A stretch of 64,000 nucleotides of DNA. Origin: a virus (lineage: Duplodnaviria; Caudoviricetes). Position numbers and translations under genes: made by a program. The notes below the pieces were generated by a model. That model ran no database searches. It was not told the DNA's origin and saw nothing but the letters and a program-made list of their open reading frames with translations. Shown here piece by piece: positions 1 to 64,000 of the stretch (position 1 is the first letter of the stretch; every line of letters begins with the position of its first letter). Where the stretch lies: the IMG/VR virus record IMGVR_UViG_3300028833_000066; one strand, 5' to 3'.

Positions 1-768
1 GGTTGGGGCAATCCTAAGCTAATTTCTTGGGACTATGGTAAGGAAATTACCGTTACCCTAGAAGATGCTCTTATGTCTCTTGAATCTCTTCGTTTCATGC
101 TTGGTGGCGCTATTCGTCGTTCTGATAAGGATGAAACTGTTGTAGTTCGTCATACTGAGGAAGTTGTAGCTGGCAATGGCGGCGTAGTACCAAAGCCAAA
201 GGACCATCTAACTGATAAGGAATTAACTCCTACTTATTCTCAAGGACATCCAATTCGTCTTATCAATTTAACCACTGGTGCTCGTACTCAGCTAAATAAT
301 ACTGGCGACAAAATTGATGGCACTAAGGTTATTACTTTCCACAATCCTGCTATGATTGGTGAAACCGATGTTGATTCTAAGAAAGGCGATCACATTCGTA
401 TTTTCTGGGAAGAGGAAGTTAAGCAGGCTACTGATGGCGAAACCGCTATTGAAGTAACTATTTCTCCTTCTACCTTCCCTGGCACCTATCGTGTAGTTGG
501 CGATACCTTCATGCGTTCTGAGAAGACTGGTAAGGACGAGCCATTCCAGTTTGTAATTGGTAAGGCTAAGGTTCAGTCTGAGGTTACTATCACTCTAGAG
601 GCTGAGGGCGATCCTTCTACCTTTGAAATGACTCTAACTGTATTACGTTCTACTAATGATCAGGGCCAGAATGAGATGATGAAGCTAGTCCGCTATGCTT
701 TTGAAGATTCTGAATCTGGCGAGAGCGAAGATGACGTAGGCTCTGTCAAGACTGGTAGTGGCGGCTAA
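1..768 (+). CDS. Major tail tube protein (5' truncated by the window)
   Basis: Frame 1 is open from base 1 (GWGNPKLISWDYGKEITVTLEDA...). C-terminal FPGTYRVVGDT...KAKVQSEVTITLEAEGDPSTFEM resembles large-phage tail tube proteins. Lies upstream of the tape measure gene, has no TAG, and ends in TAA. Confidence 0.75.
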   Translation, partial: GWGNPKLISWDYGKEITVTLEDALMSLESLRFMLGGAIRRSDKDETVVVRHTEEVVAGNGGVVPKPKDHLTDKELTPTYSQGHPIRLINLTTGARTQLNNTGDKIDGTKVITFHNPAMIGETDVDSKKGDHIRIFWEEEVKQATDGETAIEVTISPSTFPGTYRVVGDTFMRSEKTGKDEPFQFVIGKAKVQSEVTITLEAEGDPSTFEMTLTVLRSTNDQGQNEMMKLVRYAFEDSESGESEDDVGSVKTGSGG

Positions 769-787
769 TATAATAGCTAATTAATTA

Positions 788-816
788 GGGGAGCAGCAAT
801 GCTCCCCAATTTTTTT
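788..816 (+). terminator. Intrinsic terminator
   Basis: GGGGAGCA-GCAA-TGCTCCCC hairpin followed by a T run. Confidence 0.85.
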
Positions 817-822
817 GTATAG

Positions 823-1728
823 GTGATGTGTATGATGGATCAATATTTTGGCGTAAAAGAACTTTATGAAGTTGTATTGCGTGCGAAAACACCTATGAAA
901 TTTGGCGAACGTAATATTGAAGCAGACGAACCAGTATTATATTTTGAAAATGTAACTATGTCTGTTTTAAACGAAGATAGCCGACCCATTATGGCTCGCG
1001 GCGGTTGGTCTAACTTGCCGCATGTTATATGGGAAGATAGAAATGATGTAACTTTTTAGTTACAAGAAGGTATACTTTCTAATTTAAGTATGGGTATACT
1101 TTTTAATGCTAAAGTATGCTAGCCAGAAGAAAATTAGAAATTATATGTTAATAAAAGAGAAGGGCCATTAGAAGTAGAATATCATCCGCAAACTTTAGAA
1201 GAAATTGAAAATGATATTCAGCCGCAAGCCTTTATTAGATTAGAAAAATTACCAATTTTGTATCCTGAGAAAAAAGCTTTTATTTTTGACTGGGATAGAA
1301 ATATGCCGCAAAGAAAATTATATGGTCAATTATAGCAAGAACAAGATAGTCTTGGTAATTATATAGTTGATTTATATGAAGATAAAGAACATAATCATCC
1401 GGCACAACAAGCCAAACAATGTTTAGTGGATTACTACTATGAATATGAGAATGACGCACTGATCTATTTAATATAGAAAGAGCGTTTTAATGGATTATTC
1501 ACTCTTGAGGGTAAATTTTACTCCAAGGATGAAAACGAAGGCAAAAATTATACTAATATAATTTATATGCCAAAAGTAAGAGTTGTGAGTGATATTAACT
1601 TACGCTTGGGAGAAAGGGCTAATCCAACTATGTCCGTATTCAACATTATTGGTATGCCAGAGAATATGGGCGGGAATAAGAAAGGATTAATTTTACAAAT
1701 CACTAGATTGGATAGTGATATTGAGTAA
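823..1728 (+). CDS. Tail tube paralog / minor tail protein (TAG=Gln, 5 in-frame TAG)
   Basis: Frame is open to TAA at 1728 when TAG is read through. ARGGWSN..IWED and FNGLFTLEGKFY..MPKVRVVSDINLRLGERANPT align by eye with the upstream tube protein. Start could be 823, 826, 832 or 835. Confidence 0.7.
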
Positions 1729-1729
1729 T

Positions 1730-1767
1730 GCCGTTTCCTAAGCAATTAGGAAACGGCTCTTTTTTTA
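1730..1767 (+). terminator. Intrinsic terminator
   Basis: GCCGTTTCCTAA-GCAA-TTAGGAAACGGC followed by a T run. Confidence 0.85.
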
Positions 1768-1794
1768 TTTGGCGATAAAGGAGAGGTGAAATAT

Positions 1795-4700
1795 ATGGCG
1801 AATAATAGTTAGACTGGCGTGGTCATTGATGTTACTGCACGGATAAAAGGATATGAGGCTGATTTAAATAAGTTTAAAGCGGCAGTATAGAAAGTAGATC
1901 CTGGCAGTTCAATGGGTAAATCATTAATCAAAATGATTGATGATTATGAACGCCGCATTAATGCTATTGGGAAAAATGTATAGCCAAGATTTTTTTCAGA
2001 TAAGTAGATAGATAACTTTTTTGAAAAATTAGAAAATGTTGATAAATTAGCTGTTAATATTGGTAATAATTTAGCTAATATAAAAGTAGGAGATTTAAAT
2101 TTCTCTACAATGGAGGGCAATATATAGACAGTTATTAAGTCTATATAGGAAGCAAATGCTTAGTTAGATTTATTATCAAAAACAAATTTATAGAATATTC
2201 TTAAAGATGCTCCAGAACTCGCGGATACATTAAGTAAATTAGGTATTAATATTGATACTGCTAATTTTAAAGATGTTGAACGTATATTAACAAATGGTAT
2301 GGCTAAAGCTACTGCTTAGGCTGATGAATATAAAAATAAGATTGCAGAAGCAGAAAGTACTTTAGAGCATCTTGGAAAATAGCAAGAAGAAAGATAGAAA
2401 AATGCTCCTGATTTTCTAATAGATGATAAAGCTTATACAAAACAATTAGAAAAAATTTCGTCTATTAAAATGCCAGAAAATGTTTTTAATCCAGAAAGAG
2501 CTAAAGAGTTAATTAATTAGTTTAATAATAATTTAGCTGTGGCTTTAAAAAATTCTAGTAAAGATGGACATGTAAATGAAGCATTAAAGAGTACAGTTGA
2601 AAATTTATAGAAATAGATTACTGAAGCTTTTTCTGAAAAAAACTTTAATCCTGAGTAGTTTAGAGAAAGATTTCAACAAATTTTTGATGTTATTAGAAAT
2701 ACTAAAGGTCTAACTAAGTCTGGCGTCTTAGGAGAAGGATTTAATAGAAATACTTCTATTCGTTAGATATTAGAATAGTTTTTTGATACAAATGCTATAA
2801 ATGATGCTAAAGAAAAAGCAATGAATTTAGCAACAGAATTAAGCTAGTATTTATCTCCTGAAATGTTTATGCAAATTGGAGAGAAAATTGAGAATGGCGA
2901 TTTTGGTAAAATTGGAGAAATTATTGCTAAAGGATTAAAAGCAGCACGAGAAGCATTTGAAAAAGAAGGAAAACAAATAGAAACAAGTAAGCAAAAGACA
3001 GAACAAACACTTATTGAAAGTAAGAAAAAATTAGAAGTAGTAGAGAGTAAAAGAGCTGGCATAACCACTGCAAGCTAGCAATATGCAAGTGTTATGGAAA
3101 GTTTTCGTAACTAGATTAAATAGTTACAAGATAGAATTGCTGCTTTGGAAAAAGAACGTGATGAATAGGCTAAAGGAACGCATGACGAGGTAACTTCTGC
3201 TGGAGCTAGTGGACTTGAGCATGCTCAAGATAATTTTTAGACTGCATCTTCTGCAGCAGAAAATTATCACAAAGAATTAAATAAAATTGCTTCTGCTGAA
3301 TAGGCTTTAGGAAGCTTATAGAGTCTTTTAACTCGTTGGTTTAGTCTTTATGGCGCCATTAGAATGGTTCGTCAAGCAATTAAATCAATGGTTGCAGATA
3401 TTACTTAGTTAGATCATACAATTAATCAAATTTCTATTGTTACTAATATGAGTATGGATGAACTATGGAATTAGATTCCATAGTATACTGCAATGGCTAA
3501 ATAGTATGGTGTAGCAATTTCTGGTGTATATGAAGTTTCACAATTGTATTATCAATAGGGTTTATAGACAGTAGAAGTAACTGGACTAACGGCAGAAACA
3601 TTAAAATTAGCTAAAATTTCTGGATTAGATTATAGTACTGCTACTAACTATATGACAAATGCAGTGCGTTCATTTAAGATGGAATTAAGTGATGCAAATG
3701 TAGTTACCGATGCTTATGCAGCATTGGCGGCGGCATCTGCTTCTAGCGTAGAAGAATTAGCAACTGCTATGAGTAAAACAGCATCTTCAGCACAGGCTGT
3801 AGGTTCTACAATGCAAGAAACTGCGGCTATGATGGCTGTTATGATTGAAGCTACTCGTGAAGCTCCTGAGAATATTGGTTCTGCTATGAAGTCAATCATT
3901 TCTCGTTATGGTGAAATGAAAGCTGATCCAACGGCAATGGTCGATTCTGAAGGACAAGAAATGAGTTTGAATAAGGTTGATAAAGCCTTATAGTCTGTTG
4001 GTATTTCATTACAAGATGAACAAGGACAATTTAGATCATTCACTGAAGTTATTAATGAATTAGCCGGTGTATGGGATACTTTAAGTAATAATACACAACG
4101 TTATATTGCTACTGTTATGGCTGGTAATAGATAGCAGTCTCGTTTCTTAGCATTAGTTAGTAGCGGCGAGCGTCTATAGCAATTAACTGAAATAGCAAAT
4201 GATTCAGAAGGAACTGGACAATTATAGACTTTAAAAACATTAGATAGTATTGAAAGTAAGGCATAGCAAGCTAAAACAGCTATGCAAGAAATTTATAATT
4301 CTTAGGGATTGCAGGATATAATTAAAGGTTGGTATGATTTTGAAGCGGCTATAGGTAAATTTTATGCACGTATGAGCCAAGTTAGTAGTTTTAATTTTGC
4401 TGCGAATATTATATTGCAATTTACTTCAATTGCAACTGCTCTGTCTTCAATTTATAGAGTTATAAGAGCAGTTGTAATAAATCATTCTAGATAGGCATAG
4501 GTATAGATGACCACTGACGCTTTAGCAGAGGCTGAAAAACGAAAGGCTGGTGCAACTGATGAAGCAAATTAGAATATAGCAGAGGCATAGCGTGCTGCTA
4601 CAGGATATGGATAGGCATAGCGATAGAAAAGTACTAGCTTTTTTCTTGTGAAAGGTAGCAGTGCTGATGGAAGAAAGCTTAAAACAGGTTGGGGCTGGGG

Positions 4701-7700
4701 AAATTCTAAAGGCGCAGCAATTACAAGAACAGTAGGTGCTCTTGCAGGAGCTGGATTATCAATTGCAGGCACCGCTGTTAGTGCAAACGCGGCGAAAATG
4801 AGTGAAGATTCATAGGATGAACGAAATAAAAAAGCTTCATCAATTAGAACTGGTAGTACTTTAAGTGGAATAGGCACAGGACTTTCTATGGGCTCAGCAT
4901 TCGGTCCTTATGGGATGGCAGCTGGTGCTATTATCGGTGGATTAGTTGGATTTGCGACTTCTATAAGTAATTCTGCAGAAACTATTTTTGAAAGTACTGT
5001 CGAACGTTTAAATAAATTAAAGACAAAATATGAAGAAGCCAATAATAAAGCATTAGAGTCTAAAAGTGAATTAAATGATTTAAAGAAATTAAAATAGTCA
5101 TATGATGATTTGAAAAAGAGTCGTAATACTAATAATGAATCAATGTTAAAATATCAGGAATTATGTAATCAAATTGCATAGACACATTCCGAATTAGTTG
5201 AAGGATATACTTCTGAAGGTAATGCAATAATAAATATGACTACTGCTTATGATACATTATATGAATCTAAGCGTAGAATGTATTTATTAGATGAAAAAGA
5301 AGCTCTCGCCGCAGAATTAGCATTTACTACTGATCCTGGTAGTGTAGCTGAATCTATGAATATTAAAAAAATAGAAGCTCCTGCTTGGAGTGGATCTCTT
5401 TTAGATAGTGCAGAAAGCGATCGTAAATATGTATTAGGATAGGCGTATGAGTCTTTAATAAGAGGGATCGGAGAGGGATATACTGGTTCAGAATTAGCAA
5501 AAATAATGATAGGAAGCACTGCTCATGCATTAAAAGACGCCGTAGGACTAAAGCCAAATGAAGAAATTAATACATAGTATGCTTAGATTTTATTTGGGCA
5601 GGATATGGCGAATGAAATGTTTATTAGAGATGCTAACAATAAGGTAGTCGTTAATGATCAAGCAGCTTGGGAAGCGACAGAATTATTAGCAAAAGAAATT
5701 TAGACTTATGGAATTGAAGTAACTGCAGAAAATATAAAAGCACGAGCTAAAGACAGCAAAATATTTAATTGGGATGCATATTGGGTTGATGAAGATTTTC
5801 TTAGCAATTTTTTTGGTGCATATAATTCAAAATTAGATTCTTAGGAAATTGTTGAAAAACGCACTAATAATTAGATTGAAACTTATATCCGCGATGTTTA
5901 CGCTGATAATGACGAATATTCTGGTATTGAATTATCTATTTATTCAGAACTGTTAAAAAAACAAGCAAAAGATAAAATTGAAAATGAAAATATTGATCCT
6001 TCTATATTATTTAAGTAGATAGCAGATGGAATTTATTATGATACAGATGTATATGGTATCAGTTCTGTATTAGCAGATAGTGCAATTAAAACATTATCTA
6101 AGTCTAAAAAAGCTAATTTAACCGAATTGTGGAATAGTATTTCACAATATAATGAAGAAGAATATCAAATTATTTTAGATACATTAGGGATAGAAGATCA
6201 AGAATTATTGAATCTTATTCAAGAGCATCGTCAAAATATTATTAAGGATATTTATACGCGTTTTAAAGATGCTATGTCAGAAAATGCAATTTTAAATAAA
6301 GACTAGATTAATATTTGGAAAGACGGTTTTACTCCTGAATAGCTTAATAATATTACAGCTGAATATACTGATTTAGAAAATAATGCAGCATTGTCAGCTA
6401 AGGATAAAGTAGATTATTTGAATGCTTGGAATACTTTATATGATAATTTTATAAATACTAATTTTGCTTCAAGTAAATAGAAAGAATAGATTGCTAATAT
6501 TTTAACTTCAACTGATAAAACAAGTTTTTCTGATATTACTAATGCAATCGAAGAACTTTAGAAAATAGGTGCTCCTGAAGCTTTACCAATAATTTAGGAT
6601 TTATCATATATACAAAGTCATTTAAATATTAATATTCCATCAGAAGTAAACACTTATTTTTCTACTTTAAGTGAAAAAATTAAAACATTAGAAAGTACTT
6701 TAAAGACAGCCTTAGATGGTATGAATTTAAATGAAATATTGTCTTAGGCATAGCAATTAGATATAGATTTTACAAATGATAATATTGAGTTTAAAGATGG
6801 TAAATACTATTTTAAAGATTATAATATTGTATTAAAGAGTATTCAAGACTCTATATATAAAGATATTGATTTTATTTTTAAAGGTGCTGATAAGGCTTTA
6901 GAATTATTAAAAAGTAATGGTAATGGATTATTATCACTTAATAGTGATTTTATGTATAATGGCTTTAATTTACAAGAAACGATTAAACATTATGCACCAG
7001 AAATAAGTGAAGGTAATAGTTGGAAAGATATTTTAGGAGCATAGAATGAAGAACTTGGTTAGTCATTAGATTATCTTTAGAATTTTTATGATAATATTAA
7101 AGATAAAAGTGATATTGGATCTTTTTATACCTGGATTAATGATTCTGAAAAAATGTGGAATAGCATTTTTTCTAATGTTGATATAGATGCATAGACTGAT
7201 GCAGTTGCCGCGATGTTTGGTTTACCTAATAAAGATGAGGCGACACAATTACGCGATGATTTAAATACTTTATATGTTGAATATACTAATGCTAAAACAA
7301 AAGAAGGTTTTAATGATTAGGGATTTATTGAATATGCCAAAATAGCATTAGCAAGTTATTCTGAATAGTGGGATTGGATTTAGAATGAAATAGATAAATA
7401 TACTGCGGGAATGTTTATTACTGCAAATAAGTTAGAAGAATGGTGGGATAATAATACATTCTTAAAAGATATAGAAATGGGAGATACCAGAGCCGGTATT
7501 CTAAAAGCTTTACGTTTAGGAGATTTCCAAAGAGTAAAAGAGATGTTAGAAAGTTCTGGTGATGAAGAAATTTATGAAGAATTACTTAAATATGTTGACT
7601 ATTTTTATGAAAATTCTTAGAATTTACTTAAAGAATCTACTTCTCTATTCGCCGCAGCGATTACTGATGGAAAACAGAAAATAAAAATTAATGAATGGAA

Positions 7701-10700
7701 TCGTGATATTTTAACTGGTTTTGCAAAAACTTTGTCAGGAGAAGATATTACAGAAGCAACCGCTGAAGCATATTTAGATTTAACAGAAGCTAGTGAAGAA
7801 GAGCTACAAAAATTTTTAGAAAGAGTACAGTCTTCTAATTTAAAAGGAAAAGAACGTATAGATACTATTGTAGCAGTTTAGAAAGCTATTAGTGAAAGAA
7901 GTCTTGCCAATGTTTTAAATAATGTTGTGGATAATTATGAATCTTTAACTTATGAAGTTGTTGTTTCTTTAGCAAAAGGTTTTAATACCACTATTGAAGC
8001 TTTAGAAGAAGCGGGGAATATTACTTATGATATTGCTCTTGGCACTTATAAAGTTAATGCTGAATGGTTACGTAGTTAGATTACTAATAAAGATCCATTA
8101 AAATACTAGAAGCAATTAGCTAAATTAGATGAACATACTCAAGAATTGTCATTAACTAATATAGTTGGAGATATAATAAAAAATTATTAGTCAATTACCG
8201 CAGAAATAATGGCAAGGTTAGGAGAATAGACTGGACAGAACTATGAAGCATTAGCAGAAACTTTTAATATTGAAAAAAATGATGACGGTACATTTAAAGC
8301 TTCATTAAAAGAATTACAAAATTTAATTAAATTTAGTTATGATGCTATAAGAAAAGAAGTACCTCTATCTATTTAGAAAAAATTAAATGAACTTTATGAT
8401 AATATTATTTCAGAAGTTACTAATCTTCCAGGATCTTTTACTAATGGTTTTACTAAAACAACTGATATGTAGAGATATGTAGATATGCTTAATGATAGTG
8501 GCTTATTTAATACGGTTTTTACCATGTTTGGTGAAAATGGAATATTTAAATGGTCAGAAAGTTTAAATGCTTATATATATTCTACTACTGGTTTATTAGC
8601 ATAGGTTAGCTATTTTTATGAAAATTTGAAAAATATGTCTGAAGATCAAAAAATTGCGGCTTAGTAGCTATTATAGAATAGTGTAAAAACCTTTGCTGAA
8701 AATGTAGATATTATTGAATATTTATCTTCGGATAGAACTGAATTAGATTGGGAAAAGTTAAATACTGCTTATGATAGTTATATAGAATATATTGGAGCTT
8801 TAAATACAGCAATTAATGATTAGATTAATGATTTAAAAGATGAAATAACGAATGTTGATTATTATGCTAAAGTTGAAAATAAACGTATTAATGTCGCAGA
8901 TAATTTACAAAAAATACAACAATTAGAGTCACAATTAATTAATATTCCTAATTATACAGCTGAATAGTTAAAAACGTTAATAGAAGATGGTAATACAGCG
9001 GCAGTATTATTAGTTTCAAATTTATATAAAACTGCGGGTAAAAATTTATCTCTTGCTGACATGAAAGCGGTTTATCGTTCCGGCATAACTCATCTTACTG
9101 AATCAGTTTCTGAATAGCTTACTGCTACTGTTAATGATTTAGTTGATGAATAGACTTATAATATATTAAAAAATATTGAAGGATATTCATTTGATAAGAC
9201 TTTAGCCGATGAGGGCATTTATCTTATTACTTAGATGGGCAAGGTCGCCGATGCGTATAAGGCATATTATGAAAAATTAATTAATTCTGGAGAAGCTACA
9301 TTAAAAGAAATTAATGAAGCTGCTGTTAAAGTTTTAGAAAATAGTGATCAATGGGGTCGTGGAGAACAGGCTGCGATTGATATACTATCTAAAGCTACTG
9401 GCATTACTTATTAGGAACTTGCTGAATTCTTTACATCTATAGGATGGGAATTTAGTGAAGCTACTATGGAGACTCTTAAAGAAGCGGGTATATTGAAAGC
9501 TATAGGTGGCAATAAAATTGCTATTACTAATTGGAAAGAGTTTGCAAAAATAGCTGGATATGATTTTGGATCATCTGAATATGTTGCTGGATTGAGTGCT
9601 TATAATGATGCTTTAATTTAGATGAATGAAGCGACTAAAAATGCTGTTGATAATGAACTTAAAAATTTAATAGAAATTAAACCTGGAAAATAGTTAAATT
9701 TAACATATCTTTTAAGTAATATTATTAATGAAGAAAAAATAAAAAATGATTTATATGAACGGTATTCATCTTTTAGCGAAGAAGCAATTGAAGCTATGGC
9801 TGATAATACTAAAAATAAAGCTTTTAAGTTATTAGAAGAAGAATTATTAAAATATGGAGCATATTTACAAGACGGTATATTAAATATTACCGACAATGCT
9901 AATATTTATGGTATAATTTAGACTATTACTATCACTGCTTAGCAATATGAAAGTATTTTGCCAGAACAGTTAGCTGAATTGCAAGATGCATTAGTATCTA
10001 TTTTAAGCAATTATACAGATTTAATTAAAAAAGGTATTTCTGGTAGTTTATCTAATGTAGATAAATTAAATTTAGCCGAGTTTGCTAAATCTTTTGGTTT
10101 TAAAGGTACATTATAGTTTATGCCTACTTCTGAAGGGGCATAGCTAACTGAACAATCATTATATTAGATTTATAAAACAGTACAAAATGTAAATGCTTTA
10201 GCGGCAAAAACTATATTTGATGAATGGGCTAAGAATATTTAGAGTGCTAATAGTGAAATGAAAACTATGGCTGGCGTATTGCAAAAAATACGTGAACTAG
10301 AAAATAGTAAAGTTGAAGCTATAAAAGAACAAGCGGAATTATATAAAGAAATGGCTCGCTATATGCAATTAAATTAGCCTGAATCATATAAAATGTTTGA
10401 GTCGGGTAATGCATATAGTGGAGTACAAGGATTTACTAATTTTATTAGTTAGTTTGGGCCTCTTAATAAAACTTTAAATGAGGCTGGCAAAAATGGATAC
10501 ATGGAATGGACCGATTTTGAAACTTGGGCTCGTGGTATGACCGAGATGGCAAAATCAGTAGGACATGATATAGTATCTTGTGGTATTACATTTGATGAAG
10601 CTGGATAGACATATGCTGATTTAATGGAAAAGGCTTCAATTTCATTTACTGAAGATGGAAAAACAATTGTTGATATTTCTGCTAATAGTGGAATTCAATT

Positions 10701-13700
10701 TGATGTTTCTGCTGCATTAGCTCAATATGGGGATAATGAAGCTGCTATTAAAGAATATGCCTAGAAACAAGTGGATATGCTTGATTCTATTATTGCTGTT
10801 TTAGAAGTTATGGCATAGATGGAAAAACTTGCTGATTTAGATGTTAATGGTAATGAAACTTTAGATTTAAGTGAAGTCTTTAAGGTGAAAGGCGATGTAG
10901 CCACTGATGAGTATAATGAAGATATTCAAAAACTTATGCAAGGAACTCAAGAGGCTGCTGAAAAAGATAAAGAATTAAAAAAAGGTTTAGAAGAATTTTA
11001 GATTGGTAAAACTAATTTATTTGAAATAATTAAAAGTATTGCTGATGGCGGTGAATGGACTGAATTACAGAACCTTCTTGGAAAAGATATAACATAGAAG
11101 GAAGCATTAGCTATTATAGATTGGTTAAGTAAGTCATCATCATTAAATTGGGAAGACCCAATGTCAGCTCTATAGCAACTTTTACAATTATATGCAGATA
11201 ATCAAATAGAAGGATTAGCAGTTAAATTAAATGTTGATGGAATTACATATGTTGTGGATAGTAATGGTATTGCTACTGTAGATATGGATTCTGTAGAAGA
11301 AGCTGCACGTCTTACTGATAAAGAAGTAGATGAAATTTTAAGTGCTCTTACTAAAACTTAGGAAGAAGTTTCTAAAGATCCTATTCAATATACATATTGG
11401 TTACATGAAAAGAAATTAATTGATTTAAAAGATGATGGCACATATGCCATTATGATTAATGGTCAATAGGTTGCTGAATGGAATCCTAAAACAGGCAAGG
11501 AGCCTGATAGTGATTTTATTAGAGCTTAGGCCGCGGTCGGTTTATTAACTAATTTTACTAAAAATAAAACAACAGATGAAATTTAGATTGATGGTAAAGA
11601 TTATTATGTTAATGCTGAAGTTGGAACTAACAATTGGCAATATCAAGTTAGATTAGATAAAGATAATAATATTGAATATACTTCTGGAAATTTAACTGCA
11701 TCATCATTAGATGAACTTTTATAGAAAAAATGGGAACAAGGATGGTCTTTAAGTAAGACTCCTACAGCTAAATCGTTCAAATTTGATCGTGCATGGCAAT
11801 AGGAATTAGGTATAGATGAATTATATAGTGTAGAATTAAATCAATCTAATGTTAATGCGGCAAGTAATAATTTAAGAGAACAATTATATAAATTGTGGAT
11901 AGACGGTTCTGACAAAGCTTTATAGAGTGCTAAAGACAAATTAAAAAAATATGATTTTACAATTTCAGATGATTTTAATTTTAATGATCTTGCAGTTGCT
12001 TTAAATTTCTCTATGGAAAATAAGGAAATTTCTGTTTCATATAAAGATAATGAAGAAACTGCAGAAAAATTAACAATTGTAAAGTTATAGTAGCCTGATG
12101 GCGGAATGGTTGAGGTAGGATATAATGAAGAAGGCAAACCATTGACACTTACTTTATATTAGAATGGAACAGAAGATCCAACCATTGGAGTAAGATATAA
12201 TGAAGATGGTTAGAGTTTAATTATTCAAGATTATCCAAATGGATAGGAGCATAGTATTCCTATTAATTATGGACCAGACGCTGAAAATCCTCCATCAAAT
12301 CTTTTAGAAGTTTTATAGTATTTAAATTCTACCGACCCTAATAAAGGAGATTTAGGAATAAACCTTAATGGGTTATCACCAGAGGTTTTGGCTGCATTAT
12401 CTTATCTAGAAGCAATTTTATCTGGTGATACTAGTAAAACAATAGATGTATCAGCTACTGTTGTTCCTTCTGTTGATGGATTAATTACAGCATTATAGGA
12501 ATTAACTATTGCAATTAATAAAAACACTCCTCCTACTACTATTAATAATAATAGTAGTAATAATAATGCTGATAATACCAATACTGAATTAGAAGATGAA
12601 ATCCCGCTTACTATAGATTTTGATACAATTAATGAAGTTGTTGATCTTGATGATTAGGAAACTCAAGATGCAATTACCGAGGCAGAACGTTAGGCTGCGG
12701 AAGTAGAGCTTAAAAATAAACAAATAGCATTTGAAAAGGAATAGGCATTAAAGAAAAAGTATTAGGAAGTTGTAGATAAAGGTATATTATCATCAGAAAA
12801 TGATGATTTATTAGACTTAATTTAGGATACTGGCGGTAATGTTGGTGAATACGCATAGAACATTTTAAATGAAAAAGATATTATATATAATGGAGTCACA
12901 TGGACTAAATATAATGGTCAATGGATGACTAAAAAATAGGCTCAGGAATTCAAAAATAAAGAGAACACTGATACAAGAAATACTATCGAAGAAAATTAGT
13001 CAACTGTAGAAGATTTACAGGAAGAGCCAAATAATATTAATAAGTTTCCAATTCTATCTTTAGATTTAACTAAAGTTGGTTTAACTGGTCCTATAGGATT
13101 TGAAATGAATAATTCTATCAATAAAATCGCACAAGATGAGGGTTTAGATCCTAATTCTGTAGAAGCTAGAAAAAAATTAGCTGAAAAGATTTTAAAAATA
13201 GATGATTTAAGTAAAATTGATTTAATTCCAGACTCAACCGAAAACGAAAAGGGCACCCAAGTTCCTTATGGTAATCATTTAGAAGATAAATATATAGGTC
13301 ATATGGCCACTTATGATGCTTATACTTTAGCTTAGTATGCTGCTGGTAGAAATTTAAATTATAGTGATGTATTACATACATTATTAACTCAAACTGGATA
13401 TAATTCAGAAGGTATTGGTCTTAATGATGAAATTTTTGAGCCAGAATTAGAATCATGGGATGCTATTTTTAGTAGATGGCTTTTAAAAAATGATGATATT
13501 GATATTAAAGAATAGGCTCAAGAATTTAAAGCTGGTAATTATGCTCCCGATGTTGCTCGGGATATGGTACGACAGTGGTTTGCATCATTAGATACGAATA
13601 CATTGTCTTTTATGAATACGGACCGTACAGTAGAATTTTTTGAAGCTTTAACTGAAGCATTCCCTGATGAGCAGTGGTTTAGTGATACATTAACAGATTT

Positions 13701-16653
13701 AAAATTAATGCAGTCAGCAACTGAAGTTAATATTACTCCATAGAAAGAAGATTTAGATAGTAATATATCTAGTATTACTGAAGTTAAGGATGCTTTATCA
13801 CAATTAGCTGCGGCAAAGACTCCAGAAAGTTAGTTGACAGCATTAATGAATTTACAATCTGCAATTCAAGAATTGTCTCTTGAAAATATAGAAGAAGTAC
13901 CTAAAGTAATTAATACTGCTTTAGCTAATATAGATCCATCCGTCGCGATCTAGGCTCTTGAAAAATTAAATAAAAAATTTATTTCTATTCCTTCAGTTAA
14001 AAATACAACAGTGTATGTTAGATTTGAATCAGCTTCTGAAAATGCAGAAGTAACTGGTAATAGTCAATTAACAATGAGTATGGCTAAAGGTAATGCTTTA
14101 GCTGCGGGTCAAGGAACTCTTATGGGCGAACTTGGTCCAGAAATGGTTGTATCTGGCGGCCGGTATTTCATAGCAGGTCAAAATGGTGCTGAATTTGTTA
14201 ATCTTGATCCTGATGCTATTGTATTTAATCATTTACAAACTCAACGTTTATTAAATAGCGGTCGTGGTGGCCGCGGAGTTCCAATTACTAATGAACGAAA
14301 AGCTACCTCATTTGCTAAAGGTAATGTTTCTGGTCCAGCATTAGCAAGTCCTTCTAATGCTTTATCTACTCTTAAAGCATTACGTAATATGTGGAAGAAC
14401 TTAGCAGAAAATGGATTGTCAGAACTTGCACAGCAAGCTGGAGGTGGCGGAGGCGGCGGCGATAAAAATAATGCCGGCTATATCGCTGATCTTGAACGTT
14501 GGTACACATTACTTCGTTAGATAAGTACTCTTGAAAAAGAAATTACACATCAAGAAACTTTACGTAAAAAATTGGAAGCCGACCGCATCATTGATGGTAG
14601 AGCTTATTATAATAGTCAAAAAGAATCTATTAAATTATTGGAAGATGAAATATCTAAAAAGCATGAGTTAGTAAATCTTCAAAAGAGTTATTATGATGCT
14701 CGTCGTCAAGACTTAAAAGATTCTGAATATTCATAGTTCTTTACTTTTGATGAAAAAGGAACTATGATTTATAACGATGAAGCTATTTTAGGTAAGGGAA
14801 CTAAATATGAATCAGCTGGCGGCTTACGTGGTCTTGCTAAACTTAATGCTCAAAATGCTGATAAATCACCTGTATATACGGCAAAAGAATAGTATGAAAT
14901 GCTAAAAGCTTGGGGCTTTGCCGCAGACTTAAAATATGATTCTTCTGGTAAAGAAATTGATATGTCAAAGGATGAAGGATACGCTAGTGCTGTTCAAGCA
15001 TTCTGGGATAAAGTTGATGGATGGAAGGAAGAATTGGATGATTTGTATGACGGTTTCCAAGATTATTAGAAAGACATACTTGATTTAGAGATTTAGTATA
15101 ATGAACTCTTACAATAGATGGTAGATAATTAGATTTCTCTAGAAAATCGTATAGAAAAAGCTATTGAAGATGCTCGTTAGCGTGAAATTGATAATGCTAA
15201 AGATGAAAAAGATGTTATCCAAGAATCTGCTGAAAAATTCCTTGATGGGTTGAATGATTCACTTGATAAAGAACGTAAAATGTATGAAACTAGTTAGGGT
15301 GATAATGAGCTTAATAGAATGCGTCGTTAGTTAGCAATATTACAGCGTTCTGGCGGTTCTGCTTCATAGATTCGTTCATTACAACAAGATATTGCCGCAC
15401 GAGAATAGGATAGTTATTTTGAAGCTCAATAGAATCAAATTGATGCTATTCAAGCTGCTTCTGATGCTGAAATGGAACGTTTAGATCATTAGATTTCTAT
15501 AATGGAAGAATAGTTAGCTTATGAAAAAGAACATGGTTTATTATGGAATCAAGTTTATGAAGTAATGGCTATGACTCCGGAAGAAATTGAAAACTTTATA
15601 TTAGTAAATTCTAAAGATTTTGAAAGTAAATCAACACTTTAGATAGCGGAAGATTTAAGAACCGTAAAGTCTGAAATTGAACAATGGGTGTCTCGTAGAG
15701 ATGACAGCGAAGATGTTGTTGGAAATGAACCATAGCATAACTGGAATACTTATTATGAAGCAGCTTCTAATCTTTATCATTTAGATGAAGAGAAAGATGC
15801 GGGAATAATTAGTGAAGCTAAATAGGCTTATGAAGCTAAATATGCTGAAACTGGTGATGAAAATTATGCGGCGAGAGCGGCTGATGAAGTATTTGAAAAA
15901 TATAGAGGCCCAAGACCTGGAACATAGGCATTTGATAGTACAGCAAATCCTGCAACATCAAATAATCAATCTGGTGGTAGTAATGGTGCAGGAGTTGGTA
16001 CAAAGGCTACTGGTAATTTAAAAGTACATTATAGATATGGAAATACAGAAATTGCGAGAGTCGATACCTATACTAAATTGCCAGCTGGACAAAAAGTATA
16101 TGGCAGTAATTATGTTAAAAATATTTCTGGTTATGTCTATTCTAAAACTGAAAACGATGGTGCAAAAATTATTGCTGGAAAAACAACTCATTTATTCTTA
16201 ATATATAATAAACCTGTAATTATAACTAATGAATAGCCTAAACAAGAGACAAAAGCTGAATATCTATTAAGAACAAAACAGATAGTAGCTGGTTATTCGT
16301 CTGGCGGTCTTGCTAATTACACTGGTCTCGCAATGGTTCACGGATCAAAGCAAGATCCTGAAGCATTCTTAAATGCTGAAGAAACTCATATGTGGCGTGA
16401 TAAGATACTTAGCGGCAATAGCGGTTCTCTCACTTCAATGCTACTTGATTTCTAGAATATGGTTTCTGGAATGGTTAATTCTGAAAGCTATTCTAGCATT
16501 GGCACTGGTGAAGGAATTAATATTGAAAACGCAGTAGTAAATATGAATGCTACAATATCCAATGACTACGATGCTCGTCGTGCGGCGGACAACGTAATGG
16601 ATGAAATGGTGCGTATTGCACGCAAAACAACCGCACAACAAGCAAGGAGGTAA
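1795..16653 (+). CDS. Giant tape measure protein, ~4,952 aa (TAG=Gln)
   Basis: SD GGAGAGGTG precedes ATG 1795. Track fragments at 2863, 3652, 4309, 4888, 5236, 7411, 10819, 13105, 14011 and 16459 are all in this frame; the segments I spot-checked are interrupted only by TAG. TMP core around 3300-4300 (LYYQ*GL, AG.R*QSRFLAL). TMP-type motifs GELGPEMVV (~14130) and GYSSGGLANYTGLAMVHG (~16290). Confidence 0.88.
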
Positions 16654-16659
16654 TGGAGT

Positions 16660-18294
16660 ATGAGTGAATATTATTAGAGATTATTGGGACAAGAAGTTCC
16701 TTCTAATGCCAAACCTCGCACTCAAGTTTACCTAGCAACTCATGATGGGGCAGACAAACGTCTGCCCCACCGTGAGCGTTCTTTTATTAGTTTTACTTAT
16801 GGTAAAGATAATACTGGAAAGCGTGTTAATATTGAAGATTTCAATTTAATAGCTACCATAAGTGGTAATATGATGGAACGTTCATTGTATGGTGAATTTA
16901 GTGATAATACATCTACTTATGATGTATTAGATGGGCAATTTTATTGGGGGACTCATTTTGTTAATAATAAATTAAATTTATAGTTATCTACCGATGAGAT
17001 GACTGAATAGCAATTATAGGATTTTAAAGCTTGGTTTAAACCTGGGCCAGCTAAAGAATTGGTTTTATCAGAAAATCCTAATCGTGCTATTATGGCACGT
17101 ATTGGCAGCACGCCACAATATCATATGCTGCCTTTTGAAAAACGTGTCACTAAAATGTTTGCGGGAATGCCTTATGAAGTAAGCACTACTGTATATCGCG
17201 GCAATATTGATATTGAATTTATAATGGATGATCCATTCTGGTATTCTATTTATAATGTGCTACCCTCCTATGGCCAAGATGGTGCTGAAGATTGGTTTAG
17301 AACGCTTGGTGTAGATGGAAGTGATAGCTAGGACGCGGCCGCTAATTCATTATTGTCAAATAAAGATTATCTTAAAATTATTTTAGAAGATGGCGTGCCA
17401 ACAAGAGAAATGATTGATGGTAATATTATTACTGGTAATGAAAAATATAATAGTGAGACATTACGAGTTTATGGCACAGTTGATGATAATTTAGGTAATG
17501 CTAAAGTAGGAATGCGGATTGGAAGTGCGAGTCTTTCTATTAGTTCTAATGGATCGGCATACTTGTATTATACTGGTTCTGCTCCTGCTCCAACAGTATT
17601 AACATTTAGTTTAACTCCCGAGCTTACTGATCATTATATTAGCACTCCATTAAATAAAATTTATAATGAGATTTAGAATACTGGAAACAACAATTATAAT
17701 AAAATAATTGTTGGCCGTCAAGAATTTAAATTTACTACTCCAAGTATTTATACTGGATATAATCAGGCATTAAAAATTATTAGTCATTGTGAGCTAGGGG
17801 AATCATTAGTGGATATTAAAATTAAATTAATTGAAGGCGTAAATGAATATTATAGTAGAGCTTTTGCTTTAGGCACTTTAAATTATTTATAGAAGCAAGC
17901 GACAAATATAAATAGTAATGCCAATATTCAAGAAGGTTTTTCAACTTCATTTGCGACATAGATGTAGAAGTTTTTAACTGGCGAAGATAAATAGACTCCT
18001 AACGCCGCAACATTTAGTTTTAATTCAAAAACTGGTGAGGCTATTGGAACATTTACAATTTATCAATATGTTGAAAATAAAGAAAATGACACAATAACGA
18101 TAGGTTTAAGTGATGGAATCCTAGTTAAAGAAAATGTTGGAGATATGGTATATAATAAATACTTATATTTAGACGAAAAAAATATCTATAATGATGAAGG
18201 TAGAATAACAGAGAATGAATGTACTCCAATCACTACTGATTATCCAACTACATTATAGAATTTTGATATTTAGTATAAACATATGTATTTATAA
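16660..18294 (+). CDS. Distal tail (Dit)-like baseplate protein, 544 aa (TAG=Gln)
   Basis: SD AGGAGG, ATG 16660, frame open to TAA 18294. Directly follows the TMP. Contains IEFIMDDPFWY and ends ..I*YKHMYL, typical of Dit-type genes. Confidence 0.65.
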
Positions 18295-18318
18295 TGAGTA
18301 AAAGGAGGAGACTAAATA

Positions 18319-21300
18319 ATGAGAATTATACGTGATTATGAAGTCTCTATATGGACGCTTCAGGACAGTTTTATAACTGTCCTGAAGCCCTATGGTATAG
18401 AGCTAAAAGGTTAGTTGCAAGAGCCTGATTTAAAGATAGTAGATGATGGCACAATTGAATTTACCTTCAATTTACCAATGTATTATACTTTAAATGGTGA
18501 GCGGCTAAAAAATCCATTATGGAATAATGTAATCAATGGAATAATTGTCGCCAATATGAGAAAGATCAAAATTATTTTTAAGAAGCATTAGCAAGGTGAA
18601 AAAGTAATTGAATTAATGATTACTAAAGTAACTGAATCACATGATAAAGATTAGCTTATGTGTGAAGTTTCTTGTGAAGGATTAGCCTTTCATGAGCTTG
18701 GGAAGCTTGGTTATAAAATTGCTCTTGAAACTGATGATTTGATTGAAGAAAATTATTAGTGGTTTAAAGGTCAATTAGAATGGCCGAATGATGGAGAAGA
18801 AACTGAAACTTTAACTAATGCTTGGAAGGCATATTACACTGCCGCTAAAAATGCACATATATTAGATGATTAGCAAGATTTATATATTATACAAGAAGCT
18901 AAGCATTTTTATAAATTGAAGTTTATTGAAACTGGTGATGAGAATTTAGCGGCTAAAGCGGCAGAGGCTATTTTTATTAATTATGATAAAAATTATGAAT
19001 ATCAATTTTTACCTATTGGTGTTCATGGAGAAGATGGTAAATTATATCCAATTGATCAGCCTCGTGGCACTTTACAATATTGGAATGATAAGGTATTTAA
19101 ATTAGCTAGCGGCGATTGGAAATGGAATTGGACATATGAAGTTTAGATGGATTATAATAATAATCCTGGTAAAAATTTAGATAGTAGTAAAGTATATGAA
19201 GATGCTTATGTTTCATCTTGGGATTATGATTCTAAGAGTGAGATGGTAGTAGCACAAGCATATGTTGATAATGCCGAAAAAGAGCGTGTTGTAGATTTAA
19301 AAGAAAGTAATGTTTATAATTTAACACAAGATTTAGCAAAGACGTTCGGCGTATTTTGCCGTTATGAATATGAGCATGATGAAAATTATCATATATGCGG
19401 TCGCAAGGTAATATATTATAATAATTTCTTGCTTGAATCACTCGGAGCATTAGACATCACTTATCCATATGATACTAGTGTTATTAGCCGCACTAGTGAT
19501 AGTACTGATTTAGTTACTAAATTATATGTTCAAACTGATGGCAGCAATAATGATGGTGAGCCTATTACTATCACTAATTCTTCCGCTAATAAAACAAGAG
19601 AAGATTATATATTAAATTTTGATTATTTATGGCGTACTGGTGCTATTACACAAGAGTAGTATGCGGCCGCAAGGTAGTTTGAAATTGATATATATCGTAT
19701 TAATAATGAGTTGATTCCAATTTAGAATTAGATTATTGCTTTAGAAGCGGAAAAACCCGAATTAGAAGCAAAAGTAACAATTCGTAAAAATTCCATTACA
19801 TTAGATTAGGAACGTATGTCCGCGGCGGATGATTTGCTAAATGCCTTAACAGATAATACTGGTATATTAGAAGTTACTAATTTGAACCCTAAAACAGGAA
19901 TAATTATTACTTCTAAAAAGACGGATGGTTCTAAAGAAACTTATGCTAATATTACTGAATTGGGCATTGATATTAAAACTTTAAAAGTATATAAAAATTA
20001 TAATTCTGGCACTCATGAATTAAGCGATGATTATTCATTTACTCCTGTATTTGATGAATTTTAGAACCTAGTCCAATTAAAGGACTTTAAATTAAAGGAC
20101 TCTAACCTACCATTAGAAGAAAATGATTCGCCTCGTATTTATATGACTTATCAATATACACCAGATTTGTATTATGAAAGAGTAATACAAATATGGCAGC
20201 AACGAATGAAAAATGATACTATAGAGTTATAGAATGCTGAGGATCGTTTGAAAGAAATTGATCATTTATTAAATGGTTATAAAGATGATGAAGAAGTATA
20301 TCATAAAGGATATTATGAAAAACGAGATGCTTTAATTGAAGAAAAAAATTTAGCTATTTCTCGCTTAGAGAGAGTTATGGGTGCTGCTTTACGTGAAGGT
20401 TACTGGCAGCCAGAAGATTATAATGATTATGGCGATAAGCATTTAGATCAATATACTATTAGTAATACTGCTATTGCTTATATTGACGCTAATAATAATA
20501 AACATGGATATTTAAATGATTTAAAAGATGCTAAAGTAGAATCTAAATTTATCTATGATACTGTTCCTTTTGATGAGGAACAAAAAGGCTACATGGATTC
20601 ATTTACCATTGATAATTAGGATACTACTATTAATTATCCTTGTATAAAAATAGAAAACGAGATAGCCACTTTTATTTAGGAGCATCCAGATGATTTTAGC
20701 TTTATATTTTATGATGTAACAGATTTAGATCCTAATCATAGAACAAATAAATATAGAAAAATATATCATATTGGCTCACAATGCTAGTACGCTTTTATGA
20801 AGAATAATGGCACTATAATTCCTGTTATTATGATTACTGGGGCTATTAATGATTATTTAACTAGCCGCATATTAAAAGCTATGATTGGCCGGCCGGAAGG
20901 CAATGATGATGCTGAACCATGTTTAGCTATAATTGATCCTATTACAGCTGAAATAACAGGGGCAACATAGGCTGTTACAGAAAATGACTGGTTAAATCCT
21001 GGAACTGAGCCTAATTATGATTAGTTTGGAGAAACCGTTATGGCTTACCCTCGTATTCAAATCACTAGTCTTAATATTAGAACAGATAATGATGAAATAT
21101 TAGTAAAGTATAATGGGCATAATTTAGAGAATTATGAAGATTATCAATTATTAATTCGTGATAATAGCTATTATATCAATTTAAAGTCAGAAATTTTTGC
21201 TCGTTATGGTTTTTCTGGGAGCGGCTAGATTTAGTATATTGTATCTAATGCTAATACTATGATATACTTAGATGCCCTTCAAGTCAGTAAAGAAAATTCT

Positions 21301-23865
21301 TAGCCAAAAGTTGAATATAGTGTTACAGTAAATGCTATAAATAAAGATTTCATTGAAGAGGATTATAATTATTTAGGATATATAGCTCATATTAATGATA
21401 CTGATTTAAAGTTTGAAAATGTATAGGGCTATGTGTCTGAACTTCATTTAAAGTTAGATAAGGCTTGGGAAGATGAAGTAACAATTAAAAATTATAAAAC
21501 CAAATTTGAAGATTTATTTACTTCTATTGTTGCTCAAACTGAACAAATGTAGAAAAATTCTACTACGATTGGTAATGTTGGAGCATTATTTGATGCCAAA
21601 GGTGATTTAATCCCTAGCTCAATTGAGAAAGGAATTAATAAATTAGATTTAAGTGAGGCGTTCAATAAAGGCACGCTTACTTGGAATGACGCAGAAGGCT
21701 TGTGGGCTAGTAGTGATAGTGGTGTTGTAGCTATTCGCGGCGGCGGTATTTTTTCCGCGACCCAGAAAAATCCGGATGGAAGTTGGCATTGGAATACCGG
21801 TTTTACTCCTGAAGGAATTAATGCTGACTTGATTACTACTGGACAATTAGATACTAATAGAATTAAAGTATATGCTGGCGATGAGTTAAGATTATAGCTC
21901 AATGCAGATGGATTGTTTGCTTATAAGACAGGATGGGACGGCGAAGTTAAAACTGATGATATAGTGGATTATAAGCAATATGTGGTACATGATGCTAGCG
22001 GTTTATTCTTAATTGCTGAAAATGGTGCTCAATATAAAGATAATGAATTTTTGAACACCGCCGAAATAGATGAGGAAGAGAAGCCAACAACTTATGCGGG
22101 TAATGTAGGATTACATAATCATAAAGATGGCTCATTAGAGCGTGTTGCCATTAGTTGGGATGGCTTGACTTTAAGAAATTGGGCGGGCCAACGAGTATTT
22201 TATGCCAATCCAGACACTGGCGATTTAGTGCTTATAGGCGATATTACCGCTAATAATGGTACGTTTAATGGCACTGTAAATGCTACTAATGGCAATATTG
22301 GCGGCTGGACCATTGGAACAAACTAGCTATATTCTGGGGATAATAATAGCTATGTAGCCTTAAATAGTGATAGTACAAATACGTATGCTATTTGGGCAGG
22401 AGCTACTAATGCTGAAACAACTGATAATAACAATACTACATATGCTCCTTTTAGCGTTAGTAAAGCAGGCCAATTAAGAGCCAGTGACGCAATTATTAGC
22501 GGTGCAATTACTGCTACTAGTTTAACTATTGGTAATTAGTCTGCTGATGATTGGCTCAATGCTAGTATTAACGATGAAGCAATTTGGTTAGGAGTAAAAA
22601 ATTATACTAATACAAATGCTACTAGTATTAAATTAACTGATAGTAGTGTAGAAATTTCATCTACTGGAGCTTTAAATGTAAATACTAATAATGTGATAAT
22701 TAATACTAATGCCGATAGCGAACAATCTATTTTTAAATTAACTGATGGAGCCGCAGTTAATCCAATTAATTATATTAATATTGCTAAAAATACAAATAAT
22801 GAATTATTTGCTTAGATATCTGGATGGTTATTAACAGAACATTAGCTTTCTAGTGGTAATAGTACTAATTCAGTTGTTTTAGATAGCGGTACTAATAATG
22901 AAAATTATGCTATTTGGGCAGGTAATTCAGCTAGTAATAGTGCTCCATTTAGAGTTAAACGTAATGGTAGTGTTTATTTAAATTCTTTAATGGTACTAGA
23001 TAGTCGTTCAAGAAATAGTACTACAGAAAACTGGCCTAGTTGGCCTATTACTGGAACACATTCGGATATTATTACATCTAATGATGGTTTAACACAAACT
23101 GCTTATGTAGATGTAGATTTTTCAGATTCTTTTTCTAATGCCGTTTCATGCACAAGTGGCCGTTGGAACGGCAATACATTTGTCGCCACATTATCTTTAT
23201 TTGGAAAATAGACTAGTAAAACTCTATCATTAAATACTTCTATTAGTCTAGAACGAGCTGTTATTGAAACTCCTGTTCCGCAGGGAAATGGTGGAGATTC
23301 TGTTAGTGGAGTAACCGCGACCGTATATGTAGCGTAGTATATTAAAGGTGTTTATTCTGATTGGACTAAAATGGAAAATGTACCTATTGGATGTACGGAT
23401 GCTTATCAGACTTGGTATGAGGAAGGTTATGATGATGCAACACCAAAATCAATAAGTGTTGGTAGTAAGAATACTAATACTAATTATAATTTTACTATCA
23501 CTTCAAATGATAATTTAACGACCACACTTTCTTGTGGTGTAGGTACAATTTATACTGATGGGCATACAAATGGAATTAATGAAGAAAAGCCAGCTAGTCT
23601 TACTGTTAAAAGTAAAAATAGTAATACTCAATATCTTTTTACCATAACTCCTACAAATGGTAATTTAGCTGATACTACATTGTCGTGTGACGTAACTGAC
23701 ATTTATACCAATGGATATAATGTTGGACGAAGTAGCGTTGACTCTGCGAGCAGCACGTCTTTTTCAATTTTACGCAATGGTAGTAATTCTGGTATTCTAA
23801 CTTATACGGTTAATCTTGAAAATGGTAAATCAATTAGCGGTAGTACTACAATTTCTTGGTCATAA
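18319..23865 (+). CDS. Tal / tail spike / host-specificity protein, ~1,848 aa (TAG=Gln)
   Basis: SD AAGGAGG, ATG 18319; track fragments from 18916 to 23865 share this frame. Contains a WNTGFTPEGINADLITTGQLDTNRI spike-type motif, GNIGGW beta-repeats and a T/N/S-rich C-terminus. Confidence 0.75.
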
Positions 23866-23905
23866 AAAAATAAGCCCCTCCCATTACGGGAGGGGCCTTA
23901 TTTTT
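23864..23905. terminator. Bidirectional terminator between the convergent tail and replication arms
   Basis: A run + TAAGCCCCTCC-loop-GGAGGGGCCTTA + T run. Confidence 0.85.
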
Positions 23906-24287
23906 ATTCCTCTAGGAAAGCACTAAAGCTAAGCATTTGCTGAGGTGTGAATGTTTCATCGCCTAAATCATCTAGGTTTAGCTTATCGCCATTAATTGTA
24001 ATTTTGTTATTAAGTAAATCAGTTAGCTCACTATTGAACTCAGCAACATGCTCCTGTTCAATATAAGTATTTCCATTTTCATCAGCCTTTAGTTCGCCAT
24101 TTTCATCCTTGGCACCATAAAGCTTCACTAGATTAATACGTGCAGTCTCAAAAGTCTCGCTTTCAGCTTGAACTTCACGAAGTAGTCTTGCGACTCTAAA
24201 AGCTACCTTACTCTTTAGCTGCTTATTAGATAATTCTCTCAAAGTAGGAATGCTATCAATCATTTCCTGAACAGTTAATTCAATCAT
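23904..24287 (-). CDS. Phage protein (DUF1617-like)
   Basis: ATG 24287 overlaps the upstream stop (ATGA). The pattern KVAFRVARLL..INLVKLYGAKDENG is recalled from this family, not searched. Confidence 0.5.
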   Translation of the reverse strand: MIELTVQEMIDSIPTLRELSNKQLKSKVAFRVARLLREVQAESETFETARINLVKLYGAKDENGELKADENGNTYIEQEHVAEFNSELTDLLNNKITINGDKLNLDDLGDETFTPQQMLSFSAFLEE

Positions 24288-25030
24288 ATATCTTCTCCCC
24301 ATTTTAACTTATTATTTTTTATTTTACCACACCAGTATTTCCCAATGCATATCGCATCAGCCTCATCTTGTGTACATTTTTCACCATACCATAACATAAC
24401 TTTATCCTATGCGGCTTTTTTCTTATTTTCACGATGTGAATCGCCGCCACTAATGCCGCAATATTTACGCCATTCGCTGGGATAGACTAAATCGCCATCA
24501 ATACTTTTTTCAAATAATGTATCCATTATCACGCCTTGTAAATTAGCAAGCACGCGATAAGTTTCAACTTGAAATGCAGAATTACCGCCATAAGATTGAA
24601 GCTAAATGTGTTCAACGCCAACGAAGTCTGGTTCCCACTAGTCGATAGCGGCTAAAAGCCAATGTTTTACTTCGTTAATACGACTTGTGGCATTATCTTC
24701 GGCTTCGGTTTTAAAAGTACCATAACTTACTAACACTTTATTATCATAGATAGCATAGCCAGTAATATTAGTTGCGGCGTCTAATGCTAATATTCTTTGC
24801 GTGTTCGCTTGTTTAGCGGGCACTTTATTTTTTTTACCCTTGAAGGGATCTCCCGCAAGGCACTATTCGCATAGCATATGCTTTCGCCAGTTAGCGTAGG
24901 TTTGAAACTAACGATGACCTTGCGGGCAAATCATTTCAAGTTCTGTATTAAGATTCTTGTATGTATTCGATACTAAAACCCAATGTTCTGATTCTAAATG
25001 ATTTTTTACTGTATAAATATTTATTGGCAT
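24284..25030 (-). CDS. ruvC: RuvC-like Holliday junction resolvase with N-terminal Cys/His (Zn-ribbon-like) domain (5 TAG)
   Basis: ILALDAATNITGYAI, VGVEHI*L, PSEWRKYCGI and DEADAICIG are RuvC-fold catalytic motifs. N-terminus has CPQGH...CE*C. Translationally coupled at both ends (TAATG, ATGA). Confidence 0.8.
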
Positions 25031-25824
25031 TACTTACCAGTGCTCCCAAAGCCGCCTTCTCCGCGGTCAGATGGGCCAAGAATATCAACCTGAACAGGTT
25101 TAAATTGATGTACAGGAGCAATAATCATTTGTGCGATACGATCGCCCTTATGAATGACATATTCAGAATCAGAATGATTATCATACATTACGCCAATTTC
25201 GCCGCGATAGCCACTATCAATTACGCCAACACTATTGCTTAGTCGCAAACCAGTCTTCATTCCTATACTAGAACGAGGTAGAATATAAGCTACCCAGCGT
25301 TCAGGTAAAGCAATTCTCAAACCTGTGCGAACAACGTTTGATAGTGAATGGGGCGGTAATGTCGTATCTTCTAGAGCATAAACATCCGCAGCCGCATCTG
25401 TATCATGAGCATATGATGGCTCTTTAGCATCTTCATCAAGCTTGATCGGTAATTCAAAATCATAGCTATGATATTTATCTAGTGCTTCTTCAAAGATACC
25501 ACAGAAGATTTCTATTAATTTATCTAGCAATAATTTCTTTCCAGCACTAGGCTGTAAATCTTCTACATATGCTTCCAAATCTTCACGATTTTTTTCAACA
25601 ATTGATTGAACAAAATCGCGAGTATAATTTTGGGCCTCAAATGTGTCAATTATATCTTTAATTGACTTTGCTCTTATATTATTAGTAATTGAACCTTCAA
25701 TCATACCACTTAATGATTCAACGATATCCTCTGTTAAACCATCATCAGGTAATTCCATTACCTAAGTGAATAGGTCAGAAATAGGACTGTCAATATCAAA
25801 TGGTGGATTTCTTACTTCACTCAT
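25030..25824 (-). CDS. dut: Trimeric dUTPase with ~120-aa N-terminal extension (1 TAG at codon 21)
   Basis: Motifs AAADVYA, PRSSIG, GVIDSGYRGEIGV, GDRIAQ and RGEGGFGSTG. SD GAGG plus ATG 25824 when TAG is read through. Confidence 0.9.
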
Positions 25825-25834
25825 TTTTATCGCC

Positions 25835-26038
25835 TCACTCAAAAGTTTTTTCTACAGTTACAACGGCCCAGCTGTCAATGATTTCGCCCTTCTGTTTCTT
25901 AGTTTTTAGAACGTATCCAGACTTTGTAAGCGTGTAACCTTCAGCATTCTGGCTGCTCTTGAAATCATCAATCAGCCGCATAGCTTCATCTTCATCATTT
26001 ACTCTATAAACATCAGTTGTCTTCATCAGCATCTTCAT
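25835..26038 (-). CDS. Hypothetical protein
   Basis: ORF track; start adjusted to the SD-associated ATG. Confidence 0.6.
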   Translation of the reverse strand: MKMLMKTTDVYRVNDEDEAMRLIDDFKSSQNAEGYTLTKSGYVLKTKKQKGEIIDSWAVVTVEKTFE

Positions 26039-26294
26039 AATTTTCTTTCTCCTTTTTCTCATTTAATATTCTTAACTTTTCAATTAAATCAATATAATTT
26101 AGTTTCTTTGCTGTATCTGTTATTGAATCAAGTTGCTGGCGGCCTTTCTTACCGCCCTTTTTAGCTAGCTTTCGCCGCGAGGCTCTATTTAGTTTAATGC
26201 CAATTTTTTCTCCAAGAAAATCTTTTAAATTATCAATGGCGTTTTTATCATCTACTATTGCTTCATCCATTAGTAGTTCATTTTCTTCTGCCAT
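26013..26294 (-). CDS. Hypothetical protein (NRASRR basic motif)
   Basis: ORF track; SD AAGGAAGGTG precedes ATG 26294. Confidence 0.6.
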   Translation of the reverse strand: MAEENELLMDEAIVDDKNAIDNLKDFLGEKIGIKLNRASRRKLAKKGGKKGRQQLDSITDTAKKLNYIDLIEKLRILNEKKEKENYEDADEDN

Positions 26295-26295
26295 T

Positions 26296-27291
26296 TTAAC
26301 CACCTTCCTTGCGATTATATCCAAATTCTTGTGTCTTAAAGAAGTCTATATAATATTTCTCTAAATCACTCAAATCATCTTTATCGCAATATGTAATATA
26401 TTCAATAGACCAATTCCAGAAACCAGTGCGTAATATTTCGTGATGAACATACTAATCAGCTATTGATTTGATGCCAACACTTGATTTGAAGTGGTCTTGA
26501 ATACGTTTCTTAATATCTGTGCTTTTTCCTATATATGCTTTTCCGCTATCTATATTTGTCAATTTATAGATGCCAGGTTCAGCCTTGATACCAACTCGCT
26601 TAATTGTTTCATCTAAATATGGCTTAACATATTCAGCCCAAACTAATTTGCTAATAATGTCTGGATGCTAAACCTTTTTAGCAACTGTATTAAGCAAGAA
26701 ATCAATATCCTCTCTAAATTCTTCTGGAAGATAAATTGTATAGAATAGTTTCTACTATTTATCTTTTTCATACTATTTTAGTGGTTCTAACAATGCTTCA
26801 TATTTTTGCTACTCATATGCGGCCGCATTTTCACAAGATTTTATTTTATCTTGTAATTCTTTTACAACTTCTGCGGTAGCATTTTTAGCCTACTCTGTTT
26901 GTTCTTCACAATTCTTTAATATCTCTTGTAAAGTTTTCTCATAGACTTCTTTTTTATTATTCATTTCATGTTCTAAAGCATCTAGCCGTGTAGTACGCTA
27001 TTCTTCAATATAATTAGATATTTCAATTGTGCTTTGATATAGAGCTTCACGATACGCATCCTATGCGGCGGCAGTATCAGTTTGAAGTTTTTGTAATGCG
27101 TTTCGCCGCGAAACTTCTTCCTACTCTAATTTATTACACTATAGTTTAGCACTATATAAATGTGTATTTAATTCTTCTAATTCTTTGCGTTCTTGTTCTA
27201 TATTAAATCTATCACTCTTAACCTTGCGGCTAAGCTTAATAATTAAAACAATTATGATAACACACAGTGCTCCAATTATACCATACAGCAC
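26296..27291 (-). CDS. Membrane-anchored coiled-coil protein with C-terminal GIY-YIG nuclease domain (11 TAG), absent from the ORF track
   Basis: GTG start after SD GAGGTG. N-terminal hydrophobic helix LYGIIGALCVIIIVLII, then an E/K/Q-rich coil, then PGIYKLTNIDSGKAYIGKSTDIKKRIQDH...EKYYIDFFKTQEFGYN. Ends in TAA. Confidence 0.8.
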
Positions 27292-27324
27292 TACACATTC
27301 GCCACCTCTTTTCTTTTATACTTT

Positions 27325-27353
27325 ATTATAACATAAAGTTTCAGAAAAGTCAA
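27325..27353 (-). promoter_or_regulatory. Sigma-A promoter
   Basis: TTGACT-N17-TATAAT with extended TG. Confidence 0.75.
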
Positions 27354-27373
27354 ATGTTGGGTAGGATAATTTC

Positions 27374-27850
27374 TTATCCTACCCATTCAGCGTATTGATT
27401 ATCAGAAGCTAAATTAACTCCTAATACTTCATCATAATGTGGCTCTTGCCCCATAATATAGCGACCATATTTAATTATGATATTTTTATATTCTTGAATA
27501 ATATCCAAACATTCGATTTCATCTTTATTATAACCAGTATAAATAACTATCACATCATCGCAGTTCATGCCAGCACGAATAAAATCAATAAAATTAAGAA
27601 GTGTCGGCTCTGAATCAAATGGTTCTAATCCTTGTAGGCAAAAACCCTTGGTTAATGGATTAGCTTTATACATATCCCAAATAGTATATTCACTAACATC
27701 AATATCAGGTTCGGCCGCTAGTTTGCTGTTCTAGCAAACTTGGCAACCATTAAGTTTATCACATTTAAAATCGCAAGTGGGAAATTCTAGTGTCATTACT
27801 GGCTCTTTGTAGTTAGTGAAATCACAATCTATAATACCTTTAAGTTTCAT
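27374..27850 (-). CDS. nrdG: Anaerobic RNR activating protein (radical SAM), 1 TAG
   Basis: MKLKGIIDCDFTNYK..CDFKCDKLNGCQVC*NS, GLEPF, IYTGY, IKYGRY, LASDNQYA. Located next to nrdD. Confidence 0.85.
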
Positions 27851-28163
27851 ATTTTTTCTCCATATGTTCAAGACATATTTTTACTTGATTTTTCCATTGC
27901 TCTTCTTTTTCTTTTTTTATTGGATAATTAGAACACTAAGTCCTCCAGCAAGTTTCAAAAGGTGCACCCAACATGCATTCGTTACAACTTTTTCTTACTT
28001 CTATTAAAGGACACCAATCTGGACGTTTATGGTCATTAATAGTGTCACTTAATTCCCAAGCTTTTGCTTCTAAATGCCCATGGCAATAATCGAACTCATC
28101 ATCAATTAATGGGCAAGCATAGCAATCTTTAGGTAATCCTATATTGTATTCAATTCTTATCAT
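27840..28163 (-). CDS. Cys-rich hypothetical phage protein (1 TAG)
   Basis: The track ORF ends at TAG 27936; read-through reaches TAA 27840, overlapping the nrdG start. Motif PKDCYACPL...RPDWCPL. Confidence 0.6.
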
Positions 28164-30072
28164 TCAAATGCTCCCATTGTCTCATTTTAAATTCAGCCTT
28201 GCGTTCTTTACTCCAGGTCTTAATCGGCGTATAAAAGCCTACAATTCGCGTATATTCAGTTACTACATCGCCACCACAAATCGGGCACTTAGTTCCATAA
28301 AAAGCATGGTTATGCTCGCAAGCTTGAATCTTTGTATTAAAAGCAAAATAAGTAAGCCCTTGGTCAGCTATATAATTTACTGCTTCCCAAGCTTTTTCAA
28401 AACTATCAAATGGTGCATCAATATTTAAATGGGCAATGCTGCCACCATTGCAATAGCTATCAAATAGAGAAGCAATACGAATGCGTTCAGCCATTGTAGT
28501 TTTAATACCAAGTGGGATAAACTGATTGCCATATAGCGGCAAGTCTTTTACTACTGTTTCAGGGAATAAAAACTCATCAGCTAATTGCATCTTAGCGGCC
28601 GCAGATTCTCCCGGAATTTGCTCTACATTAATTTTATAATCTTTATCAGCAGCAAACTCATCCTTTACTCTATGTAAGGTTTGGAAGATTCTTTTTCCGA
28701 AAGCATCAGCGCGCTCAGTATAATAGACATTGCCTAATTCATCTTCGCGTGTATAGCCAAAAGTTTTCATAGTTTCATAAATACCAATAATACCTACTGT
28801 ATTATATAGATGTTCAAAATCAACTATGCCCTTCGAGAAATTTGGCAGTAAGCCTTTCTCTACATTACGACGAATGATATGGCGAACACAATCCAAAGCT
28901 TTACAATCTAGTTCTACAAGGTCTCGCAATCTAATTAAATAATCTTCTTCATTTTCTGCTTCTAATGCGATTCGTGCGAGATTAACGGTAGAAACTTTCA
29001 CAGAGCCTACTTTGAGAGCCGTTCCGCCTATACTATTAAAATACCCCAAGTCTTCAATATTACTTTTTAAGCGGCAACAATTACTTAATGAATTAACACT
29101 ATCATCAATAAAGAGATTACTATCACTCCATATACGATTATGCTCAATTCCCCAGCGGGCGAAAGCTTCATCCGCGAATTTACCATTCTTGCGAAGAAGG
29201 CTAATTGTTAATACAGGGAAAGTAAACATATTATGTTGTCTAATTTCAGCAATTGTTTCCATAAAGACCTTTTGGAAATCTTGAATACCTTGTAATTCAT
29301 CAATCATAAAGGTTTCATCTGGGAACATTGAACCTCCAAATAAAGCTTCAAGATAAGCCATATCAAATACAGAACAGTTTGTGAAAGCACTTTGCATACC
29401 ATCCCTTACATATGGTTGATTAACAGCATATACAAAACGCTGGATTTGCTGGCGAGCGTAATATTCAGGAGACTTTGTGGCGTATCCATTCTCACAATCT
29501 TTCTTCCAGAAATAATACATATATGGAATAAGATTGGGCAAGCCGACAGCACCGGAGCTACGATTGGCCGCAAAGCTAATAAATTCTTTTACAAAATCTA
29601 CAAAGGTAGATAAGTGCTTTGGAGGCTCGGCGTTGAAATTATTTAGGAAGAATAGGCCCTTCTCTGCCACATCCTTTAAATCATAAGCAAAGCAATAATG
29701 AATATATGTCGAAGTATCAGCATCGTGCATATATAAAGCTTTAGTCCACTCCTTCTCAAGCCATTCATTCGCGGCTTGGAAACCATAGCGTTTATTCATT
29801 TCATAATAAATTTTATTGAAAGCTAGTAGCTTACGATGTGGTTTTGGCATTTCATTCATCAGCGTCCGCATGTCTTTATTGCCAACATTTGAGTTACCAT
29901 CAACAGAAACATCAGCGACTGTATCTTTATCAATAAAGTTATCAATAAAGTCAGTATATGATAACTGCTTATCACCAAAACCATTTAGATAAGCCATTTC
30001 TTCTCCATACTTTTCGCTCATTCGGTTATAAGCAGTCTGGAAATTCTTATTTAATCTAACCTTAATATCCAT
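28150..30072 (-). CDS. nrdD: Class III (anaerobic) ribonucleotide reductase
   Basis: YCF, SNCCRL, EQIPGESAA, CPICG and the TRIVGFY glycyl-radical motif. No TAG. Confidence 0.93.
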   Translation of the reverse strand: MDIKVRLNKNFQTAYNRMSEKYGEEMAYLNGFGDKQLSYTDFIDNFIDKDTVADVSVDGNSNVGNKDMRTLMNEMPKPHRKLLAFNKIYYEMNKRYGFQAANEWLEKEWTKALYMHDADTSTYIHYCFAYDLKDVAEKGLFFLNNFNAEPPKHLSTFVDFVKEFISFAANRSSGAVGLPNLIPYMYYFWKKDCENGYATKSPEYYARQQIQRFVYAVNQPYVRDGMQSAFTNCSVFDMAYLEALFGGSMFPDETFMIDELQGIQDFQKVFMETIAEIRQHNMFTFPVLTISLLRKNGKFADEAFARWGIEHNRIWSDSNLFIDDSVNSLSNCCRLKSNIEDLGYFNSIGGTALKVGSVKVSTVNLARIALEAENEEDYLIRLRDLVELDCKALDCVRHIIRRNVEKGLLPNFSKGIVDFEHLYNTVGIIGIYETMKTFGYTREDELGNVYYTERADAFGKRIFQTLHRVKDEFAADKDYKINVEQIPGESAAAKMQLADEFLFPETVVKDLPLYGNQFIPLGIKTTMAERIRIASLFDSYCNGGSIAHLNIDAPFDSFEKAWEAVNYIADQGLTYFAFNTKIQACEHNHAFYGTKCPICGGDVVTEYTRIVGFYTPIKTWSKERKAEFKMRQWEHLNDKN

Positions 30073-30074
30073 AT

Positions 30075-30290
30075 TTATCCCTCCGGCTGTGCTTTAATCC
30101 ATTCATTCATTTCAGTCGGAGAAGTGAACATTGTGCCATCTTCTAATTGCATTACTGGAAGACGTTGAATATTTTTTTCAATTAGCGGCTGAATGTCATG
30201 TGTTTCACTAAACTTAATATTCTTTTTATTAAGCTTCATTTTAATCATTTTACAGATACCACAAGTAGGGCTCGTATATAATTGTATCAT
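30075..30290 (-). CDS. Glutaredoxin / NrdH-like protein
   Basis: LYTSPTCGICKMIK CxxC motif; sits upstream of nrdD. Confidence 0.75.
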   Translation of the reverse strand: MIQLYTSPTCGICKMIKMKLNKKNIKFSETHDIQPLIEKNIQRLPVMQLEDGTMFTSPTEMNEWIKAQPEG

Positions 30291-30296
30291 ATAATA

Positions 30297-30503
30297 TCAC
30301 TCCAAATTCTTTCCACAATATGGACATTTACTATCTACCATTACAAAATTATGTTTAGCACTAAAATGCGGGCATTGCTCTTGTAATTCTTTTAATTCAT
30401 TGAAGATATTTTTTACATCTTCATTTAAAACCATATTAGCAGCAGCAATTTTTAGCCGCTAGTTTAGGTTCTCGTGTTTTAAAATAATTTCATCCATCGT
30501 CAT
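30297..30503 (-). CDS. Small Zn-ribbon protein (1 TAG), absent from the ORF track
   Basis: MTMDEIILKHENLN*RL...QEQCPH...KCPYCGKNLE; ATGA-coupled to the upstream gene. Confidence 0.65.
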
Positions 30504-31561
30504 GCTCTCCACACTCCTCTTTTTGATAAATCATTATAAGTTTGTGTAAATAAATCAGCGGCAGAAGGGTGAAATTTCAGTAGTATTTTCTTTTCTTCTA
30601 TTACCGCCATTTTACGTAGTAATCTATCGTTTATGCTAATTCCGGGATTATTTAGTTGACTCCAAGTAGCTATAAGTTTTAATAAATTTATAATATTACT
30701 TGTTATTCCAATTTTAGAAGGTATGTATTTTAATTTAATCGGTATTTTATAAGACCAGAATGAATATAAAATATTTAATTTATAAATTAGATCCTTATAA
30801 TACTGTAAATTAGTTTGAAAAGTTCCACCAATAGGAATATAAACCGCAGTATTTTTAGTAATATCTGCTAAAAACATATTTTGATATTTTTTTAGCATAT
30901 AGTTCACTTCGTTTAATGGTACTTCGGTATCTAATAAAATATCATTAGAACGAGTAATTTTAGGGTAGGTTCTTAATTTAAAATATTGTGATAGTGTTTT
31001 ACAAACAATAGGATGAATACTATGAATACCTCTTACTTTTCTATCTATTGCCTCTTGTATTGTATCTTCCCAATCATAAGAAAAAAAATCAGTATCATAT
31101 AGATATAAAAGTTTATTTGATTTGATAGAAGGCATCGGTAATTTTTCTTCACCTGCATATCGGCGATAATATGTATTATCTAATAATTGATTTATAATAT
31201 TTGTTTTAATGCCTTCATCATATTTTTCTTTTAAGAAGTTTTTATAAATCCAAGTTTTAGGTAATGTAAAGTCAATAATTGAATTTTGAAATGGAATATA
31301 TTCACCATTTGTAAATCCTGTGCCACCATAAATAATATTAGATTGACGTTTTAATATATCAGGAATTACTGGATCAAATGTTTCACTAAAACAATATATT
31401 ATATCATAACCTTCCATTATTGTATCTTTTAAAGAGACAAGATTACAGAACAGATTTTCTTCTGTTCTGTAATAACTTGCCAATTTCATTATTTCTACAT
31501 TAGGAGGGCATAGACTTGTAGATTTTGTGGTCTATAAATCTAAATCTACCAAACCTATCAT
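30500..31561 (-). CDS. Hypothetical protein resembling phage radical-SAM family N-terminus, without the CxxxCxxC motif (1 TAG at codon 10)
   Basis: MIGLVDLD...PNVEIMKLASYY...YGGTGF. Start extended to ATG 31561 by TAG read-through. Confidence 0.55.
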
Positions 31562-31562
31562 A

Positions 31563-34500
31563 TCATCCCTCCTTACGGTCAAACTGGAATTTTAATTGCC
31601 CATCTTTAGAAACTTCTGTAATCTTTGAGATTACTGGAAATGAAGATGAACGATATTTTTTCGGAATAAAGTCTGCTCCACGTCTAATGCCTTGAATCAT
31701 TAATAATGTACCGCGTGAAAACCAACTTTTTTCAATAACGTGTTTTTTACCATCTTCTCCAATTTGAGAAATTTGCTTGTCATATAAAGCAAATTGATTT
31801 TTATATACTTTAACACTAACAACACCAGTTGGAGTTAAAAGCGTTACTGTATTCTTCATCTTACTCTTATCAATTACAGTTCCAATAATACATGCTAATT
31901 TATAAGTTTTAATTTCATCACCAGTTTTGCTTGTGAAAATATTATCAATCTCTGGTTCCTCTGGAAGTTCAAAGAAATCATCATAATATTTACTGGCGGC
32001 CGCAAGCTCATGCTCATGAGAATAGAACGAAACTGATTCCATTTCCCAATGACTAATATTGCCTTGTGCATACTTGTCTTCTACTTCTTTATACAAAGAA
32101 TCATTAAGAGCCTTTAACATTTCATCTTTATGCTCTTTCAAATATGCTCTCATTGGCTCCATCCCACGACTATACAGATTATCCCAAGTCTTTACTCCAA
32201 TACTCACACCATTATCAATGTAATCTGCGGAGAAATGATTAGAGATAAAATTAATTGCACTTTCATTTAATTGATATTCAACTTTTGCTTTTTGAGACTT
32301 TAAGAACTTATTAAATAAGAATAATTTCGCATAATAACTCATTTCATCTGGAATAAGTTCTTTTGTAATCAACATCTGCATATTTTGAAGCGTTAGCCGC
32401 TGCTTCTTGTCAGCAATGTTTATAAGATACTTTTTCATAATTTCTTCTCTTGGAAGATTCTCCAATGTATCAAATGCTCCACACTTAATAAGGTTTATCA
32501 TTTGTACCTTATTAATTTTTACCCTTGAAAGAAAATCTTCCATTGAACTATATGGACGGCCAGCCATTATATCCTTAATTGTTGATGCGGATAATCTTGT
32601 AATGCCGCGTAATCCATAAAGAATAGTGTTATCCTTTACAACTGGTGTAAAAGTAAATGAAGAAGAATTGATATTTGGCGCGGCTACTTTAATACCATAG
32701 TTTCCAAATTTACCAATAGCTGCCGCGACCTTACCATAATCAACTGTTTTTGTTTTTTCTTTTTTCTTTTCTTCTTTTACATCTTCATCAATATCGTTTT
32801 CTTCTTCCCATTCTTCAAGATCTTCTTCATCTTCATCTTCATCTTTTTCATTTTCAACAATTAATGAAGCTTCTCCATCTTCATCATATTCAATTTCTGC
32901 AGTTCCGCCGCTATCAACAATTAAATTTGCGGTATTCCAGAAAATTATTGGATATTCATATGCTAGATTCATTTCTTGTAAGGCAACCATTGAATATGAA
33001 AATGTATGCGCCGCATTGAACCCATATCCGCGGCTCAACGCGATTTCTACCTTCCATACGTAATTACAAAACTTTTCACTTAAATGCTGCTCTTTAACTC
33101 GTTCAAAAAACTTTACTTCAAGTTCTTCATATTCTTTTGGATTCTTTTTGGCAATTGATTTTCTCAATTTATCAGCGAACTGTAAGTCCCAGCCGCCGCA
33201 TTCTGGCAATTGGACCAGTTGCATAAACTGTTCCTGTGTAATAGATAAACCATTTGAAATGTCTAGTTCTCTATGAAGAATTGCTCGTTCTTCATCAGTT
33301 AAACCATACATCTTCATTTCTCTATCCCATGCATCAGGAATATTCCTGAAACGAGTATATTTATCTAGCGGGGACTCAGCTCCTTTTTCAGTTGCCATTA
33401 GACGAATAACTGAATTTAAGATAGCTAATTCATCAACTGTTCTTGGATGAGTAAGAGCAATACCACGAACACCGCTTTGCTGTTCCATCTGGAACAATGA
33501 TACAATTTCGTGATTCTGAACCATGTCCCACATCTTATTATCAGTTCGTTCAATTTTATACACATTAAGTGCATTCATGTATGTTTCGCGCAAGTTCCTA
33601 CCGGCTGGTATATATCCTTGTTCTACTAGCAAATCCAAACAAGTATGAATTTTATCCGCTGCTTCAACTGAAAGCAAGTCCATTTTAATCTCACTAACTG
33701 CTTCCAAATTATGAAGCTCAAACTGTGTAATAACAGTTCCGTCAGGCGCTCTCATTAATGCACTAGCTTCTGTAAAGTCTTTATCTTTAAATACTACTCC
33801 ACCAGCGTGAATGCCGACACCACAAATTAATCCTTCAATTTTACTAGCAACTTCCCACCATCTATCATACTTATTAATTTCATTAATAAATGTCTGATTT
33901 GGTTCAATTCCATTTTCTGGATCTCCATAATACATTTGAGATAATGTATAAGTTGCTCCACGTTCTGCACTAATAAGATTTGATACATATTGTGCTTCAT
34001 CGACATCAATACCTAAGCCACGTGCCGCAGTTTGAACAGCCGACTTAGATTTTTCAACTCTAAATGTCGCTACATTTGATACACGATTGGCACCATATAC
34101 TTTTCTTAAATGTGCTAATACCTGCCCACGTTTTGAACCCTCAATGTCTACATCAATATCAAGGACAGATACACGAGCTGGATTCAAGAACCTCCAAGGA
34201 TAAGTTTTCGTATTCTCTCTTAAACAATTAATTTGAATAATGTCTAATGCATATAGAAGAACAAATCCCATACCTGAGCCTCGGGCTGGAAGAACAATAC
34301 TTCCTGCATTCCAGCATTCATCTATAATCTTTTGAAGGTTCAAAAAGTATGCTGACCATCTAGCATTATTTACTTCACTAGATTCCCAAGTCATTTCAAG
34401 GCATTCATTTAAAGCATTATAAGCTTGTTCATTTTGTAAATCTTCATGCTTATGAATGCCTTCAATTAGAGCAATCACTAATTGATTATCAGCATAATGC

Positions 34501-35522
34501 GGAGATTTGACGAACTTTTCCAATGCTGGCATTAATCTCGTAAATGCAAATACTTCATCAGGTTGCCGCTGTGCAAATTTTCTCCAAGGAAGTTGAGGAA
34601 TCTCTAGCGGCCGCAAGATACTAAAATCTTCACATTCATCTTTAATATGACGAATCCAATAATATGCCGTTTCAATTTCTTCTGCACTTAAATATGGGAA
34701 GAAACTTCTAATTTCTTCATCCTTCATCATATAAGTGGTCGCATAGAAACTTCTTACCTCACGTTCGCCTTCCTGCGCATTAAGAAAAGCTTCGTGGATT
34801 GGAGCATCCTCTGGCCTACCATAATGACTATCTGTTGTAATAATATATGGAAGATTTAATTCTTCAGCAATTTTGAGAAGATGTTTATTAACAAAGATTT
34901 GTTCTTTGTTATTGGAAGGTTGCATTTCAAGATAGAAATTACCATGCCCAAAAATATCTTCAATATATAAACACCAACGTTTAGCTGTATTATAAAACTC
35001 TTCATCGCCAGTATCCATATATTGAAGTAGAAATCTATCAAGTTGAGAACCAAGACAGGCACTTGATGCAATTAAATGCCCTTGATTCGGCTTTACGATT
35101 TCTTTTAAATCTTGATAATAAGTTGGCCGTCTGCGAAGTCTGCGGCTCATATATGAACGCATCCATGCACGAGTTGATAGTTCGCAGATTTGATGATAAC
35201 CAACTAAATCTTTACAAAGAAGAATAAAGTGAAAATATCTATCTTTTGTTCTATCAAAATTCTTCGCATTTAAACCATTTCGTGTAAGATAAATCTCATT
35301 GCCGCGAATAAGTTTAAAATCTGGATGCTTTTCTTTAATTTTCTTATAATATTGTTCAGCTTTAATATAACTAGAAATAGTTTCATGGTCTGTAATTGCC
35401 ACACCTTCATGACCTAATTCTACCGCTAAGTCCATAAGACTTTGAACAGTATTAATACAATCACGTAAAGTTTCATTACTATAATCAGTATGATTATGCA
35501 AGCTCATAGGATATAAACTCAC
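31563..35522 (-). CDS. dnaE: DNA polymerase III alpha subunit (PHP + Pol C family)
   Basis: HNHTDYS, AITDHE, ARGSG, LDIDVDI, GIHAGGV, KMDLL, GYGFNAAH motifs; C-terminal OB fold. No TAG. Confidence 0.95.
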   Translation of the reverse strand: MSLYPMSLHNHTDYSNETLRDCINTVQSLMDLAVELGHEGVAITDHETISSYIKAEQYYKKIKEKHPDFKLIRGNEIYLTRNGLNAKNFDRTKDRYFHFILLCKDLVGYHQICELSTRAWMRSYMSRRLRRRPTYYQDLKEIVKPNQGHLIASSACLGSQLDRFLLQYMDTGDEEFYNTAKRWCLYIEDIFGHGNFYLEMQPSNNKEQIFVNKHLLKIAEELNLPYIITTDSHYGRPEDAPIHEAFLNAQEGEREVRSFYATTYMMKDEEIRSFFPYLSAEEIETAYYWIRHIKDECEDFSILRPLEIPQLPWRKFAQRQPDEVFAFTRLMPALEKFVKSPHYADNQLVIALIEGIHKHEDLQNEQAYNALNECLEMTWESSEVNNARWSAYFLNLQKIIDECWNAGSIVLPARGSGMGFVLLYALDIIQINCLRENTKTYPWRFLNPARVSVLDIDVDIEGSKRGQVLAHLRKVYGANRVSNVATFRVEKSKSAVQTAARGLGIDVDEAQYVSNLISAERGATYTLSQMYYGDPENGIEPNQTFINEINKYDRWWEVASKIEGLICGVGIHAGGVVFKDKDFTEASALMRAPDGTVITQFELHNLEAVSEIKMDLLSVEAADKIHTCLDLLVEQGYIPAGRNLRETYMNALNVYKIERTDNKMWDMVQNHEIVSLFQMEQQSGVRGIALTHPRTVDELAILNSVIRLMATEKGAESPLDKYTRFRNIPDAWDREMKMYGLTDEERAILHRELDISNGLSITQEQFMQLVQLPECGGWDLQFADKLRKSIAKKNPKEYEELEVKFFERVKEQHLSEKFCNYVWKVEIALSRGYGFNAAHTFSYSMVALQEMNLAYEYPIIFWNTANLIVDSGGTAEIEYDEDGEASLIVENEKDEDEDEEDLEEWEEENDIDEDVKEEKKKEKTKTVDYGKVAAAIGKFGNYGIKVAAPNINSSSFTFTPVVKDNTILYGLRGITRLSASTIKDIMAGRPYSSMEDFLSRVKINKVQMINLIKCGAFDTLENLPREEIMKKYLINIADKKQRLTLQNMQMLITKELIPDEMSYYAKLFLFNKFLKSQKAKVEYQLNESAINFISNHFSADYIDNGVSIGVKTWDNLYSRGMEPMRAYLKEHKDEMLKALNDSLYKEVEDKYAQGNISHWEMESVSFYSHEHELAAASKYYDDFFELPEEPEIDNIFTSKTGDEIKTYKLACIIGTVIDKSKMKNTVTLLTPTGVVSVKVYKNQFALYDKQISQIGEDGKKHVIEKSWFSRGTLLMIQGIRRGADFIPKKYRSSSFPVISKITEVSKDGQLKFQFDRKEG

Positions 35523-35546
35523 TTTACCACTCCTCCTTCTAATTAT

Positions 35547-35575
35547 ATTATAATATAATTTTTATTTTTTGTCAA
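35547..35575 (-). promoter_or_regulatory. Sigma-A promoter for dnaE
   Basis: TTGACA-N17-TATAAT. Confidence 0.75.
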
Positions 35576-35652
35576 TATTATTTGCCTCGATGTATAAATA
35601 CAGCTTTAGTATGATGAAAAATAAACTTAAATCTAATATTAATATAACATCA

Positions 35653-37437
35653 TCAAAAGTCATATTTATGCTCATCATCCTTTAATTCATAATCATCAAT
35701 GAATAATTGAACTGTAGTGCGGCCGCCCCAACTATTAAGATTAGCACGGCCATATGCTGTAAGTAGTTTAGTTTTATCTTCTAATACTTCCATAGCAAAG
35801 TCCGGATCTTTAAAACGCACATAATCAATTCCATTGTATGAAATCTTTACGCTATCTTTATTAGCACCCATTAGGAATACTGATGAAATCGGAATATTTT
35901 CTACCACAAACTTAATCTCATCAATATGGTTTCCAAAGAACTCAGGGTGCGAGGCTAATGTAGCCATTAAATCAACATTATTATCATTAGCATTTAAAAT
36001 ATAATCAACTACATAGCAATTTTCAAAGTCCTCAGCTTTTAATGTAGAATTAGCATATTGAACTAATTGATCAATTTTATTACCGCTAATGCCAAAGCCA
36101 CAAGCATTATCATGGCCGGCCGCGTAATCAATTAGGCTGCTCTGTTCTAGGAATGCCTTAAAACTTGGTAAACCATTAAAATTGCTATCGCTTCTAATGC
36201 TTCCCTGGACTTTATTTAATTCATTGCGACGACCAATCATACAAGGTTTGTGATACTTAGATACAATTGCCATCGCAATTAAACCAGTTAGTTCTTGCGG
36301 AATGTTATCTTCTTCATCAACTTCCACGATAATAATGTTATTAGAAAGTAAATCATTCTTTTGAATCTTAAAATCAATTAACTCAATTGCTTTCTCCTTT
36401 AACTTATCTTGCCGTGACTTAGCGTTTTTTCCAACGCGGGCGGTCTGTTCTGCGGCTGTCTCAATTTCACCAGCCTTCGCACCACGTTTTGTACTCTGGC
36501 AGGGCCTATCTGGCTCAATAAAACAATAGAACATTGTTTCTTTTTCTGTCATACTGCCTACGCGAGTAATAGCGTTAATTAGTGGAGCAATATAGAAAGC
36601 AATATCAATAGGAGTTAAGCCTACATATGGATATACTGCTTTATCTTTTAATGAGAACGACTGTGATTCTACTAATGTGCTAATACCCTTGTTTTTAATA
36701 TTAGCTAAACCAGTAAGCATTAGATAATTAGTTTCTACATTAGTTCTATCCATTACATCCGCAATTTCGCCAAGTGCTACTAAATCCAAATAATTAGTAG
36801 CTAGCGGTTCTACCAATTCTAATGTATCATCTAATACTTCACAGAATTTATATACAACACCAGCTCCGCATAATGATTTATTCTTATACCTAGGAGATAA
36901 CTGATTATTAATTATAATTGTATTCGGCTCATTGCTGATAATAGGTTCGCCGTTATCATTATAAAGTTGTTCGTGATGGTCTAACACAAGACAATCCATA
37001 TTTAGTTCTTTTAAACGACGATGTTCTTCCACATCATAGCTCGCTGAATCAGGGCAAATAACTAAATCATAAATAGGATTAATTTCAATCTTATCAATTA
37101 CATCACTTAAACCGTGTTGTTTATGTTCATGAATCATAAAGCTAAGTTTAGCATCTGGAAAAACTTTCTTAATATAGAGCCATAAAATGCTAGAACTCGT
37201 AAAACCATCAGCGTCTTGATCTACAATGAAGAGAATATTATGATATGCTAGCAGATGCTTTAATAACATATCGGCACCTGCTTCAATATTTTCTAAATCA
37301 TATGGGTTTAATTCACAGGAAAAAGTTGGTGCCACAAAGTTATCAATATCCTCTACTCCTCTATTACGAAGAATTTCTTCTAGGGCATGATTTGGGTCTG
37401 TTGTAAAATGATTTCTTAACTTATATCTCATACGCAT
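35653..37437 (-). CDS. recJ: RecJ-like DHH ssDNA exonuclease
   Basis: DQDADGFTS, LDHH, LCGAGV, GEIADVM, GSIR and AGHDNACG motifs. Confidence 0.9.
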   Translation of the reverse strand: MRMRYKLRNHFTTDPNHALEEILRNRGVEDIDNFVAPTFSCELNPYDLENIEAGADMLLKHLLAYHNILFIVDQDADGFTSSSILWLYIKKVFPDAKLSFMIHEHKQHGLSDVIDKIEINPIYDLVICPDSASYDVEEHRRLKELNMDCLVLDHHEQLYNDNGEPIISNEPNTIIINNQLSPRYKNKSLCGAGVVYKFCEVLDDTLELVEPLATNYLDLVALGEIADVMDRTNVETNYLMLTGLANIKNKGISTLVESQSFSLKDKAVYPYVGLTPIDIAFYIAPLINAITRVGSMTEKETMFYCFIEPDRPCQSTKRGAKAGEIETAAEQTARVGKNAKSRQDKLKEKAIELIDFKIQKNDLLSNNIIIVEVDEEDNIPQELTGLIAMAIVSKYHKPCMIGRRNELNKVQGSIRSDSNFNGLPSFKAFLEQSSLIDYAAGHDNACGFGISGNKIDQLVQYANSTLKAEDFENCYVVDYILNANDNNVDLMATLASHPEFFGNHIDEIKFVVENIPISSVFLMGANKDSVKISYNGIDYVRFKDPDFAMEVLEDKTKLLTAYGRANLNSWGGRTTVQLFIDDYELKDDEHKYDF

Positions 37438-38564
37438 TACCTTACCTTTACTCTATTCTTTAATAAATATTCATATATATCTCGGCCCTTATCAAACGGA
37501 GAATCTTTCTCCTCTAATAAATTTTCATAATCCCATATATATGAAAATGATGCTTGCGTGTTATATTTCTTACAAATTTCTTCTAACTTGCGGCGATAAG
37601 CCTTACCTTTTTCATCATAGCTTTCTGTATATTCTTTATCAAGAGCGATAATAATTTCATTTACTCCTAATTGATTTGTTAATAAACTAATATGATATTT
37701 ATTTATATTGGAGCCACAACACGCAACACAATTGCTCCATTCACCATAATAACCATCATCTAATAATACAGATTTTTCTGCTTCCGCAATGACGGCTACT
37801 CGCCGCTTCTTTATCGCTTCTTTATGTTCATAAATACCATATAAGTTAAATTGAAGCTGATGAGAGTACATTGTTTTACCAATTTGAACTGGACGATATT
37901 TACCATAATTATCTATTTCAGCTTGTTCTAGAGCTCGGCCGCGAATACCAATTAATCGTCCATTTATATCATAATGGGGGATAATAATTTTATTTTGTCC
38001 AATTGAGAAACGAATATTGAACTTATCCATAGCTTGCGGCAAAATACCATCTGCCAGCCAGCTGGGATGATAATACTTTGTAAAATAATTAATTGTTTCC
38101 GCTGGATACTCTGGCAGCTCTGGAATATTATTTGTATATTTATATTTATCTAAATCTAATGTATATTCGCTTTCATCATAATCAATATGGACTATATCAT
38201 GTTTAATACACGATAATACATATTCTTTTGCCTCTATATCATTTACTTCTCTATTAAAGTTCAACGCACAGAACTTTTGATAGAGCCTAAAGATGGACAT
38301 TGCTTCATTACACTCAGTATAACATCTAAAAATCTTATGATCGTGATACCAATACAACTTCATACTTGCGGTTTCGTGTAATGGATTATGACAAATAGTT
38401 GGACAAATAATATATTCACGTTCTTGATTAACAACAATTTGATCTACACCTAGACTTGTTAAAAAATACTCTACATCTTTTAATGTAAGAGAATTAATAA
38501 TATCATATGTAGTTAGATTTATTTTATCTAATTCTGTATCCAAATTGCGTAATGTTGTAATCAT
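37437..38564 (-). CDS. DNA primase (Zn finger + Toprim)
   Basis: CPTICHN..CYTEC, IPHYDINGRLIGIRGR, AEAEKS, IIALDKE. Lies between the helicase and RecJ genes. Confidence 0.85.
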   Translation of the reverse strand: MITTLRNLDTELDKINLTTYDIINSLTLKDVEYFLTSLGVDQIVVNQEREYIICPTICHNPLHETASMKLYWYHDHKIFRCYTECNEAMSIFRLYQKFCALNFNREVNDIEAKEYVLSCIKHDIVHIDYDESEYTLDLDKYKYTNNIPELPEYPAETINYFTKYYHPSWLADGILPQAMDKFNIRFSIGQNKIIIPHYDINGRLIGIRGRALEQAEIDNYGKYRPVQIGKTMYSHQLQFNLYGIYEHKEAIKKRRVAVIAEAEKSVLLDDGYYGEWSNCVACCGSNINKYHISLLTNQLGVNEIIIALDKEYTESYDEKGKAYRRKLEEICKKYNTQASFSYIWDYENLLEEKDSPFDKGRDIYEYLLKNRVKVR

Positions 38565-40163
38565 TTATTTTCCCCGCCAATCTTCTACTTTAATAAATTT
38601 ACAATCTTCAAATATATCAATTACGTTCATTAACGGCTGATTATCTGCGGTTGTAATAAATAAATCTTTTCTTTGTCCAGTTCCCAAATTAAGATTAATC
38701 CAAATACGAACATTCTTATAACGGCCACGTCGCATTTTATAAATATCAAGAATATGAGTTGGCTGTTGAGTTTCATCATCTATATATTCTGCTGGAATAA
38801 GTCCTTGACGTGCAGCAACTTTTAAAGTTGGAACTAAACTATTCCAAGTTTTTGGGCCGATTTTAGTCATTACATATCCCATATCTGCCTTATCAACAAT
38901 AGCTTTGGATGCACGAATACTCATTTCGTTTTTAAAACTACCATCATCATCCATCGCATTCATGTTTACCTGAGTTGCAGAAAAAATAAAAAGATGATAA
39001 TCCTTTGCAAGTTGTTTTAATTCATTTGCTAATAGCATTAGTACCACGTCTTCTCTTAAATTATTATGTGCGAATTGACTAATCATACTTGCAGTAGAAT
39101 GAATATAATCAAAGAATACATATTTTACATGTTCCAGCGTTGCATATTTTTTAATTGTTGCTTGCACATTAACCAAGTTTGGTTCACTTATCTCTTCAAT
39201 GATAAAATATTCACGATACTTATTAATAATTTTTGCCGCGTATCGTACTCTTCTTTCTTCATCCCATTCATATCTACCAGTGAGAATATGATCTTCATTT
39301 ACGCCAGATAAATATGCCAACATAATTGTTTGAAGTTCTTCCTTATCCATCTCGGTTACGATGAATAATGTCTTTCGCGGCTGTCTAAACTCGCCATTAT
39401 AATCTACTTCTTCAACAAAACATTCATCTTCAACAGACCATCGTTCTGGAAATGCGATATGACATGCATCAAATACTGATGTTCTCGTTTTACCAGAACC
39501 ACTTGAACTTGACTTCAAATAAAAGCATCCTTCACGAGCTCCGCGGCAAACAGTACTAAAAATTGAACCCTCCAAACTGGGTCCAATACTGGGACTTGTT
39601 TTTAATTCATCAATTAATTCTGCCAATCCTTCTGCTGGGTCTCCTTTTAAATGCCCGCCATTAAGATAATCATTCCTAATGACATTATATTTACTTTCAA
39701 TTGTGTTTAAAATATCTTCCAAACTTGATTCATCAAAATGCTGCTGAACTTCAATTTCTTGAATAGGATTTTGTATATCCTTATCCTCTAAATAATACTC
39801 ACTAATATCATATTTTTCTTCACGAAGCCGCCGCAATAATGAATATTTTTTTAGATTATTATATGATGATTGAAAATTACCAGGCTGAGCATTTTCATAA
39901 CTCTCTTTAAGGAACTCTAATCCATGCTCTTTCTGATATGTAATATAACTTGCGCTATGCTTCTCCATTTCCATATCTACATCCATTGGAGTAAGCACTT
40001 GTGCGCCAGACTCATACAATAACTTAATAATCGCAAAACTGTATCTTGCGCATTTCACATCAAAATCTCGTGCATTAATATCAGTATATTCTAATAGTAG
40101 AGATGGATTTAGCATCAAACAGCCTATTACATTTTGATATGCTCTTTTATCTGATAAAACCAA
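38565..40163 (-). CDS. Replicative DnaB-like helicase
   Basis: SSSGSGKTR Walker A, VTEM, VFFDYIH, SATQVN, KMRRGRY. Confidence 0.88.
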   Translation of the reverse strand: MVLSDKRAYQNVIGCLMLNPSLLLEYTDINARDFDVKCARYSFAIIKLLYESGAQVLTPMDVDMEMEKHSASYITYQKEHGLEFLKESYENAQPGNFQSSYNNLKKYSLLRRLREEKYDISEYYLEDKDIQNPIQEIEVQQHFDESSLEDILNTIESKYNVIRNDYLNGGHLKGDPAEGLAELIDELKTSPSIGPSLEGSIFSTVCRGAREGCFYLKSSSSGSGKTRTSVFDACHIAFPERWSVEDECFVEEVDYNGEFRQPRKTLFIVTEMDKEELQTIMLAYLSGVNEDHILTGRYEWDEERRVRYAAKIINKYREYFIIEEISEPNLVNVQATIKKYATLEHVKYVFFDYIHSTASMISQFAHNNLREDVVLMLLANELKQLAKDYHLFIFSATQVNMNAMDDDGSFKNEMSIRASKAIVDKADMGYVMTKIGPKTWNSLVPTLKVAARQGLIPAEYIDDETQQPTHILDIYKMRRGRYKNVRIWINLNLGTGQRKDLFITTADNQPLMNVIDIFEDCKFIKVEDWRGK

Positions 40164-40176
40164 TTATACCACCGCC

Positions 40177-40665
40177 TTAATCTTCTAGCCATTCATCAAG
40201 ATTAATAGCGTTTTTATTTTCTTTTTTATTTTCTTTTATCGGCACTACATATTTTTGAATTTTTTGGCTCATAGCATCAATAATCTTTTGTGCATTATAT
40301 TCTTCCGCTGATTTATATCTTTTCATTTTTTCTACTGTCATTGGATTTACTAAACAAAGAGATTCTGCTATTTTCTTTTTATGCTCTACATTATAAATAT
40401 AATCTAAACAATCTACAATTATATCATCTGTGTATCCATATTTTTCTTGTAGCCGCTTACGTTCAGTCCAAATGCGCGGTCCTGGTGCTTTTAATCCAAA
40501 AATATTACATACTTTATAACTAAAACGTTCTCGTGCTTGCTTTTCAGCTAAACATTTTGGACAATAATTATAGCCAGTATTTGCAGTTGGAGAGGCATAA
40601 TACACCAACTCTTCGTTTCTAAACTCTTGCTTACACCCGAAGCATTTCTTTGTAAGTTTTGCCAT
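40177..40665 (-). CDS. Zn-binding replication protein (possible helicase loader)
   Basis: CFGC..CPKC motifs; directly upstream of the helicase, as in SPbeta-type yor clusters. Confidence 0.5.
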   Translation of the reverse strand: MAKLTKKCFGCKQEFRNEELVYYASPTANTGYNYCPKCLAEKQARERFSYKVCNIFGLKAPGPRIWTERKRLQEKYGYTDDIIVDCLDYIYNVEHKKKIAESLCLVNPMTVEKMKRYKSAEEYNAQKIIDAMSQKIQKYVVPIKENKKENKNAINLDEWLED

Positions 40666-40695
40666 ATAAACATCTCCTTCTAATAGTCTATAATT

Positions 40696-40746
40696 ATTAT
40701 ATCATAATTTTGAAAAATTGTCAAATAAAAAGGCCCTTACGGGCCT
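40696..40746 (-). promoter_or_regulatory. Terminator followed by a sigma-A promoter
   Basis: AGGCCC hairpin with T run on the minus strand, then TTGACA-N17-TATAAT (40724-40696). Confidence 0.7.
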
Positions 40747-40751
40747 AGTTT

Positions 40752-41747
40752 TTATAACAAGTCTTTCATTTCTGAGATGAAGAGTTCTAACAAGTCTGCT
40801 TGTGAAGGCACTGCCTGACTTAACTTGAAGTCTTCTGTACCGAACACTTTGCGAATAATATCACGCATAATATTAAGATGCTGATCTTTTTCTTCATCAG
40901 TAGTAGTATTATTAAGATATGTCATCCAAATATTTTTAGCTTCATCCATAATTTCTGGGAAGGGACGGTCTTTAATCTGAGCAATTTCTGTATGGTCTGT
41001 TACCTGTGCTCCATCACGCTCAACTGCCATATCAATGGCATTGCCAATTGCATCTACGAGTTCTTGATAACCAAACTTTATTTTTGGTGCAAGATACTGA
41101 TAACGGCTACCAGCAAATACTGTAGGAGTTGAACGTGTATATAGGAATCGTTCAGAAGTACCATCGTTATTCATTTGAACCTGAAGATAACCAATAATAT
41201 CAACGATAGAGTTGATAATTGTATAACACTGATTGGGAAGATCAGGTGCGACCGCGGTAATGGTATTACCATCTTCATCTTGCATTTCTGTAGGCTTTTC
41301 TTTACTATGAGCGATAAAGAGGATACCAAATCCAAGAAGAGTAATTTCACGCCAACACTCAGCAAACTCATTACGAAGCATACCCCAACCTTGTCCCCAA
41401 GGTATTTCACGGATACTTTCGACGCCCTCTCGCTGGCAAACATACTTTTCACATAGCTGCCAAGCAATAGAGGCAGTATCAACTACAATTGTATCATACA
41501 TTTCACGAGCCTGCGGCTTACGTAACTGGGAAAGAACCTTCTTAAAATCTGACCACCGCAAGATCGGCACACTACGGATACCAGCTAATGCATTAGTGCC
41601 TTGTTCAAAATTTAGGAACAGCCCACGCGGCAATTGACTACCAAATGTAGACTTACCAGTTTTAGGCTGGCCATAAATGAGAATATATTTACCCTTTAAG
41701 TCACGAGAAATCTTAGATGGTTCAAGAGAAAAAATATCTAAATCCAT
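40752..41747 (-). CDS. AAA ATPase / Sak4-like recombination protein
   Basis: YGQPKTGKST, IVVDTAS, FIAH, DIIGY, AGSR motifs; next to the SSB gene. Confidence 0.8.
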   Translation of the reverse strand: MDLDIFSLEPSKISRDLKGKYILIYGQPKTGKSTFGSQLPRGLFLNFEQGTNALAGIRSVPILRWSDFKKVLSQLRKPQAREMYDTIVVDTASIAWQLCEKYVCQREGVESIREIPWGQGWGMLRNEFAECWREITLLGFGILFIAHSKEKPTEMQDEDGNTITAVAPDLPNQCYTIINSIVDIIGYLQVQMNNDGTSERFLYTRSTPTVFAGSRYQYLAPKIKFGYQELVDAIGNAIDMAVERDGAQVTDHTEIAQIKDRPFPEIMDEAKNIWMTYLNNTTTDEEKDQHLNIMRDIIRKVFGTEDFKLSQAVPSQADLLELFISEMKDLL

Positions 41748-41781
41748 AAATCATCACACTCCTCTTAAAGTATAGTTAGGA

Positions 41782-42672
41782 TTACTCCCAACTATACTTA
41801 GAAGCGGATGCTGTGGTTGCCGCAGGCTTAGTCTGAGTTGCCTCAGTCTGCATCTGCTCAATTAGAGCCTTACGCACATTGAATGCCTTCTTAATATCAG
41901 TAGGATCATATGCGAACTCTTCCTCATGTCCCTCATCGTCACCCTTGGTGATAATAAGCTCACGGACAAAACGAGTAGTAGTCTCGGGAATATCCTCACC
42001 CCAAGAACTAGTCTTACCGCTGGACTTCTCTTCCTGAGAAGTTACACGAATGCGACCAACGGTGCCAATCGTATCATTGACGTTCCAATTACGGCTAATA
42101 AATTCAACCGCTTCGGGCTGCTCTACAATAAATTCAAGGACATCAAGCTTGCCGCCATACTGAACAATGCCACCCTTAATTACAAGACGACCGGTAGGAT
42201 CGCCTTCACGATCAACCTCATCGTGCATATCCATAATGAAAAGTTCTTCCTGGAAAGTTGCAACATCACTTGCATTAGTAGTTCCAATGAAAGAAGTATT
42301 AATCTGCCAACCATTAATTAGCTGGCCGCTCTTAGATACGAAGTTGTTCTCACGAAGGGTTGCGCCACTTACACGGACTGTATCAGCCTCATCAATGCCT
42401 ACATTCTGCGCGGTCTTCATCTTCTTAAGATTCTGAATCTGCTCATACGCAGGATTTACCTTATTAGTCTTTGTATACTGAGTCGCAAACATACTTAGCG
42501 GAATTTCGCTAATCTCTTCACGTCCACCAAAAGTCTGATTTACACGAACAGTTAGAGATGCACGCTCATACTTGCGACCATCACTAAGAGTTCCGCTACC
42601 TAGCGTAACGTCCATTAGCTTACCGACGATATTTACCTTGTTATTAGCTTCTGTCATAATATTTTTACTCAT
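41782..42672 (-). CDS. Single-stranded DNA-binding protein (OB-fold, YorF-like)
   Basis: NKVNIVGKL OB-type start and a flexible tail ending in W-E; high-expression codon usage; position in the replication cluster. Confidence 0.6.
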   Translation of the reverse strand: MSKNIMTEANNKVNIVGKLMDVTLGSGTLSDGRKYERASLTVRVNQTFGGREEISEIPLSMFATQYTKTNKVNPAYEQIQNLKKMKTAQNVGIDEADTVRVSGATLRENNFVSKSGQLINGWQINTSFIGTTNASDVATFQEELFIMDMHDEVDREGDPTGRLVIKGGIVQYGGKLDVLEFIVEQPEAVEFISRNWNVNDTIGTVGRIRVTSQEEKSSGKTSSWGEDIPETTTRFVRELIITKGDDEGHEEEFAYDPTDIKKAFNVRKALIEQMQTEATQTKPAATTASASKYSWE

Positions 42673-42720
42673 AAACTTTTACCTCTTTCTTTTTAATGTG
42701 TATTTTTTCTTTACAATTTT

Positions 42721-42786
42721 ATTATATTATAAATTTGACAAAAAGTCAAGATATAAAAACGACGGTTCCAATTTAGGAACCGCCGC
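42721..42786 (-). promoter_or_regulatory. Terminator followed by a sigma-A promoter
   Basis: GGCGGTTCC..GGAACCGTC hairpin with T run, then TTGACT-N17-TATAAT (42749-42721). Confidence 0.7.
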
Positions 42787-42798
42787 TTTATTTCAAAA

Positions 42799-43173
42799 TT
42801 ACTCGCCAGCGGCTTCCTTTGCGGCCGTAGCAGCAGCACGAGCAGCAGCACGTTCAGCCTTTGCGGCTTCCTTAGCGGCTAGCTTTTCAGCCTCAGCAGC
42901 AACAGGATCATAAGCTAGACCAGCTTCAGTTAGCGTATGATACTTTACAACCTTGGTTACGGCCTTACGAGTCTCAGTAGCAGGGGTTACCTCAACGGTT
43001 TCCTCACGGGTATTCTCAGCTAGCTTATTCTTAACTAGAGCATTCATAGTGCCGGTTACGGCGGGGATAGAAATGCCTAGAGCCTCAGCAATTTCAGCCT
43101 TGCTAAATTCCTTACCATAATTCTTCTTCAAAAAATTCAATACTAACTCACTATTTGCGGTCATAATTATCAA
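42799..43173 (-). CDS. Winged-HTH DNA-binding protein with Ala/Lys-rich tail
   Basis: FSKAEIAEALGISIPAVTGTMNALVKNKL HTH, then LTEAG, then AAKEAAKAERAAARAAA tail. Confidence 0.7.
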   Translation of the reverse strand: MIIMTANSELVLNFLKKNYGKEFSKAEIAEALGISIPAVTGTMNALVKNKLAENTREETVEVTPATETRKAVTKVVKYHTLTEAGLAYDPVAAEAEKLAAKEAAKAERAAARAAATAAKEAAGE

Positions 43174-43245
43174 TCTCCTTTTATTTATATATATTATATA
43201 ATTTATAAGCGGTAAGGTTTTTCTCCTTTTCCTCTTTATATATTT

Positions 43246-43274
43246 ATTATATCAAAATTTTTTATTTTTGTCAA
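43246..43274 (-). promoter_or_regulatory. Sigma-A promoter
   Basis: TTGACA-N17-TATAAT with extended TG. Confidence 0.75.
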
Positions 43275-44092
43275 ATGCTTGACCAATGAAATTTATAGGC
43301 GGTCCGATTTGGTATATCACATACTTTACTAATATTAGCATTATATGCTTTTGCCGCTCGACCGGTCTCTTTTAGCCATTTTACTGCCGCTGATATTGTT
43401 GGAAAAGTTTTATTTTCTTCAATACAACGAATAGCTAAATTTTTATTATCAATATAATTATCTATATTGAAATTATCATAATCCTAAATCTTACACCAGA
43501 TATACCCGCCAGCCGTCTTTGCTTCGCCATTAACAGCACTCCATAGTTGGGTTCTACCAATATGTACTGCTTCTTGAGCTTCCTTTAATGAAGAAAATTC
43601 TTCAATAATTTCACCTGTATTTCTATCAATTTGATAGACTGGTTGATATTGTCCTTGGCCAGATAAATCATTAGCTTCTAAAATTTTCAATACTGTCTAA
43701 ATTGAGCACCCAAATTGTCGTGCCGTTTCAGAAGCATTCTTCTTACCAGTAGAATTAAAGAATGCTAAGATTTCATTTGAATTAAATTTTTCTACTCCAT
43801 CTCCGCCAAAAGAACAATTATATCCTTTTGGAGTAACACAATCAAAATACTGTATCCAATATTTTTCTCGCTCATTTAAATTATCATTTTCAATCTTTTC
43901 TATTACTTCTATATGGAAATGTTCAAATCCATATTTTCGCATCGAACGATAGAGCGGATAATCGGTATCTAATTTTTCTGGATGATGACCTTTCCATAAA
44001 TGATGTTGCCATCTATACTTTATTTCATTTCGGGTCTATCCAATGTAAATTTTATCATTTACATCATTTACAATTTTATAAATATATCCCAT
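43271..44092 (-). mobile_element. Free-standing GIY-YIG homing endonuclease with NUMOD1-like C-terminal modules (3 TAG)
   Basis: MGYIYKIVNDVNDKIYIG*T..RW..H..LYRSMRKYG..EREKYWI..KGYN, then PVYQID..EEFSSLKEA..KTAGGYIW, then a second NUMOD-like unit. Joins track ORFs 43697 and 43484. Confidence 0.85.
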
Positions 44093-44185
44093 ACTAATCC
44101 CTCCGTGGATTGTAATTATAGGATAGCTTGCCTTCGGAGCGACATTATCTCAAAGAGTAGCTAATTCTTTGTTCCCTATCTTATA
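44093..44185 (-). ncRNA. Candidate structured 5' leader of the homing endonuclease gene
   Basis: Outer stem AUAGG/CCUAU; hairpin CAAAGA-AUUAGCUAC-UCUUUG; hairpin UGUC-GCUCCGAA-GGCA whose loop CUCCG is complementary to the SD-containing CGGAG. Confidence 0.4.
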
Positions 44186-44190
44186 TATAT

Positions 44191-44219
44191 ATTATATCAA
44201 ACTTTATTTTATTTGTCAA
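44191..44219 (-). promoter_or_regulatory. Sigma-A promoter of the homing endonuclease cassette
   Basis: TTGACA-N17-TATAAT; near-identical to the promoter at 43246-43274. Confidence 0.75.
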
Positions 44220-44280
44220 ATATTTATCTTCATCAAATGCTCAATAATTTTTTAGAGCCTCTTTTCCTTTTGACAATTAT

Positions 44281-44308
44281 ATTATAACATAATTTTAAGA
44301 AAAGTCAA
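44281..44308 (-). promoter_or_regulatory. Sigma-A promoter (tandem)
   Basis: TTGACT-N16-TATAAT with extended TG. Confidence 0.6.
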
Positions 44309-44679
44309 ATATTAAACAGTTCGTTTGCTAAAATATTTGCCTCTTCATTTGTTTTGGTTTCATTCATAATGCGTTGTAATTTCGCATTAACATTTGTCTT
44401 ATAACCATTAATAGTATTTCTAATATTAGTGATTTTATCTTCTAGATTATTAATGATAATATAAGTGCCTGTAAGCAATTTAATATAATCATTACGTTCT
44501 AGTACAAATTCTTCGGCACTTAATTTATCAGTGAGGGCGGCAAAATCATCTCGCATAATCTGTGCGGTCTTTTCGCCCTTATCATCATTGTGATTATGGT
44601 CATATTCCATAACCTGCTCAGCGAGTAATTCAACTGCGTGAGCAAGCTCTTTAAATAGGTTCTAATATTCCTTATTCAT
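44305..44679 (-). CDS. Hypothetical coiled-coil protein (1 TAG at codon 6)
   Basis: SD GAGG then MNKEY*NLFKELAH..., in frame with the track ORF starting at 44610. Confidence 0.65.
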
Positions 44680-44688
44680 AACTATTCC

Positions 44689-47064
44689 TCACATAATTTC
44701 AATTGTTGTATTAGAATTGCGAGCATCAATAATTAGTGAGCCGCTAGTCATTCTATTTTGAGTTGGAATTGAGCTAACTTCAATCATTACTGCTTTGTTG
44801 TTTGCGGAAATGAAGAGTCGTTCTTGCGCATCGGGAACAGCATATACTAGCGCAATTACTTCATTTTTGAGAGACATAACTTGATTACCTTTGATGCCTT
44901 TCGAGGTCATTGGGAAGTCTTCTATTGAAGTAATTTTGCCTTTACCATTAGTAGTAATGGAAAGAATACCTTTATAAGTAATACCATTTCTAATAATAGT
45001 TGCTGTTTGAATACTTTCATTTTTATCCAACTTGATGGCGCGGACACCCTTGGTTGTGCGGCCAGTAGCACTAATTTCAGTTAGACCATAGAAGTTATAA
45101 TTACCGCTACTAGACACAATAAACATTCTGTCGCTGTCGTCCATAGATAAATAAGCGCCAATTAGTTTATCACCGTCTTCAAGTTTGACTGCGGAAGTGC
45201 CTTTCTTTGCGCGAACACGATATTCTTCTGTATGGCTTTTCTTAATATATCCATTCTTGCTTACTGTCACTAGATGATGATAAGCATAGAATGAAGTGCC
45301 ATCAATTAGAAGAATAACTTTTTCATTGTCTTGCGGCGTAATCATTTCGTAAATAGAATAATCTTTATTTAGATTTAAATCACTAATTGAGAAATTATAC
45401 ATTCGGCCGCTAGTTGTAAATGCTAATACATTACCAAGATTGGTGGTGTAAAGTGTATTCATAAGATTAGCGTTTTTAGGCGGTTTGATATTTACGCCTT
45501 TACGTCCACGTTTACCACCCTGAAGCTCGTCTTTTTCTACAATTCTAATAATATCATTATCAAACAGCATAATGCCTACTTCTTTTTCTTCTGGAAGTTC
45601 TACTTCCTCATCAGTGGCAATAGTATTTGATAATTGAGTACGTCTAGCATCACCATATTTATTGACGACTTCTTCTAGTGCTTTAATTAGTTCTTCATCC
45701 AGCGCAGATGGGGTATTTAATAAGTGCTGATACTTCTCAATATCTTGTATAAGTTGTGCCTGCTCATTAGTTAATTTTACAATATCTAGCTTTGTTAAAG
45801 ATGAAAGCTTCATTGCTAGAATTGCTTTTGCTTGCTCTTCATTAAATTCATATATAGAAATAAGTTTTTCTGAAGCCTCAGCTGGATTAGAAGAAGCTCT
45901 AATGAGTGCTACAATCTCATCAATAATTGAGTATGCCTTAATTAGACCATCTACAATATTTTTCCGTGCGAGAGCTTTATCCAAATCATATTGAATAATA
46001 TTGCGCTTACACTGTCTAATATGAGCAATATACGCTTCACACGCTGCTCTCCATCCAAATACCTTTGGAAAACGGCCTTGGTCTAGTAGAACCATATTAA
46101 TCGAAAACCAATTTTCAAGAGAAGTGTCTTTATATAACTTCTCCATCATACGATTAGGATTTACTCCTTTCGTAAGATAAATCCTAATGTCTGCTTCCTT
46201 TTTGGTGTGGTCTACTACACGTTCAATTCCATAGTCTGGATGTTCAGAAGTAATTTCAGCGAGTTGATCAATTACTGTATTTGTGAAGACACTGTATGGC
46301 AGTTCGGTTGCTCTAATCATATTCTGGTCTGGAATATATTCGAGATGAGCACGAATACGAGCTGACTCACCTTTTCCAACCCTTAATGATTCCTTAACTG
46401 CGGCCGCATTTGTAATGGTTCCGCCGCATGGGAAGTCCGGAGCACAATAAATTTCATCAAATGTTGCGTCTGGATTCCTAATAAGAGTAACAAGAGCATT
46501 ATTAACTTCTTTTAGATTGAATGTTGGTACGCTTGTTGCTAACGCAACTGCGATACCAGAGCATCCATTTACAATATTCCAAAAGCCAATAGATGGGAAT
46601 ACAGAAGGAATTAATTCGGTATCATCGTAGTTATTATAATACTGGTCTCCAATTGCGTTCTTCTTTAATCCATCAAATAGCACATTACTAATTTCAGCCG
46701 CCTTCATTTCTACATAACGTGCGGCCGCATGACTATCTGGAGATGTAGGATTGCCAAAGTTACCTTGAACTGCCTCAAGAGGATAACGATAAGACCAAGG
46801 ACGTGCAGCACGGATAAAAGTATCATACATTGCGGCATCACCGTGAACGTATGACTGGCTCATTGCGGCGGCTACAGACTTTTGTGCCTTCTGGTATTTA
46901 TCCTTATAAGTTAGCTTATTGCTGTACTGCGCATACAATCCCTGCCGCAAGCCAATTTTTATCATATCGCGCACATCGGGAATAGCTCTTTCCTGCGCTA
47001 CGGATGCGCCATAAGCAAGAAAAGCATCCTCAATTGATTTTTGAAAATCGGTTTCATAAATCAA
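44689..47064 (-). CDS. gyrA: Type IIA topoisomerase subunit A (GyrA/ParC-like)
   Basis: RAIPDVRDMIK, YVHGDAAMY, QGNFG, AAARYVE, NGCSGIAVA, PDFPCGG and C-terminal beta-pinwheel repeats. No TAG. Confidence 0.92.
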   Translation of the reverse strand: MIYETDFQKSIEDAFLAYGASVAQERAIPDVRDMIKIGLRQGLYAQYSNKLTYKDKYQKAQKSVAAAMSQSYVHGDAAMYDTFIRAARPWSYRYPLEAVQGNFGNPTSPDSHAAARYVEMKAAEISNVLFDGLKKNAIGDQYYNNYDDTELIPSVFPSIGFWNIVNGCSGIAVALATSVPTFNLKEVNNALVTLIRNPDATFDEIYCAPDFPCGGTITNAAAVKESLRVGKGESARIRAHLEYIPDQNMIRATELPYSVFTNTVIDQLAEITSEHPDYGIERVVDHTKKEADIRIYLTKGVNPNRMMEKLYKDTSLENWFSINMVLLDQGRFPKVFGWRAACEAYIAHIRQCKRNIIQYDLDKALARKNIVDGLIKAYSIIDEIVALIRASSNPAEASEKLISIYEFNEEQAKAILAMKLSSLTKLDIVKLTNEQAQLIQDIEKYQHLLNTPSALDEELIKALEEVVNKYGDARRTQLSNTIATDEEVELPEEKEVGIMLFDNDIIRIVEKDELQGGKRGRKGVNIKPPKNANLMNTLYTTNLGNVLAFTTSGRMYNFSISDLNLNKDYSIYEMITPQDNEKVILLIDGTSFYAYHHLVTVSKNGYIKKSHTEEYRVRAKKGTSAVKLEDGDKLIGAYLSMDDSDRMFIVSSSGNYNFYGLTEISATGRTTKGVRAIKLDKNESIQTATIIRNGITYKGILSITTNGKGKITSIEDFPMTSKGIKGNQVMSLKNEVIALVYAVPDAQERLFISANNKAVMIEVSSIPTQNRMTSGSLIIDARNSNTTIEIM

Positions 47065-47092
47065 GGCTTATCATCCTCCTTTTTATATATTT

Positions 47093-47121
47093 ATTATATC
47101 ATAAAATTTAATTATTGTCAA
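47093..47121 (-). promoter_or_regulatory. Sigma-A promoter for gyrA
   Basis: TTGACA-N17-TATAAT with extended TG. Confidence 0.75.
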
Positions 47122-47961
47122 TTATTCGTTTAGCCATTGAATATAATATGAGACGAAATCCGCTTTTCCAAAACCAGGTGTAGAAGTATTTCTTGCTGCC
47201 AATCCTTCAAAATCAGCTTCAAGCATAAATCTATCTGCTTGTTCACATAAAGGTTCAACAAAGAAAAATTGTATATTATTTTTCATTTGTTCTTTTACTA
47301 TACTATATTCTTTATCTTTTAAAAATAAATGATGATAATCTTTATATCCTTGTCGATATAAAGCATATTTCCAATTTTCATCTACATATTTCATGGCTTC
47401 AGGCGTAGCATTATACTACCAAATATTAAAATCTTTATGTTTAATGGGTGGTGCTTTTAAAATACGTAAATTATTTGAAATATTTTCTCTTGTCCAAATT
47501 TGAAATACACATCGTACAGAAAAATCTTTACCATTATCTGTAAAACTATTTTCGGGTAAATACATATATGCTTGTAAATTAAAGTTAGAATCTAATTCTT
47601 TATGTACACCCCATTTCATAAATGATACTGGGACTATAAAAGCAATAATTTTACTATATTTTGCTGCATGATTAAAAAATTCAATAGCTAATTTTGATCG
47701 TTTCCCAAAAGGTGGATTGCCAATAGTAATATAATCATTACGAGGTAATTCTAATGTTAAAAAGTCTGCCTACTTAATATTGTCTCCTTCTGGTTTAATA
47801 TCAAAAGCATCATATTTTATCAAAAAGGGCAAAAAATTTCCAGAACCAGCGGAAGGCTCCAAAAAATATTCTTTATCTATTTCTGGATAATATTGTTTGA
47901 GAAAATTATAACATTGATATGCGATAGTTGGCTTTGTGTAAAATTTGTCTAAATTCACCAT
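47122..47961 (-). CDS. Amino (N6-adenine type) DNA methyltransferase, 279 aa (2 TAG)
   Basis: DKFYTK, FLEPSAGSGNF (motif I), K*ADFL, IGNPPFG (motif IV), AFIVP. Joins three track ORFs into one frame. Confidence 0.85.
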
Positions 47962-47973
47962 ATAAAATCACCT

Positions 47974-48807
47974 TTATTTTATAAAACCACGAATAGTAGG
48001 ATTGTTTAATCCGCCACAATTCTGCCATCCAATAGAAATTCTAATCTTTCCTGCGTACATACCTAATTTTTGTCTCTTAGTCATTGATACTTTTCCGTCA
48101 CCATAAAGATTCATTAAATCTTGTTTTGTATAAACATCCTGAATTGTACTTTTGCCATAACAAAAAACAATTAATTTATCAGGAATTTGTTTATTACAAA
48201 TACCTTTAGTAACAGTATCCATAACAAATTGTTTTTCAATTTGAGGATTATTTTTTAAATATTCAAAAAAATCTTTAGTGAATTTCATTCGTACTTTTGC
48301 TTCAAGCTTACTATAATCTTTATACCATTTGGCATCATTACTGTTAATAGATTTAGCTATTTTTTGACTGACTGGCGATTCATTTTCATAACTAACTTTA
48401 TCTCCTAAATGTTCTACTAAAATGTCATATAAATGATATTCAATCATATACTCTTTATGTGTTTTAGCAAATCCATACCTATCTCTAGTATTAAATAAAG
48501 TTGTATTGAACCAAGTCCCTTTTCCGCTACTTTCTATATATTTTACTTCAATAATTTCATTATTAATAATAAGGTCGCCATCAGCGTTATTAGTTTTATT
48601 ACCAATCCAAGTAATAGTAATAATTTCACCATAACGCTTTTCATATTGTTCAATAAAGATAGCCGCATTTGTTAAAATTTGACGCCAATCCAGATCGGTA
48701 ATATGTTCTGGATAAGGATTATCCTTTGGTAAATGTTTTTTAACCATTACGATCGCCTGTTCAAATCCCTTACCATACCACTGATTATCTGTTTTTTTAT
48801 TAGCCAT
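47974..48807 (-). CDS. Putative PD-(D/E)xK restriction-type endonuclease
   Basis: GKGFEQ...ADGDLIINNEIIEVKY candidate catalytic motif; directly upstream of the MTase. No TAG. Confidence 0.55.
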   Translation of the reverse strand: MANKKTDNQWYGKGFEQAIVMVKKHLPKDNPYPEHITDLDWRQILTNAAIFIEQYEKRYGEIITITWIGNKTNNADGDLIINNEIIEVKYIESSGKGTWFNTTLFNTRDRYGFAKTHKEYMIEYHLYDILVEHLGDKVSYENESPVSQKIAKSINSNDAKWYKDYSKLEAKVRMKFTKDFFEYLKNNPQIEKQFVMDTVTKGICNKQIPDKLIVFCYGKSTIQDVYTKQDLMNLYGDGKVSMTKRQKLGMYAGKIRISIGWQNCGGLNNPTIRGFIK

Positions 48808-48862
48808 AAATTTTATCCTTTCATATCACCTATTTATAATACTAAAATCAATATAATTATTG

Positions 48863-49042
48863 TCAATATTTATGTATAAACCAAATAATTATACCAATAC
48901 TAATTACAAGAGAAATCCATATAGGTGAAAGCACCCAAAGCCATGACCATTCTATAACATGGCAGAGCTTCAATACAATAAAAACTATTGTAAGTAGGCC
49001 AGTAAAACCAATGCCGCCACTAGTAGAATTATTTTTATTCAT
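48863..49042 (-). CDS. Small membrane protein, absent from the ORF track
   Basis: GGIGFTGLLTIVFIVLKLCHVIEWSWLWVLSPIWI, a pattern common in phage membrane proteins; SD AAGGAGAG. Confidence 0.75.
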   Translation of the reverse strand: MNKNNSTSGGIGFTGLLTIVFIVLKLCHVIEWSWLWVLSPIWISLVISIGIIIWFIHKY

Positions 49043-49067
49043 CTTATTTCTCTCCTTTTATAAAAAT

Positions 49068-49096
49068 ATTATATTATAAATTTTGAAATAAGTCAA
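49068..49096 (-). promoter_or_regulatory. Sigma-A promoter
   Basis: TTGACT-N17-TATAAT. Confidence 0.65.
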
Positions 49097-49431
49097 TTGT
49101 TATTAAAAATTTTTTTCATAAAATCATTACAAATTAATATACAATAATTATCTAAATTAATATTATCTAACATTTCAATTAACTTAGTATTCTCTTCTTC
49201 TGTTTTATTAGTTAATATTAATAAATGTTTATTTTCTTTAAATCTTATAGTAAACCAATATTCTATGGCCCGACTTAGCTCTTCTAATGAAGTGGTTTGT
49301 GGAATCATTAATGAATTAATAAATATTTCATCACTATAATTGACTTTTATAAATGAAGGATATTTTTCACAAATAGTGTTAGCTATTACCCAGCCATGTG
49401 GTTCTGTAATTTTTAAAATTATAAGTTTCAT
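49093..49431 (-). CDS. Hypothetical protein
   Basis: ORF track; follows gyrB. Confidence 0.55.
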   Translation of the reverse strand: MKLIILKITEPHGWVIANTICEKYPSFIKVNYSDEIFINSLMIPQTTSLEELSRAIEYWFTIRFKENKHLLILTNKTEEENTKLIEMLDNINLDNYCILICNDFMKKIFNNN

Positions 49432-49435
49432 AATT

Positions 49436-51295
49436 TTACCTATTTATAACACTAAAGTCCACATTATCAAACAAGAACTGTCTTCTTCCTTCAACTTCTG
49501 GGCCCATAAGCATTTGAATACTTTTAGCCGCGAGTTCAACATCGTAAATTGAAAGAATTTCAAGACGCCGTTCAGTTGGATGAAGCATTGAATGTTCCAT
49601 ATCATCCGCGGAGAGTTCTCCCAAGCCCTTTGCGCGCGTGATCTCCCAACTCTCTCGTCCCTGCCTTATTTTCGCAAGCTCTTCATCATTATAAGCAAAT
49701 AGTTTATTATTACCCTTCTCAATCTTATAAAGAGGAGCTCGAAGCCAACAAAGTCTATTTTCAAGAATAAATTTTGGCATAAGGACATAGAACATTGTAG
49801 AGATCAGGCACATAATAGAATAGCCATCAACATCACCATCAGTTGCGATAGCTACTTTTCCATAATTAAGCTTTCGGCTATTGTACTTATCTTGAATACC
49901 ACAGCCAAGCGCCATAATGATGTCACTGATTTCTTGGTTCTCAAGACATTCATCAAGTGGATGTTTTAGAAGATTCTTTACTTTACCGCGCACGGCATAG
50001 AGTGCTTCCTTATTAACATCGCGCGCGGGCATTAAGCCGCCAAGTGCTGAATTACCCTCGCAGATAATTAGCATTGAGTCTTGGCCGTGCTTTTCGCAAT
50101 CTTTAAACTTATCAGAAGAAGTAATCTTTTGTTTCTTCTGCTCAGTTTCTTTCTTCTCAAGATTAAGAACCGCATTACGTGCGCGTTCTGCTGCGGCTTC
50201 TGCTTTCTCTACCTTTTTCAGCATTTCTACAATAGTAGTAAATTCTGAAGGATATTTTACATACATATCCTTTAGAGCGTTAGTGAAAGCAGTAGTTGCA
50301 AGAGTACGAAGTGATGAGTTGTTAATTTTAGTCTTGGTTTGGTTAGCAAATGAAGGATTTTCTACTTTACAATTAATTACGTAAAATAAATTATTACGAA
50401 TATATTCACCATCAAAATCTTGACCAGATAGTGAATTAAATGTCTTTGTAATAGCACTACGTGCGCCGGTTACTGGAGTTCCAAGTTCTGGACAACGAAG
50501 ACCATTTACAAAAACATATGGCATTTCACGACGGCTGCCCCATTGAAAAGCAATTTCTACTTGGTCAGTACCATCGGTTGCTGAACTGGTGATAATATGC
50601 TTTTGAAGAGGCTTCGTTACTTGTTCAGCTACGAAGTCTACAATACCATTTTTAGCACAATATGTCTTTGTATCATTTCCATTAGAAACTACAAATTCAA
50701 TTCCTGGATATAGATAAGAAATATCCTGAATATCACGGCAAATACGACTATAAGAATAACCAATAGGTCCGTTAGAAAATACTTCCGGGTCTGGAATAAA
50801 TTCAATAAAAGTTCCGGTAGTTTTTACCGTAGTGCGAACTTCTTTATAATCTTTAAGGTCTCCCTTTTGAAAATAGGCAATCGCGCACTTTCCGTCACGA
50901 TAGCTTTTTACAGTAAATTCTGCGGCTGAAAGGCATACGCAGCTACCTCCGATGCCATTAAGACCCGAAGCATTTTTGTAAGCATCGTGAGAAAACTTGC
51001 CGCCAGTATGAGATTGAGTATAAATAGAAACAAGTACATTCTCACCATTTTCACGGATACCAAACGGGCAGCCGCGGCCATAGTCACGAACTGCTACTCT
51101 ATTCATGCTCTCATCAAGAGTAATTTCAATTTTCTTACCGTATCCGGCGAGAGCTTCATCAGTACTATTGTTGATGATTTCTTTAAGGGCCTGATACGTG
51201 CCTTCAATATCATCTGATCCCAAATACATCTGAATACGCTGTCTTACCCCTTCTTTAAAAGTAAGACTTTCAATTGAATTAATATCATAAGCCAC
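49436..51295 (-). CDS. gyrB: Type IIA topoisomerase subunit B (GyrB/ParE-like)
   Basis: EIINNSTDE, DYGRG, HTGGKF, GLNGIG, CEGNSA, VRGKVKN, TDGDVDG, KGLGE. No TAG. Confidence 0.93.
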   Translation of the reverse strand: MAYDINSIESLTFKEGVRQRIQMYLGSDDIEGTYQALKEIINNSTDEALAGYGKKIEITLDESMNRVAVRDYGRGCPFGIRENGENVLVSIYTQSHTGGKFSHDAYKNASGLNGIGGSCVCLSAAEFTVKSYRDGKCAIAYFQKGDLKDYKEVRTTVKTTGTFIEFIPDPEVFSNGPIGYSYSRICRDIQDISYLYPGIEFVVSNGNDTKTYCAKNGIVDFVAEQVTKPLQKHIITSSATDGTDQVEIAFQWGSRREMPYVFVNGLRCPELGTPVTGARSAITKTFNSLSGQDFDGEYIRNNLFYVINCKVENPSFANQTKTKINNSSLRTLATTAFTNALKDMYVKYPSEFTTIVEMLKKVEKAEAAAERARNAVLNLEKKETEQKKQKITSSDKFKDCEKHGQDSMLIICEGNSALGGLMPARDVNKEALYAVRGKVKNLLKHPLDECLENQEISDIIMALGCGIQDKYNSRKLNYGKVAIATDGDVDGYSIMCLISTMFYVLMPKFILENRLCWLRAPLYKIEKGNNKLFAYNDEELAKIRQGRESWEITRAKGLGELSADDMEHSMLHPTERRLEILSIYDVELAAKSIQMLMGPEVEGRRQFLFDNVDFSVINR

Positions 51296-51324
51296 TTTAT
51301 CAGCCTCCTTTTCCTTATAATTAT

Positions 51325-51352
51325 ATTATACCATAAGTTAGAAAAAAGTCAA
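51325..51352 (-). promoter_or_regulatory. Sigma-A promoter for gyrB
   Basis: TTGACT-N16-TATAAT with extended TG. Confidence 0.65.
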
Positions 51353-51355
51353 GTT

Positions 51356-51541
51356 TTAATTACTTGACTTTTTACTTTCATCAATTCTATAAACTTCATT
51401 ACCAATAATAAGAATAATTTCTTGATTCATAGCAGCAGAGAAGCGTTCTAAAATATTGTTTAGTTCATCAACATCTTTCTCAATTGCTTCTACATCTGTT
51501 TCGAGTGTATAATTAATTTTTATATATGGATATTTATTCAT
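51356..51541 (-). CDS. Hypothetical protein
   Basis: ORF track; coupled to the upstream gene. Confidence 0.55.
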   Translation of the reverse strand: MNKYPYIKINYTLETDVEAIEKDVDELNNILERFSAAMNQEIILIIGNEVYRIDESKKSSN

Positions 51542-51912
51542 TCCTCATTCCTCCAATTATCTTTTACATAAGTATATAATACGCTATTTAGTATATAGCA
51601 GCGGATTAAGCTATCTAATGTTTTAGGTAGATTTTCTTTGTCTAAATGATGATAATTAGTATCAAAATCAAAGTCATAAATTGCTTCAAATAATATATCT
51701 AAATTATGACACAAATATTCTTCACAATTAGAATTAGTATCATAACCGAAACCGCCATTGCCGGTTATAGAATCTTCGCTCCATAATTCTTCTTCTAATT
51801 TTTCTGTAATATCCTCAATATCATCACCATATTCAGACAAATCAATATTATTATCTTTTACATAATCAGCAATATCATCATACATGGCAGTATAATAATC
51901 ATATTTTCCCAT
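51538..51912 (-). CDS. Acidic hypothetical phage protein
   Basis: ORF track; LWSEDSITGNG...IRCYIL. Confidence 0.65.
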   Translation of the reverse strand: MGKYDYYTAMYDDIADYVKDNNIDLSEYGDDIEDITEKLEEELWSEDSITGNGGFGYDTNSNCEEYLCHNLDILFEAIYDFDFDTNYHHLDKENLPKTLDSLIRCYILNSVLYTYVKDNWRNEE

Positions 51913-51915
51913 AAA

Positions 51916-52308
51916 TTACCATCCTTCACTATACGTAATATTTTCTTTTTCGCCGCAAGCTTGACATACAGCAGTATAACAACAACCAATGCCTGTACCA
52001 TAAGGAATTATATATGGCATTTTTCCGCCGTCTACGTTTGCTAATAAGCGACATTTTTCATGTTTCTTGCAAAATGCTAGCCATCGTTCTTTTTCTTGTG
52101 GAAAATCAAACATGCCATAAACTAGTGAAAAATTATTCTTTAATCGTTTAATTTCTTCCTGATTTTTTTGTTCTGCGGCGGCATCAATTTCTGCTCGCGT
52201 TTTGGCCGCGAATTTTTCAGCTTGTTCTGCACGAGCCTGATAGTGCTCCATAATTTCCTGAACTTGTTGAGCAAATGTTTGAGGTGTATATTGAGTAGGA
52301 ATAATCAT
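51916..52308 (-). CDS. Hypothetical protein with C-terminal Cys cluster
   Basis: ORF track; GTGIG..CQACG. Confidence 0.65.
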   Translation of the reverse strand: MIIPTQYTPQTFAQQVQEIMEHYQARAEQAEKFAAKTRAEIDAAAEQKNQEEIKRLKNNFSLVYGMFDFPQEKERWLAFCKKHEKCRLLANVDGGKMPYIIPYGTGIGCCYTAVCQACGEKENITYSEGW

Positions 52309-52309
52309 A

Positions 52310-52594
52310 TTAATCCTCCGTAAATGTTATACCTTGTAAATCTAAACCTTGTCTTTTGGAAAAAGTTTCAAGAAACAGCTCAGCTTTTTGAATATAAAAT
52401 GGCTGCCCAAAATAATAATTGCCATCAATTAGGTCTTGATAATCAATAATATTAACATCATAGAAGCCATAAGCATTTGCCTTCACTTTAAGTGCTTCTT
52501 TATTTTCCGCAAGAACAGTTCCTTGAACTTTATTTGCGGCTTCAAGTAATAGTTTTGTTTTGCCTGTATTGCGGGCGCCAATAATTTTAATCAT
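52310..52594 (-). CDS. Small P-loop-like hypothetical protein
   Basis: IIGARNTGKT at the N-terminus. Confidence 0.6.
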   Translation of the reverse strand: MIKIIGARNTGKTKLLLEAANKVQGTVLAENKEALKVKANAYGFYDVNIIDYQDLIDGNYYFGQPFYIQKAELFLETFSKRQGLDLQGITFTED

Positions 52595-52932
52595 TTTGTT
52601 TCAATCTCCTTTATAATATAAACTTCACTATATGGTAAATGTTCTTCAATTTGATAACCAGCATCATATAATTCAGTTGCTGTATATGATTTATCAAATT
52701 GAACTGTGTATTTATTGTGGCCAGTTGGTATATCTAAAAATGTAAATATTCCAACAATTGCAACTATAAATGCTATACATCCAATAATTAATATATAACA
52801 GCCTATAGTATAATCATTTGCAATAGTAATTCCTATAACAACACATATTATAGCAAATAAAACAATAATTAAACCCCAAATACTCGTCTCTGTTATAGGC
52901 TAAGTTTCAAGTATCGTAATTCCTTCTAACAT
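52591..52932 (-). CDS. Two-helix membrane protein (1 TAG at codon 11), absent from the ORF track
   Basis: SD AAGGAG, MLEGITILET*PIT..., two hydrophobic segments, TGA overlapping the next ATG. Confidence 0.7.
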
Positions 52933-52953
52933 ACATAGACTCCTTTTTCTTTT

Positions 52954-52982
52954 ATTATATCATAATTCTATTATATTGTCAA
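52954..52982 (-). promoter_or_regulatory. Sigma-A promoter
   Basis: TTGACA-N17-TATAAT with extended TG. Confidence 0.75.
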
Positions 52983-52994
52983 GTTTTTATCTAT

Positions 52995-53201
52995 GTTGGC
53001 GGCCGCCAACCATATTTTTATTTAATATTTATATTTTATATTATTATTTATATTTATATTATATTTATATTACTTACACGATTTTCGTGGAGTATCTCAC
53101 GATTTTCGTGGCATATCCACGATTTTTGTCTATACGAATGGCACGATTTTCGTGGCATGCTACCACGATTTTCGTGTCTATCAATGCCACTTTTTTCGTG
53201 G
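52995..53201. repeat. Candidate replication origin: 16-bp palindrome, AT-rich tract and six iterons
   Basis: GTTGGCGGCCGCCAAC at 52995-53010; almost pure A/T at ~53013-53072; CACGATTTTCGTG(G)-type repeats at 53077, 53098, 53118, 53142, 53164 and 53188. Confidence 0.7.
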
Positions 53202-53203
53202 CA

Positions 53204-53605
53204 TCATTCATCCTCACCTTCGTCCCAATCGTTCTTATTTTTTAATGTTTCATAATCAATAGGAAGAACCGGAGTAAAGGTATATACATTAGGTTTACCT
53301 TCTACTGGCTGAATATATCCTTTTGATTCTAATTCTTTTCGTGCGGAAGTAGCACCATTTTCTCCCAAGCCTAACTCTTTACGAATTGCCGCAGGAGAAT
53401 AATAGAACTGAGCGGGTTTACCATACCAACGAAGCAAATATCTCCATACTTTAAAAGTATTACCATTAAGATTACGCATTGCTGCGGCTTCATATTTAAA
53501 ATCAATAGGCTGAATAAATCTATTTTTACTTCCCGCCTTATGAAGTATTTGTTCTAAATTGGTTAAAACCAATTTTAATTGATTGGCATAATTCATATTA
53601 TACAC
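53204..53605 (-). CDS. Winged-HTH protein, candidate replication initiator
   Basis: LNGNTFKVWRYL...YSPAAIRKELGLGENGATSARKELESKGYI..NVYTF resembles phage initiator N-terminal HTH domains; its stop abuts the iterons. Confidence 0.6.
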   Translation of the reverse strand: MYNMNYANQLKLVLTNLEQILHKAGSKNRFIQPIDFKYEAAAMRNLNGNTFKVWRYLLRWYGKPAQFYYSPAAIRKELGLGENGATSARKELESKGYIQPVEGKPNVYTFTPVLPIDYETLKNKNDWDEGEDE

Positions 53606-53631
53606 CTCGTTTATTTGTTTATATGTTTAGA

Positions 53632-53805
53632 TTATTTCTTTTTTGTAATTAATGGGTGTAATGCTTCTCTAAATTCTACGCTATCTTCAAAGTAATATAC
53701 CATGTATCGTGGGTCTTTATGGTTTTTATCCATTTTCACAACTTTAAATCCTTGCTTTTCTAATTCGTTTGCTACTTTCATATTAAATACAGCATAAAGC
53801 GCCAT
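53632..53805 (-). CDS. Small DUF5659-like protein, absent from the ORF track
   Basis: MALYAVFNMKVANELEKQGFKVVKMDKNHKDPRYMVYYFEDS; family recalled, not searched. Confidence 0.65.
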   Translation of the reverse strand: MALYAVFNMKVANELEKQGFKVVKMDKNHKDPRYMVYYFEDSVEFREALHPLITKKK

Positions 53806-53807
53806 AA

Positions 53808-54002
53808 TTACTCCTCCATTAGTTTTTCTATTTTTTCCAATAAATAAATAGATGGATTGGTTTTTCCATTAATAACTTTATTAAGATGCGAACGAGAAAT
53901 ATTTAATATCTCTGCGACTTCTTGCTGCGTATATCCTTTAATTCGCATCCAATTAATAAAATTATCACATATTTCTTTTATATTGTTATATGTTTGTGTC
54001 AT
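53808..54002 (-). CDS. XRE/Cro-family HTH regulator
   Basis: TQQEVAEILNISRSHLNKVINGKTNPS. Confidence 0.85.
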   Translation of the reverse strand: MTQTYNNIKEICDNFINWMRIKGYTQQEVAEILNISRSHLNKVINGKTNPSIYLLEKIEKLMEE

Positions 54003-54026
54003 TCAATCACACATCTCCTGTATAAA

Positions 54027-54059
54027 GAAATTACTTATCTTCAACAGATAGGTAATTTC
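54027..54059. promoter_or_regulatory. Inverted repeat upstream of the XRE gene (operator or terminator)
   Basis: GAAATTACTTATCT-TCAAC-AGATAGGTAATTTC. Confidence 0.45.
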
Positions 54060-54073
54060 ATTAGCGTCAAACT

Positions 54074-54448
54074 TTAATAATCTCCACCAAACAAGAAGAC
54101 CATTCCTGCTTCGGTTGCTCGATCATAGTTATACAAAATTTCGCACAAATCTGCAACAGTATCAAAAGAGTAGAAATAATCCTTTTCGTGAGTGGCAATA
54201 TAAATCATTTCTTCAATATCATCCTTAGTTAGCGGGGCACTCCAATCACCATTTTCAAGGTTAAACCGCCGACACATTGGGGTATAAAGACTCCAGAATT
54301 TACGTGCGTAGTACACTTCACTTGGCACAGTAAAATCAATATAACCGTCTTCATCCTTTACCCAACCAGTATGGCACTCATTCCAAAAGTTTTCATCCTG
54401 AACCTGCTGTCGATTTTTAGCCATTACGATATGTACATCCAAACCCAT
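54074..54448 (-). CDS. Hypothetical phage protein (MGLD.. family)
   Basis: MGLDVHI..EVYYARKFW. Confidence 0.7.
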   Translation of the reverse strand: MGLDVHIVMAKNRQQVQDENFWNECHTGWVKDEDGYIDFTVPSEVYYARKFWSLYTPMCRRFNLENGDWSAPLTKDDIEEMIYIATHEKDYFYSFDTVADLCEILYNYDRATEAGMVFLFGGDY

Positions 54449-54464
54449 AATTTATTTCTCCTTT

Positions 54465-54707
54465 TTATATAGCATAGTAACAATTTCCATGGTCTTTAAA
54501 CCAGTAATGTTTTACGAGTCCAAGCTTTTCCATTTCGGACATTTCTCTTTTAGTAGTATGAATATTTCCAAATAGTTCTATCTGTTTACAATTATAATGT
54601 GGAAATACACCATTTTCTAATCTGTCCATACCAATTGGGCAAAAGTTGGGTTCTTTTAGATGATGATATTTAAGAAAATTATAAATTAATGTTTGGTGTT
54701 CTGTCAT
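54465..54707 (-). CDS. Hypothetical protein
   Basis: ORF track; has an SD and its own promoter. Confidence 0.6.
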   Translation of the reverse strand: MTEHQTLIYNFLKYHHLKEPNFCPIGMDRLENGVFPHYNCKQIELFGNIHTTKREMSEMEKLGLVKHYWFKDHGNCYYAI

Positions 54708-54737
54708 AATAAGCTCCTTTCTTTTCTTTCTATATAT

Positions 54738-54793
54738 ATTATACTTGAAATTTAAAAAAAGTCAAATAAGAGGAGTTGAAATTTCAACTCCTC
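54738..54793 (-). promoter_or_regulatory. Terminator hairpin followed by a sigma-A promoter
   Basis: GAGGAGTTGAA-AT-TTCAACTCCTC, then TTGACT-N16-TATAAT. Confidence 0.65.
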
Positions 54794-54797
54794 AATT

Positions 54798-56108
54798 TTA
54801 AGCCACAATATACATTACTACAAATAATGCCGCCAAGAAATACATTAGAACTGGAATTTCCTTAAACTTGCCGCGAACAGCTTTTAAGAGAACATAAGAA
54901 ATTAGTCCAAATCCAATACCATCACTAATTGAATAAGAGAACGGCATCATTGCGATTGTTAAGAATGCTGGAATAGCAATTTCCATATCGTTCCAATCAA
55001 TATACTTGACATTCTTCATCATAAAGATACCAACAATAATTAGAGCAGGAGCAGTTGCTGCGGATGGAACAATACCAGCAATAGGAGCAAATAAACAAGC
55101 TAGTGCAAATAGTAATCCAGTTACTACAGAAGCAAGACCAGTACGAGCACCAGCGGCAACACCAGTAGAACTTTCAACAAATGTAGTAACGGTACTTGTA
55201 CCAAGTAGTGATCCACCAACGGTAGCCAGAGCATCAGCAGTAAGAGCACGAGACATATCCTTGCTCTTCATATTACCGTTTTCATCTAACATATCACAGC
55301 CGGCCGCACATCCAGTAAGAGTGCCAACAGTATCAAAGCAATCACACATACATAGGGTTAAAATAGATGTAATTAGCGGGAAAATACCGAGGGCGGTTAG
55401 TCCAGTAAATGAAAGCTGGAAGAATGTTGGTGCAAGTGAGAGATTTTCAAAATTTAAAGATACAGCTGTATTAGTTACACCAAGAGGAATACCAATTAGG
55501 GTAGTGGCAATGATAGAATAGAGAATTGCACCCCGCACTTTAAATACAAGTAGGATAGCAGTAATAGCTAGGCCAATTAGGGTGAGTAATGGTGCTCCCG
55601 ATGTAATTGAGCCAAGGTCAAGTAGATTGTTGTTTGCGGTAACAATGCCAGCATTGATAAGACCAATTAAGGCAATAAAGAGACCAATGCCTACACTAAT
55701 AGCACGCTTTAACTGGGCTGGAATAGCTTCAATAATCTTATGACGAAGTGGTGAAAGAGTAATAAGAAGGAAAACGCAGCCGCTGATAAATGTAATAGCT
55801 AGACACTGCTGCCATGTATAGCCAATCTTCATACATAGAGTATAAGTGAATAAAGCATTAATACCAAGGCCAGGAGCCTGTGCGAATGGTACATTAGCCA
55901 TAAAGGCAGTTAGCAATGTACCTACTGCCGCACTAATACAAGTAGCTAGAGTTAGAGCAGTATAATCCATTCCGGTTACGCCTAGAATGGATGGATTAAC
56001 AAAGATAATATAGGCCATTGCCATAAAGGTTACTAGGCCGCCAATAACCTCGCGGCCAAATGTAGAACCACGTTCAGTGATATGAAAATGCTTATCTAAA
56101 AATTTCAT
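54798..56108 (-). CDS. NCS2/AzgA-family purine (adenine/guanine/hypoxanthine) permease
   Basis: TFMAMAYIIFVNPSIL, APGLGINALF, FDTVGTL, TTFVESSTGVAAGARTG, PFSYSISDGIG. No TAG. Confidence 0.92.
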   Translation of the reverse strand: MKFLDKHFHITERGSTFGREVIGGLVTFMAMAYIIFVNPSILGVTGMDYTALTLATCISAAVGTLLTAFMANVPFAQAPGLGINALFTYTLCMKIGYTWQQCLAITFISGCVFLLITLSPLRHKIIEAIPAQLKRAISVGIGLFIALIGLINAGIVTANNNLLDLGSITSGAPLLTLIGLAITAILLVFKVRGAILYSIIATTLIGIPLGVTNTAVSLNFENLSLAPTFFQLSFTGLTALGIFPLITSILTLCMCDCFDTVGTLTGCAAGCDMLDENGNMKSKDMSRALTADALATVGGSLLGTSTVTTFVESSTGVAAGARTGLASVVTGLLFALACLFAPIAGIVPSAATAPALIIVGIFMMKNVKYIDWNDMEIAIPAFLTIAMMPFSYSISDGIGFGLISYVLLKAVRGKFKEIPVLMYFLAALFVVMYIVA

Positions 56109-57382
56109 AGATTAGTCTCCTTTTTATTCTTTAGAATTAGATTTAGAATAATACCTACAAACATAGCGAGAGCAGTAGTACCGATACTGATAATCCCAAA
56201 ATTACATACAACACCAGAAACACCAATGGTTAAAATTGAGGCGATAATAGTTACAACCTTATTATCGTTAAGATCAAGATTACTATCTTTAATAGTCCTT
56301 ATACCAGAAAGAGTGATGTATCCATAAAGAATAGCCGCACAGCCGCCAAAAATAGCTGAAGGTAATGATACAAGCAAAGCCTGTAGCGGGCCGAAGAAAG
56401 CTGCTACACCCATAATAATTGCCGCTAGTGTAATTACATACTTAGAGCAAATTTTACTGAAGCCAGTTGTGCCTACACTTTCGCCATAAGAAGTATTAGG
56501 AATAGAGCCAATTAGAGTGCCGAAAGCAGTAGCAATACCGTCACCAATTAGAGTATGACCTACGCCTGGATTTTGAGTTAGATCAGTACCAATAACTGCG
56601 CTTAAAGCCTTATGGTCTGAAATATGCTCACATAGGCATACGAGAGATAGAGGCGCAAATAGTAGTAGAATCTGTGGCATTAATCCCCAATCAAAGTTCG
56701 CAAAGTCAAGATGGAAGAATGCGAAGTCTGGCATCTGGAAAATCTGGAGATTACGGAAAGGTTCAAAATTAACAATTGGAATACCGCAGAGTGTAAGAAT
56801 TACGGATAGCCCATATACAATGAAAATTGAAAATAGGAATGGTAGATTTTTAACAAATCCTTTTCCATAGTGAGAAATTAGTGCAGTGATAATTAGAGTT
56901 AGCATACCAAGCCCAAATCCAATTAGACTGTATTCGCCATTTACTTGGAAATAGGTTGGTAGGAAAGTGGCTAGGTTTAGACCAATTACCATAACAACTG
57001 GACCAATAACATATGGCGGCAGAAGCTTATTAATCCAAGCTGTTCCACACTTGTTAATTACTAGACCAACGATACAATAGATAAGGCATACAATAACGCC
57101 ACCGATTAGAACCGCTGTAAAGTTAGGTGCTGTTCCAAGTGTCAAGGCGCCAATTACTGCGGCAACAAATCCACCTGAAGAACTGATAAACATAGGGCTT
57201 TGGCCGCGAGTACATAGCTGATAAATCAAAGTACCAATTGCTGCGCCCACCATTGCCGGGGCAATAGGAACGCCGCAAATTGAAGGGATAAGAACAGTAG
57301 CAACGAAACAAGCAATAACCTGCTGGAATGCGGCAACAATTAGCCGCTTAAATGGAAGTCTATCATTAATATTATAAAGCAT
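56105..57382 (-). CDS. NCS2 uracil/xanthine permease (UraA/PyrP-like)
   Basis: QQVIACFVATVLIP, PPYVIGPVVMVIGL, EHISDH, GDGIAT, PNTSYGES. No TAG. Confidence 0.9.
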   Translation of the reverse strand: MLYNINDRLPFKRLIVAAFQQVIACFVATVLIPSICGVPIAPAMVGAAIGTLIYQLCTRGQSPMFISSSGGFVAAVIGALTLGTAPNFTAVLIGGVIVCLIYCIVGLVINKCGTAWINKLLPPYVIGPVVMVIGLNLATFLPTYFQVNGEYSLIGFGLGMLTLIITALISHYGKGFVKNLPFLFSIFIVYGLSVILTLCGIPIVNFEPFRNLQIFQMPDFAFFHLDFANFDWGLMPQILLLFAPLSLVCLCEHISDHKALSAVIGTDLTQNPGVGHTLIGDGIATAFGTLIGSIPNTSYGESVGTTGFSKICSKYVITLAAIIMGVAAFFGPLQALLVSLPSAIFGGCAAILYGYITLSGIRTIKDSNLDLNDNKVVTIIASILTIGVSGVVCNFGIISIGTTALAMFVGIILNLILKNKKETNL

Positions 57383-57387
57383 ATTAT

Positions 57388-57924
57388 TTATTCTCCTTTA
57401 TCTTCATAATAATCATCCCAATCAACTTCTTGAAATGTTATATTATTTAAATCTATATTATGTATTAACATTATTTCCATTGGACCATATGGCACTTGAC
57501 CAACGATTGTTAAAGTATTATCAAAGTCACGCCATTCATATTCTTTTGGACAAAATCCTCTATAATGAATTAATTCTTCGTCTCGTGGATATACATATTC
57601 TTTAAATTCATTTCGTGTTAAATTATAAATTGATATACATTGATAATCGCCAGAAGAAATAATAAATTCTTCATTATATTGTTTTACATATAATAATGGA
57701 GGGGTATCTGGACAATTGCGGGCGAAAGTAAAATATTCTTTTCTTTCTGAAAGAATTTGAATTTCAATTTTATCGTAATGCTGAGTCTAATCTTTTGTCC
57801 AATATCTCCATGTTAATTGACGGATATGATATGGCGATGGTTTATTATATTGATCTAATATTGGTTCTATTTTTGTAGCAATTAATATATGAGTGTTGTG
57901 ATTAATTAGAACTGGATGATTCAT
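57388..57924 (-). CDS. Hypothetical protein, 178 aa (1 TAG), absent from the ORF track
   Basis: ATG 57924 to TAA 57388 with a single TAG; fills the gap between the NDT and permease genes. Confidence 0.65.
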
Positions 57925-58552
57925 TCGCCTCACTTCCATATTGTTCTTTTAAGAGAGGAATAATTTCATCAAATGAATTGTGAAGTTCATGATCTGCTGT
58001 TGCATACAAGCACATTCCATATAACATCTGATTAATTGAGAAACTTCGCCGCCAGTCTTTCTCATTAAGATGATTTGTGCGGATGTCGAAGTAATGAGCA
58101 TAGTTCTTTTTATGATAGATTTCTGTAATTTTATCATATAATTTATGTGCTAATACTTCATAATCCATAGGAATTATTTTATTATTTTTATCTACAAATT
58201 CTTCTCTAAAAGCTTTATCCCAAATTTCCATTAATTTGGTTGCCATATACTTCCATCCATACAAAACACCCATTTCGCACATAGTACCAATGGCACTTTG
58301 TTCTGGACAGAGCACGGTATAATCGCTATTCCAAAGTCGCTCAATATCGGCTTCACAAATTTTTTCTGCTAGATGATTATTTTCTTCTTCTGTCATATTA
58401 GATTTGTCATTAATAGACTTGTTCATTACGGGACTATATACAGAACCGGGAATACCCGCTTCTTTAAATTTATCATACTCATACTGGCGCGCTAAATTAG
58501 AACCAAAAGTCATAATGTCGCCGCCTAAGTATCCAAGCGGTTCTTTATTCAT
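57902..58552 (-). CDS. Nucleoside 2'-deoxyribosyltransferase-family protein
   Basis: YLGGD, VYSP..N..IND, ICEADIERLWNSD, GTMCEMG, SINQML. Confidence 0.7.
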   Translation of the reverse strand: MNKEPLGYLGGDIMTFGSNLARQYEYDKFKEAGIPGSVYSPVMNKSINDKSNMTEEENNHLAEKICEADIERLWNSDYTVLCPEQSAIGTMCEMGVLYGWKYMATKLMEIWDKAFREEFVDKNNKIIPMDYEVLAHKLYDKITEIYHKKNYAHYFDIRTNHLNEKDWRRSFSINQMLYGMCLYATADHELHNSFDEIIPLLKEQYGSEANESSSSN

Positions 58553-58867
58553 TTATTTTCCTCCAAATTTATTTTGTTCATAATAATGCCAGGCATCATT
58601 ATTCCATAATTTTTTAACGTTTAAATTTTTACTACAAAAATTTTGAATAATGTCATTAATAATTGTATACATATCAGATGCTCTAGTAATCCAATTCTCT
58701 TTAGTTATTTTACCACCAGCGGCTTCAAAAGCATCTATATAATACTATTCACCCCAAATTAATTTATCAGCCATATAAGTCATTCCTTCGACGATTCCCT
58801 ATTCATATTTTCCGCAGGCTGTTTCTGGATTGTGATATAATCGTTCAAATATATCAAAGTAACTCAT
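58553..58867 (-). CDS. Hypothetical protein (2 TAG), absent from the ORF track
   Basis: MSYFDIFERLY.. to TAA, which abuts the next ATG. Confidence 0.6.
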
Positions 58868-59042
58868 TCTTATTCTCCTTATGTGTCAAATCCCACAGAA
58901 TATCATACATTTCTAGTTTAAATCCTTCTGGCTGTTGCTCAACTGGAAGCATCCACCAAGCTAATCCAGCATCTGGATGACGATTAAAATATTCTTCTAT
59001 CATAGTATCATATATTGGTGAAAAAATCTTATTTTGTTCCAT
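58854..59042 (-). CDS. Hypothetical protein
   Basis: ORF track; SD GAGGT, and a promoter at 59067-59095. Confidence 0.6.
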   Translation of the reverse strand: MEQNKIFSPIYDTMIEEYFNRHPDAGLAWWMLPVEQQPEGFKLEMYDILWDLTHKENKNELL

Positions 59043-59066
59043 ATAAAAATACCTCTTTTTTCTTTT

Positions 59067-59147
59067 ATTATATCATAATTTTATATTTATGTCAAATATT
59101 ATTATAAACAAAAATATGTGGGGTAAGTCATTAGACTTACCCCATGT
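59067..59147 (-). promoter_or_regulatory. Terminator followed by a sigma-A promoter
   Basis: TGGGGTAAGTC-loop-GACTTACCCCA hairpin with T run on the minus strand, then TTGACA-N17-TATAAT. Confidence 0.75.
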
Positions 59148-59149
59148 AA

Positions 59150-60391
59150 TTATCTTGGAGGAATTATTTTATCACAGAGTTGTGGAATTGGTCCACGTTC
59201 TGACTTTAGTAATTTAACAGTGCCAAATAATGGATCACCTACTAAATTATCAAGCATAGCTTTAATGCCATTATTTTTTTCAAATTTAGGGTTATCAATC
59301 TATGCTACATCCCCACAAAATATAATTTCGCCGCCATCTTCTACGCGGCTAAGTAATAATGTAACTAATTTATCATTTAAGTTTTCACATTCATCACAAA
59401 AGATAATACCTTTTATAGAACGTCCTCTGATATGAGAAATAGGGAATATTTCAATAACACCTTCATCAATAAGCTGGTCAAGCATCATTTGACCGCCTAA
59501 ATGATCGGCAATTACTCCTCCCCACAAACTCATTTTTTGCCGCACATCACCTGGCACAAAACCAATATCTTTAGTGTCTGCAACTATAATATTATTACGA
59601 ATAAAAGTAATTTTAGGCTGGCGGCCGCGAGCTACTTGTTCTAGTGCATAATTTAGAGCTAATAATGTTTTTCCACTGCCCCAGGCAGAAGTTAATAATT
59701 TAACCTTGATATCCTAGTCTTGAAGTAAGTGCATAGCCATTTTTTGCTCTAAATTACGAGGTTTAATTACTTCACCAGTATATATATTTTTAATATCTTT
59801 ATAATTTAAAGGTTTATATTCATGTCCATCCCAGAATAATACATCTTTTAATTCATCACCTGTAAATATTTCAGCGAATGAATTAGTGGGACATTTTAAT
59901 GTATTCATTGTTGGGCACTGATATAATTGGGCCATCTGTGAATTATTAGGATAATATTTACCCCAGCCGCAATACTCTATCTATTCAATACGGCTTTCTT
60001 CTTTGTCATCTAAATATATTGCCTATAATTCCTTAATCTATTTAGCAATTAAAAACTAAGCGCCATCAGCAGTTATAAAAAATACATCATTTGAATGATT
60101 TTTTAATGCGGCAGCTTCAGCAATTAGCCAGTGGTCATGAATATCCTATAGTATTGGATATTTTCTAAATTTTTTTCTAGTATGATTATTAGCGGTAATA
60201 AAATGTATATCTCTAGATGTAATAATATCTCGCACAGCCTATCGTGCGAGATATTTTGTTTTATCATCTTTTTGCTATGAAGTTTTTATATTTTCAAGTT
60301 CCATTAATACAATAGGACTAATATATATATTCTGGAATCTTTTATAAGCCCCATTGAGTACTGCAGAAGTATCTAAAAAATTAATATTCAT
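59150..60391 (-). CDS. phoH: PIN-PhoH protein, 413 aa (9 TAG)
   Basis: N-terminal PIN domain (FLDTSAV, MELENIK, DHWLI, FITAD). PhoH motifs SAWGSGKT, IGFVPG, IRGRSI, DECENL, LLSRV, GDVA*ID. TAATG-coupled to clpP. Confidence 0.88.
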
Positions 60392-61020
60392 TAAGCATCA
60401 ACACCATAAATTTTGTCTACAAGATTATATTTCTTCATTTCATCCGCGGATAAAAACCATTGATGTCTAGCTTGAGCGTCATATTCTTCTGCAGTAATAT
60501 TCGTATTATCAATAATGAATTGTCGGATACTTTCATCTACCTTATTGTTAAAAGCCATAATATCATTTGCTGTCTTAGCTTCACTGGCGCTTAAAGCTAC
60601 ATATCCGTCATGAATAAGGGCATATGTGCTAGGAAAACAAAAACGAGTTACATTTTCATTCTTGCCGCTGCCAGCTAAAATTACAGCTGCCATAGAAGCT
60701 GCATATCCAGGAACAATGATATGCAATGGCTTTTTATATTGGCTAATATAGTGAGCAAGAAAGAATCCATCTGATACGCACCCACCCTGTGAATTAAGTA
60801 TGAGTGTTACGGGGCGTGTATCGCTATCATTCTCCCAATCTCTCATAGGTAAATAAATCATTTCTACAATACGCTCATCAATATCAGTATTTAAAATAAG
60901 CGTTCTATTATCATTCATTTGATGATAATACTGATACATTACAGGGTCTAATCCAGGCGTATCGTCTGAGATTAGGAAACCAAAATCTGGGTCCATAATT
61001 ACCCTCCTTCTATCTCTCAA
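60391..61020 (-). CDS. clpP: ClpP-family protease subunit
   Basis: LNSQGG, AASMAAVIL, LIHDG, WFLSADEMKKYNLVD. The true start may be the internal ATG of MDPDF. Confidence 0.8.
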   Translation of the reverse strand: MRDRRRVIMDPDFGFLISDDTPGLDPVMYQYYHQMNDNRTLILNTDIDERIVEMIYLPMRDWENDSDTRPVTLILNSQGGCVSDGFFLAHYISQYKKPLHIIVPGYAASMAAVILAGSGKNENVTRFCFPSTYALIHDGYVALSASEAKTANDIMAFNNKVDESIRQFIIDNTNITAEEYDAQARHQWFLSADEMKKYNLVDKIYGVDA

Positions 61021-61041
61021 TGAGACAGTTACTTATAATAT

Positions 61042-62166
61042 TTATGAGATAATTTTTTCTAGTGTACAATCCTCTGGATTAATATCGTCTTTACGAATAC
61101 GTTTAATATAAGGATGCCGAATTGAAATACCTGTACCATCTTTGGCTGCATTTGCGGTAGAAACCATCATGCCACCAATAGTTAGCGGGCACAGATACCA
61201 TTCTTCAAAATTATCTCTTAGTTCTGTTTTAAGTTCGTCAGTTAAACCAGCTACTTTACAAAGCTGTACTGGTTCACCTTTACGATTAAATACACTTACA
61301 TAAATTGCACCCGGATAATTATAATAATAATTTTTAGTGACTGGTGTGTAAGCACCACCAGTTTGATATTCACCAAAATATTCACCATATACAAGCTTGC
61401 CAGTTCTAGCTTCTTCCCAAAAGGGCCAAGAAGCTAATTCTTTGCCAGTATAAAGCTTTGTTGGATTTTCAACGCCAGTGATAAAGCAGTCAATATCAGA
61501 GGAAATTTCTTGCTTTACTTTACAAGTTGTCCAAGCGCTTGAACGTTTATCGGGAGTATAAAGAATGCCTTTTTTATAGCAGACTGCTCCTTCACCATTA
61601 CGCTCAAAGATTTTTAGAATTTCATCAAAGAAAGTTTCATCCATTTGATGAAATGGAATACCTTTTACTAATGGAGAATTAATACGTTTAACAACCTTTG
61701 GAATAAATTGTACTCTATACTCAATTGGTTTATCAAGAAATTCTTCACCATCAAGTGCTAGAATATCAAAAATACGCCATTCAAGTTTAACATCTTTTTG
61801 ACGAGCACGTGCCTTATCAACTAGGCATCTTGCTATACTGCCTACATCTTTGTCTATGCCGCCAGGCAAATATAATTCTCCTAAAATTACTGTAGTCTTT
61901 TGAAAAGCTTTAAGTACATCATCCCAGAAAAATACTTTATCTTGTAATTCAGAATAAGTACCAGTTACTTTACTGATGCCACGAGTTTGTAGTGCATTTC
62001 TATCTGGAGTAATAACTGCACGGCTAAAATTGCCATCGAACTTTTCACTCCAAATATACTGGCCGCTGGCCGCCATATCTTCTAAATGCTGGCGCCGGGT
62101 TTCTGTTGACATAGCACTAGTTGGACTCCAATATTTCATCACACCTAGAGAGAAAAAATCTGTCAT
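61042..62166 (-). CDS. ATP-dependent DNA ligase
   Basis: SEKFDG, LGELY, IFDIL, GEGAV, CKVK, IRHP...R.D motifs. Confidence 0.88.
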   Translation of the reverse strand: MTDFFSLGVMKYWSPTSAMSTETRRQHLEDMAASGQYIWSEKFDGNFSRAVITPDRNALQTRGISKVTGTYSELQDKVFFWDDVLKAFQKTTVILGELYLPGGIDKDVGSIARCLVDKARARQKDVKLEWRIFDILALDGEEFLDKPIEYRVQFIPKVVKRINSPLVKGIPFHQMDETFFDEILKIFERNGEGAVCYKKGILYTPDKRSSAWTTCKVKQEISSDIDCFITGVENPTKLYTGKELASWPFWEEARTGKLVYGEYFGEYQTGGAYTPVTKNYYYNYPGAIYVSVFNRKGEPVQLCKVAGLTDELKTELRDNFEEWYLCPLTIGGMMVSTANAAKDGTGISIRHPYIKRIRKDDINPEDCTLEKIIS

Positions 62167-62167
62167 A

Positions 62168-62722
62168 TTATTCTCCTATTTTTTCTAAAAACTCAATTGC
62201 AGAAGTCTTCATACCTTCAAAAGCTCCTACATTATCAACATACCAGTCAAGACAATAATCATCTAAATCAACTTCCGATGGATGATTACGTTGTTCTTCA
62301 GTTAAAAGAGGATTTTCCCATATATCGCCTTCATCAGTATAGCGACGAATACCTACGGATACGCATTTATTTTTATTAAACTTCTTAACTCTTTTTAATT
62401 CATTTAAGAAGCGAAGGTCAGGAATAAGCGCATAATCCCAATCATTCTCTGTGGCTTTAATGAACTGTGCCACCAAATCAGCCCAATAATTTTTAAACAC
62501 AGAGCGCACTTCATTTGTACCCATTTGTTGAAGTAGCTGGCGGCCGCTAATATCCTTTTCGCCATTCCATTTATAATATAACTTGGCATATTCTTTAACC
62601 ATATCTGCAAAATGAATTACTAATACTCGTTCATTACGATTTTCTAATTCATCTTTTAAAAATTTAGCAAAAGTATCTTTGCCAGAGCCACTTTTACCGC
62701 TAATTAGAATTATCTTCTTCAT
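62168..62722 (-). CDS. Deoxynucleoside monophosphate kinase-like protein
   Basis: ISGKSGSGKDT, FADMVK, RQLLQQMGT, IPDLRFLNE, HPSE. Confidence 0.8.
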   Translation of the reverse strand: MKKIILISGKSGSGKDTFAKFLKDELENRNERVLVIHFADMVKEYAKLYYKWNGEKDISGRQLLQQMGTNEVRSVFKNYWADLVAQFIKATENDWDYALIPDLRFLNELKRVKKFNKNKCVSVGIRRYTDEGDIWENPLLTEEQRNHPSEVDLDDYCLDWYVDNVGAFEGMKTSAIEFLEKIGE

Positions 62723-62912
62723 TCTTCATTTCCTCCAATTTAAGCTGTACATAAAAATCTACAAACTCCTATACAGCAGGAGTACAATTTGCTCTATATT
62801 CCTCAATGAATTTAATTGTTTTTGGTACATCGTGGAAATTAAAAGCTCTATTCACCGCAAGTTTTGTTATTTCTTTTTCTGATTCTGTTAAATTAGTGAA
62901 TAATTCAGTCAT
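62694..62912 (-). CDS. Hypothetical protein (2 TAG), absent from the ORF track
   Basis: ATGA-coupled start, MTELFTNL..., running to TAA 62694. Confidence 0.55.
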
Positions 62913-63229
62913 TTTTTTTTACCTATTACCTTTTGTAAAATATCAAAAAATGCTTGAACTTCTTCTTTAGTTTCAAGAACAATTTTTTGAACCGGTTTTG
63001 CCGCACATCTATCTTCATTCGCTGGCATATTATAGACATAATATTCATAAATACCATCTGAATTTAAATATTGTTCAGCAAGTAACGTATCATCACGATT
63101 AGCATAAATTTTGAGACTTGCGGTTTCATCGTCATTTTCAATATGCTCTGTGTGCATATTTTGCGGGATAAGCTATTTGACAAAGCCTACATACTCATCC
63201 CGGGTTACACTATATAATTCTTCTCTCAT
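62909..63229 (-). CDS. Hypothetical protein (1 TAG at codon 19)
   Basis: SD GAGG then MREELYSVTRDEYVGFVK*LIP, in frame with the track ORF. Confidence 0.6.
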
Positions 63230-63232
63230 ATC

Positions 63233-63730
63233 TTATCCTCGCCAATTTATTTTTAATTCTTGTGCCTCATTTTGAGCCAGTTCATCACATTTCTCATTCC
63301 AGAATACACCATTATGTCCTTCTACTTTTTTAAAATAGAACCATACATTTTCAAAATATGGAATAATATCAATCCATAAATCTTGATTAGCGACTTCTTT
63401 TTTAGCGGCATTTGTCCATCCATTTCGTCGCCAGTTTTCATACCAACGTTGAGAATAGCAATTAATGGCGTATGCAGAATCGCTATAAATAATTACAGCT
63501 TGACTTTCCTTACGGCATTCTTTTGCATACATGAGGGCCTGGCGGATAGCTTGAAGTTCCATTCGTTGATTGGTCGTATCAAGTTCTCCGCCAGTTTTAT
63601 AATAGACTTGTTGGCTATCTTCTACTGCGATGTAAGCCCATCCACCAAAATTCTTTTTTCCAAGTTTCTTACAAGAACCGTCAGTATAAATTTCTAATGG
63701 AATTACTCGCTCTTTACTTCGTCTATCCAT
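63233..63730 (-). CDS. rnhA: Ribonuclease HI
   Basis: IYTDGSC, TTNQRMEL, YSDSAY, NQDLW, KVEGH..NEKCDELA. Confidence 0.93.
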   Translation of the reverse strand: MDRRSKERVIPLEIYTDGSCKKLGKKNFGGWAYIAVEDSQQVYYKTGGELDTTNQRMELQAIRQALMYAKECRKESQAVIIYSDSAYAINCYSQRWYENWRRNGWTNAAKKEVANQDLWIDIIPYFENVWFYFKKVEGHNGVFWNEKCDELAQNEAQELKINWRG

Positions 63731-63756
63731 AATTTTCTCCTTTTCTTTTATACTTT

Positions 63757-63785
63757 ATTATATCATAAAATAGTAGAAAAGGCAA
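63757..63785 (-). promoter_or_regulatory. Sigma-A-like promoter
   Basis: TTGCCT-N17-TATAAT with extended TG. Confidence 0.6.
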
Positions 63786-63794
63786 ATATTTAGG

Positions 63795-64000
63795 TCACTC
63801 TTTTTCTTCAGTTACTTCTTCAAGCTGCTTTTGTAATTTTACTTCTGGTAGTCCAGCAACACTTGTTAGAATACTGAGAATGCCAGCTAGGGCAGAAGCA
63901 GAAGCAACAATACCCCAATTTACATCAGCTATAATAGCGCTAGAACCAATAGTGGCGATAGCGGTTTGAGCAATAGTTTTAATCGCACGAATACCTGCGG
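63795..64000 (-). CDS. r1t-type holin (5' truncated by the window)
   Basis: [46 protein letters not shown] matches the r1t holin pattern; ends in TGA. Confidence 0.8.

Follow-up and report, generated by a model that had tools for sequence, protein, structure and literature searches.

Reassignment of the amber codon TAG to glutamine is known in gut phages of the crAss-like, Lak, and "gemstone" clades (Borges et al., bioRxiv 2021.08.26.457843; Yutin et al., PMC7886860), and proteomic proof of such phage recoding was provided by Peters et al. (PMC9523058). A suppressor tRNA(CUA) is common, not obligatory, in code 15 phages; Borges et al. (bioRxiv 2021.08.26.457843) detected one in just 40% of the genomes with recoded TAG. 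We analyzed a stretch of 64,000 nucleotides (hereafter, the window) from a circular, SPbeta/phAss-1-like genome of 179.5 kb that also carries such a tRNA; we place it in the SPbeta/phAss-1 lineage and regard the virus as a large siphovirus. Its host is probably a standard-code bacterium, assigned to the Bacillota on the basis of relatives and a permease; the permeases did not lead to a host name. A sequence-only reading of the window had proposed that TAG is recoded to Gln and had described the phenomenon as already known in gut phages; we agree that the kind is known, and on the sequence evidence below we regard the recoding as confirmed.

Reading through TAG raised the coverage of the window by ORFs of at least 100 aa from 0.52 under code 11 to 0.92, against 0.56 and 0.66 when TGA or TAA was read through, so the gain is specific to TAG; across the whole genome, coverage rose from 0.50 to 0.84 (0.56 with TGA). 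Code 15 is taken to be indicated when density gains more than 10% from reading TAG as sense, far above the TGA effect; the comparison proposed in the sequence-only reading bore the recoding out. None of the fused ORFs contained an in-frame TAA or TGA, including the largest, with 4,952 codons and 152 TAG. An ORF at 41677-42696 (plus strand), open only under code 15, was rejected as the shadow of two TAG-free minus-strand genes. As had been noted, gene ends are TAA or TGA: all 36 TAG-free genes among the 56 called in the window stop at one of these, and the 128 TAG-free genes of the whole genome end in TAA (83) or TGA (45). The tail after the last TAG was short or weak in at most 8 of the 55 TAG-containing genes of the genome, and TAG is practically never used as a stop in this phage.

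The identity of the inserted residue was upheld by a pooled codon-swap test in the DNA of relatives. Over aligned positions with local conservation, 276 codons other than TAG faced TAG; of these, 142 encoded Gln, followed by Lys (29), Glu (18), Arg (15), and Ser (7), and CAA was the top partner codon (103/276), although it lies two changes away, ranking above all single-change neighbors. Since this test is independent of how databases translate TAG, we lean on these swaps for the assignment to Gln; columns of protein-database homologues are partly circular because entries of close relatives were translated with TAG as Q. With that limit, the PhoH TAG at 59302 faced Gln in 120/120 homologues; it is also opposite Gln in the solved structure 3b85. 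Terminase columns with TAG held Gln in 88/467 cases versus a 2.2% background. All six motifs quoted in support of the claim were located within 2 nt of the positions first given, with their TAG codons at 44038 (GIY-YIG), 59302 (PhoH), 3556 and 4132 (tape measure), 27733 (NrdG), and 47772 (methyltransferase); the PhoH motif was compared individually with homologues, and the pooled partner test covered the other five.

The description of the recoding as genome-wide stood only in part, in that TAG is practically never a stop, whereas sense TAG is limited to 20 of 56 window genes, matching the earlier estimate of about 20 hidden genes or gene parts, and to 55 of 183 genes in the genome (30%). Codon counts over the window genes were 242 TAG, 438 CAA, and 174 CAG. 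TAG made up 199/396 Gln codons in four tail genes and 0/241 in fifteen replication and metabolism genes (Fisher p 4e-53). Among relatives, the major capsid gene was free of TAG in 15/15, the DNA polymerase in 16/16, and the major tail gene in 13/15, while terminase carried TAG in 14/14 tRNA-bearing relatives with a match. Recoded codons thus lie mainly in structural and late genes, with the exceptions of the major capsid and major tail genes, which have none, and of a few nucleotide-metabolism genes, which have some; because the replication-linked genes NrdG, dUTPase, RuvC, and methyltransferase contain TAG, the early/late split is not clean. The gene sequences show TAG used for Gln, next to CAA and CAG, in genes for low-copy virion proteins, packaging, and nucleases, and avoided in genes for replication and for the virion proteins of highest abundance.

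On the plus strand, 73..768 is the 3' portion of the gene for the major tail protein; this gene spans the circular junction and lacks TAG over its whole length. It is followed by a virion structural gene (835..1728; phrog_2729; 5 TAG) and the tape measure gene (1795..16653; PF10145), whose 4,952 codons include 152 TAG, 116 CAA, and 19 CAG. Two further genes, at 16660..18294 (12 TAG; present in relatives) and 18319..23865 (1,848 codons, 30 TAG), are putatively assigned to the tail region from their position. The minus strand then encodes a RuvC-like resolvase (24284..25030; 5 TAG), a dUTPase (25030..25824; 1 TAG, near the start), a protein with a C-terminal GIY-YIG domain (26296..27291; 11 TAG), and the NrdG activase (27374..27850; 1 TAG, at 27733). 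The replication block (28150..43164, minus), comprising NrdD, DNA polymerase III alpha, RecJ, a primase-like protein, DnaB, an AAA ATPase, and others, has TAG-free core genes, with two non-core genes inside it (30297-31561, minus) holding one TAG each. Also on the minus strand are a GIY-YIG/NUMOD1 endonuclease (43271..44092; 3 TAG, first at 44038), TAG-free gyrA and gyrB (44689..51295) flanking a methyltransferase (47122-47961; 2 TAG), a PIN-PhoH protein (59150..60391; 9 TAG, with TAG 59302 on an invariant Gln), and two small genes (62694..63229; 2 TAG and 1 TAG).

A tRNA search of the window was negative, in line with the earlier statement that it holds no suppressor, and an Rfam search of the window gave no matches. 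Extending the search to the full genome, as had been proposed, located a tRNA(CUA) gene on the plus strand (G000:C1:101722-102108; L001:6137-6523), 13,325 nt past the window end at 64000; release factor and GlnRS genes, the other objects of that search, were not found. A 297-nt intron without an ORF (C1:101756-102052; L001:6171-6467, plus strand) interrupts the gene between positions 35 and 36 of the anticodon, and the spliced tRNA is identical at 91/91 positions to an intron-free allele (L535:3287-3377). The intron matches the group I family RF00028 over its full length (46 bits, E 1e-11; below the 50-bit cut-off) and has the group I hallmarks of a P3/P7 core, U.G at the 5' splice site, and a terminal G, with a guide GGA that pairs with exon UCU and an intact P7. 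It is therefore predicted to be of the self-splicing type, with boundaries shown by the intron-free allele; splicing after U33 was rejected, because the resulting loop would have 5 nt and because the alleles without an intron place the site at 35/36. Because of the intron, the gene is missed by ARAGORN and falls below the RF00005 cut-off. The ARAGORN calls "Leu(aag)" and "Gln(ctg)" at this locus are misreadings of the intron and of a second arm, and a relaxed-mode "tRNA-Pyl" inside a tail gene was discarded for lack of Rfam support. The tRNA-Pyl label that ARAGORN gives to CUA was also rejected: compared with the marks of tRNA-Pyl (short variable loop, 6-bp anticodon stem, PylRS pathway), the tRNA has a 21-27-nt extra arm and a 5-bp stem, and TAG aligns with Gln.

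Two distinct introns occupy the same 35/36 site, one of 297 nt in this genome (G000) and one of 172-173 nt in G002, L525, and L526; the latter keeps 97-99% identity between differing tRNA bodies, which is what a mobile element would show. The phage genome also has a group I intron in tRNA-Leu(UAA), at 34/35, which the tRNA(CUA) intron resembles (77% over two blocks). An intron-neutral pattern found 11/12 long-arm alleles to be intron-free, in genomes that are recoded too, and since most alleles lack it, the intron looks like a passenger. Introns at 35/36 reportedly occur in tRNAs of Patescibacteria. Searches with short DNA patterns taken from the ends of the intron yielded no matches in one case and long, chance-like lists in others, and a genome scan with a D-arm pattern returned ordinary bacterial tRNAs, nearly all tRNA-Gln(CUG), among the matches listed.

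The extra arm of this tRNA is a second, Gln-type anticodon arm, carrying CUG in this phage. In searches that did not require YUG, CUG or UUG stood at the normal anticodon-to-T-stem distance, 11-12 nt before the T stem, in 25/27 long-arm CUA tRNAs; the spacing in the phage's own tRNA-Gln(UUG) is 11 nt. Among 21 distinct arms, which are related by descent and not 21 independent events, position 37' was A in 20, position 34' was only C (16) or U (5), and pairs 30':40' and 31':39' swapped in step. Control class II tRNAs had YUGA at that place in 1/54, and a tRNA set collected by gene order instead of pattern gave the same result. U33' was not kept (G in 5 and A in 1 of 21 arms), which fits an enzyme, not the ribosome, as reader. 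These comparisons show the extra arm to be a complete second anticodon arm together with a variable loop; it bears a Gln anticodon and is kept by selection. The tRNA also has the Gln identity marks of a weak 1:72 pair (U1:A72), G73, G10, and U35; in the family, G1:C72 was absent from all 26 members and G73 present in 25. GlnRS requires U35 and G36 (PMC9976931); G36 is absent from the decoding arm (A36), and G36' is on the second arm in 25/27 long-arm tRNAs. The design occurs in about 25 related phage tRNAs, and our literature search, with most subscription papers outside its reach, found no description of tRNAs with two anticodon arms or of intron-split phage suppressors, nor did a term search of a review of non-canonical tRNAs (PMC7609411).

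Release factor, GlnRS/GluRS, GatB, and Pth genes were not found in the 179.5-kb genome, no release factor was found in 15 relatives, and no phage-encoded RF inhibitor was recognised. With neither synthetase nor amidotransferase of its own, the phage must leave the loading of Gln to host enzymes. The explanation we consider likely is that this siphovirus reads TAG as a third Gln codon via its own intron-split, two-arm tRNA(CUA), charged by the host. Because replication genes avoid TAG, early genes would be readable by an unchanged host, and TAG-rich genes would need the phage tRNA, which would be transcribed with the intron in its anticodon and have to be spliced. Host enzymes would then load Gln onto its acceptor end, where the weak 1:72 pair and G73 lie; the CUG/UUG arm may be read by the aminoacylation enzyme in one cloverleaf and the CUA arm by the ribosome in the other. 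For 152 TAG in one gene, a 1-10% yield of full-length product requires a calculated read-through of about 97-98.5% per codon, and host RF1 would therefore have to be almost wholly out-competed or blocked by an unrecognised factor.

Within this explanation, the role of the second arm is tentative. It may give the anticodon signal to host GlnRS or a non-discriminating GluRS in an alternative fold where it replaces the CUA arm, leaving CUA to the ribosome, a proposal that we favor over the other readings of the arm but hold at somewhat less than even odds. The arm might instead be kept for a job other than charging, as a structural element or antideterminant or as a decoy for a host enzyme (an anticodon nuclease or a modifying one), with U35, G73, and the weak 1:72 pair sufficing for Gln. 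Short-armed phage suppressors exist, including 2/3 in phAss-1, and 28/29 phage tRNAs(CUA) tested in E. coli extract inserted Gln (bioRxiv 2025.10.30.685624), so Gln loading does not as a rule depend on a second arm; amber tRNA-Trp, and amber tRNA-Ser with altered acceptor pairs, likewise take Gln (PMC9976931), and the invariant UGA is also compatible with a turn motif. A triplet at the exact spacing of tRNA-Gln(UUG) that varies only between two Gln anticodons speaks against it, however, and we find this role conceivable but somewhat doubtful. That the ribosome uses either arm, reading UAG by one and CAG/CAA by the other, seems unlikely: a separate tRNA-Gln(CUG) is lacking in this genome and in 9/10 relatives with a matching CUG arm, yet one is retained in G019 and phAss-1, U33' is G or A in 6/21 arms, and tRNA-Gln(UUG), able to decode CAG through wobble, is present in most genomes.

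The CUA anticodon forms only upon splicing, and the repeated use of one site by two introns could suggest a timed switch in which splicing gates the code change; the otherwise identical allele without an intron, the recoded genomes of the intron-free alleles, the near identity of the short intron across tRNA bodies, and the resemblance of the 297-nt intron to the Leu intron make this improbable. A host that itself uses code 15 or provides the suppressor would account for near-complete read-through with no recognised RF or RF inhibitor. It would not explain the absence of TAG from replication genes across relatives or the close standard-code relative (G004/L106), and where phages have adapted to a recoded host, about 90% of their genes contain the codon (bioRxiv 2021.08.26.457843); we judge it very unlikely. 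Least credible, and largely refuted by the sequence data, is that TAG encodes Ser or another residue, or that the TAGs are decay or assembly errors. The long variable arm and G73 are SerRS marks, but Ser makes up only 7/276 TAG partners, and TAG positions are common to relatives, swap with CAA/CAG, and lie in fused ORFs without TAA or TGA.

The recoding itself is routine, with the practical consequence for annotation that code 11 breaks up 20 of the 56 genes in the window. The intron offers one way in which a suppressor can be hidden from ARAGORN and the Rfam cut-off, relevant to the 60% of TAG-recoded phage genomes without a visible one, and the 152-TAG tape measure gene quantifies the RF1 question in a clade without a release factor. 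The two-arm tRNA bears on how host enzymes load Gln onto a CUA tRNA without G36; if the second arm is a synthetase handle, it would be a new tRNA design useful for code expansion, and if the division of labor holds, the phage would reassign UAG without a synthetase of its own.

Compared with other code 15 gut phages, this phage shares TAG as Gln, concentrated in structural genes and variable in replication genes, a suppressor tRNA, and a proposed reliance on host synthetase; it differs in the intron-hidden suppressor with a second anticodon arm, the lack of RF2, and TAG-free major capsid and major tail genes. The Lak-type kit of phage RF2 or synthetase is absent, and in genome size and in the fraction of its genes that are recoded (30%) the phage is similar to the Sapphire clade (154 +/- 27 kb, 26%). 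U35, G73, and a weak pair at 1:72, along with tolerance of a long arm, are shared with known amber suppressors that become mischarged with Gln (E. coli supE, amber tRNA-Trp, and acceptor mutants of amber tRNA-Ser and su+3 tRNA-Tyr) and with long-arm class II tRNAs, but the long arms of class II tRNAs carry no loop with a Gln anticodon at the distance expected of an anticodon. The group I introns that interrupt anticodon loops of bacterial tRNAs (tRNA-Leu(UAA), tRNA-fMet, tRNA-Ile; PMC3984707) are likewise small and ORF-less with U.G at the 5' site and a terminal G, whereas this one lies in a phage suppressor tRNA at 35/36; the same 2014 review lists phage group I introns in protein genes only (PMC3984707). 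The phage falls outside the proposed genus Phassvirus, whose members have at least 80% nucleotide similarity and synteny with phAss-1, and belongs only to the same wider lineage, with terminase and capsid 32% and 40% identical in amino acids to those of phAss-1 and a genome of 180 kb versus 136 kb. The phAss-1 paper does not contain the word "intron", and we found no remark in it on the extra arm (PMC10607447). The two phages share siphovirus architecture, a long tape measure, a recoded terminase, tRNA-Sup-CTA, and the lack of a synthetase (PMC10607447; OQ749652.1), and phAss-1 has three suppressors, one of the same two-arm design, where this phage has one, split by an intron.

ORFs of at least 100 aa covered 0.52 of the window under the standard code (code 11), 0.92 with TAG read through, and 0.56 with TGA read through. 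This coding-density check upholds the sequence-only reading, which had proposed genome-wide TAG-to-Gln recoding, and the 6 motifs that it quoted were all located where it had placed them. In a codon-model gene call, 20 of 56 genes in the window and 55 of 183 in the full genome contained TAG. All 128 TAG-free genes terminated with TAA or TGA, as had been claimed for gene ends, and at most 8 genes had a weak or short tail beyond the last TAG, so that TAG is practically outside the stop set. The recoding is thus genome-wide in that TAG is practically gone as a stop throughout, but sense TAG is confined to those 55 genes. Two ORFs (window 41677-42696, +, and 41171-41608, -) were rejected as shadows open only under code 15 (TAG read as Gln); the real genes at this site, an AAA_24 gene (40752-41747) and a second gene (41782-42672), are TAG-free and CAG-rich.

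For the identity of the residue, proteins were aligned with X at TAG, and the partner codon was then taken from the relatives' DNA. Among 276 non-TAG partners, Gln accounted for 142, Lys for 29, Glu for 18, and Arg for 15; CAA was the commonest partner codon (103) despite differing from TAG at two bases, and the single-change residues Tyr, Trp, Leu, and Ser were rare. Gln made up 19% of terminase columns containing TAG versus 2.2% background, and the solved PhoH structure 3b85 has Gln at the position matching TAG 59302. These 3 results support TAG as Gln. Among database homologues, PhoH TAG columns held 40% Gln versus 47% at CAA columns, but the close relatives there had been translated with TAG as Q. 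Code 15 is established in gut phages, peptides included (PMC9523058), and we agree with the earlier statement that the phenomenon is known there.

TAG use was uneven among gene classes. TAG made up 199 of 396 Gln codons in four tail genes versus 0 of 241 in fifteen replication and metabolism genes (p 4e-53), 19 of 41 in terminase and portal, and 0 of 27 in the major capsid, the gene preceding it, and the major tail. This pattern is clade-wide: TAG was identified in the terminase of all 14 suppressor-bearing relatives having a match, in the major tail of 2 of 15 relatives, and in the capsid of 0 of 15 and the polymerase of 0 of 16. The virion proteins made in greatest amount avoid TAG, which hints at a high decoding cost. 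The full-length tape measure, with 152 TAG, would reach 1% at a computed 97% read-through per codon and 10% at 98.5%. Such efficiencies far exceed simple suppression against active RF1. No release factor gene was found in the complete record (G000) or in 15 relatives, and searches of G000 for GlnRS/GluRS, GatB, and Pth genes found none. Recoding of late genes is already published (bioRxiv 2021.08.26.457843; PMC7886860). A close relative, L106 (genome G004; terminase pieces 65-85% identical), could serve to date the recoding as a sister that keeps the standard code: with 0.98 coverage under code 11, its structural region is fully readable.

Several individual genes also drew attention. The protein at window 26296-27291 has a hydrophobic stretch at its start and a C-terminal GIY-YIG domain, with 11 TAG including one TAG-TAG pair. 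Just past the window end, a 671-aa gene with 22 TAG (17287-19299 of L001, a locus that also bears tRNA genes) adjoins a small membrane-protein-like gene; Pfam and PHROG searches gave no match, and proximity to a holin gene in locus L108 points to a possible role in lysis. At window 54798-58552, two genes for NCS2 nucleobase permeases and one resembling a nucleoside deoxyribosyltransferase are all free of TAG, and NCS2 homologues are frequent on 150-186-kb contigs.

The window lacks a suppressor tRNA, as noted earlier, and the full-genome check placed the tRNA(CUA) gene 13.3 kb past its end (G000:C1:101722-102108), split by a 297-nt group I intron. ARAGORN reported 25 tRNAs and no CUA, and Rfam identified two group I introns within the tRNA cluster. 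The exon junction (CUCU at the end of exon 1, AAA at the start of exon 2) gives the loop CU-CUA-AA, and the joined exons are identical at 91/91 positions to the intron-free allele that a relative (L535) carries at the corresponding place. Another intron of 172-173 nt occupies the identical site in G002, L525, and L526, its copies being 97-99% identical though the tRNA bodies differ; the G000 intron is closer to its own genome's Leu intron. Most alleles are intron-free, and phages carrying these are recoded too. We read the intron, which is predicted to splice, as a tolerated mobile element that incidentally hides the gene. An HNH gene ~85 nt past the intron-bearing tRNAs (L525:5111-5587, L526:5088-5561) is a possible helper of intron spread; HNH is also close by at the intron-free loci L531 and L539.

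The mature tRNA(CUA) of G000 has a 23-nt extra arm closing a 7-nt loop, CU-CUG-AA. A scan that required the D-arm end, the presence of a CUA loop, and a long arm, but made no demand on the arm triplet, gave, together with spliced genes and the TAG-recoded phage phAss-1, 27 distinct well-formed tRNAs. CUG or UUG lay 11-12 nt ahead of the T stem, the usual anticodon distance, in 25 of the 27, and 10 nt ahead in phAss-1. Among 21 distinct arms aligned on this triplet (primed positions numbered within the arm), A37' was present in 20 and position 34' held only C (16 arms) or U (5 arms); positions 32', 33', and 38' were variable, and two closing pairs covaried in step. Only 1 of 54 other long tRNAs had YUGA at the same spot. 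Alleles collected via gene order kept the rule, one having 10-nt spacing and U37'. G1:C72 was found in no member of the family and G73 in all but one, and Gln acceptor identity is marked by G73 and no G1:C72 (PMC9976931). Because triplet spacing, conserved positions, controls, and acceptor marks agree, the 3' module reads, at the level of sequence, as a complete Gln anticodon arm plus variable loop following the CUA arm.

As to what reads this second arm, the lack of conservation at U33' disfavours the ribosome and, with the binding of U35 and G36 by GlnRS (PMC9976931), favours a synthetase, which might recognize the arm via an alternative cloverleaf. We give this role slightly less than an even chance: phage suppressors generally take Gln in E. 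coli extract (bioRxiv 2025.10.30.685624), short-armed phage suppressors occur, and the second arms are related to one another, all of which count against it.

Other RNA elements were identified in the tRNA cluster, including ROOL (L001:1379-1963, 346 bits), drum (L001:890-983), and cow-rumen-3-like (L001:9738-9861) RNAs. The other of the two group I introns identified with Rfam, 325 nt long, sits in tRNA-Leu(UAA) (L001:9045-9457) at the classic 34/35 site; G001 and G002 have one as well, of 327 and 203 nt. The anticodon of tRNA-Thr(UGU) (L001:5370-5558; G000:C1:100955-101143) is interrupted by 117 nt, itself tRNA-like with a 7-bp acceptor stem, D- and T-like arms, and a CCA end; tRNA-Thr is uninterrupted in relatives. 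The G000 cluster (C1:92245-106765) yielded no tRNA for Tyr, Trp, Phe, or His, which close relatives do carry. A tRNA with a 55-nt anticodon-loop insert (G001:C1:37289-37422, G002:C1:39616-39749), labelled Phe by ARAGORN, has a body resembling G000 tRNA-Pro at the same location. A different long-arm tRNA(CUA) with G1:C72 and U73 (L431:9264-9324, -; L432:654-714) has the extra-arm loop UUCUAA, a second CUA-like loop, at loci with almost no coding gain under code 15.

The window corresponds to G000:C1:115433-179432 (-) of the 179,585-nt record, whose termini overlap by ~127 nt, indicating a whole circle. In terminase and polymerase, this phage shares 30-37% identity with SPbeta-, E3-, and related siphoviruses of Bacillota; the capsid is similar to the YonB family, and the host is presumably a member of Bacillota. 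A literature search covering few subscription papers found no description of a second arm on a suppressor tRNA or of phage suppressor tRNAs split by group I introns. The recoding is known; the intron-split two-arm suppressor appears to be new within the literature covered. Compared with phAss-1, the terminase is 32% identical and the tape measure (window 1795-16653) is longer (4,952 versus ~3,150 aa), and phAss-1 has its own two-arm suppressor, annotated merely as tRNA-Sup-CTA.
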